Below, piece after piece: positions 1 through 64,000 of a DNA stretch of 64,000 bases (its first letter is position 1; each line of letters begins with the position of its first letter). The translations under genes were made by a program, and so were the position numbers. This DNA comes from a plasmid, in sequence record NZ_CP137558.1. The stretch is one strand, 5' to 3'. Below the pieces are notes generated by a model, which did no database searches, was not told the DNA's origin, and worked only from the letters and a program-made list of their open reading frames with translations.

Positions 1-807
1 ATGGAAAATAAGCTGAAAATGATCTTGGCTATCGTCAACAATAAAGGTGGCGTAGGCAAAACAACAACAGTGCAGAATCTTGCCACTGGCATGTTACGGA
101 AGGATAAGAATCTAAGAATCCTCGAGATAGACTTGGATCCTCAGTGTAACTTAACTCTTCTGAATCATGCGCCAGAAGATTGTGCCACTGTTTTTGATTC
201 GATGATAGCCTGCAAGGGGTTGCCCATCTATAAAAATGGGGTAGGGGTGTATTACGTTCCAGGTTCTGCCAAGATGCAGGATGTGGATCCTTTCCTGCAG
301 AACACGGGTGCACCACGCCAGGTATTGGGAGCTTGTCTCAACAGTGACTGCATGGATTTCACGGGCGAAGGCATCGGCAATCCTATCGACTATTTCGACT
401 ACATCTTCATCGACTGTCCGCCAGCCCTGTCACAATCTACCTATAATGCCATGGTGGTAGCAAGCCATCTGCTGGTTCCTGTACAGATGGAAGGACTTTC
501 TGTAAATGGTTTGGCGGCTGTGCTGGCAGCCATGGAGGAGGTGAAGAACGGCAGGTTTGCCCTGAACAAGGAACTGGAACTTCTGGGCCTGTTGCCTGTT
601 ATGCTCGACGAGCGTCCACGCATCGTGCGTTCGGCAATGGAATATCTTCGAGAGAATTATGGCGAGAAGGTATTGTCGCATGGAATCCGCCGTTGCGTCA
701 AGGTGAACGAGTCGCAGACTGAAATGACGGATCTCTTTCATTATGCGCCTTATTGCTCGGCAGCCATAGACTATGAATTGGTTATCAATGAATTGTTTAA
801 TATCTAG
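1..807 (+). CDS. ParA/Soj-family partition ATPase (TraA-like of Bacteroidales mobile elements)
   Basis: Deviant Walker A NNKGGVGKTT near N-terminus; complete 268-aa ORF starting at base 1; MinD/ParA-like fold motifs. Confidence 0.8.
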   Translation: MENKLKMILAIVNNKGGVGKTTTVQNLATGMLRKDKNLRILEIDLDPQCNLTLLNHAPEDCATVFDSMIACKGLPIYKNGVGVYYVPGSAKMQDVDPFLQNTGAPRQVLGACLNSDCMDFTGEGIGNPIDYFDYIFIDCPPALSQSTYNAMVVASHLLVPVQMEGLSVNGLAAVLAAMEEVKNGRFALNKELELLGLLPVMLDERPRIVRSAMEYLRENYGEKVLSHGIRRCVKVNESQTEMTDLFHYAPYCSAAIDYELVINELFNI

Positions 808-821
808 ATAAATTAGGAAAA

Positions 822-1130
822 ATGGGAAAGGATTTTCACGCAGCTTTCAGTAATATGAATAAAGCTGTTCGCCCAGGTGTTGGGCAATCTGCAGTTGGGC
901 AGCCAGGTATAACTCAGCCTGGCGTGGCACAGCCTGGCGTGGCACAGCCAGTAGGGGAGAAAGACATAAAGAAGGTAACTCAGGCAGAGAAGAGGAAATC
1001 GATGCATGGAGTTCAGACATACCTGTCGGACGAGGAGTATGAACAGCTTATGCTGGCGAAGGTTAGAACCAAGAAAAAATACGAGGATATCCTTCGGGAA
1101 GCATTGGTGCAGTATATGAATAATCTATAG
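822..1130 (+). CDS. small ParA-partner protein, probable ribbon-helix-helix/DUF3408-like DNA-binding protein
   Basis: Starts 14 bp after ParA stop; PGVAQP repeats then basic C-terminal segment resembling RHH/DUF3408 tails. Confidence 0.4.
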   Translation: MGKDFHAAFSNMNKAVRPGVGQSAVGQPGITQPGVAQPGVAQPVGEKDIKKVTQAEKRKSMHGVQTYLSDEEYEQLMLAKVRTKKKYEDILREALVQYMNNL

Positions 1131-1132
1131 TC

Positions 1133-1180
1133 TGTTTGCTTTCAAACATGTTTGCATGCAAACATGTTTGAAAGCAAACA
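1133..1180. repeat. perfect 48-bp palindrome tgtttgctttcaaacatgtttgca|tgcaaacatgtttgaaagcaaaca
   Basis: Read directly; exact reverse-complement symmetry; 3 bp after stop of 822..1130. Confidence 0.9.
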
Positions 1181-1255
1181 TCTTTTCGTTATCTCTTCAT
1201 CTTGGTAGGTTGTTAAGTATAACTTTTTCATTCATGATTTGTGCTTCCACCTTGC

Positions 1256-1310
1256 ATTTCCCCAATTTCTGGGGAATTATTCCCCACTTGTTCCCCAGTT
1301 TCCCCACTTC
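1256..1310. repeat. array of five direct TTCCCCA heptamers
   Basis: tttcccca..attcccca..gttcccca..tttcccca..; candidate protein-binding iteron/centromere-like site next to ParA cassette. Confidence 0.6.
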
Positions 1311-2387
1311 TGTTTGACGGGTATGGAAATGATAAGTGGCAGTAAATCAGTAGGATAACTTGGTTTGTCTGTTTCTGGCACGCAAGTTGCATAAATGGAT
1401 AGTGCGTTTGAATCAGATAAATTCGTTTCTCAACATAATGACAACGCATTTTGCAGTGCGTATATATAGAAATAGGTAAGAATAAAAAATAGTTTTCATC
1501 AGGTGAAAGTACGTATTTTTTATAAGTGATTGAGAATGAGACAAGTTTTTATCTCATAAAAAGAAGAGGTTACGAATTAGAAATAAACAGAATGTAGCAT
1601 CCTGCTGTGATTTGCATAACCATCCAAAGAACTCTTTCGGTTGCAAAGGTACGATATTTAATCGGGGATAAAGAATGTTTTAAGATTTTTTATCCTCGAT
1701 TTTTTGCTTGGATAAATCTGTTTTTATTAACCATACTCTTCTCTATTCTTTGCTATTTCCATTTCAATCCATTCAAATATATGTGGCAAGGGTTCCTGTT
1801 TTTTGAATGTTCTGTTTGCTTTGCATATTCTCATCCTTTCGCCGCTTCTTTCACGAGAAGAATATGCACAACGCCTATGCCGAGGCATCGGCCAGAAAGA
1901 CCCACTTTACAGGAAATGGTAGCCTGCTTACCGAGAAATATCTCAGAGAGTGGAACGATCCGCGCATGGGAATCAGAGCTGCACGGTATGTAAACTGGGA
2001 CAAGCAATCGCTGCTTTCGCTGAAACGCAACATCAGTCACATCAACCTGCTCATGGGCGAATGCTGTTCATCAATCTGAAAACCGGAGCACTCAGTACTA
2101 AGGTAGTTTTTTGCACTGAAAATTTCTTTTGAGATGACAAAAATATCTTTTGTTGGTAAGAGGCGACCTTAACCGCATATTTTTCACTAATCGCAGGCAT
2201 AAAAGTCACTTTTGTGTTTACCGAAACTAAAATTTAGACTTGTAAAAAGCAGTTAAATACAAATAATCTGCTGTGTATCAACAAGATAATCGCTATGATT
2301 ATAGATTAGCAATTTAGACCTTATTTCTGGTCGTATTTCTCGGAAAATTTGTATTTTTGCAGGCAAAAAACATAAAAGAATTAAGTC

Positions 2388-3974
2388 ATGAAAAATTTTT
2401 ATATTCACATCAGTTCATTGATTATTGTGGTTTTGGTGTTTATGTCGTCTTGCCAACACAAGCCTAATACCACGATAGCACAAGCATTGCTACTGGCAGG
2501 AGAACACCCGGATAGTGCCCTCGCACTCCTGAACAACATACAGTTCAGTAAACTGGGCAAGTCTGAACAGGCAAAGTACGCTGTTGTGTACACAATGGCA
2601 CAAGATAAGTCGGGGTTGGATGTGGACGAAGATTCGCTAATTCGCATTGGATACAACTGGTATGAAAAGCATCCAGAAGATTCCCTTTATGCAAAATGCC
2701 AATACTATATGGGCAAATACTATATGCTAAATGATAGCACGGAGTTTGCCATCCGTTGTCTAGATCGCTCATATAAAGCGTCAGAAAAGATAGACGACAT
2801 CCTTACGGAATGCCTTGCTTTGGAAAAACTTTCTAAAGTAGAGAAGATGACGGATGCCAAACAAGCTTTGCTTCATGCAAGAATGGCTATTGACAAATAT
2901 GAAAGAGATACGACGGCATCACTTGCCAATAAGATTTACTTCAGGTTGAACTTATGTGAGGCACTTGAGTTTGCTGATAGCTCTGCTATAGCCCTGAAAG
3001 AATGTAAAATAGCTTTGAATTTGGCTAAAGAATTGGGAGACTCCCTGGTTTTAGCTGATGTCTATCAAGATATGTCGCGGTTATTTCATGATGTAGGAAT
3101 GTACCGAAAGGCACTTACTTGTGCAAAGGAAGCCTATTTATATAGGAAATCGATGTTTGATACTTCGAACGCCCTTGCCCTAGCAGATGCATATTGTGAT
3201 GTTGATTCAACGCTACAGGCAAAAGATATTCTTGCAAAGGTCAGTAAAGATTCTCATGCTAGCCGACACCTTATTTATTATATCAGATGTAAGGCGGCAA
3301 TAAGAGAAGGACAAATACAACCGGCTATTGTTTGCCTTGACTCGTCAAACTACTATTTAGACAAAATGTACTGTACAACCATGCAAGTCAAAAATGACTA
3401 TTATGTCTCTGTTCTGCAAAAAGAAAAGGAAGAAGCAAGATTGCAAGGTGAGATTACATCGCAAAAAGCGGCAACAGTATTGACGGTTGTACTGGCACTA
3501 ATTGTTATCATTTTTGTACTCTACATATATAATACCAATAAGAAGCAAGCAAAACAAAAGGCTACAATGGCAGAACAGCTCCATGCGCAAGAACTCTCTC
3601 ACCGAGATATTCAAATTTGCACTATGAGGAATTTTCTTCTAAAGAAAATTGATATAATGGAAAAGATCGAGTCCATGAGAAACGAGACAGAGAAACATAT
3701 ACTCATATCAGAAGATGATTGGAATGAAATAGAAGTGTTTTTAGATAGTGTCGAGAATCTCTTTGTGTCAAGATTAAGAGCGCAGTTCTCGGGATTGACG
3801 AAGAAAGACCTACGACTGATGATGCTGCTCCGTCTTAAAATGCCACAGAAGGCACTTGCACTAATCTATGGTATCAGCGAGAAAGCAATTAAGCAGAAAC
3901 TATTTCTCTACAAGGCAAAAGTAGGCATAGAAAAAGAACAAAAATCTCTACGAGAATTCATGGAAAACTACTAA
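2388..3974 (+). CDS. lipoprotein-type TPR-repeat one-component regulator with TM helix and C-terminal LuxR-family HTH
   Basis: Signal/lipobox MSSCQ; TPR-like repeats; TM segment VLTVVLALIVIIFVLYIY; C-terminal KKDLRLMMLLRLKMPQKALALIYGISEKAIKQ HTH; Bacteroides -7 box tatttttg upstream. Confidence 0.75.
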   Translation: MKNFYIHISSLIIVVLVFMSSCQHKPNTTIAQALLLAGEHPDSALALLNNIQFSKLGKSEQAKYAVVYTMAQDKSGLDVDEDSLIRIGYNWYEKHPEDSLYAKCQYYMGKYYMLNDSTEFAIRCLDRSYKASEKIDDILTECLALEKLSKVEKMTDAKQALLHARMAIDKYERDTTASLANKIYFRLNLCEALEFADSSAIALKECKIALNLAKELGDSLVLADVYQDMSRLFHDVGMYRKALTCAKEAYLYRKSMFDTSNALALADAYCDVDSTLQAKDILAKVSKDSHASRHLIYYIRCKAAIREGQIQPAIVCLDSSNYYLDKMYCTTMQVKNDYYVSVLQKEKEEARLQGEITSQKAATVLTVVLALIVIIFVLYIYNTNKKQAKQKATMAEQLHAQELSHRDIQICTMRNFLLKKIDIMEKIESMRNETEKHILISEDDWNEIEVFLDSVENLFVSRLRAQFSGLTKKDLRLMMLLRLKMPQKALALIYGISEKAIKQKLFLYKAKVGIEKEQKSLREFMENY

Positions 3975-4153
3975 AATCAGTAGCAAAACTTCAAATTTAG
4001 ACCTCCATTTTTCTGGGGGGGGTGGTATGTAATACATTGATTATCAGTACATAATAAAAATGTTGCAAAATTAAAGAATTAGACCCAACTTCTTTGCTGA
4101 GTGTTTGGAATTGACGTAACTTTGCACCGAAATTAACAACAAACGAAATCAGT

Positions 4154-4513
4154 ATGAAGAAAATTATCATTTTTACATTATTGTTGTTACTAACAACATT
4201 GCCCTCTACAGCAAAGGGTATAAAGACCCATATGGATGGGATGCGGCAACATGGTGGTGCACGCAGTGCTATTCCTTCAGTAATGGTTGACCAAGAGTCT
4301 GCATATGTTACTGTAGAAATAAGTCGTTATTCTGGAGAGTACGCAATTTACATCTCTGATGAGTATGGAGTTCCTTTATCAAATACAAATGGTATTGTAG
4401 AAGGACGCACATATAGTATTCTTGAAACAGAAGATTTGCCCACAGGCAATTATACTATCATGATTGTTTTGGGCAATTTGGTTTATAAAGGTAAATTCCA
4501 TATTACGCATTGA
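4154..4513 (+). CDS. small secreted protein (DUF3244-like beta-sandwich), upstream of C10 peptidase
   Basis: Signal peptide MKKIIIFTLLLLLTTLPSTAKG; ~120 aa family commonly adjacent to C10 peptidases in Bacteroidales (from memory). Confidence 0.45.
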   Translation: MKKIIIFTLLLLLTTLPSTAKGIKTHMDGMRQHGGARSAIPSVMVDQESAYVTVEISRYSGEYAIYISDEYGVPLSNTNGIVEGRTYSILETEDLPTGNYTIMIVLGNLVYKGKFHITH

Positions 4514-4540
4514 TAAGGAGTTATATAGCTATATACTATT

Positions 4541-5935
4541 TTGAATATTAATTTTAAAACAACAATGACAATGAAAAAAATTTTTATCGTTGCTCTTTGT
4601 GTGGCTGGAATGATGAGTTCTTGCTCTGATATTGACGACAACATCGCCAACGATGCCAAAAGTTCCATTCTCCTCACACAACAAGAGTATGCAAGTATTG
4701 TACCAGATTCTCAACTAGAGATGACGCAAGATGAGATTGTTGATATGGTAAGCAAATTCTCTACAACAGGCAATTCCACTAGAGCTATCGCTGCCAATCC
4801 GACAATTGTGAAGAAGTTTTCCCTCTCCTCTTATAGTAACGGAAAACAGATTCCTCTCTATGAGGTAAGTCTAAACGAAGGTGACGATGCTGGTTATGCT
4901 ATCGTTTCTGGAGACGAAAGAGTCCCTGGAGTCATAGCATATGTTGAGCATGGCTCTCTCAATGACACCCTCACCAACAAAGGTGCAGCTATGATGCTCA
5001 AAGAAGCTCAGCGTTCGCTGATAAGTAAAGTGAAGGCTGTAGACGTTGTTATAGATTCTTTGCGAGCAAGTGCTAAAGCTAAAATATCTGCAAAGATTGG
5101 AACCAGTAGTTTTACTTTTGAGGGGGTAAAAGACCGTATCGAAGTTCAAAAGGGTATTACTCGATCGGTTGCTACGTCCGATCCTCAGGGCACATTGTTA
5201 AAGCAAGTGACACCACTTATCACCACAAAGTGGAATCAGTGTGCGCCATACAACAATCTTATGGACGAGACAACAGCATCCGAAATGCAAAATTGGCCAT
5301 ATTATGGGAAAAACGCTGTAGGATGTACCGCTGTTGCTATTGCTCAGATAGTTGCATTTTACGAATGTTTATCTACTGTCAATGGTGTTTCGCTTAATTG
5401 GAGTGCACTGAAGGCATCCTCGCAAATTAGTAATTATGGAAATGAATCTTTAAAAACACAGATTTCAAATTTATTTTACCATGTTGCTCACGGAATTCAA
5501 ACAACATGGAATAATGGAGTGGGTGGTGCAAAAATAAGCAATGCCTCAAGCTACCTTAGCGGACTTGGCATCACTTTTGATTCCGGAAGAAAGTGGGCTG
5601 GATATTCTATGGATGCGGGACGAATTATAGAATCGCTTGACAAATTGTATCCCGTAATTATTACAGGAGCATATGAAGCGGGCACAAGAAGTTCTAGTGT
5701 CGGAGGAAGACATTGCTGGATTCTTGACGGTTATCAAATCCGCAGAAGAACAACGACCACCCGTATCATTGTAAAGCAAAACGACACATACATCCATGCG
5801 AATTTTGGATGGAGCGGCAGCGAGGATGGGTACTATATGGTGGATAGAAACACCACCAATCTGGATTTTGAAACTTCGTTCAACGGACATTACAACCAGG
5901 ATTTGAAACTCTATCCTAATGTAAGAAAGAAATAA
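4541..5935 (+). CDS. C10-family (streptopain/SpeB-like) cysteine peptidase lipoprotein
   Basis: Lipoprotein signal MKKIFIVALCVAGMMSSCSD (probable start 4565/4571); TTKWNQCAPYNN motif and catalytic Cys context GCTAVAIAQIVAFYE typical of C10. Confidence 0.7.
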   Translation: MNINFKTTMTMKKIFIVALCVAGMMSSCSDIDDNIANDAKSSILLTQQEYASIVPDSQLEMTQDEIVDMVSKFSTTGNSTRAIAANPTIVKKFSLSSYSNGKQIPLYEVSLNEGDDAGYAIVSGDERVPGVIAYVEHGSLNDTLTNKGAAMMLKEAQRSLISKVKAVDVVIDSLRASAKAKISAKIGTSSFTFEGVKDRIEVQKGITRSVATSDPQGTLLKQVTPLITTKWNQCAPYNNLMDETTASEMQNWPYYGKNAVGCTAVAIAQIVAFYECLSTVNGVSLNWSALKASSQISNYGNESLKTQISNLFYHVAHGIQTTWNNGVGGAKISNASSYLSGLGITFDSGRKWAGYSMDAGRIIESLDKLYPVIITGAYEAGTRSSSVGGRHCWILDGYQIRRRTTTTRIIVKQNDTYIHANFGWSGSEDGYYMVDRNTTNLDFETSFNGHYNQDLKLYPNVRKK

Positions 5936-5997
5936 AACAACCAGCTAAGAGGGTGCGTTATACAAGACGCTCCCTCTTTATCATATATTATAAAATT

Positions 5998-6447
5998 ATG
6001 AAAATATATAGTATATTAGGTGTTATCTTAGTTGCGTTATGCTTCTTTGCATGTAAGAGCAATAAAGAAAATGAGTATCAGCCTCTGACTATAGAAAATT
6101 ATGCAGAGGTATCCTTGGGTGATACGACAAACCTCATAATAACTGGCGGAAGCGGAAACTTTGTTGTTGAAGGTAACGACAAAGTGGACATTTCTACAGC
6201 TCAGAATGACAAACAGAAAATCACTCTTATCGGCAAGGAAATAGGTACTACTCACATCTTCGTACGAGATAGAATCACGAACGAGTCATGTAGCATTGAG
6301 GTAAATGTGATTCTCCCATTTCTTACGTTGAACTTTGAAGAGGAGGAAGGAAACCACCTCAATATAAGGTCAAATAGCTTATTCGTATTGGTTGCAAGTG
6401 AGGATAGCATATGTTACGCTTTTAGTTTTGTTAACATAAAGCTCTAA
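5998..6447 (+). CDS. small lipoprotein, putative staphostatin-like C10 peptidase inhibitor
   Basis: Lipoprotein signal MKIYSILGVILVALCFFACKSN; ~150 aa beta-rich; immediately downstream of C10 peptidase as in B. fragilis bfp/bfi pairs (established knowledge). Confidence 0.4.
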   Translation: MKIYSILGVILVALCFFACKSNKENEYQPLTIENYAEVSLGDTTNLIITGGSGNFVVEGNDKVDISTAQNDKQKITLIGKEIGTTHIFVRDRITNESCSIEVNVILPFLTLNFEEEEGNHLNIRSNSLFVLVASEDSICYAFSFVNIKL

Positions 6448-6504
6448 AGCAGTCAAAGGAGAATAAGAGAGGTTGGAACGTAAACAGTTGGGAATGAGTA
6501 GATT

Positions 6505-6629
6505 TGCACAAAGTTGCCAAATCGGCATAAAGCAAGCGAGTGAGGAATATTGAAGTAGTTCAGTTACTAAATCGTGAGCCACAGTTACCTATGCAAAGCA
6601 GGTAACAATGCGGAAAGGCAACTTTGTGC
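6505..6629. repeat. 14-bp inverted repeat pair tgcacaaagttgcc / ggcaactttgtgca enclosing a gttacct..aggtaac hairpin, upstream of integrase
   Basis: Read directly; candidate element end/att region. Confidence 0.4.
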
Positions 6630-6722
6630 ATCAACGGATTTTATTGCGCTGATTCTCAATGTTTTGCGTATCAAGGAACGCTTACAAAATGATTATATTT
6701 GCACACTCAAAATGTAAGCGTT

Positions 6723-7955
6723 ATGAAAATCGAAAAATTCAAGGTGTTGCTCTACCTAAAAAAGAGCGGATTGGACAAGTATGGAAAAGCTCCCATCATG
6801 GGACGCATCACGGTGAACAGGACTATGGCGCAGTTCTCCTGCAAGCTGTCTTGCACTCCATCGCTTTGGAATCCTCGTGCCAGCCGATTGGAGGGCAAGA
6901 GCAAGGAAGCCGTGGAGACCAACAAGGACATCGAGCAGTTGTTGCTTTCCATCCAAAAGGCTTTCGATGTGCTTGTGGAAAAGAGAACGGACTTCGAGGC
7001 TAAGGATGTCAAGGAGGCCTTGCAGGGCAGCGTCAAGACACAGACCACCCTTCTCTCCTTCGTGGACGAGCATATCAGTGAACTCAGCACACATGAGGGC
7101 ATCGATATGTCGAAGAGCAGTGTCTGGACTTACAGAAAGATTCGCAAGAATCTCGCTGAGTTCATCGGGGAGAAGTATAGGTTGACTGATTTGGCTTTCG
7201 GACAGCTGACCGAGCCTTTCATCAGTGACTTTCACCATTACCTGCTTGACGAGAAAGGCTTTTCATCAGGAACCATCACCATCTATGTGTCGCTCTTCAA
7301 GAAGATGTGCCGCATTGCCTTTGAGCGAGGCTTGTGCAAGAACCTGCTGTTTGCCCATTATCGGGTTGGCACTCCAAGGGTTACGACACCCAAGGCTCTC
7401 AGCATGTCTGATTTCATAAAAATCCGTGATGTGGAACTGCCCGAAGATAAGCCGAGACTATCCGTTAGCCGTGACATGTTTCTTTTCGCCTGCCATGCAG
7501 GAACAGCCTTCATAGACACCGTTTCCATCACGAAAGCCAATGTCAAGGTGTTGGAGGATGGTGACAAATGGCTCGTCTATAACCGCAAGAAGACCGGAAC
7601 ACTTGCCAGGGTGAAACTCCTGCCCGAGGCGTTGGAGCTGATGGCGAAATACGAGGACGAGGCAAGAGATACCCTTTTCCCATTGCTGAGCCCGAATCGT
7701 GTTCGTATCGATCTCATCACCATCTGCAAGTTGGCGGAAACGAGCAAGACCTATTCCTACCATTCGGGACGACACTCGTTCGCCAGCCTCATTACGCTGG
7801 AGGCTGGTGTGCCGATGGAGACCATCTGCAAGATGCTCGGTCACAAGGATGTGAAGATGACGCAGCGGTATGCGAGAGTGACCCAAAAGAAGCTGTTTGA
7901 GGACATGGACAAGTTCATCGCTGCAACCGAGAAGGACTTCTTTCTCGCATTATGA
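6723..7955 (+). CDS. tyrosine site-specific integrase (Bacteroides CTn/NBU-type with N-terminal arm-binding domain)
   Basis: N-terminal KFKVLLYLKKS..GKAPIMGRITVNRT..FSCKLSC..W; C-terminal HSGRHSFASL..LGH..RY catalytic signature. Confidence 0.9.
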   Translation: MKIEKFKVLLYLKKSGLDKYGKAPIMGRITVNRTMAQFSCKLSCTPSLWNPRASRLEGKSKEAVETNKDIEQLLLSIQKAFDVLVEKRTDFEAKDVKEALQGSVKTQTTLLSFVDEHISELSTHEGIDMSKSSVWTYRKIRKNLAEFIGEKYRLTDLAFGQLTEPFISDFHHYLLDEKGFSSGTITIYVSLFKKMCRIAFERGLCKNLLFAHYRVGTPRVTTPKALSMSDFIKIRDVELPEDKPRLSVSRDMFLFACHAGTAFIDTVSITKANVKVLEDGDKWLVYNRKKTGTLARVKLLPEALELMAKYEDEARDTLFPLLSPNRVRIDLITICKLAETSKTYSYHSGRHSFASLITLEAGVPMETICKMLGHKDVKMTQRYARVTQKKLFEDMDKFIAATEKDFFLAL

Positions 7956-8018
7956 CCAAGGCTTTCAACTTTTCTTTTTACAGTTCAACTACATTATTAT
8001 ATTATAAGGACAACAACT

Positions 8019-9230
8019 ATGAGCAGAAGTACATTTTCAATTTTGCCTTACATCAACAGACAGAAGGTGAAGGCAGACGGAACAGCCAATATACTTTGCC
8101 GCATCACCGTTGACGGCAAAAGTGCAGCCATTTCCACAGGCATATCCTGTACACCACAGGAGTGGAACGCCAAGAAGGGAGAGGTACGGAACGCAAGGGA
8201 CAACGGACGATTGGCAAGTTTCCTTGCTGAGGTCAAGGATAAATACAACTCACTTCTTACCACCAATGGCATCATCACCGTGGAAATGCTGAAGGCTGTG
8301 TTGAAGGACAAGGACACGACAGGAAGGTTCTTGCTGAACTTTGGTGATACCATCGTGGAATGGTATCGAACCTCAAAAGCCAGACAAACCTTTCTGCACA
8401 AGCGGACATGGCAGAAGAACCTGAGAGCCTTTGTCCATTCGTTGGATAAGGACGACATCGCCTTTGAGGACATAGACGAGAATTTCGGGGAGGAATACAA
8501 GCTATTCCTGAAACGAGACCAGGGACGCATCGACAGCTACGTGAACCATTGCCTTCTCTGGCTGAACATGTTGATGTACAAGGCAGTGGACAGGAGCATT
8601 ATCCGCTTCAATCCCATAGCCAGGATAGGGTATGAGAAGAAGGCAGCCCCGAAGATGACCCATATCAGCAAGGCAGACTTTATCAAGATGCTCTCTACCC
8701 CGATGGCTGACGAGCGAACGGAGCTTGCACGCAGATGTTTCATTTTTGCCTCGCTCACCTCCTTATCCTATATAGATGTAAAGAAACTGTACCCTCACCA
8801 TATCAGTGAGAACTCCGAGGGTAGGAAGTTCATCCGCAAGGAAAGAGAGAAGACAGGCGTGGAGTTCTTCGTGCCGCTCCATCCGATAGCCGAGAAGATT
8901 CTTTCGCTCTACAATACCACGGACGACAGCAAGCCTGTTTTTCCACTGGGTGAGAAGAAAGACATCTATCTTGATGTGCATACCCTTGGAATGGTGCTTG
9001 GCATAAGTAATAAGTTGGGATTCCACGCCAGCCGCCATACATTCGGAGTCTTGATGCTCAACGAGGACATTCCCATCGGCAGCATAGCCAAGATGATGGG
9101 ACATGCAGACATCACAAGCACACAGGTCTATGCGCAGGTGACGGAGCAGAAGATTTCAAATGACATGGATAAGCTTATTGCCAAGCGAGAAAGGAACAGA
9201 TTATCGAACGAAAAAACTATTGGAAAATGA
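8019..9230 (+). CDS. second tandem tyrosine site-specific integrase
   Basis: ILPYINRQKVKADGTANILCRITVDGK..ISC..W; HASRHTFGVL..MGHADI..QVYAQV. Confidence 0.9.
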   Translation: MSRSTFSILPYINRQKVKADGTANILCRITVDGKSAAISTGISCTPQEWNAKKGEVRNARDNGRLASFLAEVKDKYNSLLTTNGIITVEMLKAVLKDKDTTGRFLLNFGDTIVEWYRTSKARQTFLHKRTWQKNLRAFVHSLDKDDIAFEDIDENFGEEYKLFLKRDQGRIDSYVNHCLLWLNMLMYKAVDRSIIRFNPIARIGYEKKAAPKMTHISKADFIKMLSTPMADERTELARRCFIFASLTSLSYIDVKKLYPHHISENSEGRKFIRKEREKTGVEFFVPLHPIAEKILSLYNTTDDSKPVFPLGEKKDIYLDVHTLGMVLGISNKLGFHASRHTFGVLMLNEDIPIGSIAKMMGHADITSTQVYAQVTEQKISNDMDKLIAKRERNRLSNEKTIGK

Positions 9231-9589
9231 ACAGAGGAGTTATAACTATCAGCGAGAGCGGAACGGTATCCATGCCGACCGATACTGTATGGATGACCAT
9301 GCAGGAGATTGCCGACATGTATAATGTATTCGGCTGCTATGTGCGCAAGGCTGTCAAGGCTATATTCAAGGACGGCATTCTGAAAGAGCAGGGTGTGCGT
9401 CGTCATGTCAGGAAGAACGACCGCATCAGCTATGATGTGTATAGCCTTGAACTCGTCATTGCGGTAGCCTTCCGTATTGACAGCATTGAGAGCCGAGCCT
9501 TTCGGGAGTTCATCATGCAGTCCGTCATCGGCAGACAGACAAGCCGCACTAAACTGGTCTGTATCTTTACAGAGAATGCAATGGCATAG
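9227..9589 (+). CDS. RhuM-family (virulence protein RhuM-like) N-terminal fragment
   Basis: VWMTMQEIADMYNV..IFKDGILKE..YDVYSLELVIAVAFRIDS..RAFREF matches RhuM N-domain; only 120 aa versus ~330 aa full length; start overlaps integrase stop. Confidence 0.55.
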   Translation: MNRGVITISESGTVSMPTDTVWMTMQEIADMYNVFGCYVRKAVKAIFKDGILKEQGVRRHVRKNDRISYDVYSLELVIAVAFRIDSIESRAFREFIMQSVIGRQTSRTKLVCIFTENAMA

Positions 9590-9827
9590 ACCTGCCATAA
9601 AGCAACGTTCCTTGGAGGCTTTGCGCCTCCAGCCACTTGGGCGAGCCACCGCAGTGTGTTTTAGCATGGTATTAGATTTATACAGGTAACACAAATGATA
9701 CCCGGCAAACACGACCAACTCGGTATAGCCAATAAAACGAGGCGACAACCTATAACTGCCACACTCGGTAAGTTATACGTTGTCGCCTTGTTCATTTCAC
9801 CCCACTCATCAAGGACATGTATTTCTC

Positions 9828-10136
9828 CTACAAGCCCTTCATTCTGTACGCCTCACGATAGTTAGCCATCAGAATCTTCTGAATGTCGGACTCGCGGTAG
9901 AGTATCTTTCCGCCAAGCTGGATATACGGGATGACACCGTTGTTTCGGTAGTCCTGCAGGGTTCTTCGGCTCAGTTGCAGCCTGGCACAAAGCTCCTTGT
10001 CCGTCATGAAGCGCTCACCGTCAAGCATGGGGCGGTAGTTCATCACGGCACGTTCAAAATTGTCAACCATTTGGTTGAGGTGGTTCACGATGTGGTTCAT
10101 CCACTCGCTGTTTCTTGTCATTATTTCATTGCTCAT
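9828..10136 (-). CDS. excisionase-family helix-turn-helix DNA-binding protein (Xis-like)
   Basis: FMTDKELCARLQLSRRTLQDYRNNGVIPYIQLGGKILYRESD HTH_17-like. Confidence 0.7.
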   Translation of the reverse strand: MSNEIMTRNSEWMNHIVNHLNQMVDNFERAVMNYRPMLDGERFMTDKELCARLQLSRRTLQDYRNNGVIPYIQLGGKILYRESDIQKILMANYREAYRMKGL

Positions 10137-10218
10137 AGTTGTCTCGTTTTATTGTTGATACTTACGTTACTCGGTTTACTTGCTGCATTGGATAAAGTGG
10201 CTGTTGTATATTGACAGC

Positions 10219-10530
10219 CTAACCTGTGCGCTTGCGAAAGCGCATGTCCTTTTTCCTGTCCTCCACTACTGCTACGATAGCCATCACGTCCTCCGGCTTG
10301 TAGTAAGTCTTGTGGCTGATTTGCGTATAAGCCAAAGTTCCGTTGTCCCGAAGCGTCTGCACTGTCCGTGGGCAGATGTTGAGCGTCTGACACACGTCCT
10401 GCGTGTCGAGCCACTTGTTCATGGTCTTGTCCTCACTGCGCTCACGGATTCTGTCCATGCGCTTCACGAAGTTCTCCAACTGGGCATCAAGATAGTTGAA
10501 TGCCTCTTCCTCGAATACGATGAATCCCAT
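10219..10530 (-). CDS. excisionase-family helix-turn-helix DNA-binding protein (second Xis-like)
   Basis: WLDTQDVCQTLNICPRTVQTLRDNGTLAYTQISHKTYYKPEDV HTH_17-like. Confidence 0.7.
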   Translation of the reverse strand: MGFIVFEEEAFNYLDAQLENFVKRMDRIRERSEDKTMNKWLDTQDVCQTLNICPRTVQTLRDNGTLAYTQISHKTYYKPEDVMAIVAVVEDRKKDMRFRKRTG

Positions 10531-10927
10531 ACTTTTCTTTTTTCTAAGTTAATACTATGTTATATGTCGCAAAGCTCCACGCATATGCAGTGCTCCACGT
10601 TTGTGAGTGCAAAGATAAGGCACGGCAATCTAAAAACAAGCGTTTTCAATTTCTGTGGCAGTATGTTGCCGGGGTTTGCCGACATCAACGCCAAAAACAA
10701 CAAGAAAAACTTGCACGACTGCAACGAATACATGAACAATGATGAGTTGAGAAATACGTTGAAGTTCTCACAACTATCTCGGTATGCAAATAAGCAAGCC
10801 ACAACTAAATTGCCACGTTACACCCAATCAGTTGCATGGCTGCACTCAGTATACTTACTTTGCAGCCGACAATCGGTCAATGGTGCAAACCGTGACCACT
10901 ATACTAACAAATAAAACAGCATAAGCT

Positions 10928-11410
10928 ATGGCAAGAACAAAAGATGTAGTCTTGGCTCCTGAGCAAAAGGAGCTGATGGAAAAAGAGTATTTGGATTTTG
11001 TTAAACCATCTACGTATGGCAACAAAGCCAATCCAAGTAGTTGTAATTCTCTCTATGATGATGTAGAGAACCCAGAGTTGAGAGCAATTGTAGAGAAAGT
11101 TGCTGCAACAACTCCCTATAGAGAGGAAACATCAACGAACGAGGCTCAATCGCCACCGAATCCGCAGAAGTGCATCAGTGGCAAGCAGCGCAAGGCGACA
11201 TTGGAGGAGTATCAGCAGACCTTCCTCCAGGTTCCAAGGATTGACGACCGCAAGCCAGTCTTCGTCAGTTCCGATGTACGAGACCGTCTTGATCGTGTCG
11301 TCCGCATCCTCGGAGGGAGACGCATGAGCGTATCGGGCATCATCGAGAACATCGTGCGCCACCACCTAAGCCTTTATGAAGAGGACTTCGAGGCTTGGCG
11401 CAAATTGTGA
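10928..11410 (+). CDS. DUF3408-family protein of Bacteroidales mobile elements
   Basis: C-terminal RKPVFVSSDVRDRLDRVVRILGGRRMSVSGIIENIVRHHL..EEDFEAWRKL typical of DUF3408. Confidence 0.6.
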   Translation: MARTKDVVLAPEQKELMEKEYLDFVKPSTYGNKANPSSCNSLYDDVENPELRAIVEKVAATTPYREETSTNEAQSPPNPQKCISGKQRKATLEEYQQTFLQVPRIDDRKPVFVSSDVRDRLDRVVRILGGRRMSVSGIIENIVRHHLSLYEEDFEAWRKL

Positions 11411-11594
11411 GAATTAAGGTCTGCGACCTTGGACGTGGATAGCTGAAAGGCAGTAGTTCCAACTAACGTGTTCTGAGAGGGAGCGAGGTTATGTTTTGGG
11501 AACCCCAAAACGCCTCGCTCCACCATGAGGGCGGAGGAATTTTGCTCCCGACGGTCGCAGAAAGTGAGTGTACCAACTGTAAACAGTATATCGA
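11411..11594 (+). promoter_or_regulatory. candidate oriT / promoter region upstream of mobA-like gene
   Basis: Intergenic, GC-rich with short inverted repeats directly upstream of relaxosome genes; inference by position only. Confidence 0.25.
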
Positions 11595-12008
11595 ATGACA
11601 AGCATACAGGAACAGGACAGGAGAAAGGGCGGAAGACCGCCCGCAGGCAGGGTTCGCAAATTGTCGAAGTCTGTCACGGTGAAGTTCTCGAAGCCAAGCT
11701 ACGAGGCATTGAGACTGAGGGTGAGAAAAGCCAACCGCAAGTTGGCGGAGTACATCCGTGAGTCCGCCTTGAACGGCGAGGTGGTGAGCGGACACAATGC
11801 AGAGACGGTAGCCATCGCCAAGAACCTCATCGGTATGGCGAACAACCTCAACCAACTTACCAAGCTGTCGCATCAGAGAGGTTTCCATGAAACCCATGTA
11901 TATGTGGTGGACTTGTTGAGAAGATTGAAAGCAATCCTTGGAGAGTATCGCCAAGCAAGTTATAAACCGAAGCCAAGCAGTATGGGCAGAAAGGAGGATA
12001 CCACATGA
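11595..12008 (+). CDS. MobA/MobC-type relaxosome accessory mobilization protein
   Basis: Basic N-terminus GGRPPAGRVRK, RHH-like region, AKNLIGMANNLNQLTKLSHQ motif as in Bacteroides MobA. Confidence 0.7.
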   Translation: MTSIQEQDRRKGGRPPAGRVRKLSKSVTVKFSKPSYEALRLRVRKANRKLAEYIRESALNGEVVSGHNAETVAIAKNLIGMANNLNQLTKLSHQRGFHETHVYVVDLLRRLKAILGEYRQASYKPKPSSMGRKEDTT

Positions 12009-12955
12009 TAGGCAAGCTAAAGAAGGGCAGCTCATTTGGTGGTTGCATCCGCTATGTTACAGGCAAGGACGAGGCGAAAATCATCGCCTCGGATGGTGTG
12101 TTACTCGGCACGAATGCCGAGATAACGCAAAGTTTCGAGTTACAGAGGCAGCTAAATCCAAGGATTAAGAAGCCTGTGGGACACATTGCATTGAGCTTCA
12201 AACCCGAGGACAAGCCACGTTTGACGGATGAGTTTATGACTAAGATTGCCCTTGAATATATGCAGATGATGTGCATCACCGATACTCAATTCATCATCGT
12301 AAGGCATCACAACACGGACAATCCACATTGTCATATCGTGTATAACCGCATCAACAATGAGAGCAAACTCTTATCAGACAGGAATGATTACAGGCGTAAT
12401 GAGCAGGTGACCAAGGCTCTAAAATCCAAGTATGGACTGACCTACGGAACGGACAAGAGCAATACTAATACTCGCAAGTTACGCAATGCTGAGCGTGCCA
12501 AATACGAGATTCACAATGCCGTCAAGGATGCCTTGAAAGGCGCTGATAGTTGGCAGAAGTTCAAGAATGAACTTGCAAAGCGAGGTGTTCACTTGGAGTT
12601 TGTCTATCTGGATAAGGAGCAAACCAAGGTACAAGGCATCCGTTTCTGCAAGGATGGATATAGTTTCAAGGGTACGCAGATTAGCCGAGAATACAGCTTT
12701 GGCAAACTGAATGCGAGATTTGAGGGAACGGAGAACCTTTTATCAGCAAGAGCCAAATCTGCTCAGCAATATGAGCAGGGCTGTCATAAGAATGAGCAGG
12801 TGCCATCCATATCGGAGAGCAGCCAGGACCCTTGGGGCGGTATTTCTTCCATTGGACTTTTTGCTCCAGCCAATGCTCAGACCTTTGAGACATTCCCAGA
12901 GGATGAATCAGTCAAGAAGAAAAAGAAGAAACGCAGAAGAGGCTTTAGCCTTTGA
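12005..12955 (+). CDS. relaxase/mobilization nuclease (MobB-like, MOB_P-type)
   Basis: SSFGGCIRYVTGKDEAKII; HxDxxHxH motif HHNTDNPHCHIVYNRI; start overlaps mobA stop (ATGA). Confidence 0.85.
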   Translation: MIGKLKKGSSFGGCIRYVTGKDEAKIIASDGVLLGTNAEITQSFELQRQLNPRIKKPVGHIALSFKPEDKPRLTDEFMTKIALEYMQMMCITDTQFIIVRHHNTDNPHCHIVYNRINNESKLLSDRNDYRRNEQVTKALKSKYGLTYGTDKSNTNTRKLRNAERAKYEIHNAVKDALKGADSWQKFKNELAKRGVHLEFVYLDKEQTKVQGIRFCKDGYSFKGTQISREYSFGKLNARFEGTENLLSARAKSAQQYEQGCHKNEQVPSISESSQDPWGGISSIGLFAPANAQTFETFPEDESVKKKKKKRRRGFSL

Positions 12956-13746
12956 TGCAAGTTACAAACCATTCAAACAACAAAAGAAAGATGAAAGAAG
13001 AACTATTGGAAGCCATCTACGGCACAGTTGAGAGATTGGAGCAGAAAGTCGATGAACTTTCTGCCTCACCTAAGAACGCAGGAGCGGAAACAGTTCTCAG
13101 CCCTGCAAGTGTTGATACAAGCAAACTTGAAAAAGCCATCCTTTCTGTATCCGCAAGAGAAGAGGAAACTATTGGCAAATTAGCAAAATTAAGAGAGGCG
13201 ATATGCGTCTATATCGACCTTACCAAGAAAGAAGCAAGCAAAGATGAACAGCGAAGCAAACTCTTGTTTGATACCATTAATCAGGTGAAACAAGAGCAGA
13301 ATGTCACATCAAAATTTGTACAGGACAAACTTAACGCAATGGACAACACACCTCAAAAGAAAGTCGTAACCCATCGCTTCGAGCCTACTTCAAAGTATGT
13401 TCTTCTTTTCATTGGAGGCTTGGCTCTGTCTTTGGTTATCTCAATTTGGGGCAACCTCACCCAATGGCAAGAGTACCAAGATTGGGAAGAGGCGGACTTT
13501 AAGTATAGGGCATTGAAGATGGTGCTTCCATCTGACGACCCGAATATTCACTACATCGAAAAGCATTTTTCTGTTTGCCGAGATGAGAAAGTTATAGATG
13601 ATGTAAAAAATCGTGTTGCAGCTTACGAAGATTCTGTTCTCAAATACAATGAAATGGTACGGATGGCTGCATACAAAGACAGTGTAGCCAATGAACTTCG
13701 CAGAGAGTCTAATAGCATAAAACGTACTATTAAAAATTACCAATAA
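12952..13746 (+). CDS. coiled-coil protein with one TM helix, mobilization-module accessory (function unknown)
   Basis: Start overlaps relaxase stop; TM YVLLFIGGLALSLVISIW; long coiled-coil. Confidence 0.5.
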   Translation: MMQVTNHSNNKRKMKEELLEAIYGTVERLEQKVDELSASPKNAGAETVLSPASVDTSKLEKAILSVSAREEETIGKLAKLREAICVYIDLTKKEASKDEQRSKLLFDTINQVKQEQNVTSKFVQDKLNAMDNTPQKKVVTHRFEPTSKYVLLFIGGLALSLVISIWGNLTQWQEYQDWEEADFKYRALKMVLPSDDPNIHYIEKHFSVCRDEKVIDDVKNRVAAYEDSVLKYNEMVRMAAYKDSVANELRRESNSIKRTIKNYQ

Positions 13747-13761
13747 TTTTTATCCAATACC

Positions 13762-13802
13762 CCAATGAGATGGAATTTACATTCAAATCCATTTCATTGG
13801 GA
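13762..13802. terminator. bidirectional stem-loop between convergent genes
   Basis: ccaatgagatggaattta / aaatccatttcattgg imperfect inverted repeat between 13746 and 13820. Confidence 0.4.
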
Positions 13803-13819
13803 CATATAATTAAAACTGT

Positions 13820-14440
13820 TTATTTGTTTCTAATAACATATTCAAATTCATCAAAATTCTCATATCCTAATTCTATTAAGACTTGGCGACTGTGTTTCCT
13901 GTCATCTTTGGTGTTGAACTTGGGGATTATGGGGAGACGAAGGATGATCTTGTCTTTATGTTTGGCATGAGTGTTGAGCCAGACAAGGTTGTCGATAACT
14001 TGCCGGTTGGGCTTACCTGTGTAGGCTTGATAAATGGCAGGATTCATGTCCTTGATGTCGATGATAAAGGAGTCAATGTATGGGGTGACTTTCTCCAAGT
14101 GATGGCGAGGTACGTTTAGACTCGTCTCCATCGTAAAGTGCCATCCCTCTGGGCATAGTTCACAAAACTCCTTTATGAATGAACTCCACAGAAGCGGTTC
14201 ACCTCCACCAAAACAGATGCCGCCTCCTGTAGCTAAGAAGTAGAGGTTGTCCATCTCCACGTTCGCCATCAGCAGTTCTGTATCCACCTCCTGCCATACG
14301 CCGTCAGCATCAAGGCATTGGGGATTGAGACAGTATTTGCAACGAAGCGGACAACCGTGGAATGCCACAAGCGTGGTGACGCCCTCGCCGTCTATCGTGA
14401 GGCGGTGGCGGTCGATGCAAATGAGTGGGGCGGTCTTCAT
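13820..14440 (-). CDS. radical SAM enzyme, glycyl-radical-enzyme activating (PflA-like) family, orphan
   Basis: GCPLRCKYCLNP CxxxCxxC cluster, GGGEPLL SAM motif, DIKDMN and IILRLPIIP blocks align with PflA; 206 aa, no ferredoxin insert; start overlaps upstream gene stop. Confidence 0.8.
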   Translation of the reverse strand: MKTAPLICIDRHRLTIDGEGVTTLVAFHGCPLRCKYCLNPQCLDADGVWQEVDTELLMANVEMDNLYFLATGGGICFGGGEPLLWSSFIKEFCELCPEGWHFTMETSLNVPRHHLEKVTPYIDSFIIDIKDMNPAIYQAYTGKPNRQVIDNLVWLNTHAKHKDKIILRLPIIPKFNTKDDRKHSRQVLIELGYENFDEFEYVIRNK

Positions 14441-14441
14441 G

Positions 14442-15446
14442 TTATTCTACTTTAAATGTGAAAGGAACGGTGGCATGTGATTTCACCACCTTTCCGTTTT
14501 TCTTGGCAGGAGTCCATTTCGGCATGCTTTTCAGTACTCGGATGGCTTCCTCGTCGAGGATAGGGACAAGACTTTTCTCCACCTTGATGTTGCTCAAACT
14601 TCCGTCCTTGTTGACGGTGAAACCAAGGATGACTCTGCCTATTGGCGCGCCTTCCCGACATTCTTTTGGATATTGAAGGTTGGTCTTGATGTATTGCGTC
14701 AATGCAGTCGAACCGCCTGGGAATGAAGCCTCTTCGAAAGTATCTTCTCTTTTGATGACGGGAGCCGTTCCTCTAATTCTGACTTCGGGAACGATTCCAG
14801 CCACGACTTCCCCTAAGGCACTTTCGTTGAATATTAGAGTGATGATATTGAGCTTGTCTCGGCTCATTTCAGATAGTTTGATGCTTCGGTCTATGAAGCC
14901 GATGTATTGCACGGTTATCGTGTCGCCTTGCTCCACTTCGAGAGTGAAGTTTCCAATGACATCAGTTATTGCATACTTTCCCGAAAGTTTAGCGATGACG
15001 GAGGCTCCAATAAGCGGCTCATTGTCCTCGTCGCTAATGAGATGCCCTTGAACGAAGAGCATTCCTTTCTTGCTGAGAGAATCTTTCGCTTGGAGTAGGG
15101 CGATGTCGTTGGTGGTGTATTTTCGGAACTGGATAGGGATAACCTTTTCAGACTTAGGCGGTGTCGATTTGTAATATCCCTTCTGCGTGGCGCACGATGT
15201 GGCGGATGCGGTGAGGGCGGTGATGCCCAAAGCCACTCCTGCGACCTTGATGGCTTTCCCTGCCATCTGTCGGAGGTGCAGTTCGTGTTCTAAGTCCCTC
15301 ACGTCTTGCTCGCATTTCGGGCAAGTGCCCTTGCATTCGCCCTTAAAGTGGCATTCTTCGGGTGAATAACTGATTCCGTTGGCATCCGCGATCTGCTTGC
15401 GGATGGCCTTGAGCGTGTTGCAAATGTTGCGTCCTCTTGTTGCCAT
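14442..15446 (-). CDS. membrane protein: Cys-rich N-terminal (zinc-ribbon/anti-sigma-like) domain, TM, CarbopepD_reg-like domain, C-terminal TonB domain
   Basis: N-term ICNTLKAIRKQIADANGISYSPEECHFKGECKGTCPKCE; TM AGVALGITALTA; C-term FPGG..YP..G.V.L.F.V.KDG.L..I.V.KS......EA.R.....KW.PA TonB_C pattern. Confidence 0.7.
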   Translation of the reverse strand: MATRGRNICNTLKAIRKQIADANGISYSPEECHFKGECKGTCPKCEQDVRDLEHELHLRQMAGKAIKVAGVALGITALTASATSCATQKGYYKSTPPKSEKVIPIQFRKYTTNDIALLQAKDSLSKKGMLFVQGHLISDEDNEPLIGASVIAKLSGKYAITDVIGNFTLEVEQGDTITVQYIGFIDRSIKLSEMSRDKLNIITLIFNESALGEVVAGIVPEVRIRGTAPVIKREDTFEEASFPGGSTALTQYIKTNLQYPKECREGAPIGRVILGFTVNKDGSLSNIKVEKSLVPILDEEAIRVLKSMPKWTPAKKNGKVVKSHATVPFTFKVE

Positions 15447-15465
15447 GATTTTTCCTTTTTTATAG

Positions 15466-16308
15466 TTACTGCACGTGGATGTAGACAGGAAGCGTGTATT
15501 TTGATTTCACCGCCTTGCCGTTTTGCTTGGCAGGAATCCACTTTGGCATACTTTTCACCACCCGGACGGCTTCTTTGTCAAGGTCAGAATAGACGCTTTT
15601 CTTCACTTTGATGTCATTTAGATTTCCATCTTCATTGACAATGAAACTAACGACAATTTTTCCTTGTATGCTGCAATCGCCCTGTATGTTTGGATAGCGA
15701 AAATTGTCTGCAATATATTTCATACACGCCGCTATGCCACCAGGAAATGACGCTTCCTCATCAGCATTATCAAATATTTTGCTGCTTTCAATGGAATCTA
15801 TACCAATGGCAGACCTGGTGACAGCATTCCTGCCTTGATTTTTTGAGGAATTGCCTTTGATATTCTTTTTTATCTCTTTTGTTTCTAAGGATGGATTGTA
15901 TGAAGCCTCCCCGTCCTTTCTGTTTTCTTCTTCCAGAAGTTTCTCCTTGTTGCCAAGAGAAATGGCTCCTTCTAATTGTCTGTTTCTTGGGTTCGGTTCT
16001 TCTTTTTTAACAATGATTGTATCACCTGTAACCATGTCTGAAGCATTTCGCTGTGGTTTTCCATCAGAACAAGCCGTTAAAGCAACAAGTCCTGCTGCAA
16101 TGCCAACGACCTTGATGGCCTTTCCTGCAATCTGCCTACGTCGCAATTCATACTCCAAATCTCTCACATCTTGCTCGCATTTGGGGCAAGTTCCCTTGCA
16201 CTCACCAGTGAAGTGACATTCTTCTGGTGAATAGGCAATCCCATTAGCATCTGCTATTTGTTTGCGAATGGCTTTGAGAGTGTTGCAAATGTCTCTTCCT
16301 CTTGCCAT
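15466..16308 (-). CDS. paralogous membrane protein: same Cys-rich N-terminal domain, TM, low-complexity linker, C-terminal TonB domain
   Basis: First 80 aa ~80 percent identical to 14442..15446 product; C-terminal FPGGIAACMKYIADNFRYP..GKIVVSFIVNEDG TonB_C. Confidence 0.7.
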   Translation of the reverse strand: MARGRDICNTLKAIRKQIADANGIAYSPEECHFTGECKGTCPKCEQDVRDLEYELRRRQIAGKAIKVVGIAAGLVALTACSDGKPQRNASDMVTGDTIIVKKEEPNPRNRQLEGAISLGNKEKLLEEENRKDGEASYNPSLETKEIKKNIKGNSSKNQGRNAVTRSAIGIDSIESSKIFDNADEEASFPGGIAACMKYIADNFRYPNIQGDCSIQGKIVVSFIVNEDGNLNDIKVKKSVYSDLDKEAVRVVKSMPKWIPAKQNGKAVKSKYTLPVYIHVQ

Positions 16309-16321
16309 AGTTTATTTTCTT

Positions 16322-16460
16322 TTATGATTATGTCTCTTTTTGATAACAACAATTTCCCCTGTGAGTCCTCCACTTTCTGTCAAAGTGATAACATTGAGCT
16401 TTTCGAGGTTCATTTCAGAGAGTTTGCGTTTTCTTATCGCAGTTAAAAATGCAATAATAT
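16322..16460 (-). pseudogene. remnant of a third paralog (CarbopepD_reg-like fragment)
   Basis: Reverse translation gives ..IRKRKLSEMNLEKLNVITLTESGGLTGEIVVIKKRHNHKRK*, similar to SIKLSEMSRDKLNIITL of 14442..15446; DNA 16365-16435 resembles 14820-14890. Confidence 0.4.
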
Positions 16461-16488
16461 AGCCTATTCCAAAACAATTCTATATACT

Positions 16489-16899
16489 TCATATAGGCCT
16501 CTCTTTCTTTGAATTGGTTCTTTTTGAAATAAAAGAATAAATGGCATACTGGATACAAATTGGCAGGAGATTGACTATCCCCAACCAAACAAACACTATG
16601 AGGCTCAAAGATAAGGCTGCCCCATTGGTTACAACTAAGGAAATAATGCCTATCAAAAACAACGTCACAAGACTATTCAATATTATTTGTCTTTTCAGCA
16701 AAAATTCCTTTCTAACAGATTTTGCCCAAAGCCAAGCAAGCAAAGCCATACTCAAGTTAAACAAGGAAATACAAATCGTAAGCATAATGCCCATAAAATA
16801 TCCCAAGTACAAGACCACTGCAGGAATAATATAGGCAACAAATGTGGCCACAAATACTGTGAGCAAATATTTCTTTGTATCTTTATCTCTTAGTTTCAT
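16489..16899 (-). CDS. small 4-TM membrane protein, function unknown
   Basis: Four hydrophobic helices; AT-rich. Confidence 0.55.
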   Translation of the reverse strand: MKLRDKDTKKYLLTVFVATFVAYIIPAVVLYLGYFMGIMLTICISLFNLSMALLAWLWAKSVRKEFLLKRQIILNSLVTLFLIGIISLVVTNGAALSLSLIVFVWLGIVNLLPICIQYAIYSFISKRTNSKKERPI

Positions 16900-16919
16900 A
16901 TTACGTTCATTATATTTTA

Positions 16920-17165
16920 CTTTGTATTGTACATTACAATGAAATGCTGTTTTATACTCATTTCCTGCTACAAAAATAACATTTTGTAGTGATAATCGGT
17001 TATAATCCCTTGAAAATCTACGATATTCTATCGTAATTTAGACAATATGAAAATAGAATCTGTAAATGTGGAACTTAAATAAATGGTTTTCTAACACAGC
17101 AAGATATATGTTTGCAATGAATATTTGTTCTTTTGCCATACTCTTGAAATGACAAAACCGGATAA
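16920..17165. repeat. ~200-bp conserved upstream block R1 (copy of 23975..24180)
   Basis: ~75-80 percent identity incl. ctacaaaaataacatttt, tcgtaatttagacaa, ttcttttgccatactcttgaaatgac. Confidence 0.7.
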
Positions 17166-17217
17166 TTGCACAGAGTTGTGGCAAATGACAACAGATGTGC
17201 TCATGAGGGCTTAATTT

Positions 17218-17886
17218 TTATATCTCGTCAGTTGTTTCTACCGTACAATAGAAACATCCGCCCTTAATAATGTCATAACCAACAATTTTTTCATCTGCAA
17301 AAGCGTCAAGAACTCTTTTTGAGAAAAAGACATCAGAACCTTGTGGATATAGCAAATCTTGGTTTCTATATTTCGGTGTTAGTGTGATTCGCTTTGGGAA
17401 GTAAATATCATTGTCGTTGTAAAACTCCTTTCTGTTTTGAAATACTTTACATTTTTCATTGTATATATCAATAAACTCGCACTTAGGATAAACAAATTCT
17501 GTATCTTTAATAATCGGCACAAACAAAAGATAAAAGTCAGATGCGATGCCGTCAATTTTTATTCGCTTCAGAATGTATTCTGATTTACGAACGTGTATTT
17601 GCTCAAGTACATTTTTAACTTTTGCGCTAACAACTGCTTTCAAACTTAGGCATGCAGGCGAAAAATCCATGAAATCAACATAGTCTTTCCTTTTGATAAT
17701 TTGTCCCTCTATTTCATTGGGCATATTAATATATATGTCGTGCTTATTCTCAAAATACATCGAAATATTCCTATTTTTCTCAGACATATAGTCCAGAAAG
17801 TCCTTTGATTTTATCTTAACAGTATGTGGCATTTCGTATCTGCCTCTGATTCTTTTATCTAACGTAAATGTTATTTGATAGTACAT
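17218..17886 (-). CDS. hypothetical protein (AT-rich cargo; possible orphan immunity-type gene)
   Basis: 222-aa ORF, no recognisable motif. Confidence 0.5.
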   Translation of the reverse strand: MYYQITFTLDKRIRGRYEMPHTVKIKSKDFLDYMSEKNRNISMYFENKHDIYINMPNEIEGQIIKRKDYVDFMDFSPACLSLKAVVSAKVKNVLEQIHVRKSEYILKRIKIDGIASDFYLLFVPIIKDTEFVYPKCEFIDIYNEKCKVFQNRKEFYNDNDIYFPKRITLTPKYRNQDLLYPQGSDVFFSKRVLDAFADEKIVGYDIIKGGCFYCTVETTDEI

Positions 17887-18024
17887 AATTCGTTACTTTA
17901 TTAATGCATCATAGTTAATCTTTAATATTTATCTAAATCTTCAAAAGTTATATTTGTGATACCATTTTTTTCAATTAGTTCTTTAACTCTTAATGCAATA
18001 GTTCGTTAAAATTTGAGATAATGG

Positions 18025-19251
18025 CTAAGCAGCTTTACGTTGCCAGCCAAAGAGTTCTTTGATAGTATGACTAATTAACTTTCGGTTCGGTATTCTCCGA
18101 CACTTGTTGAAAATTAATTTAGCGATGTATGTGCTTGCCATAATCTCCTTGAAAGAAGCCATGGAATACGGCAATTCATTTTCCTTCATCATCACTTTCG
18201 CAACATTCTGTGATGCGAATGATGCATTATAGGAAAAGTCCAACTGGTTCTTGTGTCTTGCTTGGCAATGCGTAAGACCAGTATATTGCTTTGCATCGCG
18301 AAAACAAAACTCTATTTGGAATCTTGAGCGGTATGTGCGCAACACTTCCTCACCCGACATGGATGTCTTTGTTGAGAAGAAAAGCTTGTGTTTTCCGTTC
18401 GGCATAACCCAAATGACAAGGCGCACTTTCTGCTTCAATGCCTTTGAATAGGCTATGAGTGTGTAGGCTGTGCCTTCAAGTCCTTCAATATGCAACTCTG
18501 CCATACGTGTGAGGTCAAGTTTCTTGTAGTTGATTTTTCCGTCAAGTGTCTTGGGACGTCCAGGCTTATTGGAACGAGGTCCCGTATACACATAATATAG
18601 GCTCGCAGTATCCCTGAAGCGGCTGACAAGATGGAAACCGCACTCTTTGATTCCGTCCACAAACGGACGGATAGAGAAGAAAGCGTCAGCGACAACAATA
18701 TCGGTGACCTTCAACAAATCCTTCTTATAACGCTTGATGACCGCTATGTAATGTTGCACGAGAGTCATGTTACGCATTTTCAATTCTCCAGTAGATGGAG
18801 TCTGATGGGCGCGCAGCATCATGCAACTGTTGGCATGGACATCGACAAGTGCAAGCCCCATGATTTCAAGCCCATGCTTCATGGAACTTGCACAACCGGA
18901 CCAGAAAGTACCGATATGCGGAGTCTTCTTACCCGACTTGCTGATGTAGCTCGGATCGATGGCTATAGCCAATAGACCATCCATATTCAAGTAACGTCGG
19001 CATAGGGCAAGGTTGAACTTCACCCAGTCTATGCATTTAGCACGACCACGGTTGAAGTTCGTTCTGTAGGTCTGCTCACAATGGGTGCCGTAACGCTCCA
19101 TTTGAGTGAAATTTATCTTTCTTTGTATCGTCATGTACAATAAAAGTATTTCCAAGAGTAGACTCTCGAAAGTTTTGCTTAACTTTGCAGATGAACTTTT
19201 GATAGCATCTCTGCATATTTCCGTATATTGGTTGAGTGGTTCTGATGTCAT
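18025..19251 (-). CDS. DDE transposase, IS4-like family (family assignment uncertain)
   Basis: 408 aa; transposase-like composition; interrupts gene array. Confidence 0.6.
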   Translation of the reverse strand: MTSEPLNQYTEICRDAIKSSSAKLSKTFESLLLEILLLYMTIQRKINFTQMERYGTHCEQTYRTNFNRGRAKCIDWVKFNLALCRRYLNMDGLLAIAIDPSYISKSGKKTPHIGTFWSGCASSMKHGLEIMGLALVDVHANSCMMLRAHQTPSTGELKMRNMTLVQHYIAVIKRYKKDLLKVTDIVVADAFFSIRPFVDGIKECGFHLVSRFRDTASLYYVYTGPRSNKPGRPKTLDGKINYKKLDLTRMAELHIEGLEGTAYTLIAYSKALKQKVRLVIWVMPNGKHKLFFSTKTSMSGEEVLRTYRSRFQIEFCFRDAKQYTGLTHCQARHKNQLDFSYNASFASQNVAKVMMKENELPYSMASFKEIMASTYIAKLIFNKCRRIPNRKLISHTIKELFGWQRKAA

Positions 19252-19363
19252 ATAACTTTGAGCTTAGAGAACTATAAAGTTACTGATAATCAGCCACTTA
19301 ACCAAATTTTATTAGTTATATTACGTTAATTAACTCTCTCATTTTCAATCGATTACATAAGAA

Positions 19364-19828
19364 TTAACAGAGTATTGTTAATGAACAAACTGTTGCACCA
19401 CTATCTTTTAGGTAGAAGATTTCTTCACCATTCCATGATGTAAAATCTATTTGAAAAGTTCCATAAATACGGTCTCCGTCAGAATCGTACTCGCATATAG
19501 AATCCACCTGTGCTTCTACGAATGCAAAATACTGTAACTTTGATCCTCTAATCCTTATTGGTATAAAGGATAATCCTTTGACTCCATTACTTTCTAATAA
19601 TTTTTTAAATTTATCAGAAACAAATCTTAATGGTCCTTGATCACCAATAAAATCATAAAACACATTTCCCTCATCAATGTAGAAAACATTGTTCTTAATT
19701 ACATTTTGTAAATTAGGAAAAACGTGAAAAGGGTCATAGATTTCTTCTGACTGAAGCCTAACTTGTTTTTTCTTATGTCCTAACATTATAGTTGTAAAAT
19801 TCATAGTGCTGTCGAATTTGTAATCCAT
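19364..19828 (-). CDS. hypothetical protein (AT-rich)
   Basis: 154-aa ORF. Confidence 0.45.
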   Translation of the reverse strand: MDYKFDSTMNFTTIMLGHKKKQVRLQSEEIYDPFHVFPNLQNVIKNNVFYIDEGNVFYDFIGDQGPLRFVSDKFKKLLESNGVKGLSFIPIRIRGSKLQYFAFVEAQVDSICEYDSDGDRIYGTFQIDFTSWNGEEIFYLKDSGATVCSLTILC

Positions 19829-19838
19829 ACTCTATTGA

Positions 19839-20798
19839 TTATGATTCACATAAATCTTTGCATTTCTCCCAATGCGCATCGAATTCCTCTTTGCTAACCA
19901 ACATATTGGTTTCTATCGAATACAAGTCATATTGCAGGATGATGGACATTGGGGGATTGAGTTTGATGAAATCTTCTGGAAAGCAACCATCTATTTCGAC
20001 ATTAGCTACGCAATAGTTGCCATCTGCAGAAATTGTGATAGCCTTTGATACTCTCACGCCATCAAACTCGCCATAGCAAATCGTGTCGAACACCTTTATC
20101 TTGAAATAGAACTTGTATATCAATATCTTGTTATTGCATGGAAGTTGGCTTCTCAGACGGATGCACAAATGAGCCAAAGACAACAAAAAACTTTTCTTGG
20201 CATCTTTTGGAGACATTATCAGCGTGAAGTCCTTGCCAATCTGACCTACAGAATTTACTTCGACTTTTGTTTTAGGCGCTTCCTTAGAAACAAGTGCTTG
20301 GATCTCCTTAACCGCCTTGCTCCAAGTCTTAACGTAATCAGGAAAAATGAAGTAATAATAGCTGCGGAAAAAGAACTCCTTAGTCTCTGGCTTGTATTGT
20401 ACGAAGAAGTTGGCAGAATCAAAAGATTCGGTTAACTGTTCTTCGTGCATGATGTGAGAATCATTGGGCGACTTCTCGCAAATCGTACTAAGCATCTTGA
20501 CTTGCCTCTTGAACCATATTTTGTATCTTTTGGCATAGAGTACAAAAATAATCGATATAACAGCCAAAATGACAAGCACGACAACACCGATAATATCTGA
20601 GCAGATATGAGTGATGACACCTATGCCATATATGATGACAATGCACCATAAAACGACCATTCCAAGTTTAGACATTATTTTTTCTATCATAAAGCTATTC
20701 GTTTTTGTGGTTTTTTGAATCCACGATTTTCTGTTATCTATGATACAGGCAGTGCCCTTTTCTGTAGTCTTCGGGAGATAATCTTTTTTTGTTTTCAA
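19839..20798 (-). CDS. hypothetical membrane protein (start possibly at internal Met ~20690)
   Basis: Two adjacent TM helices then 220-aa domain. Confidence 0.5.
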   Translation of the reverse strand: MKTKKDYLPKTTEKGTACIIDNRKSWIQKTTKTNSFMIEKIMSKLGMVVLWCIVIIYGIGVITHICSDIIGVVVLVILAVISIIFVLYAKRYKIWFKRQVKMLSTICEKSPNDSHIMHEEQLTESFDSANFFVQYKPETKEFFFRSYYYFIFPDYVKTWSKAVKEIQALVSKEAPKTKVEVNSVGQIGKDFTLIMSPKDAKKSFLLSLAHLCIRLRSQLPCNNKILIYKFYFKIKVFDTICYGEFDGVRVSKAITISADGNYCVANVEIDGCFPEDFIKLNPPMSIILQYDLYSIETNMLVSKEEFDAHWEKCKDLCES

Positions 20799-21207
20799 AC
20801 GCCATTTTATAGTCTTTCATATACCATTCCCATGCTTCTTGCATTACATAGTCCTTGTCATATAATATCCAAATTAACCTGTCCCATTCGTAGTTCGAGG
20901 CTTTGGGAACCATCGTTACTTTACTTCCTTTTTTACCGCTTGGACGATTGGCTTTTACTTGATATCTTATATTTCTATAAACGAAATCCGTCCCTTTGGC
21001 AACAGCAGTTTTATCTCTCATGTAATCGGAGTATTCTTTCTCAGACATACCTATCAACATTGCTGCATCATATTCTGAAATGGAACTTGTAATAGACGGT
21101 GCAACCCCAAAACTTGCTTGCCATTGCAAGGCAATATCTGCAAGTTTATCTCTTAGCTTTATCTTTTCTTCCATAATTGTGTTTATTTGAGCCTTGCGGA
21201 CTTGCAA
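20734..21207 (-). CDS. hypothetical protein (probable start ~21174)
   Basis: 157-aa ORF; upstream hairpin implies shorter start. Confidence 0.45.
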   Translation of the reverse strand: MQVRKAQINTIMEEKIKLRDKLADIALQWQASFGVAPSITSSISEYDAAMLIGMSEKEYSDYMRDKTAVAKGTDFVYRNIRYQVKANRPSGKKGSKVTMVPKASNYEWDRLIWILYDKDYVMQEAWEWYMKDYKMAFENKKRLSPEDYRKGHCLYHR

Positions 21208-21213
21208 TCCGCA
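21195..21213 (-). terminator. hairpin tgcggacttgcaatccgca downstream of 21222..21584
   Basis: Same stem-loop recurs at 22752 and four related copies at 29703..29883. Confidence 0.5.
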
Positions 21214-21221
21214 GAAAGCGA

Positions 21222-21584
21222 TTAATCATCCCAATAATACGTAGGTCTGTTGAAAGAAGGATACCAATCCAAGTATAGCACTTGTACCCTGGTGCCAATC
21301 TTGCGATAATCACCTTCCTCCACAAGCGAATTTCCATCATAAGTTTTATCTCCGACTTGAAACTCATACAGATAACAGTTCGTAGTATAGCGATGGAGCC
21401 AAGACGAAGTATTAGGTGTAATGACGGCTTCTGTTTTCACACCATGCTTTTTCAGCAGACCTAATAACCTGAGTTCGGGATAAGCAACAGTCATTTTTCT
21501 TGCTATGCCAGATTTCCGATAGGTGCATATTACATTTACCCTCCAAACAATATGGATGGCAAAATGCAGAATTGTAAAATCCAA
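21222..21584 (-). CDS. DUF3592-like small membrane protein
   Basis: N-terminal TM then YLYEFQVGDKTYDGNS..GTRVQVLY pattern typical of DUF3592. Confidence 0.5.
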   Translation of the reverse strand: MDFTILHFAIHIVWRVNVICTYRKSGIARKMTVAYPELRLLGLLKKHGVKTEAVITPNTSSWLHRYTTNCYLYEFQVGDKTYDGNSLVEEGDYRKIGTRVQVLYLDWYPSFNRPTYYWDD

Positions 21585-21591
21585 ATAAAGT

Positions 21592-22515
21592 TTACTTTAT
21601 AACAGCGAGCTGTCCGTTAACATTCTCTATGCAATAGTCAATGTTGATGGACGGTTTCTTTTCAAAGAAGCTATACGCAGCCAAAACAGAAAGGAGATTC
21701 ATTACAAAGTTGAACACGCTACGATGTCTTGAATGTACAAGTTGTGCAACATTCTTAAGTTCGTCATTGATGGTTTCTATGACAGACCTTTTGCGTAACA
21801 GAATCTTGTCATACAATGGCATGAGCCTGTTTTTCATATTGCATTTCAAGCCAGTGACAATTTCAATACCGTCGTTAAACAATCTCTCAAACAAGCCCTG
21901 TGAAATATATCCTTTGTCTGCGAATAATTTTCCGAACACGTTATCACTCAATCTGTTAAACACATCTATATTTCTGTCGTCAACATTCGCTTTCGTAAGC
22001 ATAAAGTTAAGCAGTTCACCTCTCTCATTACATATCAGGTGCAACTTGAAACCGAAATACCATCCCATGGTACTCTTACCTCTTTCTGCATAACCACGGA
22101 ATACCTTGTTCCTTGTTATGCGCTTGTTGTGGCATACGGGAATGCATGTGCTGTCAATGAAACTTATACCCGTGCATCTGCCAAAGCAAAACAGTTGGAG
22201 GAACAGCATCATCTCAACCGCGACTCTGGACTCGAGTTCAACAAAGCGGTTATATGAGAGCTGCTTGGGGAACAAGTCGCACAAGTGCATCTTGACATAG
22301 AAGAGGTAATAATGCTTGAAGTTGCGGAAAGTGTTGAAATGAAAACAGATGAGTATTGTCATAATTTCCGAGCGACTCATAGTCCATTTACGATTGCGGT
22401 GCTTACGCCCGTCCGGCTCACAAATGGACATGCGTGCAATTTCTTTATCATATTCTTGACAAAACTCATCGATAATACAGAAAATTTCTGTAATTTTGTC
22501 CTTGGTAATCTCCAT
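21592..22515 (-). CDS. IS982-family DDE transposase
   Basis: ~300 aa; KLHLICNERGELLNFMLTKANVDDRN..DKGYIS DDE blocks as in IS982/IS1187-type; probable start MEITKDK. Confidence 0.75.
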   Translation of the reverse strand: MEITKDKITEIFCIIDEFCQEYDKEIARMSICEPDGRKHRNRKWTMSRSEIMTILICFHFNTFRNFKHYYLFYVKMHLCDLFPKQLSYNRFVELESRVAVEMMLFLQLFCFGRCTGISFIDSTCIPVCHNKRITRNKVFRGYAERGKSTMGWYFGFKLHLICNERGELLNFMLTKANVDDRNIDVFNRLSDNVFGKLFADKGYISQGLFERLFNDGIEIVTGLKCNMKNRLMPLYDKILLRKRSVIETINDELKNVAQLVHSRHRSVFNFVMNLLSVLAAYSFFEKKPSINIDYCIENVNGQLAVIK

Positions 22516-22751
22516 AACTATAGTATCCTTTAATTTTATAATTAATTGATTCACAACCATAAAGGTACTAAAAATTATTGGGATTACCAACTTTTACAAT
22601 GACTTTCTTATCCCGAACTCAGGTTAATAGTATAGGTACACCAATAACGGCATAAGCAAAAACACAAATACAAATACCAAAGTAAATCTTCCCTATTGTT
22701 TCCTTTACTGAGCTAAAATCAATGTTTCTCATTTGATGTTCTTTTTAGTCT

Positions 22752-22772
22752 CTGCGGACTTGCAATCCGCAG
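22752..22772 (-). terminator. hairpin ctgcggacttgcaatccgcag downstream of 22784..23728
   Basis: Read directly. Confidence 0.5.
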
Positions 22773-22783
22773 GAAGTACAACT

Positions 22784-23728
22784 TTATCTTCTTTCAATCA
22801 ATTCCCCATCCCATTTTACAAGGTTCGGACGATGGCATCCATGCCATTTCTCGAAGTAAGCATCAATATCGCAAACTCTTGACATCACTTTCTCTTTTAA
22901 TTTCTCAACTTGATTGTTGTAACCAATTTCCGTGAAGTAACGCCCTACCTTCAACCCTCCAGACCAAAACTCCTTAGATAGAGCAGGCATTCCCTTTATA
23001 AAATCAGAGTCAAGCCTCATTTCCTTTTCACTGTTTGGAAGTATGACGTATTTCAGACCTTCCGTCTCTTTAAGTGAAGAAAGAGAGCCAAGTTGAGGGG
23101 TGACCTCAAAGGCATTTATAAATATCTTTATGTATCTGTCGCCTTGTGTTATCCTTACCGACACAAAATCCAAGAACTTGCCCTGTCTAAGACGGCACAT
23201 ATCATAAATATAACCAAAGCCATTCCATCCAAAGTTTGATGTCTTGAAAGGTTTCTCAACAAACCCTTTTTCTTTTAGGATGGGATGGGCATCTTTGAGA
23301 AAAATATCTTTCCTTACTTTTAGAATATCTTTCCTTGTCGCTTGGTATTTCCGAACCTCTGGGCATTTCCATAACAGTAAAGAGAAAGCAAACAGCACAA
23401 AAAAGAACACGATATGCCTCATACATAGATAATCTTTCTCAAAAACCGTGTCATGCTGCATATCATAGAAGAACTCGGCTTGCCCAATATTTTTGCAAAG
23501 TTCTCTGCTTACACCTACATAATAGTCCTTACCAGCGTATGCGATTTTAACCGTTGAGTGCATTCTGTGCCCTCTACAATTTACCTCCAGGATGGAGTAA
23601 TTTGTAATCGGCTGTTCACATGAAACAATATAGTTTTGCTGCTGATATGTCGTGGCAACATATAGAGCAAAGCATAATACCCCAATGTTTATCGCTAAGA
23701 CTATAGGAATCCATTTGTTTATTCTCAT
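22784..23728 (-). CDS. membrane protein with N-terminal DUF3592-like region and C-terminal unknown domain
   Basis: TM, YSILEVNCRGHRMHSTVKIAYAGKDYYVGVS DUF3592-like, second TM. Confidence 0.5.
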   Translation of the reverse strand: MRINKWIPIVLAINIGVLCFALYVATTYQQQNYIVSCEQPITNYSILEVNCRGHRMHSTVKIAYAGKDYYVGVSRELCKNIGQAEFFYDMQHDTVFEKDYLCMRHIVFFFVLFAFSLLLWKCPEVRKYQATRKDILKVRKDIFLKDAHPILKEKGFVEKPFKTSNFGWNGFGYIYDMCRLRQGKFLDFVSVRITQGDRYIKIFINAFEVTPQLGSLSSLKETEGLKYVILPNSEKEMRLDSDFIKGMPALSKEFWSGGLKVGRYFTEIGYNNQVEKLKEKVMSRVCDIDAYFEKWHGCHRPNLVKWDGELIERR

Positions 23729-23758
23729 ACCATAGTTGTTTTACCTCCCATAATCGCT

Positions 23759-23968
23759 CTAATCATTACGCTCCTTTTCGTCCGTGATAAGCTCTTTCAT
23801 ATCCACAGACAATAGCTGCGCGATTTCAAGAAGTGTGGTAAGATTGGGTTGAGTGCGGTTGCATACGTATGCATTGACCGTACTGAAACTCCTTTCCAAC
23901 TTCTTTGCAAGCCATGTTTGGCTTATCCCTTTGTCCTCTAAAACTGCTCTTATGCGATTTAACTTCAT
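23759..23968 (-). CDS. XRE-family helix-turn-helix transcriptional regulator
   Basis: ISQTWLAKKLERSFSTVNAYVCNRTQPNLTTLLEIAQLL. Confidence 0.7.
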   Translation of the reverse strand: MKLNRIRAVLEDKGISQTWLAKKLERSFSTVNAYVCNRTQPNLTTLLEIAQLLSVDMKELITDEKERND

Positions 23969-23974
23969 ATTTTT

Positions 23975-24180
23975 ATTGTTTTTACACTACAAAAATAACA
24001 TTTTATCGTGATAATCCATCCGAATCCATTGAATATCTGCTGTATTCCGTCGTAATTTAGACAAAATAGAAATATAATCTGCAAAAATGGAACTAAGCAA
24101 TTGATTTCCCATTATGGCAAGATACATATATGCGTTTATGAATATGTTCTTTTTGCCATACTCTTAAAATGACGTTACAT
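23975..24180. repeat. ~200-bp conserved upstream block R2 (copy of 16920..17165)
   Basis: See R1. Confidence 0.7.
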
Positions 24181-24296
24181 GAAAATTACTGTTGGTAACT
24201 ACTCTTTTACCTTTGCAAAGACTAATCTTAATATTTTGTAAAATCACAGCATAAAATGTTGTTTTTCAGAAATTAGATTTAACTTTGCACTCGAAA

Positions 24297-25493
24297 TCAA
24301 AGCGTTCTTTGTATATTGCAAAGTTGTGAAAGAAAAAGAATATAGCTCGTTTCTAAATCGTTAGCAGTTACATTCTTTAAAATACTCAACTCGCTGATAT
24401 TCAATAAATAAAAGAATTTACTGTGACTCCTCATGTGCCAGGACAGCGGCTTGGTGATACCACATTTTTTGCCCAGTCTTTTGAGCGAATCCATACAACT
24501 TTGGTAGTTGGGTACTGGAAACACCCTGCCGTCTTCACACAATCCACGGTATTTTTCCATAATTTGCTTGGGATAATCAAGCAACTTGATGTTGGCTTCC
24601 GTTCCTGTCTTCTGTCGATGGATAACAATCCATTCACCTTCATCGAAAAATTCCTTGATGTTCTCTTCCTTCAAGTTGTACAGGTCAATGAAAGCGAGAC
24701 CTGTAAAACAACAGAACAGGAACAAGTCACGCACCATACTCATCTTCTTTCTTGTGATAGGTGTCTCCATCAACAGGTGAATCTCTTCTTTGCTCAGAAA
24801 CTCTCTTGTGGTCTCTTCTTCCTTGTACTCATATCGTCTGAATGGGTCTTTTACGAGCCATTCATTATCTATGGCACGGAATACCATTGCACGGAGATTG
24901 CGGACAAACACCATCGCAGAGTTTATCTTCAAGTGCTTGTCGGTTCTGAGAAAAGTCTCGTAGTCTGTGATAAAAGGCAGCGATAACTCTTTCAGAGCAA
25001 TATCCTTCACATGGTAATGCATCTGCAAGAACTCGCCCACATAGGCACACCCGATTCTATACTTCGTGTATGTACTCAAAGATTTCATGCCAGCCTTATA
25101 TTGCTTTTCCATTTCATCACGGCTTTGAGAATAGACTTTCATCAGTGTATGGCAACGATACTCCAAGCCAAGAAAGGCGTTCTTCACCTTGTCGGCAGTG
25201 ACGAAGTTGTCCCTGTCCATAATCTCCTGATAATGCTTACTGATACTCACACGCATCTTGTCCAATTTGCGGTTCACTTCCAAAGCCTGCATACTCTTAC
25301 CTATCATGCGTCCGCCCTTGGTGTCCCACAAATCTGGATTGGCAGTTGTCTTGCAACTGAACTGAGACTGTGTTCCGTCCACTGTGATACGTCCCATAAC
25401 TGGAACAGTACCATCTTTCTTTACTACCTGTCTTTTGAGGTAGAAGATAATTGAAAATGTACTCTTCATAACGTCATTCTTTTTTGCGTTCAA
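24297..25493 (-). CDS. tyrosine integrase-like protein with divergent/possibly degenerate C-terminal catalytic region
   Basis: N-terminal Bacteroides integrase arm domain FSIIFYLKRQVVKKDGTVPVMGRITVDGT; C-terminus SWHMRSHSKFFYLLNISELSILKNVTAND..; RH and LGH boxes not recognisable; last ~120 bp abruptly AT-rich. Confidence 0.65.
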   Translation of the reverse strand: MNAKKNDVMKSTFSIIFYLKRQVVKKDGTVPVMGRITVDGTQSQFSCKTTANPDLWDTKGGRMIGKSMQALEVNRKLDKMRVSISKHYQEIMDRDNFVTADKVKNAFLGLEYRCHTLMKVYSQSRDEMEKQYKAGMKSLSTYTKYRIGCAYVGEFLQMHYHVKDIALKELSLPFITDYETFLRTDKHLKINSAMVFVRNLRAMVFRAIDNEWLVKDPFRRYEYKEEETTREFLSKEEIHLLMETPITRKKMSMVRDLFLFCCFTGLAFIDLYNLKEENIKEFFDEGEWIVIHRQKTGTEANIKLLDYPKQIMEKYRGLCEDGRVFPVPNYQSCMDSLKRLGKKCGITKPLSWHMRSHSKFFYLLNISELSILKNVTANDLETSYILFLSQLCNIQRTL

Positions 25494-25869
25494 AATTAAT
25501 ACATGAAGAGTCTTTTCTTGCTACGCATTTCACGGCAGAATACGGCAAATTTGGTTCGTAACCAAAAATCTTACGTTACTCATCAGTAACTCACTATAAA
25601 TCAGAGCGTTCAAATTCAATTCGTAACCTTCCTCATTCTTCCGAACCTCAACATTCCCCATTTGGGGTATAGGTTACGGATAGGTAACGTTCCTCTGTCT
25701 CATCTTGTCGTATTCCCGTCTTCGTCTGTCCTCGCCACTTTTAACCAAAATGAGGAAAGTAACTGATTACCAGTAAACTTTCCTCATTCTTCTCTCAAAC
25801 ACTTTTTATATGCACTTTCATGTCTGAAAAGTTTATATTTAGGTTTATCATTTGCATTTTATTGCATAT

Positions 25870-25944
25870 CTTGAAAAATAGATGTAATTTTAGGTTCGGT
25901 TAATGAAAAGAGAAGTCTGCTAGCAGTGATGCTGGCAGACTTTT
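25870..25944. repeat. ~80-bp repeat incl. hairpin agtctgctagc..gctggcagact; inverted copy at 54067..54140
   Basis: RC of this block aligns ~85 percent with 54067..54140. Confidence 0.6.
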
Positions 25945-25950
25945 TTATTG

Positions 25951-26865
25951 CTAGTTCTCCGGATCGAAGATTTCACCATAATATACCCAACCCTCAGTCC
26001 AGTCGTCTATCTTGACACTCGTAAGGTTCATTTCCGGCTTCATCTCGCTGTATTCCAGGTTGACAATATACTTGCCGCTCGGCTTCATCACGGGAGCTTT
26101 CAGGTCGTAGCGTGTACTGTTACCATCAGGAGTTTTGAGCACGATAAACAGATTGGTGTTTTGAACACCATCGCACGTCGGCATCAGGTACATTGTTTTT
26201 GTTACAAACATGTTATCCAACATCGTTATTCCGGAAGGAATATCGCATTCTTTCTTAGTCCTTGTTGGCGTGCCGAAAGTTCCATCTTCATTTTGCTGCA
26301 AGGCAAACAGTCCGGTGGCAACATTCAATACCTTTCCCGTGATAGCCGTATGCAGAGGAGCCCCTTTTATGTTGATGGTGAGCTCGGCAAGCACACGTCG
26401 CATTTCGCTTTTGACGATATGGTGCACATTTTCATGGTCTATGATGATGTCTGTTACACCATAATAGGCATGTTCGGGTGCTGCGTCCGTACCCGACAGA
26501 CTGATTACCAGATTGTTCATGTTGTCAACGCCTCTAGTCTGCTCACTGATGGTGAACGGAGCCACCAGGTTGGTGGTGGTGAGAATGCGATAGTGACCTT
26601 TGGGCATGTCATATCGCTCGCTTGCCATTTCCTGCGCACTGCCATGCTGGCTTTGCTCCACCAGCGTGCCATTTTCTGCATTCATGATCCACGTCTTCAC
26701 GTCCTTCACTTCCGTGCCCTCGTCGGTCTCGTCAGCCCAGTCGAGAGATATCGACAGGCCTCCGTCTCCTTCGCCATCATGCACGTCGTGGTCGCAACTA
26801 GCCAATAGGCATGGGATGCATGCCAGCACCCATAGCCAGATATTCAGTTTGTTTCTTGTTTTCAT
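25951..26865 (-). CDS. fimbrillin-family lipoprotein (FimB/Mfa2-like type V pilus subunit)
   Basis: Lipoprotein signal LLASCDHD; ~300 aa; C-terminal IDDWTEGW motif shared with other pilin-like genes here. Confidence 0.45.
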   Translation of the reverse strand: MKTRNKLNIWLWVLACIPCLLASCDHDVHDGEGDGGLSISLDWADETDEGTEVKDVKTWIMNAENGTLVEQSQHGSAQEMASERYDMPKGHYRILTTTNLVAPFTISEQTRGVDNMNNLVISLSGTDAAPEHAYYGVTDIIIDHENVHHIVKSEMRRVLAELTINIKGAPLHTAITGKVLNVATGLFALQQNEDGTFGTPTRTKKECDIPSGITMLDNMFVTKTMYLMPTCDGVQNTNLFIVLKTPDGNSTRYDLKAPVMKPSGKYIVNLEYSEMKPEMNLTSVKIDDWTEGWVYYGEIFDPEN

Positions 26866-26885
26866 TGTCTGTATTGTTTTATGGG

Positions 26886-27644
26886 TTACTGTTTGGTGAG
26901 ACTGATACCCAGTCTGATGCCGCTTTCCCAGACATAGTTGTTCTTGTGCAGATATTCCGGCATGCCGTCCAGGCGTTTGCCCGTGAGTCGGGTCAATCCC
27001 GAAAAGATGCCCAGTTTCAGGCGGTCATTCAGCCGATAGCCCACCTGCAGGTTGGCACCATATCCCAGATGCCAGTGGGTGGCACCTTTCTTCACGGTTG
27101 TTCCGTCCGTCAGGTTCTGGATATCTGCCTTGGTGGTCACGGCATATAGATGAGGCGATGCAGCCACCTCCCAGCGGCTGTTGGCAGTTTGAGGAAACAG
27201 AGCCAGCAGGTTGATGTTTACTCTTGCCCCCAACTGTGCCATCTTTACCTGGCTCTTCAGCTGGGTATACTCCCAGCAGTCCATTCCCAGGACGCTGGCC
27301 TTGTATATCGTGCCGTCGCTTCCCAGCCAGTAGTTGCGTTCTGCACAGCAGTCTTGCGCCGCCAGATTCATCTCTCCGTATTTTGCCGATAGCTCAGCCG
27401 ACCAGATGTTGTTGAAACGATAGCCGCCGTAAAATCCGGCGTCCCAACCGAGTCGGGTCTTGTCGTGTCCGAAACTCGAGAAAGTAGAGAAGCCGAAAGG
27501 CATACCTCCATCTATGCCGACATACCATCCTTGCTCATCTTTCTGCACACCGTCGTTTACTTCCGCCCTTGTTACAGAAAGCGGAAGGATGGCAGCAAGC
27601 GTTGCAATCGGTAGCCCAATTTTAGTTCTTAAAGATTTTTTCAT
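26886..27644 (-). CDS. outer-membrane beta-barrel protein (OmpA-like/OMP_b-brl family)
   Basis: Signal MKKSLRTKIGLPIATLAAILPLSV; alternating aromatic beta-strand pattern; C-terminal GIRLGISL.. Confidence 0.55.
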   Translation of the reverse strand: MKKSLRTKIGLPIATLAAILPLSVTRAEVNDGVQKDEQGWYVGIDGGMPFGFSTFSSFGHDKTRLGWDAGFYGGYRFNNIWSAELSAKYGEMNLAAQDCCAERNYWLGSDGTIYKASVLGMDCWEYTQLKSQVKMAQLGARVNINLLALFPQTANSRWEVAASPHLYAVTTKADIQNLTDGTTVKKGATHWHLGYGANLQVGYRLNDRLKLGIFSGLTRLTGKRLDGMPEYLHKNNYVWESGIRLGISLTKQ

Positions 27645-27711
27645 ATAAGTTCGTTTAGTTAAACTTGTCAGTATGAAGAATGCTTCTATGGGCATTACTT
27701 CTAAATATGCT

Positions 27712-27848
27712 GCAAATATAGCATTTTTTTCCGATATAAGGTGTCTCTTTCCTCAAAAAAAGTGTCTACTTCCTATGTTCAAGGTGTCGCATTGGTACCA
27801 ATGCGACACTCCTGTTAACATAAAAATACATATAAATACGTATTTTAG
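27712..27848 (-). promoter_or_regulatory. conserved pilus-locus promoter block with 26-bp perfect palindrome GTGTCGCATTGGTACCAATGCGACAC (27784..27809)
   Basis: Near-identical blocks at 42983..43170 and 50918..51110; three GGTGTC half sites upstream; second palindrome aaatacgtattt. Confidence 0.7.
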
Positions 27849-28037
27849 TGTGCATCAGAAATCCACTTCCAGTGCTGCCCGTTTTCCTGGGATTTCTTTG
27901 TTATGTAATAACTTTTTTAATCGGTAAGAGTGAAGCAGGGCGACTTATCCTTACGATAGTGGATAGTTTTTGCGATGTTTTCTTGCGGGTCTCGAAAAAT
28001 TATCGTACTTTTGCTGCGTGATGAAAAGATATAATAT

Positions 28038-29252
28038 ATGATGAAAAGATATAACTGTATATTCATGGCGCTTGTGGCGCTAGCTTTGTTTGCCTGCCAG
28101 GGCAGAAAGACGGCATCTGGTGATGGGGAAGTAGGTGATACGTTGAAGATGAAGTATGCCCGGTTGCTGACCATCGTAAGGCATGGTGAGGGGACTTATG
28201 ATGAAGGGACTTATGATGAAGTGATGATAGCCAACCCCTGGAAGGCTGGCACCCTGCTGCATCGCTATATCCTCGTCCCGAAGGGCAAGGAGGGGGATGA
28301 GACCGTGGCGCAGCTTGCCAGACGCAGGGTGTCGGGCGTAAGATGCGTCACGGATACCGTGCGCACACCCGTAGAAAGCAGTGCCGTATTCATGGCTCCG
28401 CATTGCCAGCTGATGTATGAGTTGGGTGTGGGGAATGCCATCCGTGGCGTATGCGATCTGGATTATATCAATATTCCCGATATCAGGAAGCGCGTATCAT
28501 CATCCTCTGTTGTGGATTGCGGTTCCGGTATGGCACCCGATCTTGAGCGCATCATCGCCCTGAAGCCCGAGGCAATCCTCGTATCTCCTTTCGAGAACAG
28601 TGGCGGATATGGTAAGCTCGACAAGCTTCGCATCCCCCTGATAGAAGCAGCCGACTATATGGAGACATCGCCATTGGGCAGGGCAGAGTGGATGAAATTC
28701 TATGGCATGCTCTTTGGCAGCCGTCAGGCAGATTCGCTCTTTGCCGGTATAGAAAAGGAATATCAGTCGCTGAAGTCGGTGGCAGGGAAACTGCCCGAAG
28801 GTCTTTCGGTGTTGACCGAGCGCAAGACGGGTGGGGTATGGTATGTGCCGGGCGGCAGGAGCACGATGGCCCTTCTTCTGAAGGATGCCCATGCCCGCTA
28901 TGTTTTTGCAGAGGATGATCACAGCGGAAGTCTGGCGATGAGTCCGGAGCAGATTCTGGCGAAGGGTAGGGAGATAGATGTCTGGGCATTCAAGTATTTC
29001 GGAGGTGCTCCCTTGGGCAAAGCCCAACTGCTTCAGGAGTATGAAGGCTACAAGGCATTGTCAGCCTTTCAGCGTGGCAACATCTATGAAGTAGATACTT
29101 CCCGTGTTCCCTATTTTGAGATGACGAGTTTCCATCCCGAGCTGCTGCTCCGTGAGTTCATCCTCCTTTCTCATCCTGCCACGGATGCTCGGTATGCCCG
29201 GAACGGGGAGTTGGGGAAGCTGGGAACACTCCGGTTCTATCAGCCTTTGTAG
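28038..29252 (+). CDS. ABC transporter substrate-binding lipoprotein, Peripla_BP_2 (iron-siderophore/cobalamin/heme) family, orphan
   Basis: Lipobox ALALFAC; GVCDLDYIN..ALKPEAILVSPFENSG blocks; internal GEGTYDEGTYDE duplication. Confidence 0.75.
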   Translation: MMKRYNCIFMALVALALFACQGRKTASGDGEVGDTLKMKYARLLTIVRHGEGTYDEGTYDEVMIANPWKAGTLLHRYILVPKGKEGDETVAQLARRRVSGVRCVTDTVRTPVESSAVFMAPHCQLMYELGVGNAIRGVCDLDYINIPDIRKRVSSSSVVDCGSGMAPDLERIIALKPEAILVSPFENSGGYGKLDKLRIPLIEAADYMETSPLGRAEWMKFYGMLFGSRQADSLFAGIEKEYQSLKSVAGKLPEGLSVLTERKTGGVWYVPGGRSTMALLLKDAHARYVFAEDDHSGSLAMSPEQILAKGREIDVWAFKYFGGAPLGKAQLLQEYEGYKALSAFQRGNIYEVDTSRVPYFEMTSFHPELLLREFILLSHPATDARYARNGELGKLGTLRFYQPL

Positions 29253-29414
29253 GGGGAATGGCTATCATGGCTCAGAATGGAACAAAGCGAATTTGTACCA
29301 GGCTGGTACAAAATTACAAAAGGTGGATAATGCGACAATCCCAATGCCAGAAATCTTGCTTGGTGTGCCTTGGAGACATCAGACAATCGTAGACAGGGTT
29401 TACGATGCCTGTAA

Positions 29415-29450
29415 GTTTGCATGTTTGCATGTTTGCATGCAAACATGTTT
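29415..29450. repeat. gtttgcat x3 plus palindrome catgtttgcatgcaaacatg (core shared with 1133..1180)
   Basis: Read directly. Confidence 0.8.
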
Positions 29451-29461
29451 TGTTCTTTGTC

Positions 29462-29551
29462 ACGCAGATTTATTCTTTGTTGTTTTGTCACGCAGATTTC
29501 GCAGATGACGCAGATTTATTCTTCTTCACGCAGAGCTTTTTGCGCAGATGA
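29462..29551. repeat. CGCAGAT-type short tandem repeats (inverted copy of ATCTGCG family at 45201 and 51448)
   Basis: gtcacgcagat..tattctttg blocks. Confidence 0.7.
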
Positions 29552-29580
29552 CGCAGATCTTTCCTGAACTTTCGCCTTGT

Positions 29581-29665
29581 TTGCCCCACACGCCCTGGGC
29601 TAGGAGCTTCTGCCCTTTACCTTTCCCTTCGGCCGGTGACCGTTGGTTCAGGGTGTGTGGGGCAA
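29581..29665. repeat. 17-bp inverted repeat ttgccccacacgccctg / cagggtgtgtggggcaa
   Basis: Read directly, 1 mismatch. Confidence 0.7.
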
Positions 29666-29702
29666 ATCTTGCTTCTGTCCTTTACCTTTCCGTTAGGCGT
29701 TC

Positions 29703-29883
29703 CGCCGGATTTGGAATCCGGCGTTAAAAAATGTCCTAACCTATTTAGGCTCTGCGGATTTGCAATCCGCAGCAAAGGAGAATGCATTTCCCTTTTGTTG
29801 TGTTGGGGGGATTACAAATCCCCCGGTTTTAATAGGTCGAACCTTTTTTTACGGCGGATTTCAAATCCGCCGGGACGCCTGGC
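29703..29883. repeat. four hairpins of the GGATTTnnAATCC family in tandem
   Basis: ccggatttggaatccgg, gcggatttgcaatccgc, ggggattacaaatcccc, gcggatttcaaatccgc. Confidence 0.8.
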
Positions 29884-29902
29884 GGGGTTGCGCTCTTGAT
29901 TA

Positions 29903-31675
29903 TTATTCTGTTATTGCATTGCCGTCTTTATCAAGAACGGTGCATTTGCCAATCTGCCATTTGGCAGGGAGACAATTGGCATTTGCTTTCAGTGCTTCGT
30001 AAGCCGCCTTATCTTGTACTTTGAGTGTGCGGTTTTGTACGCTTTGGTCTGTTCCGGCATTATTGAGCCAGTAATACAAACAAGATGATCCGCTTAATGT
30101 AATTTCTTTGCTTGGTGCTAACATTGTAACAGATGACAGGTTTGTACAATTATTGAACATAGCGTCACAGCAGCTTCGATAAAGAAATTCTATAGACAAT
30201 TCAGCAGATTTGAGATTTGTACACCCCGAGAACATATTGGCATAGCATTCCACTCGTGAGATTTTTGCAGGCAATTTTGGGGCAGTTTTGAGATTTGTAC
30301 ACCCCGAGAACATACTGGCATAGCAGCAGTCTGCTAACGCTGTAGCCTTTAATTCTGGGGCAGTTTTGAGATTTGTACAGCCTGAGAACATACAGGCATA
30401 GCAGTTTCTTGCTAATGTTGTAGCAGGCAATTCCGGGGCAGAAGTTAATACACTGCAATTTTCGAACAATTTAATGAACCTCGCATTCTCTGTATTGACT
30501 GTAGCATAGTTATTCCAGTCAAGCAATGTGCGGATATCACCTGTGCAAGCCACTGGCACATTACTTTTCGTAAATGTGATGGTAGCATATGTAGCATATT
30601 GAACGGTGCCTGTTGCCGTTCCTGCGGTATTTTTTCCACGCAAACGAAGGTCGCCATTTGCGCCACCAAATGAAATTTCTGTGTCTTTCTTGACAGCTGC
30701 CCATTCGTTTCCACCAACAGAATAGTCAAGTTCAGAGATGATATAGTCATTATAGGTTGTCATCTTAAATGTTTGAGGATCCTTTGCCGTAAAGGTGACG
30801 TATGGGTAACATTCTGCTTTACCGCCATCAATCTTATCAGTTCCCCAATCAGCCACAGTAACATTACCTATAGTCACCTTATTCTTACCCACTATAAGAT
30901 TGTAGGTATAGCTCTTGCCGGCTTCCAAGGCTCCTGTCTTTACAACAAGCGGAGTCTCGGTGGATTCATTGTCAGTGAAATAGAGCTTTCCCTCTACTTT
31001 TCCAGGAATAACCAGGGCAGTATAGGTTGTGCCGATTCCACCCTCACCCTTCTGCAAAGGCTTGATATTGACGGTAGATGTTTCGCTGGCTTCAGTAGAT
31101 GCCTTGCTTGCGATACGGATATGGTTGACCTTGGTGTCGTCGGTGAACTGGTCGTTGAAACTCTGGATGTTGAGAATCAGACGGGCAGTCTTGCGCACCA
31201 ATGTCACATCAAGCTGGCGGTTACCAGGAATTTCAGTAAGGTCGGTTACCGCTGCCGTCATATAATCTGATTTCGCAATCGCCTCTGCACTGCTCTGGTC
31301 TTCCTGGATATAGCCTTTGCTGAAGGAATTCTTGCCATCAGCAGGATACCAGCACTGGAAAGTGAGGTTGCTATTATCCCATACCAGATAATTTTCACTA
31401 CCTGGCTGCCAGTCGTTGGTGCCCTTATTGTAGGTATAGGTGATCGATGTGCCGTTATTGCTGACGCCCATCACATCACCAGTATTAAAACTCTTCTGTC
31501 CGGCTTCATCTGCTGCAGCCGGATTGCTTCGGGTGAAGATGCTGCCCACCGAAGCCGATACATGAACGGCATTCGGGTCGCTGAGCCATGTATTACTGTT
31601 GTCGGAATCTGTAGCGCAACCAGCCAGCAATAAGCCGGCTGTTGCTACAAGACCCAATATCTTCTGATATTTCAT
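29903..31675 (-). CDS. fimbrillin-like lipoprotein fused to C-terminal BspA-type leucine-rich repeat domain (pilus tip adhesin-like)
   Basis: Lipobox LLLAGCATD; pilin-like N-domain ending ..VADWGTDKIDGGKAE; C-terminal 26-aa repeats MFSGCTNLKTAPELKATALADCCYAS. Confidence 0.6.
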   Translation of the reverse strand: MKYQKILGLVATAGLLLAGCATDSDNSNTWLSDPNAVHVSASVGSIFTRSNPAAADEAGQKSFNTGDVMGVSNNGTSITYTYNKGTNDWQPGSENYLVWDNSNLTFQCWYPADGKNSFSKGYIQEDQSSAEAIAKSDYMTAAVTDLTEIPGNRQLDVTLVRKTARLILNIQSFNDQFTDDTKVNHIRIASKASTEASETSTVNIKPLQKGEGGIGTTYTALVIPGKVEGKLYFTDNESTETPLVVKTGALEAGKSYTYNLIVGKNKVTIGNVTVADWGTDKIDGGKAECYPYVTFTAKDPQTFKMTTYNDYIISELDYSVGGNEWAAVKKDTEISFGGANGDLRLRGKNTAGTATGTVQYATYATITFTKSNVPVACTGDIRTLLDWNNYATVNTENARFIKLFENCSVLTSAPELPATTLARNCYACMFSGCTNLKTAPELKATALADCCYASMFSGCTNLKTAPKLPAKISRVECYANMFSGCTNLKSAELSIEFLYRSCCDAMFNNCTNLSSVTMLAPSKEITLSGSSCLYYWLNNAGTDQSVQNRTLKVQDKAAYEALKANANCLPAKWQIGKCTVLDKDGNAITE

Positions 31676-31702
31676 AGTTGTTCTATTTTAAGTTCATATT
31701 CT

Positions 31703-32758
31703 TTAATCTGTCTCAAGAGGCTTGTCACTAGTGATTTCTGTCCATGGAGTAGCGGAGATGCTGCCACCCTTCAACAATACCACATCATTACCCATGCTAA
31801 GATTGAGGGTATATCTGTAGCCGCTCTTCAGCTCGACTGGTTCTGCAGAAGTCCATTCATAGAGCTTGCCGGCTGTCATCAAAGACACCTTGAAGGTGTT
31901 GGCTCCAACGGTCTGTGGGATGGCAATGCAAGAGAAACGTGAGATGGCGTTCTTTTCTGGATCTGCTTTCTTATCTGCATTTTCAGCCGGTGTGAAGGAA
32001 CCTTTGGTGGTGGTAATGTCGGTAGCAGCAGCTTCTTCGCTGGCTGTTACGACACTAGCAGCGTTTGTAACATTTACACTTGCCTCAATTTTGGTTCCTC
32101 CTAAGGTCACCTTTACGATAGGGGATTCTTTAAGAACCTCAGGCTTGTTGAACTCGGTTCCCAAAGTCACAACGATATCAATCATACAGAAAGCATGGTT
32201 GAACTGGATACTCAGCTTCTTATCCACGAGACTTGTGCCAGGCTTGAAGTCTTTTGCATAATAGTACAACAAGTCGTTATTGTCAGACGATGTAGACTGG
32301 TCGTCAGCCACGCTATAAGTTATAGACTGGATAGGCTGGGTACTTCCCTCAGCATAAACACCATTGAATTTGCCATTTGGAGCCGGAGCAAAAGCCACGA
32401 TATCTACGGGTTGCGTGTCTTTCTGCCAAAGCAGTGTCTCTGAGCAGTTCCAAGCTCCATTATCATCCTTTGTGAACACCTTATTAACATAGGTATATTT
32501 TTTAGCCAAAGTGGCGTTCTCGTTCTTATTCACCACGGTCAGAGATAAAGGCTTCTCCAGTGGAGTGCCTGCTCCCTCAGCACGAGTCTTGGCATTGTTC
32601 ACTCCTGCAGTAACGCGGATGATGTTATCACTAGGATAATTGCTCTGTGACAGTTCGTCCTCGCTAGAGCAACTGGTAATCATGGCTGCAGCCATGGCTG
32701 ATATTGCGAAAAACTTGATAGCTTTCATAATCGTTCTATTTTTAATGTTATGCCTCAA
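31703..32758 (-). CDS. fimbrillin-family lipoprotein (type V pilin-like), probable start 32728
   Basis: Signal MKAIKFFAISAMAAAMITSCSS; C-terminal ..SATPWTEI. Confidence 0.5.
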   Translation of the reverse strand: MRHNIKNRTIMKAIKFFAISAMAAAMITSCSSEDELSQSNYPSDNIIRVTAGVNNAKTRAEGAGTPLEKPLSLTVVNKNENATLAKKYTYVNKVFTKDDNGAWNCSETLLWQKDTQPVDIVAFAPAPNGKFNGVYAEGSTQPIQSITYSVADDQSTSSDNNDLLYYYAKDFKPGTSLVDKKLSIQFNHAFCMIDIVVTLGTEFNKPEVLKESPIVKVTLGGTKIEASVNVTNAASVVTASEEAAATDITTTKGSFTPAENADKKADPEKNAISRFSCIAIPQTVGANTFKVSLMTAGKLYEWTSAEPVELKSGYRYTLNLSMGNDVVLLKGGSISATPWTEITSDKPLETD

Positions 32759-32855
32759 ATCCGCAACCTATAGGGTTTAGTGGGATTTTGCTTGCAAAGC
32801 GACAAAATTCATTTTATTGTACATATTTCTTGCACAACAGAAATGTCGCAGACAC

Positions 32856-35081
<2,226 letters not shown>

Positions 35082-35554
35082 AAACAATAGGCCACATGCA
35101 ACTGTAAATGTTTAGTTATAGGTAGGGTAGCATAAGTTAAAATGCTATTCTGCCTTTTAAAAGTATGGTATACATTCCAGAGAGAGATTGGATATGTTCC
35201 CGCCTACCGATAGTGCCAAAAACGTAGTGGATATGTTTCCGAGAACGGATACGCTCAAATGACATTCATTCTGTCCTCTCGAGCCATGTTGAGAGCGTGG
35301 TTCTGTTGACTAAAGTACATAATTGATAGTGTGAAAATGCTTGAAATATAAGGCTTATCCGAGGATTTGGACGTAAATCCAGGTCCTCGGATTTTCCGCG
35401 TTTTAGAGGCTGCAAAGAGATGAATTTTTATAGTTGGATAGACAGAAGTGTTGATTTGGGGTTGGATAGACAAAAATATTGACATAAGACCATTGCCATA
35501 ACCTAAGAGAAGAAGAACGGAGAGAAATAACTTTTTAAACGAGGGGGAATTCAG

Positions 35555-36295
35555 ATGAAAGAAAACAAATATGATGATAATATATTTTTTCAAAAATACA
35601 GTCAAATGAGTCGCTCACAGCAGGGACTAGCCGGTGCAGGAGAATGGGAAACATTGAGAAAGCTGCTGCCGGATTTTAAAGATAAGCGTGTGCTTGATTT
35701 AGGATGCGGCTATGGATGGCACTGTATTTATGCGATGGAACACGGAGCGTCTTCTGTTGTAGGTGTTGATATTTCTCATAAAATGCTCGAGGTAGCCAAA
35801 GAAAAAACACATTTTCCACAGGTTGAATATAAATGCTGTGCTATAGAAGATGTGGAATTCCCAGAGGAGAGTTTTGATGTAATATTAAGTTCACTTGCGT
35901 TTCACTATGTAGCAGATTATGAGATTTTAGTAAAAAAGATATATAGAATACTGAAGTCTGGTGGTAATCTAGTTTTTACGGTTGAACATCCTGTTTTTAC
36001 TGCCTATGGAACACAAGACTGGCATTATAACGAAAAAGGAGAAATACTGCATTTTCCGGTGGATAATTATTATTATGAGGGCAAACGGACAGCTGTGTTT
36101 TTGGGAGAAAAGGTTACAAAATATCATAGAACACTGACCACATATCTAAATACACTGCTTTCAAATGGTTTTATAATAAATCATATTGTGGAGCCGCAGC
36201 CGCCGGAAAACATGATGGATATTCCGGGGATGCAGGATGAAATGCGCCGTCCCATGATGCTGATTGTATCGGCGAACAAAAAAGTGTATAGATAG
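35555..36295 (+). CDS. class I SAM-dependent methyltransferase (Methyltransf_11-like)
   Basis: VLDLGCGYGWH motif I; post-I acidic; ..KSGGNLVFTVEHP. Confidence 0.75.
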   Translation: MKENKYDDNIFFQKYSQMSRSQQGLAGAGEWETLRKLLPDFKDKRVLDLGCGYGWHCIYAMEHGASSVVGVDISHKMLEVAKEKTHFPQVEYKCCAIEDVEFPEESFDVILSSLAFHYVADYEILVKKIYRILKSGGNLVFTVEHPVFTAYGTQDWHYNEKGEILHFPVDNYYYEGKRTAVFLGEKVTKYHRTLTTYLNTLLSNGFIINHIVEPQPPENMMDIPGMQDEMRRPMMLIVSANKKVYR

Positions 36296-36332
36296 AACTA
36301 AAACACCTATAAGATATAAATGGAGGTAATTT

Positions 36333-36825
36333 ATGTTTAAAGAAAAAATTATTATAGAGATGAAAGAAGTATTCAAAGAAATTCCTTTTGGCATAGAGCA
36401 TACTTTCAAAGTTTTGAAAAATGCAGAAGATATAATGAAAGGAGAAAATATCGGAGAGGAAGAAAAAGAATTCATCAGTATTATTGCTATACTACATGAT
36501 ATTGGTGCGGTTGAAGCACAAAAAAATACGGTTCTATTGATGGTGTCTATCAAGAAAAGGAAGGACCAGAAGTAGCGAAAGAAATATTAAAAAAGGTAGG
36601 CTATAACAAAAATATTGATAGAATATGCTTTATAATAGGCAACCATCATACTCCATCTAAAATTGATGGACTTGATTTTCAAATACAATGGGAAGCTGAT
36701 TTGCTTGAAAATTTAACGGTTATGGATAAAGAAAAAGAACAGGAAAAGATAAAAAAGTGTATAGATGAAAACTTTAAAACAAACACAGGAAAAAGGATAG
36801 CTTATAATCGCTTTATTTTAGATTA
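36333..36825 (+). CDS. HD-domain phosphohydrolase, interrupted by apparent -1 frameshift in A7 run at 36520-36526
   Basis: ILHDIGAVEAQK then frame switch to KYGSIDGVYQEKEGPEVAKEIL..GNHHTPSKIDGLDFQIQWEADLLENL. Confidence 0.6.
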
Positions 36826-36849
36826 GTAGTAGATTATTACAGTTATGTA

Positions 36850-37904
36850 TTTTACTCAAGTTTCGGATTTAGGTTTTATGCAGTCTGAGCGATCAGTTGC
36901 ATGGCCTTGAACCTGCGGTTATCCCGTATAATTTGCTCCATCAATTCGTTCTCGTCAATGGTAAAAATCTCAGCCACGATTGCTATTACATCAATAATGA
37001 TTGACCAGATCTTTTCCACGACGGTGAGCTCGTGTACGCCTTCATATATATCGGCGAACAATCCTCCAATGGTCTCTTCACCATGCTCTTCAGGCGCTCA
37101 AGCTTGGATACGAAATACTCTTCCTTGCGTTTTTCGGTCTGGCAGTCTCTGTCACGCTTGCGGTTGTAGCGCCTCTCGCGCTGCCGGGCCGTAAGACCTT
37201 GTTCCTTGCCATCGACCTTCCCTCTCTCGCCGTGAATCGAGAAGTCCACGACAAATTGAGAGCGGCCGTCGCTCCAGCACAGGGCCAGCAGCTTGTAGCC
37301 GAGAATGCACCGCTGAAACACGTGCGAGAATATCTTGCCAATACACTCCATCCTCAATCCGGTCTTCGGCAGGTCGGAATCATCCACAATAAGCACTGCC
37401 GGAAGATGGCTCTTTTGATAGTCTTTCCTTATGGTCACGGCCTTGATGAGATGACAGGCGATGTGCCAGATGATGTTGCTAGTCTATATTGTCCTTGGCC
37501 ATAAACGAATAGAGTAGGTCCTTCTTACCCCCGAACAGTTTCGAGATTGACGATCCGGCATAATGAGAAAAACCCGGGACGGCCATAAACGGCAGAATCA
37601 ATATGATCTGGAAAAGTTGAAGGTTGGTAAGCTGACAGTTCTCACGTTTTTTCCCTCCGAGATCTTTGTCTGAAATCCTCATCCCCTCAAGGAGGGTCAT
37701 AAACTTGGAAAATGCGGGATTGATTCGTTTTCCCGTGAAAAAGTTGCGGATCTCCGATGGAATTTTTGTAATTTTGCTCATGGCTTTGAGTGATTGTAAT
37801 TAGTTGTTTGGGCACCTCTAAATTACTAAATTTCCGTGACATACGGAAATCCTCAAAGCCTTTTTTATGCCCAAATCTATCCTCTCAACCTAAATCCGAA
37901 ACTT
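36850..37904 (-). mobile_element. small IS-like element with 22-bp terminal inverted repeats and fragmented transposase (three ORF pieces)
   Basis: ttactcaagtttcggatttagg at 36850 and exact RC at 37883; ORFs 37479..37781, 36986..37438, 36876..37061 read as one transposase across two frame breaks. Confidence 0.55.
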
Positions 37905-38190
37905 GAGTAAATTATAATTATGAGATGCTACGTGCTTTTGTTCAATATACCCTAAACGTCGATTTAAATGCGCCTGTGATAAAGGATTTAGTTGAAAAGT
38001 ATAAGGATATAGAACAATTTAATAGGAGCATAACAGATAAATACGTTGCAATATGTAAACGCTTTTAATATTTGAATTTAGCCGTTTATGTAGAATGAAG
38101 GTGTGCAAACAAACAGACCCTGAAAAGGGTCTCACCCCCGTTAACCGCAATGTCAAAGACTTGCGGATGGCCAGATGACTCCTATACATC

Positions 38191-38323
38191 CGACCCCAAC
38201 GGGGTCGAACCATATAATCTGTAGAAAGGTTCGACCTCCGTTGGGGTCGTGGATTGGGAAGGCACTTCGACCCGCACATTGTATCATGTGCGGTTACTTG
38301 AAGTTCGACTCCCGTTGGGGTCG
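38191..38323. repeat. three copies of hairpin motif GTTCGACyCCsGTTGGGGTCG
   Basis: cgaccccaacggggtcg, gttcgacctccgttggggtcg, gttcgactcccgttggggtcg. Confidence 0.7.
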
Positions 38324-38736
38324 ATGGCTCGTCGTTATTCTGAATCTTAGCAAATCCTCTCTTTTTTAATGAACTGTGTGCTTGATCACTGAAAATAATC
38401 CTTATTTTTGCCACGAGAGTTTTACGAAAGATAAATAGATAAAGTATTGGAAAAGAAACATAACTGTCAGCAGTGCCCACTGAGGCGGCGATACGACCGT
38501 TCACCCAAGTCATTGTTGGGTCGTTTTTGGCGATGGCACATCAATTTCTGTCCGGGATGGAAAGCCTATTTCCTGTCGCTGAGCGAAGAGGAACGGCATG
38601 TATTGAGAAAGCAATACGCTTTTCATAAGCCTCAAATCCGCAACTAAGTCCTTCATCGTCCTATTTACGTGTACACGTTCTCTCATTACTGAATTATTAG
38701 ATAAATTGAGGCTGAAATACCCACTTCTGCCTACAA

Positions 38737-40226
38737 TACCCCCTTACCCCACAATGCGACTTGAGACAATACGCAGTATCATACCCATAAGTTGTAGTCG
38801 TCATCCAAAATCAGTCTGGAATACATCTGCGTAAGCATTATTACAGGTATAGATATTCAGCACATACCACCTTGATGTTCTGATCCATTTGGCTGGTACA
38901 GAGACAAATCTGAAGACAAACGCTTTTATGCGACTTGTTTTATTGGGTCCGAACCTCTTTACGTCAAGTCTTTGGATAATGACCTTGTAGAAGTTACGGA
39001 TAAGTGCTGTAAGAAGAAGGAACACTGTGTTCTCTGCCATGAAGGATTTGGGCAATCTGGACCATCCGAAACCATTGTTCATGTCATCGAAGATGCGCTC
39101 CTTTCCTCCGCGGAGGTTATAGAACTCGACAATCTCTCTTACGGAAGGCTCGTAGTCGTTGGTCAGGATGCAGCGGTATGTGTATTCTCCTTCCCAGAGG
39201 TCAAGCTCACCGTCCATCCGTTTCCGCCTTTGAATCACAAGCCGGTATGTCTTGCCTTTCCACTTCTCTACAAGAATGGAATTCAGCTCAAACTCAATGC
39301 CGTTGATTTCTCCCCTCTTCCAGCCTCTGAGAGCGAAGAGGTCATTGTAGAGCGAACTACAGCGGTTGGCACGGATATAGAAGGTCTTGCAGTGGGTGGC
39401 AACCTCTTCCACGATCTCTTCAGAGCACGAGCCGCAATCAGCTCTGAAACGATTGATAACAAGATTGTTCTGTTCAAACCTTTCGAAGAATCTCTTCAGC
39501 GTGTCCTTCTGATGGAAACGGACGTTTGTGTTGCCGTCGCTGTTCTCAATGCCGACAATCAAATCTCCAATAACCGCCACACCTGGTCGATAACCAAGGA
39601 ACTTCTTGTATGTATGCTTTGCATCATATTTCTCTGTTTCTATGAACTGGTGGTCGAAATCAACATCATACATCTCACCCTCTTTCAGCTGACCAGCTGC
39701 ACACATACAATTGAGCAGTAAGGTATTGAGGGTGTCAGCCGTATTGAAATCGTAGTTCTTACCCGTATCTGACGTGTATGAAATGTTCTCCTGCGTCAGT
39801 TCCTTTATCGCTCTGAGGATAGTGTCAGAGCTGCAGGTACGAAGTGTCGGATGAAGCGAGAGATGGGGCATCAAATGAGTTGTGACATCCTCAATACATG
39901 AGCCGCCACAGAAGTAGATGCTCATGAGAGAACGGATGATTTCGCTGTATTGATAACCATACAGCCTGCATCTTAGACCGAGGGTTGTGTCAATTACATA
40001 TGACAATGTGGAGTCAAATTGCTCCATCATTGCAAATATTCCTCCAAAAGGAGTGGTTTCTCAGATTTTATTGCTTTCTTTGCCATGTCTGTCGGGTTTG
40101 ATACATATTTTGATTTGCAACACTAAGATAGGTGAAAAATCTGACATGACAAAATCCTGAGCAACTTTTTGTTGCTCAGGTACTTAAAAAGTTATATTTA
40201 TAATAGTGTTGCGGAATTAAGGTTAT
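38737..40226 (-). mobile_element. IS1380-family insertion sequence, copy 2 (direct orientation to copy 1)
   Basis: Flank homology with copy 1 (ccccttacccca..gcgacttgag.. at right; ..tagtgttgcggaattaagg at left). Confidence 0.65.
38801..40030 (-). CDS. IS1380-family DDE transposase with 1-bp deletion near 5' end (N-terminal 19 codons out of frame)
   Basis: Copy 1 gagtgagtttctcag vs copy 2 gagtggtttctcag at ~40055; upstream reads MAKKAIKSEKPLLLEEYLQ*. Confidence 0.7.
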   Translation of the reverse strand: MMEQFDSTLSYVIDTTLGLRCRLYGYQYSEIIRSLMSIYFCGGSCIEDVTTHLMPHLSLHPTLRTCSSDTILRAIKELTQENISYTSDTGKNYDFNTADTLNTLLLNCMCAAGQLKEGEMYDVDFDHQFIETEKYDAKHTYKKFLGYRPGVAVIGDLIVGIENSDGNTNVRFHQKDTLKRFFERFEQNNLVINRFRADCGSCSEEIVEEVATHCKTFYIRANRCSSLYNDLFALRGWKRGEINGIEFELNSILVEKWKGKTYRLVIQRRKRMDGELDLWEGEYTYRCILTNDYEPSVREIVEFYNLRGGKERIFDDMNNGFGWSRLPKSFMAENTVFLLLTALIRNFYKVIIQRLDVKRFGPNKTSRIKAFVFRFVSVPAKWIRTSRWYVLNIYTCNNAYADVFQTDFG

Positions 40227-40260
40227 GTTATAATCTTATCTTATTGATATTTCTCCGATT

Positions 40261-41163
40261 TTAATCGAATGCCTCGCCATGGAAGGTGTTGCCATTCTCC
40301 CAATCAGAAATCTTCACTTCGTCGAGAATCACCTGGTCACGACCTACCTCCAGGTTGATGGTGGTAATCTTGCCGCTCTCAAACGTGAACGGAGTTTTGT
40401 TGTCGTAGATGAAAGTCTTATCACCGATGGTGATGGCAATCTTCTGAATGCCATTCTGAGGAATGAGCACGGAAACATACTGGGTGTTGGCTGCCGTAGC
40501 AGGAACCTCGAAATCAGCCTTGGCTGTAGTCGTTGTGGTCACTGCCTTGGTGAGGTAGTTGATGGTAGCCTCATTTATGGCATCCGAAACCACCACGTTC
40601 TTTACGGTAGGAGTGCCGCCCCACTGGTTCTTGTAGGAAAGGTTCACCACCATCTTTGCCATCACGTGGGTGAATTCGAGCTGCACGGGATCCTTGGCAT
40701 CCTTGGTATAGGAGAGACCATTGGTGTTTACTGCCACCAGCAGGTCGCTTGCCGCCTGGTTTTCTGCATTGAAGGTATAGGTGTCGGCAGTAAGGTTGTC
40801 AACGTTCTTGGTAGGGTAGATGCCGATGAAGTAATGCTTATCCACATTGTTCTTCCACAGCATCTGTGGAGTGGCCACCCAAACCTTGTCAGTGAGCTTG
40901 TTGATGGCGTTGTTCACCACTCTTCCAGCGGCAGCAGGAACATTTTCTGCACTTCCTGTCCAGGCATACACGCTGATTTCATCTCCTTCAGAGAAAGTCT
41001 GTGTTCCCTTGGCGTCCGTAGTGATACGGGTCATCTTGCCGATGCTTGTAGAAACGGTGATTGACTTAGGCGCCTCGGTGCCTATTGTATTCTCGCTGTC
41101 TGAGCAGCTGCCCAGAGTCATGGTCATTGCTGCAAGAGCAATCATGTAATACTTTGTTTTCAT
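40261..41163 (-). CDS. fimbrillin-family lipoprotein (type V pilin-like)
   Basis: Lipobox MTLGSCSD; C-terminal VKISDWENGNTFHGEAFD. Confidence 0.5.
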   Translation of the reverse strand: MKTKYYMIALAAMTMTLGSCSDSENTIGTEAPKSITVSTSIGKMTRITTDAKGTQTFSEGDEISVYAWTGSAENVPAAAGRVVNNAINKLTDKVWVATPQMLWKNNVDKHYFIGIYPTKNVDNLTADTYTFNAENQAASDLLVAVNTNGLSYTKDAKDPVQLEFTHVMAKMVVNLSYKNQWGGTPTVKNVVVSDAINEATINYLTKAVTTTTTAKADFEVPATAANTQYVSVLIPQNGIQKIAITIGDKTFIYDNKTPFTFESGKITTINLEVGRDQVILDEVKISDWENGNTFHGEAFD

Positions 41164-41209
41164 GTTTATTCTTTATTTATAAATTATATATTATCTAATG
41201 GGTTCTATT

Positions 41210-42940
41210 CTATTTTCCGTTATTTTCATACAGCACGGTAGTATTTGTTGCATCTTTCTTCCAGTTGTCAGGAAGATAACCTTTGCCTTCCAACGCAGTA
41301 TAGGCATCCGCATCCATTACTTTGAGTGTGCGGGAACTTACGGTTTTGTCGGTTCCGGCATTATTAAGCCAATTATAGCAGCAATCAGATTTTTTCGAAA
41401 TTTGGTCGCTTGGTGCCAACATAGTGACGGTTGACAATTTTGTACAACCATAGAACATTCTAGAATAGCAGCTTGCTGCTAACGTTGTAGCCTTTAATTC
41501 TGGGGCAGACGTGAGACTTGTACAACCATAGAACATTCTAGAATAGCAGCTTGCTGCTAACGTTGTAGCCTTTAATTTTGGGGCAGAAGTGAGGCTTGTA
41601 CAACCATAGAACATACTAGAATAGCAGGATTTTTCTAACGTTGTAGCCTTTAATTCTGGGGCAGACGTGAGACTTGTACAACCTTCGAACATATGATAAT
41701 AGCAGTAATTTGCTAATGTTTTAGCAGGCAATTCTGGGGCAGAGGTCAATGCTGCGCAGCTATAGAACAAAAAACAGAATCTGGCATTTTGGGTATCTAC
41801 TGTTTTATAGTATTCCCAGTCCAGCAGCGTGCGGATGTCGCCTGTGCAAGTTACTTTCACATTTTTATCAGTAAATGTGATGGTTGAATAATTACTCCAG
41901 TTAGATGCTGTTCCATAAATGTTCGTGCCACGTAAACGAAGGGTGCCATTTGTTCCACCGAAGGTAACTTCTTCATTTTCCACAACATTCTTCCATTCGC
42001 CATTATTTACAGAATACTGAAGTCCTGAGATGGTGTATTTTCCTTTGGTTATCATTTTAAACGTCTGCTTAGTATCTGCCGTAAAGGTGAAGTCTGGATT
42101 ATATTCCGCTTTACCACCAGTAATTTCACCTGTAGTCCAATCTTTCACGGTAATACCGGAAACGGATACCTTGTCCTTACCCACGGTGAGCTGATAGGTG
42201 TAGCTCTTGCCGGCTTCGAGTGCAGGGATGCCGGCGAGCGTTTCAGTTGTTGTTTTGCTTGCTCCTTCTGATACATCAAGAGAGAGGAAGGTTGCGGAGT
42301 TTTGGGCAGCGCATGGCTTGATGAGCGCATAGAACTTGTTATCGCTGTGCTTATACGCTTTCACACCACAGATGCTGAGGCTATTGACGTTATCAATATT
42401 GGCTCCGGCATACTGGTCCTTGAAGCCATCAATCATTACTACCACTCTCGCCATTTTTCGCTCCATGGTGAGTGTGAGGTTATTGCTATTGTTGGTATTG
42501 GTTTGCGGACCGCTAAACGACATGAAGTCTGCGGCAGCAAGCGATTCTACGCTGGTGTATTCCGTAGGCTGGGTAATGGTACCATTGAACGAAGAAGGGT
42601 AGTAGGCGGTGAAATTCATCGTCTCGCTTTCCCATTTCAGGAACTTGTCGCCTTGCGGCTGCCATTCATTGTTGTTTAACTGATAGGTTACGGCATCCTG
42701 GCCATCAGCCTGGACGCTGATCATATCACCATCTTTAAACTTCTTCTGCGCTTCGGCATCCCCCAGCGGAAAGCTGCGGGTGAAGCCATCGGCAGATGCT
42801 TTACCTACTTGCGCAGTGATGCGCACAGCGTTAGGGTCGCTATGGAATGCAGAGAGGAGGTCTTCTGATTCGGAGCATGCCGACAGCGCCAGAATCATGG
42901 TCATTGCTACAAGAGCAATCATGTAAAGTTTTGTTCTCAT
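41210..42940 (-). CDS. fimbrillin-like lipoprotein fused to BspA-type LRR domain (paralog of 48908..50877)
   Basis: Lipobox LALSACSE; ..GITVKDWTTGEITGGKAEY; 26-aa LRR repeats TSAPELKATTLAASCYSRMFYGCTSL. Confidence 0.6.
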   Translation of the reverse strand: MRTKLYMIALVAMTMILALSACSESEDLLSAFHSDPNAVRITAQVGKASADGFTRSFPLGDAEAQKKFKDGDMISVQADGQDAVTYQLNNNEWQPQGDKFLKWESETMNFTAYYPSSFNGTITQPTEYTSVESLAAADFMSFSGPQTNTNNSNNLTLTMERKMARVVVMIDGFKDQYAGANIDNVNSLSICGVKAYKHSDNKFYALIKPCAAQNSATFLSLDVSEGASKTTTETLAGIPALEAGKSYTYQLTVGKDKVSVSGITVKDWTTGEITGGKAEYNPDFTFTADTKQTFKMITKGKYTISGLQYSVNNGEWKNVVENEEVTFGGTNGTLRLRGTNIYGTASNWSNYSTITFTDKNVKVTCTGDIRTLLDWEYYKTVDTQNARFCFLFYSCAALTSAPELPAKTLANYCYYHMFEGCTSLTSAPELKATTLEKSCYSSMFYGCTSLTSAPKLKATTLAASCYSRMFYGCTSLTSAPELKATTLAASCYSRMFYGCTKLSTVTMLAPSDQISKKSDCCYNWLNNAGTDKTVSSRTLKVMDADAYTALEGKGYLPDNWKKDATNTTVLYENNGK

Positions 42941-42982
42941 ATTCTTTAATTATTTAAATTTTAGACTTTTTATTTCATAGGT

Positions 42983-43170
42983 ACAAATATAGCATTTTTT
43001 CCCGAAAAACGGTGTCGTGATTTTCGAAAAAGGTGTCTACTTCCTATGTTCAAGGTGTCGCATTGGTACCAATGCGACACCACAATTAACATAAAGATAC
43101 ATATAAATACGTATTTTAGCGCATATATTCAAGGAGTCTCATCACAGGGTGTATTTTATGGTATGTAAAG
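42983..43170 (-). promoter_or_regulatory. conserved pilus-locus promoter block, palindrome at 43055..43080
   Basis: See 27712..27848. Confidence 0.7.
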
Positions 43171-43271
43171 AAAGTGTGATTGTCTGTTAGTGGTAAGTAT
43201 CAGAAGTACCATGTCTTTTTCTGTAACTTTTCCCCGAAATCTCTTGCGGGTTTGAAAATAAAACCGTAACT

Positions 43272-44462
43272 TTGCGGAAAAGTTCATTTAAAGACAGATT
43301 AGGAATTATGGTAGAGACAAACGATAGAATATTGCCAGTAGGCATCCAGTCTTTTGAGGAAATCAGAAAGGAAGGATACCTGTATGTTGACAAGACAGAT
43401 ATTATCTGGCAACTTGCCAACAGGGGGAAAAAGTATAATTACCTGAGCCGCCCACGCCGCTTCGGTAAATCCATCCTTGTCGATACGCTCGAAGCCTACT
43501 TTCTGGGCAAGAAGGAACTCTTCGAGGGCTTGAAGATCATGCAGCTGGAGACGGAATGGGTGAAGCGACCTGTCATCAGACTCGATATGAGTCAGGCAGG
43601 AGCAGAGCCGGAAAGTCTGAAAGATTATCTGAACTATACCTTTCAGGAATATGAATCTTTATATGAGATTAAAGTCAGTAATGACTCTTCCTTAGCTACT
43701 CGTCTGTCTGAAATAGTAAGGATTGCTTATGAGCAAACCGGAGAGCAGGTTGTCATTCTCATTGATGAATACGACTCTCCATTGCAACGTTCCTGGAAGA
43801 CTCCGTTATACGAAAAATGTACGGCAATATACAGAGACGTATTTGTCATTCTCAAATCTATGGACAAATTCGAAAACTTTATCTTTATAACAGCCTGCAC
43901 CAAATTTTCGCAATTCTCCCTAACCTCAGGTCTCAACAATTTGAGTTTCATTGGTTTTGATTCAGAATATGCTGCCTTATGTGGCATCACAAAAGAAGAA
44001 GCTATCCGTTATTTCAAACCAGAAATCAACAAATTGGCAGCATGTAAAGGATGGACATCCGATGAAGCTACAATACAACTGTCTTCTTATTATGGTGGCT
44101 ATCACTTCAGTCGCCGTAATATGGTGGATGTATTCAATCCGTTCTGCCTCATCAATGCCTTGGCAGATTCAGATTTGAAGAACTACTGGCTTTCATCCGG
44201 GACATCGCCACTACTCTCTAAGTTTGAAGATGATATTAAAAAGAGATTGAAAGATTTTGAGTATTGTCCGATAATTAGCGATACTCTGGAGAGTTCTGAT
44301 GTGACTGATGGCGGAGCAGAACTGTTCCTCTATCAGTCGGGGTATCTTACGATAAAGGGATATATGGATAGAATCTATTTGCTAGGGTTCCCTAATTCAG
44401 AGGTAAAAAAATCACTTTATGAAACGATATTGCCAGCACTTACTTCAGAAGCTGAGCAATAA
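43272..44462 (+). CDS. AAA-ATPase-like (PF09820-type) protein, PD-(D/E)XK C-terminal part lost; C-terminal remnant in another frame at 44419..44604
   Basis: N-terminal ILPVGIQSFEEIRKEGYLYVDKTD..RPRRFGKS; fragment ..ARQYAEPFKADRRKVIALAIELDDKGKGLVGWK matches family C-terminus; ~100 aa missing. Confidence 0.55.
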   Translation: MRKSSFKDRLGIMVETNDRILPVGIQSFEEIRKEGYLYVDKTDIIWQLANRGKKYNYLSRPRRFGKSILVDTLEAYFLGKKELFEGLKIMQLETEWVKRPVIRLDMSQAGAEPESLKDYLNYTFQEYESLYEIKVSNDSSLATRLSEIVRIAYEQTGEQVVILIDEYDSPLQRSWKTPLYEKCTAIYRDVFVILKSMDKFENFIFITACTKFSQFSLTSGLNNLSFIGFDSEYAALCGITKEEAIRYFKPEINKLAACKGWTSDEATIQLSSYYGGYHFSRRNMVDVFNPFCLINALADSDLKNYWLSSGTSPLLSKFEDDIKKRLKDFEYCPIISDTLESSDVTDGGAELFLYQSGYLTIKGYMDRIYLLGFPNSEVKKSLYETILPALTSEAEQ

Positions 44463-44610
44463 CGGTGGCGTGGATGCTGCCGAGGAGCAGATGAAAGCCA
44501 GGCAGTATGCCGAGCCTTTCAAGGCGGATAGGCGGAAAGTTATCGCCCTTGCCATAGAGCTGGATGATAAGGGAAAGGGATTGGTTGGCTGGAAGGAAGT
44601 ATAAGATAAC

Positions 44611-44660
44611 AAAAAAGGTCTATATGCCACCCGTTCATCGTGGCATATAGACCCTTTTTT
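44611..44660. terminator. bidirectional terminator hairpin ggtctatatgccac..gtggcatatagacc flanked by A-run/T-run
   Basis: Read directly; near-identical stem at 46817..46868. Confidence 0.7.
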
Positions 44661-44684
44661 CTATTGTTTCGCCGGATTGTATCA

Positions 44685-44993
44685 TTAGGCTAAGTGCTCC
44701 AAAATTGGTATTTGTAGACAACGCTCAATCTTAGCCAGTGTTTCGAGCGACAGATTCTCTTGTCCTTTGAGAATCTTGGACACATATTGCTGACTGCACC
44801 CCATGAGTTCAGACAAATGCTTCTGTGTCATTCCTAATTCATCCATCTTATCGAGCATGATCATAGCAATATGCTGAGAATAGCGAAGCCATGACTTATT
44901 AGCCATGCGCCATTCTGCATTCTTACGCCATTTTGATGGTGAAGAAGACTGATGCTCCTTTAGTTTGGAAACTATTTCATTAGCAGTTCTCAT
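44685..44993 (-). CDS. XRE-family HTH transcriptional regulator
   Basis: QKHLSELMGCSQQYVSKILKGQENLSLETLAKIERCL. Confidence 0.7.
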   Translation of the reverse strand: MRTANEIVSKLKEHQSSSPSKWRKNAEWRMANKSWLRYSQHIAMIMLDKMDELGMTQKHLSELMGCSQQYVSKILKGQENLSLETLAKIERCLQIPILEHLA

Positions 44994-45200
44994 AATAACC
45001 TCCTTTCTATTAACAGCATGAGGAGCTACTGCGGATGTCGGCAGTACCTACCACTACTTCCAGAATATTATGGATTGTATTATTTTGTGCCATATTTTTC
45101 AATTAAACGTTTATTTTTCTGCAAAGATGGCCATATTTTTCGATTAAGAAGCATCTTTGTGCCATATTTTTCGATTAAGGCGCTATTTTTGTGGTGTTTT

Positions 45201-45305
45201 GGGGATTACATCACCAATCATCTGCGGAATCTGCGGCATCTGCGTGACTTTAAATCCAAGCCAAGAATCTGTGTGAATCTGTGAAATCTGTGGGACAAAG
45301 AATAA
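45201..45305. repeat. ATCTGCG/ATCTGTG short tandem repeat block (family copy 2)
   Basis: catctgcggaatctgcggcatctgcgtgac..gaatctgtgtgaatctgtgaaatctgtgggacaaagaata; near copy at 51448..51573. Confidence 0.75.
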
Positions 45306-45446
45306 CTCCCACGGATGGTGACAGCATATCCGATGGGTCGGAAATCAAATAAAATAGCTTGATTACACAAAATCAAGGTAATATCTTTGATTTTTCAAAA
45401 GAAAAATATTATCTTTGCATCAGAATTAATCAAATTATCCAAGTTT

Positions 45447-46085
45447 ATGATAAAAGGCGTGATTACAGGAGATCTAGTAAACTCCACTAATATTGCTGCA
45501 GAATGGAGACAAACAGTATTGGATGCATTGAATATATGCGTTGCAGATTTTCTGCCTCTAACTCTCTGCAATCTGGAAATGTATCGAGGTGATAGTTTCC
45601 AAATAGTTGTTGATAAACCAGACTATGCCTTGGCTGTAGCCATTGCGCTAAGAGCAAAACTTAAAGCAATGACTCCAGGCAAACAGCAGCTTTGGGATGC
45701 AAGATTGTCCATTGGTATTGGTGACATTTCTTTTGAAAGCGACAATATTGTAACTAGTGATGGAGTTGCTTTCAGATTATCTGGCCGTTCGTTTGACAAC
45801 ATCGGGAAAAAAAGGCTGAGCATATCGACCACATGGCCTGATTTTAATAAAGACATGGATTTGGTCACTCGTTTTGCTGATGACATAATTACGTCATGGA
45901 CTGCTAAACAGGCAAAAGTAGTCTATCAGGCAATACTTTTTCCTAAACTTCAGAAAGACCTGGCTGAGGATTTGGGCATGACAAGACAAAACTTTAATTA
46001 TCACTGGAGTTCAGCTAAGGGTCAGCTAATCCTTGACTATGTGGAATATTTCAAATCGTTAATTTTAAAATACAATAAGCAGTAA
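45447..46085 (+). CDS. SatD-family protein
   Basis: MIKGVITGDLVNST start and ~210 aa length typical of SatD; paired with DUF3307 downstream. Confidence 0.5.
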   Translation: MIKGVITGDLVNSTNIAAEWRQTVLDALNICVADFLPLTLCNLEMYRGDSFQIVVDKPDYALAVAIALRAKLKAMTPGKQQLWDARLSIGIGDISFESDNIVTSDGVAFRLSGRSFDNIGKKRLSISTTWPDFNKDMDLVTRFADDIITSWTAKQAKVVYQAILFPKLQKDLAEDLGMTRQNFNYHWSSAKGQLILDYVEYFKSLILKYNKQ

Positions 46086-46086
46086 C

Positions 46087-46800
46087 ATGGAATCAATCAT
46101 CATATTTATAAAGTTACTCTGCGCCCATCTATGTTCTGATTTTATATTTCAGACTGATAGCATCAATAATGGGAAGCGCAAACCTGGTATCAAGGGGATT
46201 GGTTATCTGTTGCTTCATAGTGCCATACATGCATGTGTGGCATATATCTTGGTGGCAGATTGGTCATGCTGGCTTGTACCTTTGATTATCTTTGCCAGCC
46301 ATTTTATAATAGACTTGATTAAATGTAGGTGCTGCAAGGATTCTCTTTCAACATTTCTTGCAGATCAGCTTTTACACATTATAATAATTGGAGTATTATG
46401 GTTCGTTTTATACGGAGATGGCACTGTTCTTTCATATATTGAGAACCATTGTTCTGCAAATGTTTGGTTGACCGTCGTGGCATATATATTAATGTTAAGA
46501 CCATCTTCTATCTTATTGGGGTTGTTTCTCAGCAAATGGACGCCTGCATCTTCTAACACACAGAGTTTGCCTAATGCCGGACAATGGATAGGTTATATTG
46601 AAAGGATCATGATTTTGACATTCGTCCTTGTTGGCAGTTTTGAAGGGGTCGGCTTCTTGCTGGCAGCAAAGTCTGTCTTCCGTTTTGGTGAATTAAACAA
46701 AGCCAAGGAAATTCGTACAACAGAATATGTTTTGATTGGCACTTTTTCTAGCTTCACTATAGCAATTCTTACAGGAATAGTAATAAGAAGTTTATTCTAA
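46087..46800 (+). CDS. DUF3307-family membrane protein (SatD partner)
   Basis: Multi-TM, His-rich loops; 1-bp intergenic gap. Confidence 0.5.
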   Translation: MESIIIFIKLLCAHLCSDFIFQTDSINNGKRKPGIKGIGYLLLHSAIHACVAYILVADWSCWLVPLIIFASHFIIDLIKCRCCKDSLSTFLADQLLHIIIIGVLWFVLYGDGTVLSYIENHCSANVWLTVVAYILMLRPSSILLGLFLSKWTPASSNTQSLPNAGQWIGYIERIMILTFVLVGSFEGVGFLLAAKSVFRFGELNKAKEIRTTEYVLIGTFSSFTIAILTGIVIRSLF

Positions 46801-46816
46801 GCATCCCTGATACTAC

Positions 46817-46868
46817 AAAAACGGGTCTATACGCCACGATGAAGAGTGGCATATAGACCCTTTTTGGG
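46817..46868. terminator. terminator hairpin gggtctatacgccac..gtggcatatagaccc plus T-run
   Basis: Read directly. Confidence 0.65.
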
Positions 46869-48900
46869 GGAGGCCGTCCGAAAACTTAATTAGGGAAGCA
46901 AACAACTGAATTGGGCATTTTTCTTTTGCTCTTTATAGTTAATTAACCTCGTATCTTCTTGATTCTCAATTATTTTATGTATCTTTGTAGTAAAAAACAA
47001 GAAAGATATGGCATATAAAAAAGGACAAGATAGACGACAGAGGGTTCTTTTCCCTGATTGCATTGACGAGTATGTAGAGGCTGACGCCCCTGTTCGCTTG
47101 TTTGATGCTTTTGTCGATAATCTCAAAATGGATGAACTGGGATTCGTCCGCAGTACTCCTGCAGAGACAGGTACTCCTGGATATGATCCTCGCGATCTCC
47201 TCAAACTCTATATTTATGGTTACTTCTATCAGGTACGTTCCTCTCGCAAACTTGCTCGTGAGTGCAAGTGTAACGTAGAGGTAATGTGGCTGCTCAACAA
47301 GCTGACTCCTGACTTTCGTACAATCTCCGATTTCCGCAAGGACAACAAGAAGGCTATTACTAAAGTTTTTAAAGAGTTCAACAAGTTTTGTATGGGACTG
47401 AAGCTCTTTTCCAAGTCGTACATCTCTATTGATGGAAGCAAGTTTAAGGCTGTAAATGCTAAAGACAACAACCTTACTCTAAGCAAACTCGATGACCGAA
47501 TCAAGCGTCTTGATGAACATATTTCAATCTATATGGAAGAACTTGAAGCATACGATCATGAGGAAGGACGCAGGCTCTCTAAAGATGAGTTGCAACGTAA
47601 GCTTGATGTTTGCAAGGAGCGCAAGGAACGCTATGAGGGATACCGTGATACACTTGAGAAAAGTGGTGAAAGCCAGATTTCCTTAACCGATCCTGATTCC
47701 CGACTAATGAAAGCCAACGAAGGCTTTTGTGTCGGTTATAATGTGCAAACTGCAGTTGATGCGGAGAGCCATATGATAGCAGGCTTCCTGGTAACCAACA
47801 GTCCAACAGACCATGGTCAGCTTACAAGCGTAGCATCTGAGGTGAAAGCCGATTATGGTGTTGACGTTCTTGAATCAACTGCAGACAAGGGGTACGAGTG
47901 TCCCGAGGTTCATGCAGATGCATTGGCTAATGGTATCGTACCAAATGTCATCCAACGTGATGGCAGCTGCACGGAGCAGGTTCAGTTTGACTATAACGAA
48001 GCTACCATAACTGACGAACAAAAGTCAAGTACTAATCCAGAAGATTTGAAGGCATGTCTTGAAGCTGCAGTCATACCGGAAGCCTACAAGGATTTTTTAA
48101 CCGATGCACAGATTGTAGAGGTCAAGGAGTACACTTCTGATGTAGCAGAGTCTGCTGTACTGAAGATGACTCCCGGGCAGATGCGTGCCAAGGCTCTTGA
48201 AGGATACTTCGTGAGGGATGCCGAACGCAATCTTGTCTATTGTCCGCAAGGAGAAATCCTGAGGCAAAAGTCTATCAAAAGAAACGGTATGATCCGCTAC
48301 TGCAACAAGCTTGCATGTAAAAAATGCAAGTGCAAGTGTACCATCCAGAAGTTCAAGGAGGCAGACTTCAACAAAGACACCTTGATAAAGGCAACCGAAG
48401 CAAAACGCAAGCAACTCAAAGAAGAGAATAAGGACAAGCCAAAACCTCCAAGAATGAAGATCGTGAAGAAGGGTGTCCGTTACGTTTTACATCTAGATCA
48501 GAACAAGATGGACAATCGCAAATGCCTCTCCGAGCATCCTTTTGGAACCATGAAGCGAGCACTTGGGCAATACTACTTTTTACTGAAAGGCAAACTGAAA
48601 GTAACTGCTGAGATGGGTCTCTTTTGCCTATCTTATAACCTTCGTCGTGCCATATCTCTCAAAGGTGTACCTGCTTTGATTGCTTCTCTTGGATAATGAC
48701 CTGTAGGGATCAATACCATCGAAAAACACGCTCTATTAGTGTTCATATCGGCCATTTTAAGCCCTTATGACGAATTGTTTAACATAAACTAAAATTTTAA
48801 GATGAAAAAAGATATGCCCTTAGAGGGGCTTAGGTGGAGTCGTGATAGCGGTTCTGCCCTCTATGATACACCCCAAAACGGCCGTTCTCGGACGGGCTGG
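46862..48900 (+). mobile_element. IS1182-family insertion sequence (~2.0 kb) with imperfect terminal inverted repeats
   Basis: Left ggggaggccgtccgaaaac vs right gttctcggacgggctgggggg. Confidence 0.55.
47008..48696 (+). CDS. IS1182-family transposase
   Basis: N-term RVLFPDCIDEYVEADAPVRLFDAFVDNL..GYDPRDLLKLYIYGYFYQVRSSRKLARECK; C-term EHPFGTMKRALGQYYFLLKG..YNLRRAISL. Confidence 0.8.
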   Translation: MAYKKGQDRRQRVLFPDCIDEYVEADAPVRLFDAFVDNLKMDELGFVRSTPAETGTPGYDPRDLLKLYIYGYFYQVRSSRKLARECKCNVEVMWLLNKLTPDFRTISDFRKDNKKAITKVFKEFNKFCMGLKLFSKSYISIDGSKFKAVNAKDNNLTLSKLDDRIKRLDEHISIYMEELEAYDHEEGRRLSKDELQRKLDVCKERKERYEGYRDTLEKSGESQISLTDPDSRLMKANEGFCVGYNVQTAVDAESHMIAGFLVTNSPTDHGQLTSVASEVKADYGVDVLESTADKGYECPEVHADALANGIVPNVIQRDGSCTEQVQFDYNEATITDEQKSSTNPEDLKACLEAAVIPEAYKDFLTDAQIVEVKEYTSDVAESAVLKMTPGQMRAKALEGYFVRDAERNLVYCPQGEILRQKSIKRNGMIRYCNKLACKKCKCKCTIQKFKEADFNKDTLIKATEAKRKQLKEENKDKPKPPRMKIVKKGVRYVLHLDQNKMDNRKCLSEHPFGTMKRALGQYYFLLKGKLKVTAEMGLFCLSYNLRRAISLKGVPALIASLG

Positions 48901-48907
48901 GGGGATG

Positions 48908-50877
48908 TTATTGTTTTGGGGTATAATACTTCACAGTGGTATTTGTTGCATCTTTCTTCCAGTTGGCAGGAAGATAATCACTATTTGTTTCTAACGCATT
49001 ATAGGCAGCCTCATCTTTTACTATGAGTGTGCGTGTAATTCCATCCTTTGTTCCAGCACCGTCCAACCAATAATTAAAGGAAGAAGATGTATTTTTAATT
49101 TTGTCGCTTGGTGCCAACATTGTGACAGATGACAAATTCTCACAACCATTGAACATATTACAGTAGCAGGCTGTCGCTAATTCTGTAGCAGTTAATTCTG
49201 GTGCAGAGGTGAGACTTGTACAACCATAGAACATTTCATAATAGCAGTAACCAGCTAATTTTTTAGCAGGCAATTCTGGTGCAGAGGTGAGACTTGTACA
49301 ACCATAGAACATTTCATAATAGCAGTAACCAGCTAATTTTTTAGCAGGCAATTCTGGTGCAGAGGTGAGACTTGTACAACCTCCGAACATACCAGAATAG
49401 CAGTCATCTGCTAATGTTGTAGCAGGCAATTTAGGTGCAGAGGTGAGCTTTGTACAAAGTCTGAACATGCTATCATAGCAGTAATTTGCTAATGTTGTAG
49501 CAGGCAATTCAGGTGCAGAAGCGAGATTTGTACAACTCCAGAACATTTCTCGATAGCAGCTATTTTCTAATGTTTCAGCAGGCAAATCTGGGGCAGCCGT
49601 GAGACTTGTACAACCTGCGAACATACTATAATAGCAGAAGTCTGCTAACGTTGTAGCAGGCAATTCTGGGGCAGAGGTTAATACAGCGCAATCTTTGAAC
49701 AAATAACAGAATCTGGCATTGTTGGTCTCTACTATATTATAGTTTCTCCAGTCCAGCAGCGTGCGGATGTCGCCTGTGCAAGCTACATTCACATTATTAT
49801 CAGTAAATGTGATGGTTGAATATGTAGACCATTCAGACGCAGTTCCATTAATGTTCGTGCCACGCAAGCGAAGGTCGCCATTTGCTCCACCGAAGGTGAC
49901 TTCTTCATTTGCCACAACATTTTCCCATTTGCCATTATTCACAGAATACTGAAGCCCAGAGATGGTGTAATCATCTGTGATTGTCATCATAAACTTTTGC
50001 TCCCCATTTGCCTTAAAGGTGATGTATGGGGTAGGGCATTCTTCTGTTTTACCTCCAGTAATATCCCCCGTAGTCCAATCTGCCACGTAGATACCGGAAA
50101 CAGATACCTTGTCCTTACCCACGGTGAGCTGATAGGTATAGCTATTGCCGGCTGTGAGAGCAGGGATGCCGGCGAGCGTTTCTGTTGTTGTTTTGCTTTC
50201 TCCTTCTGCTACATCAAGAGAGAGGAAGGTTGCGGAGTTTTGGGCTTCGCATGGCTTGATAAGGGCATAGAACTTCTTATCGCTGTGCTTAAACGCTTTC
50301 ACACCACAGATGCTGAGGCTATTGACGTTATCAATATTGGCTCCGGCATACTGGTCCTTGAAGCCATCAATCATTACTACCACTCTCGCCATTTTTCGCT
50401 CCATGGTGAGTGTGAGGTTATTGCTATTGTTGGTGTTGGTTTGCGGACCGCTAAACGACATGAAGTCGGCGGCAGCAAGCGATTCTACGCTGGTGTATTC
50501 CGTAGGCTGGGTGATGGTACCATTGAACAAAGAAGGATAGTAGGCGGTGAAATTCATCGTCTCGCTTTCCCATTTCAGGAACTTGCTGCCCTGTGGCTGC
50601 CATTCATTGTTGTTTAACTGATAGGTTACGGCATCCTGGCCATCAGCCTGGACGCTGATCATATCACCATCTTAAATTTCTTCTGCGCTTCGGCATCCCC
50701 CAGCGGAAAGCTGCGGGTGAAGCCATTGGCAGATGCTTTACCTACTTGCGCAGTGATGCGCACAGCGTTAGGGTCGCTGTGGAACGCTGAGAGGAGGTCT
50801 TCTGACTCGGAGCAGGAAGACAGCGCCAGAATCATGGTCATTGCTGCGAGAGCAATCATGTAAAGTTTTGTTCTCAT
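48908..50877 (-). pseudogene. fimbrillin-LRR adhesin paralog disrupted by 1-bp deletion (~50673-50678)
   Basis: Copy at 42710 aagaagtttaaagatggt (KKFKDGDMISVQ) vs here aagaaatttaagatggtg (KKFKMVI*); ORFs 50659..50877 and 48908..50662. Confidence 0.7.
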
Positions 50878-50917
50878 ATTCTTTAATTATTTAAATTTTA
50901 GGCTTTTTATTTCCATG

Positions 50918-51110
50918 GTACAAATATAGCATTTTTTTCCGAAAAACGGTGTCGTGATTTTCGAAAAAGGTGTCTACTTCCTATGTTCAAGGTGTCGCAT
51001 TGGTACCAATGCGACACCCCAATTAACATAAAGATACATATAAATACGTATTTTAGCGCATATATTCAAGGAGCCTCATCCCAGGGCGTATTTTATGGTA
51101 TGTAAAGATA
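50918..51110 (-). promoter_or_regulatory. conserved pilus-locus promoter block, palindrome at 50992..51017
   Basis: See 27712..27848. Confidence 0.7.
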
Positions 51111-51127
51111 ATGCTACAAAAAAATAA

Positions 51128-51314
51128 GCTTCGCAAATGACTTCCGGTCCCCGAAGGGGGCGAACCACATCCAGTCTTGCTCCTGTTCGCCCCCTTTGGG
51201 GACGATAGAGAGAGTATGTCTGCTATCCGCAGGTTCCATTCCCTTCGGTCATTCCACCCGCGGTTATTCACATTCGCCCCCTTCGGGGACGGTAGAATGC
51301 TACTTGCGAAACTT
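51128..51314. mobile_element. MITE-like palindromic repeat, short copy (~187 bp)
   Basis: Terminal inverted repeats ttcgcaaatgac / ctacttgcgaaacttc; internal gtccccgaagggggcgaac hairpin modules. Confidence 0.65.
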
Positions 51315-51447
51315 CTGTAATATAATTCAAGTATATTCCATAATGCTATGCTTTATTATTATCGTTCACAAAGATAATCTTTCTGAACGATAATTCTAAA
51401 TATTTGAGCTACAATTAGTTGCTTGCTATTGTTATTTAACTATTAAT

Positions 51448-51573
51448 CGGGGATTTCATCACCAATCATCTGCGTCATCTGCGGAATCTGCGTGACTTAA
51501 AATCCAAACCAAGAATCTGTGTGAATCTGTGAATTCTGTGGGACAAAGAATAATCTGTGGGACAAAGAATAGG
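51448..51573. repeat. ATCTGCG/ATCTGTG short tandem repeat block (family copy 3)
   Basis: Near-identical to 45201..45305. Confidence 0.75.
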
Positions 51574-51693
51574 GGATTGTCAAGTATAGTCTTAAAAAAA
51601 GGAGCATTTCAAAACTTGCCATCCAGATGGCGATGAGGCTGGAAATCTGCCCCTTCCTGAGGGCTTGGGCAGCGATTTCGAGGTTGAATGGGC

Positions 51694-51802
51694 TACGAGT
51701 GTACGGTCGTAAACCTGCGACCGTACAGTTATATAGTGTATGCTCGTACACTCGTAGCGCTACGACCGTACACTTGTAGGGTATTCAACCGTACACTCGT
51801 AG
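51694..51802. promoter_or_regulatory. four copies of CCGTACACTCGTAG-like 13-14-bp motif (three direct, one inverted) ~450 bp upstream of sugar transferase gene
   Basis: ctacgagtgtacgg; ctcgtacactcgtag; cgaccgtacacttgtagg; ccgtacactcgtag. Confidence 0.5.
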
Positions 51803-52257
51803 AAAAATGAATGGTTTTCGAATTCTTTACATTCTCCTAACCCATTGATTTGCAGCGAGAAACGAAAATCCTTCATATTTTCGGTATTTCAGATAAAATA
51901 TTTCCCGGCGGAAAATACGGGAATTATGGTACATTTTACTTGAAAATCTGTATACTTTTATTTGCGTTTTCTGTCACCAGACTGCCCCGCAGAAAGGAAG
52001 TTATCAATCAGCACGGCTCTCACAAACAAACGCCTGCATATCGCATAGAAGGCAGGATTCCACCACAGAATACATGTTTTTTTGTTACATTATCGGTTCA
52101 ATTTGGTTCATTTTAGTCCAAACTGCATTTTTTTCTCCTTTATATTTTGCTCATTCAACATTTTTATTTATCTTTGCAGGGATTTAGTAGAAATGTTATC
52201 TTTCAACGAAGATTCCGTTAAAAACTATTATTGTAAGGACTATTATAAATTGTTTAT

Positions 52258-53691
52258 ATGATGAATAATAACTACTACAGAGGGAATGTGCTGGTAAGAC
52301 GACTGGTAACATGCATGGATATCGTTATCTTAAACGTTTTGCTGTTTGCCTATACCAAGTATGGTGCAGAATTGGTTCTCGATTATTTTGATGAAGCAAC
52401 GAAGATTACGGCTTTCGTTGCCAATGCTGCCTTACTCCTGAGTGAGTATTATTACTCCACCATCATCCATGTAAGAAAGATCGGTTTCCTGCAGGTATTG
52501 AAGCGTACGCTATACCTGGCTGCATCCACCACCTTCTGGTTCTTTGTCTTCGTAAGACTGCTCAGCCATGGAGGTCAGATGTTCTCTTTTGCATTCATCT
52601 TCGGCATATCATTTTATTTTTTACTGGTTATATCCCGACTCTGCGAACTCTCACTCCTCAAATACTACCGTTCCAAGGGACGCAACAGCCGCACGGTTGT
52701 CTTTGTGGGCAATGACCCGGCAGTGGGAGAGATGTATCGGACGATGACGGAGGATCCTTCGGCTGGTTATATCGTGAAGGGATATTATGCTGATGCCGAT
52801 ATGGCCAAGGCTCCAGAGGGACTGAAAAGGATAGGAACCATGCAGGATCTCAACAATAACATGTCTTCCACCATCAACAATACCATCGATGGTACTCATA
52901 ACGCCATCGACGAGGTGTTCTGCTGCCTGTCGCATACAGAATCCGATCAGATTGTGAAGATTATGCAGTTCTGCAACAAGAACGTGGTTCACTTCTATTT
53001 CTTGCCTCGCGTTTTCGGCGAATATAAGCTGCATCTCGATGCCCAGAACTTCATGGGCAGGACGGTGTATTCCAACCATAAGGAGCCGCTGGCAAGCATT
53101 TCCAACCGCATCGTGAAGCGAGCTTTCGACATCGTGGTGAGCGGAATTATCTGTCTTTGCGTATTGCCGTTCATCCCGATCATCGCGCTCATCATCAAGA
53201 TTCAGAGTCCGGGTCCTATCTTCTTCAAGCAGGCAAGAACGGGTCGGAACGGTGATACTTTCTACTGTCTGAAGTTCCGTTCCATGCATGTGAACAAGGA
53301 TGCCGACAAGGCGCAGGCTACCAAGGACGACCCAAGAAAGTTTGCCTTCGGCAACTTCATGCGAAAGACGAACATCGATGAGTTCCCTCAGTTTATCAAC
53401 GTGCTGAAGGGCGACATGAGCATCGTGGGTCCTCGTCCTCACATGCTGCATCACACCGAGGTATACGGCAGCCTGATAGACAAATACATGGTTCGCCATT
53501 TCTCCAAGCCTGGTATCACGGGTTGGGCTCAGGTTACGGGATTCCGCGGCGAGACCAAGGAGCTGTGGCAGATGGAAGAGCGTATCCGCCGAGACATCTG
53601 GTATATAGAGAACTGGTCGTTCTGGCTCGACATCAAGATTATCTTCCTCACGGCCAAGAGCATCATCTTCCCGGATAAGAATGCATACTAG
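52258..53691 (+). CDS. undecaprenyl-phosphate hexose-1-phosphate transferase (WbaP/WcaJ-like initiating sugar transferase)
   Basis: N-terminal TM helices; C-terminal bacterial sugar transferase domain ..KRAFDIVVSG..PGPIFFKQARTGRNGDTFYCLKFRSM..FPQFINVLKGDMSIVGPRP. Confidence 0.85.
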   Translation: MMNNNYYRGNVLVRRLVTCMDIVILNVLLFAYTKYGAELVLDYFDEATKITAFVANAALLLSEYYYSTIIHVRKIGFLQVLKRTLYLAASTTFWFFVFVRLLSHGGQMFSFAFIFGISFYFLLVISRLCELSLLKYYRSKGRNSRTVVFVGNDPAVGEMYRTMTEDPSAGYIVKGYYADADMAKAPEGLKRIGTMQDLNNNMSSTINNTIDGTHNAIDEVFCCLSHTESDQIVKIMQFCNKNVVHFYFLPRVFGEYKLHLDAQNFMGRTVYSNHKEPLASISNRIVKRAFDIVVSGIICLCVLPFIPIIALIIKIQSPGPIFFKQARTGRNGDTFYCLKFRSMHVNKDADKAQATKDDPRKFAFGNFMRKTNIDEFPQFINVLKGDMSIVGPRPHMLHHTEVYGSLIDKYMVRHFSKPGITGWAQVTGFRGETKELWQMEERIRRDIWYIENWSFWLDIKIIFLTAKSIIFPDKNAY

Positions 53692-53740
53692 TTAAGAATG
53701 CATACCCAATAGAAACAAGTCATACTATACCTTAATTCAA

Positions 53741-54016
53741 GTTTCGCAAGTAACCTCCGGTCCCCGAAGGGGGCCAACTTTCAATAACCGCTGGTGGAAT
53801 GACCAAAGGTCATGGAACCTGCGGACAACCAATAGTAGGGAGAAAGCGTCCCCAAAGGGGGCGAACCACATCCAGCCTTGCTCCTGTTCGCCCCCTTCGG
53901 GGACGATAAGAGAGTATCTGTAACTATCCGCAGGTTCCATTCCCTTCGGTCATTCCACCCGCGGTTATTCACATTCGCCCCCTTCGGGGACGGTAGAATG
54001 CTACTTGCGAAACTTC
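53741..54016. mobile_element. MITE-like palindromic repeat, long copy (~276 bp)
   Basis: TIRs gtttcgcaagtaac / ctacttgcgaaacttc; last 170 bp ~95 percent identical to 51128..51314. Confidence 0.65.
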
Positions 54017-54066
54017 AGTACCTTCATTATGTAAGGGCAATTATGGTAAATAGGGTTTAAAGCGCA

Positions 54067-54140
54067 GAAGTCTGCCGGCATCACTGCCAGCAGACTTCCC
54101 TCTTCATTAATAGAACCTAAAATTACATCTATTTTTCAAG
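54067..54140. repeat. ~80-bp repeat with hairpin gaagtctgccggc..gccagcagacttc (inverted copy of 25870..25944)
   Basis: See 25870..25944. Confidence 0.6.
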
Positions 54141-55512
54141 AACGGCTTCTTAATAGGGATAATGCGTAGAGTGGCAGTATGGTAACGTGCCTTACAGCGC
54201 CATCGGCTTGATTGTCAATGTAATCGAATGCGCCGAAATTCTCAAGAGAACAGCGGAAGGCTTCGGTGAGCTTTTTCTCTCTCATGAATAGCCAGAGACT
54301 CTTCATGCCGCCTTGTGTTCCCGATTTGATTTCGATAGGGGTAATCTTCATGTTGTGGATTTCCAGATAGTCTATCTCTGCTACGCTCTTCCCCTTCTTT
54401 TCCCAATAGAACATCTTCTGGCGTTGGATGCATGGTTTGTAGCGCATCATCTCGAGTCCTGCAACCATTTCTGTAAGACCGCCCTTATTGACAAGTTCCT
54501 GTGGGGTGCCGGCTAAAATAAGCTCTATGAGTTGCTGAGACAAGTCACCTTCCAGTTGAAGCACGGCTAACAGTAATCCTGGGTCCAGGAAGAGAACCTT
54601 CATGCTTTTCTCGTCGGCTTCCGCATCCAGCGGAATGCCATTGCCCGAGGTTGCTACAACAGGAGTTACGATTCCTGCAAGTGTCAGTAGGCGCAGAGCT
54701 TCTCTGATTTGTGAACTCTGATAGTCTGCTGATATTTGCCTGTATGTCAGCTTCTCTCCAGCCTGGTGGCAGATGCCACGCATCGTCGTGCGCAGCAAGT
54801 CTGGGTTGACTCTCTTTTTATACTTGCTGAAATCGTCTTCGTATGTTAGTATGATATCTTCCTGGATGTTTCTGCATCGGTTGAAATCGTGCGTCTTGGT
54901 CCATGCAAGTACAGATTCCGGCATGCCTCCAACAAGCAGGTAGGTGCGGAAGTATTCCACGAGTTTGTCATGGAAGGGTTGTTCTATAGAAAGATTCCTG
55001 TATGCTTCATTTCGGATACGGATGAGACCTTCTTCGTGGTTAGCATGCAGGAATTCATCGAAAGTCATTGGATACATGAAGAGAGAATGAATTCTTCCTA
55101 CTCCAAAAGTAGGGAGTTCCTGAAGCGTAAATTCCAGAAGAGATCCTGCTGCAATGACATGTAGTTCCGGATAATCTTCCTTGAAAAATCGTAGTGCCAT
55201 GATAGCTTCCGGGCATTCCTGGATTTCGTCGAGGAAGAGGAGCGTCTTGCCTGCTTCTATAGGGACATTGATATAACTGCTGATTTTTTCAGCAATCAAT
55301 CGCACGTCTATATCCCCCTGAAAGAATGTTTTTATTGCCTTGTTGCGTTCGAAGTTCACTTCAGCGAAATACTTGAATTGTCTTCCGAAATTTTTCACTG
55401 CAGAAGATTTTCCAACCTGTCTGGCCCCACGAAGCAACAGAGGTTTCCGCATGGAATCTTCTTTCCATGCGGTGAGTTCTGAATCTATGTTTCTTTGTAT
55501 GTATTCTGCCAT
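54136..55512 (-). CDS. AAA_14/DUF4143-family ATP-binding protein
   Basis: MAEYIQRNID..RKPLLLRGARQVGKSS Walker A, DEIQ Walker B; track ORF extends to 55560 through repeat region. Confidence 0.7.
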   Translation of the reverse strand: MAEYIQRNIDSELTAWKEDSMRKPLLLRGARQVGKSSAVKNFGRQFKYFAEVNFERNKAIKTFFQGDIDVRLIAEKISSYINVPIEAGKTLLFLDEIQECPEAIMALRFFKEDYPELHVIAAGSLLEFTLQELPTFGVGRIHSLFMYPMTFDEFLHANHEEGLIRIRNEAYRNLSIEQPFHDKLVEYFRTYLLVGGMPESVLAWTKTHDFNRCRNIQEDIILTYEDDFSKYKKRVNPDLLRTTMRGICHQAGEKLTYRQISADYQSSQIREALRLLTLAGIVTPVVATSGNGIPLDAEADEKSMKVLFLDPGLLLAVLQLEGDLSQQLIELILAGTPQELVNKGGLTEMVAGLEMMRYKPCIQRQKMFYWEKKGKSVAEIDYLEIHNMKITPIEIKSGTQGGMKSLWLFMREKKLTEAFRCSLENFGAFDYIDNQADGAVRHVTILPLYALSLLRSRS

Positions 55513-55552
55513 AATTGTAACTGTTTGAATAACAGGTGCAAAAATAGCGAAA

Positions 55553-55648
55553 ATACTCAAATCCGAGAAATAAATTGCGTTAAAATACTCAAATCCGAGA
55601 AATAATCTGCGCTAAAGTACTCAAATCCGAGAAATAATCTGCATTATC
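55553..55648. repeat. three tandem ~32-bp direct repeats atactcaaatccgagaaataa(a/t)(t/c)tgcg
   Basis: Read directly; in 5' region of 54136..55512. Confidence 0.8.
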
Positions 55649-55735
55649 CTCTGGTAATATGAGCAGCAAATTAGTAATACGCCATCTCCGTATGTAACAA
55701 AATCTATCCCATTGCAGCGGTGTTTGCCTTGACTT

Positions 55736-56591
55736 TTGGATAAAAGTTGTATCTTTGCACTGAAAATCAATAAATTACATAAAATGACATATTACAAGCG
55801 AAATATAGATAAAAAACTCATGGAGTGGAAGGCTTCTCAAAGAAGAAAGCCGCTGCTGATACGTGGAGCCAGACAAGTAGGAAAATCTTCTGCTGTGCGC
55901 CACTTGGGTAAAGAATTTAAGTACTTTGTAGAAATCAATCTGGAGAGTCAGCCATCCATAAGAGGACTCTTTTCAAAGGATATTGATGTGCATAGAACGT
56001 GCGAAGGTATAAGTGCCACTACCGGCATTCCTGTAATACCTGGTGAGACACTGCTCTTCATAGACGAAATACAAGTTAGCCAGGAAGCAATCATGTCGCT
56101 CCGTTATTTCAAAGAGGATTATCCGGAACTGCATGTCATCGCTGCTGGCTCTTTGTTGGAATTTACCTTAGAGGAACTGCCTTCCTTTGGGGTTGGGAGA
56201 ATACGCTCACTCTACATGTATCCATTTTCCTTTGATGAATTTCTCATGGCACAGGGACTGGATACCACGGTAAGTTACAAGCAGCAGGCTTCGCCCTCAT
56301 CTCCGCTTCCAGAAGGCAGAAATGTATTATTGGCAGAATTTGTCAAGAGGAACCAATGCTGAGATTGATTATCTGGAAGCCAAAGATGGTATGGTTTTAC
56401 CGATAGAAGTGAAAGCCACTACCCGAGGCAGCATGCAGAGTTTATGGCTATTCATGAGAAAGAAAGCTCTTCATCATGCTGTTCGCACTTCCCTAGAGAA
56501 TTTCGGAGAGTTTGAGTATGTTGATAAAGAATCCCAGGATGCCATTCGTCATGTAGATGTAATTCCACTTTATGCAATGAGTAATCTTTAG
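55736..56591 (+). pseudogene. AAA_14/DUF4143-family paralog with internal deletion and frame change
   Basis: First 160 aa parallel 54136..55512 product; ORF 56322..56591 matches that protein's last 80 aa; ~200 aa missing. Confidence 0.6.
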
Positions 56592-56702
56592 TGTATTGCT
56601 TACTCCTATAACGATAAAGAAACGAAAAGAAGACTCTTTTAAAGACTGAAGATCTGTAAAAGAAAAACTCTGTGTGGTGGTGAGGGTGTGTCATTATTCA
56701 TC

Positions 56703-56863
56703 GGATTACGCACGGATTTTATACGGAAACTCGACCTGACGGTCGTGGCGATACCCCCTAAAGCTGGAAAAAGTCTGCCATTACTGTACAATCGCAAGCC
56801 AGCCTATACGGCGCTAGCCCAATGGCCGTAAGGCCAAATCCGTTTAAAATCCGTGCGTAAGCC
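56703..56863. repeat. ~160-bp element bounded by 16-bp inverted repeats ttacgcacggatttta / taaaatccgtgcgtaa
   Basis: Read directly; no ORF. Confidence 0.55.
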
Positions 56864-57117
56864 GTGTTGCAGCTCATTAAAACTTATATATAGGCAAAAC
56901 CTCTGTCGATTTGCCTGTTCTTCTAGGACCCGTTATCAACTTGATTTGCGTGCTTGCCAACAGTTCATCCACATCATATTGGGTATGACGTGTAAGGTAA
57001 GGACGGGAAAGCAGGAAAATATTCAATATATCATTCGTATTGAATAAAAAAGTGCTGATTTTATTCAATACGATGAACAAAATGAATAAAATCAGTACTT
57101 TTTTGAAGTGTACTCAG

Positions 57118-58287
57118 TTAATAATTCATTCCGAAGTACCAGAGAGGGATGATGATTCCATGCCCCATCTCGATATCGTCTTTTACGATACGTCCGTTTT
57201 TTACATCCTCAATCTGCTTTTTACCTTTCTTCCTTCCGCCAATCTCAAAGGTATAGTCACCAATGGTAAAGTCGGAAACCCTGGAGGAAGTAACATCCTG
57301 CTTTTCTCTCATCTGATTGTAGAAGAATGTTTCCCTTATGTTTCCAATATTGGGATTAGGGGTGAGCACAGACATCAGGCTTGGATTATCAACATATACT
57401 TTTTCTACCTTTCCAAGATTGCGCATTCCCGAAGTATCATCTCTGAGCAGACCTATCATTCCGGCACGTTCCAGATAGACGAGATAATCAGGCACGTTGT
57501 TCTTGCTCACCCCGATTTCCGTGGCAAGGTTCTCTACGCTTGGCTTGTAGGGAGCCAACCCGGAAAGAATAACGAGCATACGCTTTAGCTTGCGTGCTGT
57601 TGAGGCTTTCATATCGGCATATTGCGGAATGTCAACTTCTACCGTCTGGTCTATCACCTGCAGCATTCTCTGCGTAAAATCTCCCTCTATGGCAAATGGG
57701 TAATAGCCATGGTCGAGGTACGCTCTGAAAAATGGCAATGGATGTTCCACTCCAGGAATCTCTACCTGGTGATTGAGCATTTCGTCGAGACTGAAAACTC
57801 TGGTCTTGATGCCTTCAAAAAGTTGCAGGTATTCCCTGAACGACAAGCCTTGCATCATATACATCAGTGCACGGCGGCTCAGATCAGCTTCTCCCTTCTT
57901 GATGTCCAATACCGATGAACCAGTAAAGATAAGGTTCAGGGATGGATGCATGTCGTAAATTTGCTTCAGTTCTCTGCTCCAGCCGGCATACTTGTGAATT
58001 TCATCTATATAAAGATGTGTACCACCCTCCTTGATAAACTCGTCGGCGAAGTCAATCAGGGAATGATTTGAAAAATAGATATTGTCGGCCGACACATACA
58101 GGTGATGGCCTTCCTTGGATAGCCTGATGCGCTGAAGTATCATGGTGGATTTTCCAACGCCTCGCGGTCCCACGATACCTATTAGCCGTCCATTCCAGTT
58201 GATTTCATCATATTTATATCTGATGAAATCAAGCGGAGTACGTTTCAGCAGCTCCGCCATATATTCATATAGTTTATTTTCTATCAT
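57118..58287 (-). CDS. AAA ATPase (DUF4143-type ATP-binding protein)
   Basis: GIVGPRGVGKST Walker A; HLYIDEIH Walker B. Confidence 0.7.
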   Translation of the reverse strand: MIENKLYEYMAELLKRTPLDFIRYKYDEINWNGRLIGIVGPRGVGKSTMILQRIRLSKEGHHLYVSADNIYFSNHSLIDFADEFIKEGGTHLYIDEIHKYAGWSRELKQIYDMHPSLNLIFTGSSVLDIKKGEADLSRRALMYMMQGLSFREYLQLFEGIKTRVFSLDEMLNHQVEIPGVEHPLPFFRAYLDHGYYPFAIEGDFTQRMLQVIDQTVEVDIPQYADMKASTARKLKRMLVILSGLAPYKPSVENLATEIGVSKNNVPDYLVYLERAGMIGLLRDDTSGMRNLGKVEKVYVDNPSLMSVLTPNPNIGNIRETFFYNQMREKQDVTSSRVSDFTIGDYTFEIGGRKKGKKQIEDVKNGRIVKDDIEMGHGIIIPLWYFGMNY

Positions 58288-58338
58288 ATCTTGCTCTTTT
58301 AGATGAATATCATTTAAAACTGCGGCAAAGATACAAAT

Positions 58339-58424
58339 AATCCCTCAATGAGGGATGAATTCTTCCGAAAAGTTCCCTCAATGAGGGATGGATTTAAGCA
58401 TTTTTATCCCTCATTGGGGGATTT
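58339..58424. repeat. three copies of palindromic hairpin atccctcaatgagggat
   Basis: 58340, 58374, 58406 (third degenerate). Confidence 0.7.
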
Positions 58425-58469
58425 TTGCACGTTATGCAATCTCCGTATGTAACAAAATCTATCCCTCTC

Positions 58470-58793
58470 CTATCTCGACTTGCACAGCAGATTGTTAATC
58501 TGCTTGCGGATATTGTTGATGCCGGTGGTGACATGGGGAGCCAGCGGAAGAAGAACACGGATGAACTCCTGCATCACCGCCGTATCGCGATCCACCTTCA
58601 CGGCTGAATCCCAAACCATGTCATCAACCACCAGTGCCAGTTCGCGGGCACTGACACATACAGAGAGCTTGGCAACATACTCTTCCAAGGTCTCCACATT
58701 ATTAATATATATAGCAAGATGAAGCTCTTCCTGGCGGAGCTTCAGTAACGGAGTCTCGATTCTTGCTTCTTTTTGTACTAGCATATCCATCAT
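58470..58793 (-). CDS. hypothetical small protein
   Basis: 107-aa ORF, GC-normal codon usage; no motif recognised. Confidence 0.35.
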   Translation of the reverse strand: MMDMLVQKEARIETPLLKLRQEELHLAIYINNVETLEEYVAKLSVCVSARELALVVDDMVWDSAVKVDRDTAVMQEFIRVLLPLAPHVTTGINNIRKQINNLLCKSR

Positions 58794-58939
58794 TTTTAAT
58801 TTTTGTAAACGAGCAGTGAATCAGAAGTAAACCAAACGGCATGAATAGTAAACGCACTTGACTTTGCTCTTTTTTTGTTGTATCTTTGCAACGTCAATCA
58901 GACAAAAACTTAATTATTAACCTTTTAACAGTTTGTTTT

Positions 58940-59533
58940 ATGAGTAAGAGTTACAAAATTTCAAAGACAGTGGTCCACATGGGACCTAAGAAGGGTAAGA
59001 CACTCTACAGCGTTCGCCCTTACAGTTATGGTACTTTGACCACCGAAGAGGTTGCTAAGCAGATCTCTATGGAGTCTACCGCTACTCCTGCCGACGTAAA
59101 GGCTGTGCTCGACCGCTATGCCTACTATGTGAAAGAGAACCTGAAGAAGGGTTACGACATCGAGCTGCTCGGCTTCGGCAAGCTTTACCTCCGCTTCATC
59201 ACCAGCGGTGCCGTGGAGAACGAGAAGAATGCCAACGCCAAGCTCGTGAAGAGCCTCATCCCTTCCTTCCGTCCTGCGTATAGCCTGCTGAAGAACGGAA
59301 GCCGTGTCTATAACCTGGTTCCTGACAACATCGAACTCGTGAATTACGATGACGAGAAGAAGGAGAAGACACCTGGTGATTCCGACGGCGGCGGTTCTAC
59401 CGGCGAGAACAAGAATCCTGACTCGGGCGATAACACCCAGGGCGCAGGCGGTTCGGGTACTACGGGCGGAACAACGGGCGGTACTGACCAGGGTGGCGGC
59501 AGCGATGGTGATTCTTCTGACGTAGTAATCTAA
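58940..59533 (+). CDS. HU-family DNA-binding protein (Bacteroidales long HU-like form) with Gly/Ser/Thr-rich C-terminal tail
   Basis: MSKSYKISKTVVHMGPKKGKTLYSVRPYSYGTLTTEEVAKQIS..; tail GDSDGGGSTGENKNPDSGDNTQGAGGSGTTGGTTGGT. Confidence 0.7.
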   Translation: MSKSYKISKTVVHMGPKKGKTLYSVRPYSYGTLTTEEVAKQISMESTATPADVKAVLDRYAYYVKENLKKGYDIELLGFGKLYLRFITSGAVENEKNANAKLVKSLIPSFRPAYSLLKNGSRVYNLVPDNIELVNYDDEKKEKTPGDSDGGGSTGENKNPDSGDNTQGAGGSGTTGGTTGGTDQGGGSDGDSSDVVI

Positions 59534-59694
59534 AATCATCAATGCCTATGAATTTAAATGATGTTCCCAACAGGAAGATTTCCTGGACCAGTGTTCTCTA
59601 TGCCGTGCTGCAGGCATTGATTGCAGCTCTCACGGCCTTGGGTGTCAGCTCGTGTGCCCAATGTCTCAAGTACTAATTCCTAAACACCTGATTT

Positions 59695-60213
59695 TTGCTT
59701 ATGACTAAAGATCAGTTTCCTATGACGATTGGTGGGGAGATGGTCCGCAATGAGCGGACTCTCCTCGCCAGAGTGGAGGACGGGCGATATATGATGTCGC
59801 CAGAGTCTGTGAAGTATCTCGTGCTGCATTGTTCTGCCACGAGATGCAACCGGAATTATCCGGTGGAGCAGTTGCGATGCGACCATCTGGCACGCGGTTT
59901 CCGTGACATCGGCTACCACTTTTATGTGCGAAAGGACGGCAGCTGCACGCAACACCGTTTCCTGCTGGAGGTTGGTGCCCATGCCCGCCCCTACAACCGC
60001 TGCTCGATAGGTATCTGCTACGAGGGCGGTCTGGACGAGAAAGGCAGACCTTCCAACACGCTGACTCCGGAGCAGTATTCCAGAATCCGTGAACTGCTTG
60101 CTGTCCTGAAGGGGCTTTTTCCGAAAGCCGAGATTGTGGGTCATCGGGATTTGCCGGGTACGACTCCCAAGGATTGTCCTTGCCTGGAGGCGAAAGAGAT
60201 TTTTGGGACGTAG
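59695..60213 (+). CDS. N-acetylmuramoyl-L-alanine amidase (Amidase_2/PGRP fold)
   Basis: LVLHCSAT..GYHFYV..GAHA..NRCSIGICYEGG..VGHRDL..CPC zinc-amidase pattern. Confidence 0.8.
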   Translation: MLMTKDQFPMTIGGEMVRNERTLLARVEDGRYMMSPESVKYLVLHCSATRCNRNYPVEQLRCDHLARGFRDIGYHFYVRKDGSCTQHRFLLEVGAHARPYNRCSIGICYEGGLDEKGRPSNTLTPEQYSRIRELLAVLKGLFPKAEIVGHRDLPGTTPKDCPCLEAKEIFGT

Positions 60214-60366
60214 AACACGTTGCAAAAATACAAAAAAATATGATTCGAACAAAAATATTTGCGCATTTTCATGGAAATAAATGATTGAAAACAAATAAAT
60301 GGCATTAGAATATGGAAAAGCTCCTATTCTAATGCCATTTATTATTATATTACTTTCTGGCGAAAG

Positions 60367-62070
60367 TTACTTCACAATCTTCAACGCCTGCTTGCTTACC
60401 TTTACCAGGTAGATGCCATGAGCTGCATCGGCGAGAGACAATGACTTCACGTTCTTGGCTGACTTCACTACTGCACCTGCGGCTGTATAAACCGTGATGT
60501 CGGCTGACTTGGCGAGTGTTACCTCATTGCCATCCCAATCGATGGTGTTGTCGTCGGCAAGAACCTTGCTGATGCCTGATGACTCTGCATTGTTATAGAA
60601 GATGTATGAGTAAGTGCCTTCAGTGGTCTTGTCCTCATCACTACCCTTTACATTATCTGTCTGATAAAGTGCATAGTTGCCGTTCTCGGCTACGGATGTG
60701 ATCAGTACCTGCTCACCCTTCTGCATGGCTGGGGTCTTGGTATTGATCTGATAGCCCAGAGGAGCCTCGATGGTGCGGTGGTAGGTATTCTCTACCCAAC
60801 CTACCAGAGTGACTTTATCCTCATCAACCAGCATACCGCTGATGATTTCTGCCTTGTGCTTGGCATCACCCTCATCGAAAGCACTGGCTACTGCCCAGTT
60901 CTTGCTGAGACTTTCTGCATCCAGACAGGCTGCGTAGGCATCGCAACCTCCCAGATAAGAGATGGTGTTGTCGAAAGGAAGTGCCTGGTTGAAGGAACCT
61001 GCCAGATAGAGCTTGCCTTTCTGATAGGCCATCTCGTCGATGGTGTTCAGAGTGTTGGAATTATCTGTGGCTACAGAATGATAAACCTGGGTAGTTACCT
61101 GGTCGCCATCGATGGCTGCCAATACGTAGGCATGCTCAGTAGCACTCGCTTCATAGGCTGTCTCAATCTTGGTATCCTTGCCGGCAGCAGTAAGGGTCAT
61201 ATCCTTACCGGATGCTACGTAAGCTACGTAAATCTTGCCGTCGTTGATGGCGAAGTTAACGTCTTCTGTATTGTAGGTAGCCTCATTTGTCAACTGCTTT
61301 GTAGCGCCAAGCACAGAAACGATGCTGGCATTTGCCAGGTCGGCTGCATCGAAAGAGAGCACGCACATGGTGGTTTCATCATTATACAACCAGCCCTCTG
61401 AGCAGGCATATTTACCCTGCAGGGTAACACCATCCAAGGCTACATTGCCCTTGTAAGAGGCAGAAAGATAGAGCTTATTGCCATCAACTACCAGTTTCTT
61501 GGCTGTGAAAGAAGGGCTCAGCACGCCAATCACATCCAAGGCTGCAATCTCTGCATCGCTCTCGGCAAGGATGGTCTTGGAAGCTACATACGCACCCTGC
61601 TTGTCGTACTTCACGATGAAGCCAGATACCTTATCTACCTTGTCGGCCATACCGGTGATGGTAGCCTTGGTTTCGCCGCTGGCATCCTTGATTGCTACCT
61701 GATCAGCAAATACGCCGGCAGCATAAACGTTGCCGTCGGCATCGGTAGCCACTGTGGTGACGGTGGCAGCACCAGCCAGACCGGCAGCCCACTTCTTGGC
61801 ACCAGCCTTATCATACTTGGCAATGAAGGCACTGTTGGCCACTGGTTCCAGATAGCTGGCAGCGAACTCCAGATCCTTGGTAAAGCTACCGGTTACGATG
61901 GAGTTACCCTCGTTGTCAACTGCCATGGCAGCAGCACGGGTCAAATCCTTGGCCTCTGCTGTGGTGGTGAGGTTGTCTGTCCAGGTAGGAGCCTCCAACA
62001 CATCCTTGGCATTGGCAGCAACCGTTGCCAGTGCCAGCATCATTGAAAATGTAAATCTTCTCATAATCAA
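60367..62070 (-). CDS. secreted repeat protein with T9SS (Por) C-terminal sorting domain
   Basis: Signal peptide; C-terminal ..GIYLVKVSKQALKIVK. Confidence 0.6.
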   Translation of the reverse strand: MIMRRFTFSMMLALATVAANAKDVLEAPTWTDNLTTTAEAKDLTRAAAMAVDNEGNSIVTGSFTKDLEFAASYLEPVANSAFIAKYDKAGAKKWAAGLAGAATVTTVATDADGNVYAAGVFADQVAIKDASGETKATITGMADKVDKVSGFIVKYDKQGAYVASKTILAESDAEIAALDVIGVLSPSFTAKKLVVDGNKLYLSASYKGNVALDGVTLQGKYACSEGWLYNDETTMCVLSFDAADLANASIVSVLGATKQLTNEATYNTEDVNFAINDGKIYVAYVASGKDMTLTAAGKDTKIETAYEASATEHAYVLAAIDGDQVTTQVYHSVATDNSNTLNTIDEMAYQKGKLYLAGSFNQALPFDNTISYLGGCDAYAACLDAESLSKNWAVASAFDEGDAKHKAEIISGMLVDEDKVTLVGWVENTYHRTIEAPLGYQINTKTPAMQKGEQVLITSVAENGNYALYQTDNVKGSDEDKTTEGTYSYIFYNNAESSGISKVLADDNTIDWDGNEVTLAKSADITVYTAAGAVVKSAKNVKSLSLADAAHGIYLVKVSKQALKIVK

Positions 62071-62095
62071 TTAATCTTTATGTAAAACAATTATC

Positions 62096-63493
62096 TTACT
62101 TGCCCTCCCATTTCTCGATATTCGGATTCGCCTCTACTGCCTCGATTGGGAAGCGGAGGGTATATCGGGAATCGTTGGCTTCAAGTACATAGCTATTCTC
62201 ACCGTAGGTCTTGCTCAACTGCGGACGGGTGGTACGACGGAGGTCGAACCAGCGATGTCCCTCGAAGACAAGCTCGCAGGTGCGTTCGTTGTAGATGGCT
62301 TTGAGCAAGTCCGCCTTCTGCATGGTATCAAGCTCGGCTGCATACTGGTTGTATTTAGCTGCTGCATATCGCTTTGCCATCAGCGCCTTGAGATAGGTGC
62401 GAGCCTCAACCAGATTAGCATCATCGGCTGCGGCGTTGTCAGCTGCATTCTGGGCAGCAGCTTCGGCAGCAATGAGGTAGGCCTCGGCAGAACGGAAGGA
62501 GCAGCGATAGCCGTCGTTGCCCTTGTCACCATATTTAATCAGACTGTAGACGCTGGCGGTCTGTGCCTTGAAATAGAGCGCCTTGCGCTTGTCGCCGGTG
62601 CGATAGGTATCAACCAGCGCCTTGCTAGGTACGCCCATCTTCACATAGCCGGAAGTCATCACCTGCTCCAGGGCAACGATGCTCTCCACCGACTTATAGT
62701 AGTTTGGTAATACCTTTGAATCGGTCAGATCTTCCAGGTCGCCATGTTTCTCCATCACCACTTTCGCTTCTGCCAGGGCATCCTGCCAGTCGCCCTTGTA
62801 GAGATAGACTCTAGCCAGCAGAGCATCGGCAGAAATCTGGTTGAATCGGTAGGTGTAGCCCTCGTCCCAGGCAGCCACCTTCAGACGGGTCTTTGCCTCC
62901 TTGATGTCGGCAATCACCTGCTGGTAAACCTGCTCCACGCTGCTGCAGGTGAGCACGTTGTTGACATTTGCCTCCAGCGAGAGCGGGATGCCGCGGGTGG
63001 TAGCCGGATTGCAATGGGTATAGGCATCGGCATAGAGATTGACGAGCAGGAAGTGGCAGTAGGCTCTCATCATATAGGCCTCGCCCACCAGCTGACTGAT
63101 TTCATCCTGTGTAGCCTCGGTAATCTTGTTCTGATTCTCGATGATGTAGTTGGCGATGTAGATGGCATGATAGTAACGGCGCCAGCCGAAAGAAGCCGTG
63201 GTGCTCTGCTGGTTGAGGTCGTTCCATGCCCAGATGTCGAAGTAAGAATCGTAATCCTCGGTAGAGGTGGATGCCTTGCTCAGGGTCATCTCGTCGCTTC
63301 GCAGGGTGGCGAGTCCACGGTCTTCCGGGAAATTCTTGTATTCGTAGGTGAGCAAGGCTCTGTATTCCTTGCCCGTCTTGGCTATCACCTTTCCGGTTGG
63401 GGTGATGTCGAGGAAATCATCGCAACTGGTGAATCCTATCATCGCCAACATCATGACGATGCCCATCAAATATCTTCTTTTCATTGTCTTCAT
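62096..63493 (-). CDS. SusD/RagB-family nutrient-binding outer membrane lipoprotein
   Basis: Lipobox IGFTSCDD; ..WFDLRRT..; ~465 aa; immediately downstream of SusC-like gene. Confidence 0.85.
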   Translation of the reverse strand: MKTMKRRYLMGIVMMLAMIGFTSCDDFLDITPTGKVIAKTGKEYRALLTYEYKNFPEDRGLATLRSDEMTLSKASTSTEDYDSYFDIWAWNDLNQQSTTASFGWRRYYHAIYIANYIIENQNKITEATQDEISQLVGEAYMMRAYCHFLLVNLYADAYTHCNPATTRGIPLSLEANVNNVLTCSSVEQVYQQVIADIKEAKTRLKVAAWDEGYTYRFNQISADALLARVYLYKGDWQDALAEAKVVMEKHGDLEDLTDSKVLPNYYKSVESIVALEQVMTSGYVKMGVPSKALVDTYRTGDKRKALYFKAQTASVYSLIKYGDKGNDGYRCSFRSAEAYLIAAEAAAQNAADNAAADDANLVEARTYLKALMAKRYAAAKYNQYAAELDTMQKADLLKAIYNERTCELVFEGHRWFDLRRTTRPQLSKTYGENSYVLEANDSRYTLRFPIEAVEANPNIEKWEGK

Positions 63494-63497
63494 TCTT

Positions 63498-64000
63498 TTA
63501 GAAATTTACGTTTACGCCAAATATGAAACTCTTCGGGATAGGCTGCGCGTATGGGTTGCCCATCGTCTCCGGGTCCAGATAGTTGCTGTAGTTGCTGGCG
63601 ATGACGAGCAGATTGCGTGCCTCAAGAGAGAGGGATGCACTCTTCACGCCGATGCGGCTCAGCCACTGGGTTGGCAACTTGTATCCCAGGCGCAGGCTCT
63701 GAAGGCGGGCGTAGTTGCAATCCTTCACCCAGGTATCGAGCATGCTGTAGAGGTTGTACTCGTTATACTGCACGTACTCGCGTGGGCGCTCGGTGCTGAC
63801 CATCAGCTTGGTGAAACTGCCGCTGGTGTTATCTGCCGTCCAGCGGTTCAGAATGTCGCGGTTCACGTTCAGGCCTCTGTCGTAATTGGCTGGCGAGTAG
63901 CTAGGCTGCACGCGCACTTTCATGCCGAAGTTGAAGGTGAAGTTGATGCCCAACTGCCAGTTCCTGTAATCGAAGGTGTTGATGAAACCACCCGTCCACT
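63498..64000 (-). CDS. SusC/RagA-family TonB-dependent receptor, C-terminal part (gene continues beyond window end)
   Basis: Open frame to window edge; terminal ..SFIFGVNVNF beta-barrel motif. Confidence 0.8.
   Translation of the reverse strand, partial: WTGGFINTFDYRNWQLGINFTFNFGMKVRVQPSYSPANYDRGLNVNRDILNRWTADNTSGSFTKLMVSTERPREYVQYNEYNLYSMLDTWVKDCNYARLQSLRLGYKLPTQWLSRIGVKSASLSLEARNLLVIASNYSNYLDPETMGNPYAQPIPKSFIFGVNVNF

Follow-up and report, generated by a model that had tools for sequence, protein, structure and literature searches.

In a gut Prevotella sequence, pilus and adhesin genes are preceded by a 142-nt block that is predicted to act as their promoter; this conserved cassette is widespread in gut Prevotella. 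In the window (the whole 64,000-nt stretch of DNA analyzed) the block occurs three times (copies A, B, and C; Table 1), each copy lying 5' of a minus-strand gene and all three in one orientation. From the arrangement of its sites we propose, with a probability of roughly 0.6, that each block is a promoter cassette dependent on an AraC-type activator and reading toward the minus-strand gene. The cognate regulator probably belongs to a Prevotella-specific family in which seven transmembrane (TM) helices precede an AraC-type domain (7TM-AraC), an assignment that rests on adjacency and site geometry.

Table 1. Coordinates of the blocks, their elements and the associated genes in the window.
Feature	Position	Strand	Remarks
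Mfa2-type pilus anchor	25951..26865	-	second gene of unit A; Pfam
OMP_b-brl outer-membrane beta-barrel	26886..27695	-	first gene of copy A unit; Pfam
Block, copy A	27707..27848	-	predicted promoter cassette 5' of OMP-Mfa2 unit; repeat family D5 and alignment
-7 box, copy A	27713..27720	-	TATATTTG
DR1, copy A	27741-27750	+	GTGTCTCTTT
DR2, copy A	27762-27771	+	GTGTCTACTT
DR3, copy A	27784-27793	+	GTGTCGCATT; direct-repeat span 27741..27793
Palindrome, copy A	27784..27809	.	DR3 and inverted repeat 27800-27809
Fimbrillin-like + BspA-LRR (Mfa_like_1 + LRR_5)	29903..31675	-	fourth gene of ancestral operon B
Fimbrillin-like (Mfa_like_1)	31703..32758	-	third gene of ancestral operon B, now severed from promoter
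Composite transposon, 7.5 kb	32753..40216	.	inserted within operon B
Fimbrillin-like lipoprotein (Mfa_like_1)	40261..41163	-	second gene of operon B; Pfam
Fimbrillin-like + BspA-LRR (Mfa_like_1 + LRR_5)	41210..42940	-	first gene of operon B; Pfam
Block, copy B	42978..43119	-	predicted promoter cassette of long pilus/adhesin operon B
-7 box, copy B	42984-42991	-	TATATTTG
Repeats, copy B	DR1 43012; DR2 43033; DR3 43055		inverted repeat 43071-43080
Palindrome, copy B	43055..43080	.	28 nt including flanking G/C, 43054-43081
Duplicate of operon B first gene	48908..50877	-	pseudogene; Mfa_like_1 + LRR_5 over 48908-50662 (Pfam)
Block, copy C	50915..51056	-	belongs to segmental duplicate of B
-7 box, copy C	50921-50928	-	TATATTTG
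Repeats, copy C	DR1 50949; DR2 50970; DR3 50992		inverted repeat 51008-51017
Palindrome, copy C	50992..51017	.	extends to 28 nt
Second palindrome AAATACGTATTT	27834; 43105; 51042		exact at all three positions

Anatomy and origin of the block

Each block ends in a -7 promoter box of the Bacteroidota type, TATATTTG, located exactly 71 nt from a perfect 26-nt palindrome, GTGTCGCATTGGTACCAATGCGACAC. The stretch between box and palindrome contains GTGTCnnnTT repeats 21-22 bp apart, whose starts are separated by steps of 21 and 22 bp in A, B, and C alike. In Segatella copri (S. copri), dRNA-seq located the -7 consensus at >70% of mapped transcription start sites and the -33 box at only 15% of them. 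The sequence TATATTTG fits the S. copri -7 consensus and, as a TAnnTTTG-type box oriented toward the gene, marks a predicted sigma-A (-7/-33) promoter. Relative to the predicted start, the first direct repeat (DR1), which begins 28 nt from the -7 box, covers approximately -33 to -46, DR2 approximately -54 to -68, and the palindrome, which consists of the last direct repeat (DR3) and one inverted copy, approximately -76 to -103; a T-rich spacer lies between DR1 and the -7 box, and the gene follows thereafter. The block therefore has the geometry of an AraC/XylS-type promoter, with asymmetric repeats at ~21-bp (two-turn) phasing, the proximal one abutting the -35/-33 region. DR1 is degenerate in the window copies (GTGTCTCTTT, GTGTCGTGAT), which counts against the proposed cassette model.

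The initial annotation had described a shared block before three transcription units, with a perfect 26-bp palindrome, three GGTGTC half-sites and a second palindrome, AAATACGTATTT. The shared block was confirmed as a 142-nt unit, and the 26-bp palindrome is exact in 3/3 copies, with 0 matches in shuffles of the window. The half-sites are exact in copies B and C, but the middle one of copy A reads AGTGTC. The second palindrome is indeed exact in all three copies; however, it is limited to close relatives and is absent from L011, a related Prevotella genome that carries the orthologue of locus B.

Copies B and C share ~95% identity across the 5' end of the gene and its upstream region, as had been noted for the leaders of the 41210 and 50877 loci, and 88.7% over 1.7 kb. 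Over the block, copy A matches B and C at 85-88% identity, and the alignment showed unrelated flanks. Segmental duplication, raised in the initial annotation as a possible simple explanation of the blocks, accounts for the B/C pair but not for copy A. Because copy A has just the 142-nt module in common with B and C, and because >100 independent contigs show the same architecture before different genes, the comparisons support the conclusion that recent duplication alone does not account for the block; they likewise support a cis-regulatory element common to adhesin and pilus genes rather than a chance repeat. The module is kept in the locus orthologous to copy A (L035; 90% identity over 3.4 kb), and in L011 conservation with copy B extends from the gene start through the palindrome and a further ~45 nt, where similarity falls away sharply. 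DR2 carries TAC in all three window copies and GCA in both orthologues.

One 142-nt block before non-homologous genes, between unrelated flanks, is also what would be expected if the promoter cassette were itself a small MITE-like mobile element inserting 5' of genes, and short-read assemblies break inside the block, as at dispersed repeats. We regard such an element as very unlikely, given that the block has no terminal inverted repeats or target-site duplications and is always oriented toward the downstream gene. In addition, a plasmid collection contained no match to the block, the two viral-contig matches from a loose-pattern search have a center shorter than that of the window palindrome, and the exact palindrome had only 4 genome matches, hence a low copy number.

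Pilus genes and the divided operon B

The fimbrillin-like plus LRR proteins, the other fimbrillin-family lipoproteins, and the outer-membrane barrel recognized in the initial annotation were borne out by Pfam (Mfa_like_1, LRR_5, Mfa2, and OMP_b-brl). The window contains type V (Mfa/Fim-type) pilus features, namely Mfa2, LRR_5 fusions, and four Mfa_like_1 genes (five with the frameshifted duplicate), and the pilus gene order agrees with that of canonical operons. Canonical operons begin with a gene for a 407-aa OmpA-like protein; by blastp, the barrel product of unit A matches the N-terminal barrel of this protein at 69% identity, and the anchor product of unit A is 47% identical to the canonical operon Mfa2. 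The frameshift reported for the duplicated gene of locus C corresponds to a 1-nt deletion ~204 nt after the ATG, near 50673.

In L011, the sequence matching window positions 30629-32752 is directly contiguous with that matching 40217-41192. This contiguity indicates that the pilin at 31703-32758 and the LRR gene at 29903-31675 are distal operon B genes, split off by an IS1380-erm(G) transposon. The unit order had been read as differing between copies (pilin then LRR versus LRR then pilin), a reading overturned by the L011 arrangement, in which the pilin-LRR pair is the tail of operon B. Similarly, IS1380 does lie just upstream of 31703..32758, but this gene belongs to operon B and never stood as a unit whose own block was lost. 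The transposon cargo comprises two IS1380-family copies (32921-34207 and 38801-40030), erm(G) (34315-34995), and a methyltransferase, and the region is 94.6% identical to an ErmG-bearing Phocaeicola plasmid over 91% of its length.

Phase-variable expression of the adhesins had also been suggested, and Bacteroidales often use invertible promoters for surface structures. The palindrome could then be the core site of a tyrosine recombinase (e.g., the integrase at 24297-25493) acting by inversion, deletion, or shuffling: it has 11-13-bp inverted arms around a short center, much as core sites of the dif or lox type do, its three copies fall within 23 kb, and integrase genes are nearby. This reading is highly improbable, since all three copies are in direct orientation, L011 and L035 are collinear with the window, and the window integrases sit among mobile-element genes. 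The -7 boxes are not surrounded by inverted repeats in any copy, the nearest case being a weak and imperfect match of 11 nt located within genes B and C; with no inverted repeats flanking the promoter, nothing structural in the window points to phase variation. Bacteroidales invertons are likewise cis elements common to several surface-protein loci with recombinase genes in the neighborhood, but they differ from the Prevotella blocks in that no inverted repeats bracket the promoter of the latter, and the related loci have an AraC-family gene beside the cassette instead of a recombinase or linked invertase.

Related arrays, their hairpins, and the 7TM-AraC family

The same layout was found in >100 gut-metagenome contigs and 4 Prevotella species genomes, and the genome-wide palindrome search suggested in the initial annotation gave an exact match at 4 loci only, all Prevotella, in 185,579 species genomes. 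The metagenome loci were picked by a pattern demanding two GTGTCGCATT repeats, and the conservation of those two repeats is therefore partly by construction. The 71-nt distance between box and palindrome is kept in 97 of 119 arrays, counts that are not independent because many loci are orthologues from different samples; they fall into 24 clusters at <90% identity, which retain the phased repeats between unrelated flanks and before different downstream genes. The genes 3' of the arrays consistently encode surface structures (OmpA/OMP, Mfa2, Mfa_like_1, LRR_5, DUF285), either as type V pilus operons or as LRR adhesins of the BspA type. At canonical loci an 80-91-aa leaderless ORF (small membrane protein) comes first and precedes either a type V pilus operon or the gene for a giant BspA/DUF285 adhesin.

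Homologues of a 388-aa P. merdae protein, detected by tblastn with 43-72% identity over full length, adjoin most arrays. In 75 of the 111 related arrays with enough flank, the C-terminus of a homologue lies <=400 nt upstream on the same strand, its stop codon falling between 17 nt upstream of the palindrome and the inside of the palindrome's 5' arm. A direct-repeat array follows every AraC-TM 3' end that has a downstream operon, and only a stand-alone clade (L009, L030, L092) lacks an array at this position; the P. merdae-type stand-alone gene has the exact GGTACC cassette upstream in 10/10 contigs. Downstream of a divergent paralogue (L040, L094) stand a distinct repeat in 4 copies and a -7 box, and module L117 has the TACTT variant in 4/4 repeats, which indicates that regulator and repeat sequence change in step. 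Pfam assigned the regulator C-terminus to HTH_18/HTH_AraC, and in the AlphaFold model 7 TM helices and a disordered linker lead to an AraC DNA-binding domain, which has a TM-score of 0.8 to 2k9s and 3w6v. The family comprises >5,400 clusters under the sole name "AraC family transcriptional regulator [Prevotella]". No AraC-TM gene or homologue was found in the window, which makes its three copies orphan targets.

As RNA, the copy A palindrome folds at -23.1 kcal/mol (z = -5.8); the window hairpins range from -22 to -23 kcal/mol and are followed by CTTGAAC, with neither the T-run nor the co-directional upstream gene of an intrinsic terminator. A T-run follows the hairpin in 73/75 arrays with an upstream AraC gene versus 8/36 orphans, and in most relatives hairpin and T-run together look like the terminator of the upstream AraC-family gene. 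The palindrome arms vary in compensatory fashion, as in a hairpin, at positions that stay constant in DR1 and DR2. In the GAGTAG and TCCTT classes DR3 diverges from DR1/DR2 and the partner arm compensates, which argues for a hairpin constraint over protein contact at DR3.

These features bear on the view of the initial annotation that the palindrome is a stand-alone operator of a dimeric regulator. Under this alternative a symmetric dimer, repressor or activator and not necessarily AraC-type, would bind the palindrome, and the direct GTGTC repeats would be auxiliary half-sites. It would fit the perfect palindrome with 13-14-nt arms in 3/3 window copies, its retention in orphan cassettes that have no T-run or upstream gene to terminate, and the identical 26-mer in L030 and L035, both found without selecting for the palindrome. 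Nevertheless, the palindrome is the distal end of a phased direct-repeat array, and its center ranges from 4 to 8 nt across the family, shifting half-site spacing and helical phase. The arms co-vary where DR1/DR2 do not, L092, which is orthologous to the stand-alone regulator locus, has a decayed palindrome but intact DR1 and DR2, and no other DNA-binding protein is conserved near the related arrays. We therefore consider a dimer operator unlikely.

The terminator-like hairpin could also be a relic of a lost upstream gene, with no dedicated regulator involved, the repeats being slippage copies of one arm and the likeness within the window resulting only from duplication and gene conversion. 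B and C clearly represent a segmental duplication, the TAC at DR2 in A/B/C as against GCA in L035/L011 is consistent with gene conversion, and what the repeat units have in common with the hairpin is one arm, the loop, and the opening bases of the second arm (e.g., L018), as tandem duplication predicts; the T-run distribution given above is also in keeping with a relic. However, the 71-nt spacing and phased repeats persist over the 24 clusters, paralogous regulators precede differently coded arrays of the same design, and neutral remnants would not hold register or conservation while neighboring intergenic DNA diverges, so that this explanation appears decidedly unlikely.

Proposed activation model and comparison with known systems

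In the proposed AraC-type cassette, the GTGTCnnnTT(C/G)(C/G) repeats, two helical turns apart, would most likely be regulator monomer sites, with DR1 standing in for the -33 element. The candidate regulators, Prevotella-specific one-component proteins with 7 TM helices and then a cytoplasmic AraC-type DNA-binding domain, would activate rather than repress, recruiting RNA polymerase as AraC does at araBAD I1-I2. At canonical loci, where the regulator gene is directly upstream, the hairpin and T-run would end its transcript and the cassette would drive the next operon. Because the window copies lack both a neighboring regulator gene and a T-run, we conjecture that all three are controlled in trans; a good candidate is a stand-alone 7TM-AraC gene as in P. 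merdae, which is itself preceded by the identical GGTACC-type cassette. In this way the cassette may couple the two parts of a pilus locus that is split into unit A, with the OMP and the Mfa2 anchor, and operon B, with the fimbrillins and the LRR tip proteins.

More tentatively, gut Prevotella may carry a large paralogous family of 7TM-AraC membrane sensors, each wired to one adhesin/pilus operon through a terminator-operator-promoter cassette with a repeat address code (GCATT, TACTT, TCCTT, or the unrelated ATTCCTCTTTATTTTATCA), in which orphan cassettes such as the three window copies mix codes and are trans-controlled by a self-regulating master 7TM-AraC of the core genome. If so, this would be an undescribed signal-responsive network setting the surface adhesin repertoire of the cell, and operon activation would be tied to regulator read-through by way of the dual-use hairpin.

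AraC/XylS systems have, as is proposed for Prevotella, asymmetric sites of ~14-20 bp, direct or sometimes inverted, with ~21-bp phasing. From general knowledge, the AraC/XylS activators of Proteobacteria pilus and adhesin operons (Rns/CfaD, AggR, ToxT toxboxes, and MelR, besides AraC at araBAD I1-I2) resemble the proposed system in the AraC-type DNA-binding domain, the ~21-bp site phasing, a promoter-proximal site that abuts or replaces the -35/-33 element, and the frequent linkage of the regulator gene to the pilus operon. The Prevotella regulators differ in having a 7-transmembrane N-terminus instead of a soluble ligand/dimerization domain, and the promoters in being of the Bacteroidota -7/-33 type; the regulators are predicted to act on type V (Mfa/Fim-like) pili and BspA-LRR adhesins, and the putative distal site is fused with the terminator hairpin of the regulator gene. 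ToxR/ToxS and TcpP/TcpH of Vibrio and CadC are likewise generally known as inner-membrane DNA-binding regulators of colonization or pilus genes, and a small membrane protein is co-encoded with ToxR and TcpP, as is the 80-91-aa ORF in Prevotella. However, ToxR, TcpP, and CadC combine an N-terminal OmpR-type winged helix with a single TM helix, whereas the Prevotella proteins have 7 N-terminal TM helices and a C-terminal AraC domain, and the Prevotella small membrane protein is a target gene and at most a putative partner.

Canonical loci share with intrinsic (Rho-independent, often bidirectional) terminators an 11-13-bp stem, reaching ~22 bp wherever pairing extends into flanking A and T runs, a 4-8-nt loop, and a T5-6 run behind the hairpin, all placed directly after the stop codon of the regulator gene, as well as compensatory arm changes. 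In contrast to such terminators, the window copies are without a T-run or upstream co-directional gene, and the 3' arm of the hairpin is the first unit of a phased array at fixed promoter distance. The iterons of theta-replicating plasmids are also 22-bp tandem direct repeats with one inverted copy beside a promoter. Unlike with iterons, no Rep initiator gene was seen beside the Prevotella arrays, the window neighbors being ordinary genes, and the arrays are chromosomal, multi-copy, and always located 5' of surface-protein genes.

Repeat cassettes of the window

The initial annotation had described a block shared by three transcription units and built around a perfect palindrome, GTGTCGCATTGGTACCAATGCGACAC, with a second palindrome, AAATACGTATTT, beside it. 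Both were recovered: the 26-nt palindrome occurs in three exact copies in the window and in none of the dinucleotide-preserving shuffles, and the second lies ~25 nt beyond each of these copies. In a comparison of the window with the related loci L009, L010 and L011 from other genomes and metagenomes, AAATACGTATTT was not kept in any of the three, and it is thus not a feature of the cassette family. Copy A of the 142-nt repeat is 85-88% identical to copies B and C and has unrelated flanks. B and C, the likeness of whose leaders had been noticed, are parts of a longer duplicate into which the downstream gene extends with its 5' end; identity is 95% over the first 300 nt and 88.7% across 1.7 kb. 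Against L011, a Hadza Prevotella locus, conservation runs from the gene start to ~45 nt past the palindrome and then collapses.

Coordinates of the cassettes and of associated features in the window
Feature	Position	Strand	Description
142-nt repeat, copy A	27707-27848		Repeat finder; all copies in the same orientation, 5' of minus-strand genes
142-nt repeat, copy B	42978-43119		As copy A
142-nt repeat, copy C	50915-51056		As copy A
-7 box TATATTTG	27713-27720 (A), 42984-42991 (B), 50921-50928 (C)	minus	Ends each block
26-nt palindrome	27784 (A), 43055 (B), 50992 (C)
DR2	27762-27771 (A), 43033-43042 (B), 50970-50979 (C)		GTGTCTACTT
Composite transposon	32753-40216		7.5 kb; erm(G) and a class I methyltransferase gene between two IS1380-family copies; inside pilus operon
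Ancestral operon B	42940-41210, 41163-40261, 32758-31703, 31675-29903	minus	Cassette B, then LRR fusion, fimbrillin, fimbrillin, LRR fusion
OMP ORF extension	27647-27695		In-frame, 16 codons, MPIEAFFILTSLTKRTY
74-nt inverted pair	25869-25942, 54068-54141		92% complementary, 28 kb apart
GC-hairpin-rich direct repeats	51147-51319, 53848-54020		95-99% identity (GTCCCCGAAGGGGGCGAAC...); further inverted copies at 53763-53825
105-nt repeat	45201-45305, 51449-51553		93% identity; short ATCTG(C/T)G iterations
Integrase and relaxase region	6699-13746		Two tandem tyrosine integrases (Arm-DNA-bind_5 type), DUF3408, MobA/VirD2 relaxase
Further IS transposases	18025-19251, 21592-22590, 47008-48696

The sequence that ends each block is the -7 box of Bacteroidota promoters; in Segatella copri, more than 70% of the primary start sites found by dRNA-seq have this box, and only 15% have a -33 box. 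Between this box and the palindrome of A, B and C lie repeats headed by GTGTC, with starts 21 and 22 bp apart. The palindrome thus consists of the third repeat (DR3) and one inverted copy. If transcription is taken to start a few nt below the box, DR1, the repeat nearest the box, falls at ~-33 to -46, DR2 at ~-54 to -68 and the palindrome at ~-76 to -103. No known RNA family was matched at the Rfam gathering threshold in 24000-55000.

The DR2 form of the window cassettes is replaced by GTGTCGCATT both in L035, the orthologue of locus A, and in L011, the orthologue of locus B. That the three bases have changed in concert although the copies are unlinked suggests gene conversion or co-evolution with a trans factor. 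The TACTT of window DR2 is also the code of one whole module of contig L117, where it stands in 4/4 repeats.

Cassette family and its linked membrane regulator

Across 185,579 species-representative genomes, the exact palindrome was found in only four places, all Prevotella, namely a Hadza metagenome-assembled genome (twice), UMGS1787 and P. merdae. Two consecutive GTGTCGCATT units occur in at least 120 metagenome contigs, nearly all from human gut; the few soil contigs with tandem repeats among the listed GTGTCGCATT matches are unrelated. The Prevotella-type contigs among the matches listed share a constant design, in which two or three direct repeats are closed off by an inverted copy at the end. 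Of the 119 arrays listed, 97 have a distance of exactly 71 nt between palindrome and -7 box; these fall into 24 clusters at <90% identity. Such an invariant register across diverged clusters is a misfit for the weaker reading of the cassettes as non-functional relics.

The palindrome centre varies in sequence and in length, from 4 to 8 nt (GTAG, CTAT, GGTGGGGG, GGTACC), and at least four arm variants, all with complementarity kept, are found (GTGTCGCATT, GAGTAGCATT, GTGTCTCCTT, GTGTCTACTT). An alignment of 36 distinct hairpins, drawn only from arrays in proper register and with arm classes that represent few independent events, had 95.5% of its cells paired and double changes in 5 of 11 pairs, a covariation reached by no shuffle. 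Twelve Logan short-read contigs, all below 2 kb, carry the exact window OMP protein; seven of them (L001-L007) end 91-115 nt upstream of the ATG, that is, in or just short of the palindrome, which shows that the cassette acts as a dispersed repeat in those genomes. A plasmid origin of the block was rejected, with no match among plasmids, as was a phage origin, the loose palindrome pattern having matched only two viral contigs with a centre shorter than that of the window palindrome. An iteron or replication origin was likewise rejected: no Rep gene was seen next to the arrays, and those of the window have ordinary genes as neighbours.

The P. merdae cassette lies upstream of the gene for a 388-aa protein that combines a multi-helix membrane domain with an AraC HTH at the C-terminus. 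When this protein was used as a tblastn query, most metagenome loci among the matches listed were matched over its full length at 43-72% identity. In these loci the regulator gene lies upstream of the cassette and is co-directional with the downstream operon, and among the matches listed its C-terminus is found ≤400 nt upstream in 75 of the 111 arrays that have at least 400 nt of flank. In most linked loci, the regulator stop codon is found anywhere from 17 nt ahead of the palindrome to 3 nt into its 5' arm; arms of the GAGTAG class themselves supply the stop TAG. The hairpin folds at -22 to -35 kcal/mol, and TTTT(T) follows it in 73/75 regulator-linked arrays, whereas only 8/36 orphan arrays, with no adjoining regulator gene, have this run (among the matches listed). 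In the canonical arrangement of regulator gene, cassette and surface-protein operon, the hairpin looks like the intrinsic terminator of the regulator gene.

A tblastn search with 148 family members (E ≤ 1) gave only noise in the 64-kb window, with neither a regulator homologue nor a relic of one beside the cassettes, and the relic of a lost neighbouring regulator gene was rejected on this result. Copies A, B and C are therefore orphan copies; they are of the GGTACC subtype and are without a T-run.

The AlphaFold model of the regulator (mean pLDDT 73) has seven TM helices, a disordered linker and a DNA-binding-type domain. The modelled C-terminal domain superposes on the DNA-binding domains of AraC and AdpA with a TM-score of ~0.8, and the likeness of the modelled membrane part to 7TM bundles is generic only. 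At 90% identity, the family falls into more than 5,400 clusters, and those members that have a name carry only the label "AraC family transcriptional regulator [Prevotella]". Every regulator 3' end with a downstream operon is followed by some repeat array, which is not so in the stand-alone clade of P. merdae-type genes. A repeat array upstream of the regulator gene is absent from operon-linked genes and present only in the stand-alone clade (L009, L030, L092). Genes of this clade are flanked by argS and an RNase H gene, and 10/10 further contigs have the exact GGTACC cassette upstream. A divergent regulator paralogue is followed by ATTCCTCTTTATTTTATCA in four (L040) or two (L094) copies, ~30 nt apart, and then by a -7 box.

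A proposed activator-dependent promoter and its alternatives

The best-supported reading, to which we assign a probability of about 0.6, is that the cassette is an AraC-type, activator-dependent promoter. 7TM-AraC monomers would bind to the repeats, which are asymmetric and phased; the repeat closest to the box would replace the missing -33 element, and the distal inverted copy might serve as a head-to-head pair, as the terminator of the regulator gene, or as both. Several features fit this reading: the register is fixed, the repeats are phased at two turns, the regulator gene is adjacent, the code changes with the paralogue of the regulator, and the stand-alone clade would regulate itself. 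The independent variants are too few for a correlation of HTH recognition-helix residues with the repeat code. While the anatomy of the cassette and its associations were observed, we infer binding by the regulator, the positive sign of regulation and the control in trans of copies A, B and C.

The palindrome had initially been taken for the operator of a dimeric regulator. A pure dimer operator is the weaker reading, because its centre is variable and because in L092, a 71%-identical orthologue, the palindrome has decayed with DR1 and DR2 intact. The phase-variable expression that had been named as one possibility gained no structural support: an inverted-repeat search around each promoter found none that bracket the -7 box of copies A, B and C. 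On this result an inverton or recombination site, also a weaker reading, was rejected; relatives have no linked recombinase. The cassette would make a poor MITE, terminal repeats being absent.

Functionally closest to the proposed promoter system are the AraC/XylS regulators of fimbrial operons (AraC I1-I2, Rns, AggR, ToxT), and the ToxR/TcpP-type one-component regulators resemble it in having a membrane-bound regulator. The Prevotella system differs in its 7TM-AraC domain architecture, its Bacteroidota promoter type, its targets (type V pili and BspA adhesins) and a hairpin that would be both terminator and end of the repeat array. In the literature, covered incompletely so that an earlier description is possible, the motif string was met only in unrelated primers, and no description was found of TM-AraC regulators of Prevotella type V pili or BspA adhesins.

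Prevotella (Segatella) are dominant gut commensals, and to our knowledge almost nothing is known about the regulation of their surface adhesins and type V pili. Linked to thousands of uncharacterised membrane-embedded AraC regulators, the conserved cassette is easy to recognise and gives a direct means to predict the adhesin regulon of any Prevotella genome, and together with the regulator it is a likely route from environmental or host signals to pilus expression. The principle is unsurprising, but the system is testable and widespread, and the gut genus in which it occurs is important and poorly understood.

Downstream genes and the transposon in operon B

In canonical loci outside the window (e.g. 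L018, L014, L040, L051), the first ORF starts 4 nt past the -7 box and is thus probably leaderless; the S. copri dRNA-seq data include ~35 leaderless mRNAs. This ORF encodes a conserved 80-91-aa two-helix membrane protein (MKEILETIPRIELALII...) with no Pfam match, which might be a partner of the membrane regulator. It is followed either by a surface protein of 700-1,330 aa, with BspA/DUF285 repeats in several cases, or by a type V pilus operon encoding an OmpA-like barrel, Mfa2, several fimbrillin-like lipoproteins and an LRR tip.

For the window, Pfam bore out the original gene calls of three Mfa_like_1 + LRR_5 fusions, two fimbrillin-like lipoproteins, an Mfa2-type anchor and an OMP beta-barrel, and the frameshift reported for gene C, downstream of cassette C, was traced to a single-base deletion ~204 nt past the ATG. 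L035 matches locus A at 90% identity. The OMP of unit A has 69% identity to the barrel encoded by the first gene of the canonical operon, and the Mfa2 of the unit has 47% identity to the canonical Mfa2; unit A is the head of a canonical-type type V pilus operon. The N-terminal extension of the OMP ORF lies ahead of the signal-peptide Met, is conserved in L035 and offers a candidate start.

The "pilin then LRR" unit (31703-32758, 29903-31675) had been thought to have lost its block. In L011, however, the sequences of 30629-32752 and 40217-41192 are directly contiguous, which implies a single ancestral operon B from whose promoter this unit was severed; the AAA-ATPase gene adjoining cassette B is also conserved there. 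The intervening erm(G) composite transposon, 94.6% identical to a Phocaeicola massiliensis plasmid segment, split the pilus operon and thereby probably silenced its two distal genes. Its IS1380-family copies are ~75% identical to each other, and one is 98% identical to IS942.

Other repeats and mobile elements were also seen in the window. The 74-nt inverted pair brackets the whole pilus region, each arm holding a terminator-like hairpin (AGTCTGCTAGCAGTGATGCTGGCAGACT) and a T-run, and is probably a reused 3'-end element. The integrase and relaxase region looks like a mobilisable element or its remnant. The GC-hairpin-rich direct repeats lie on either side of a sugar-transferase gene (52258-53691), and the 105-nt repeat recurs beside these loci in gut contig L035 (3657-3753).
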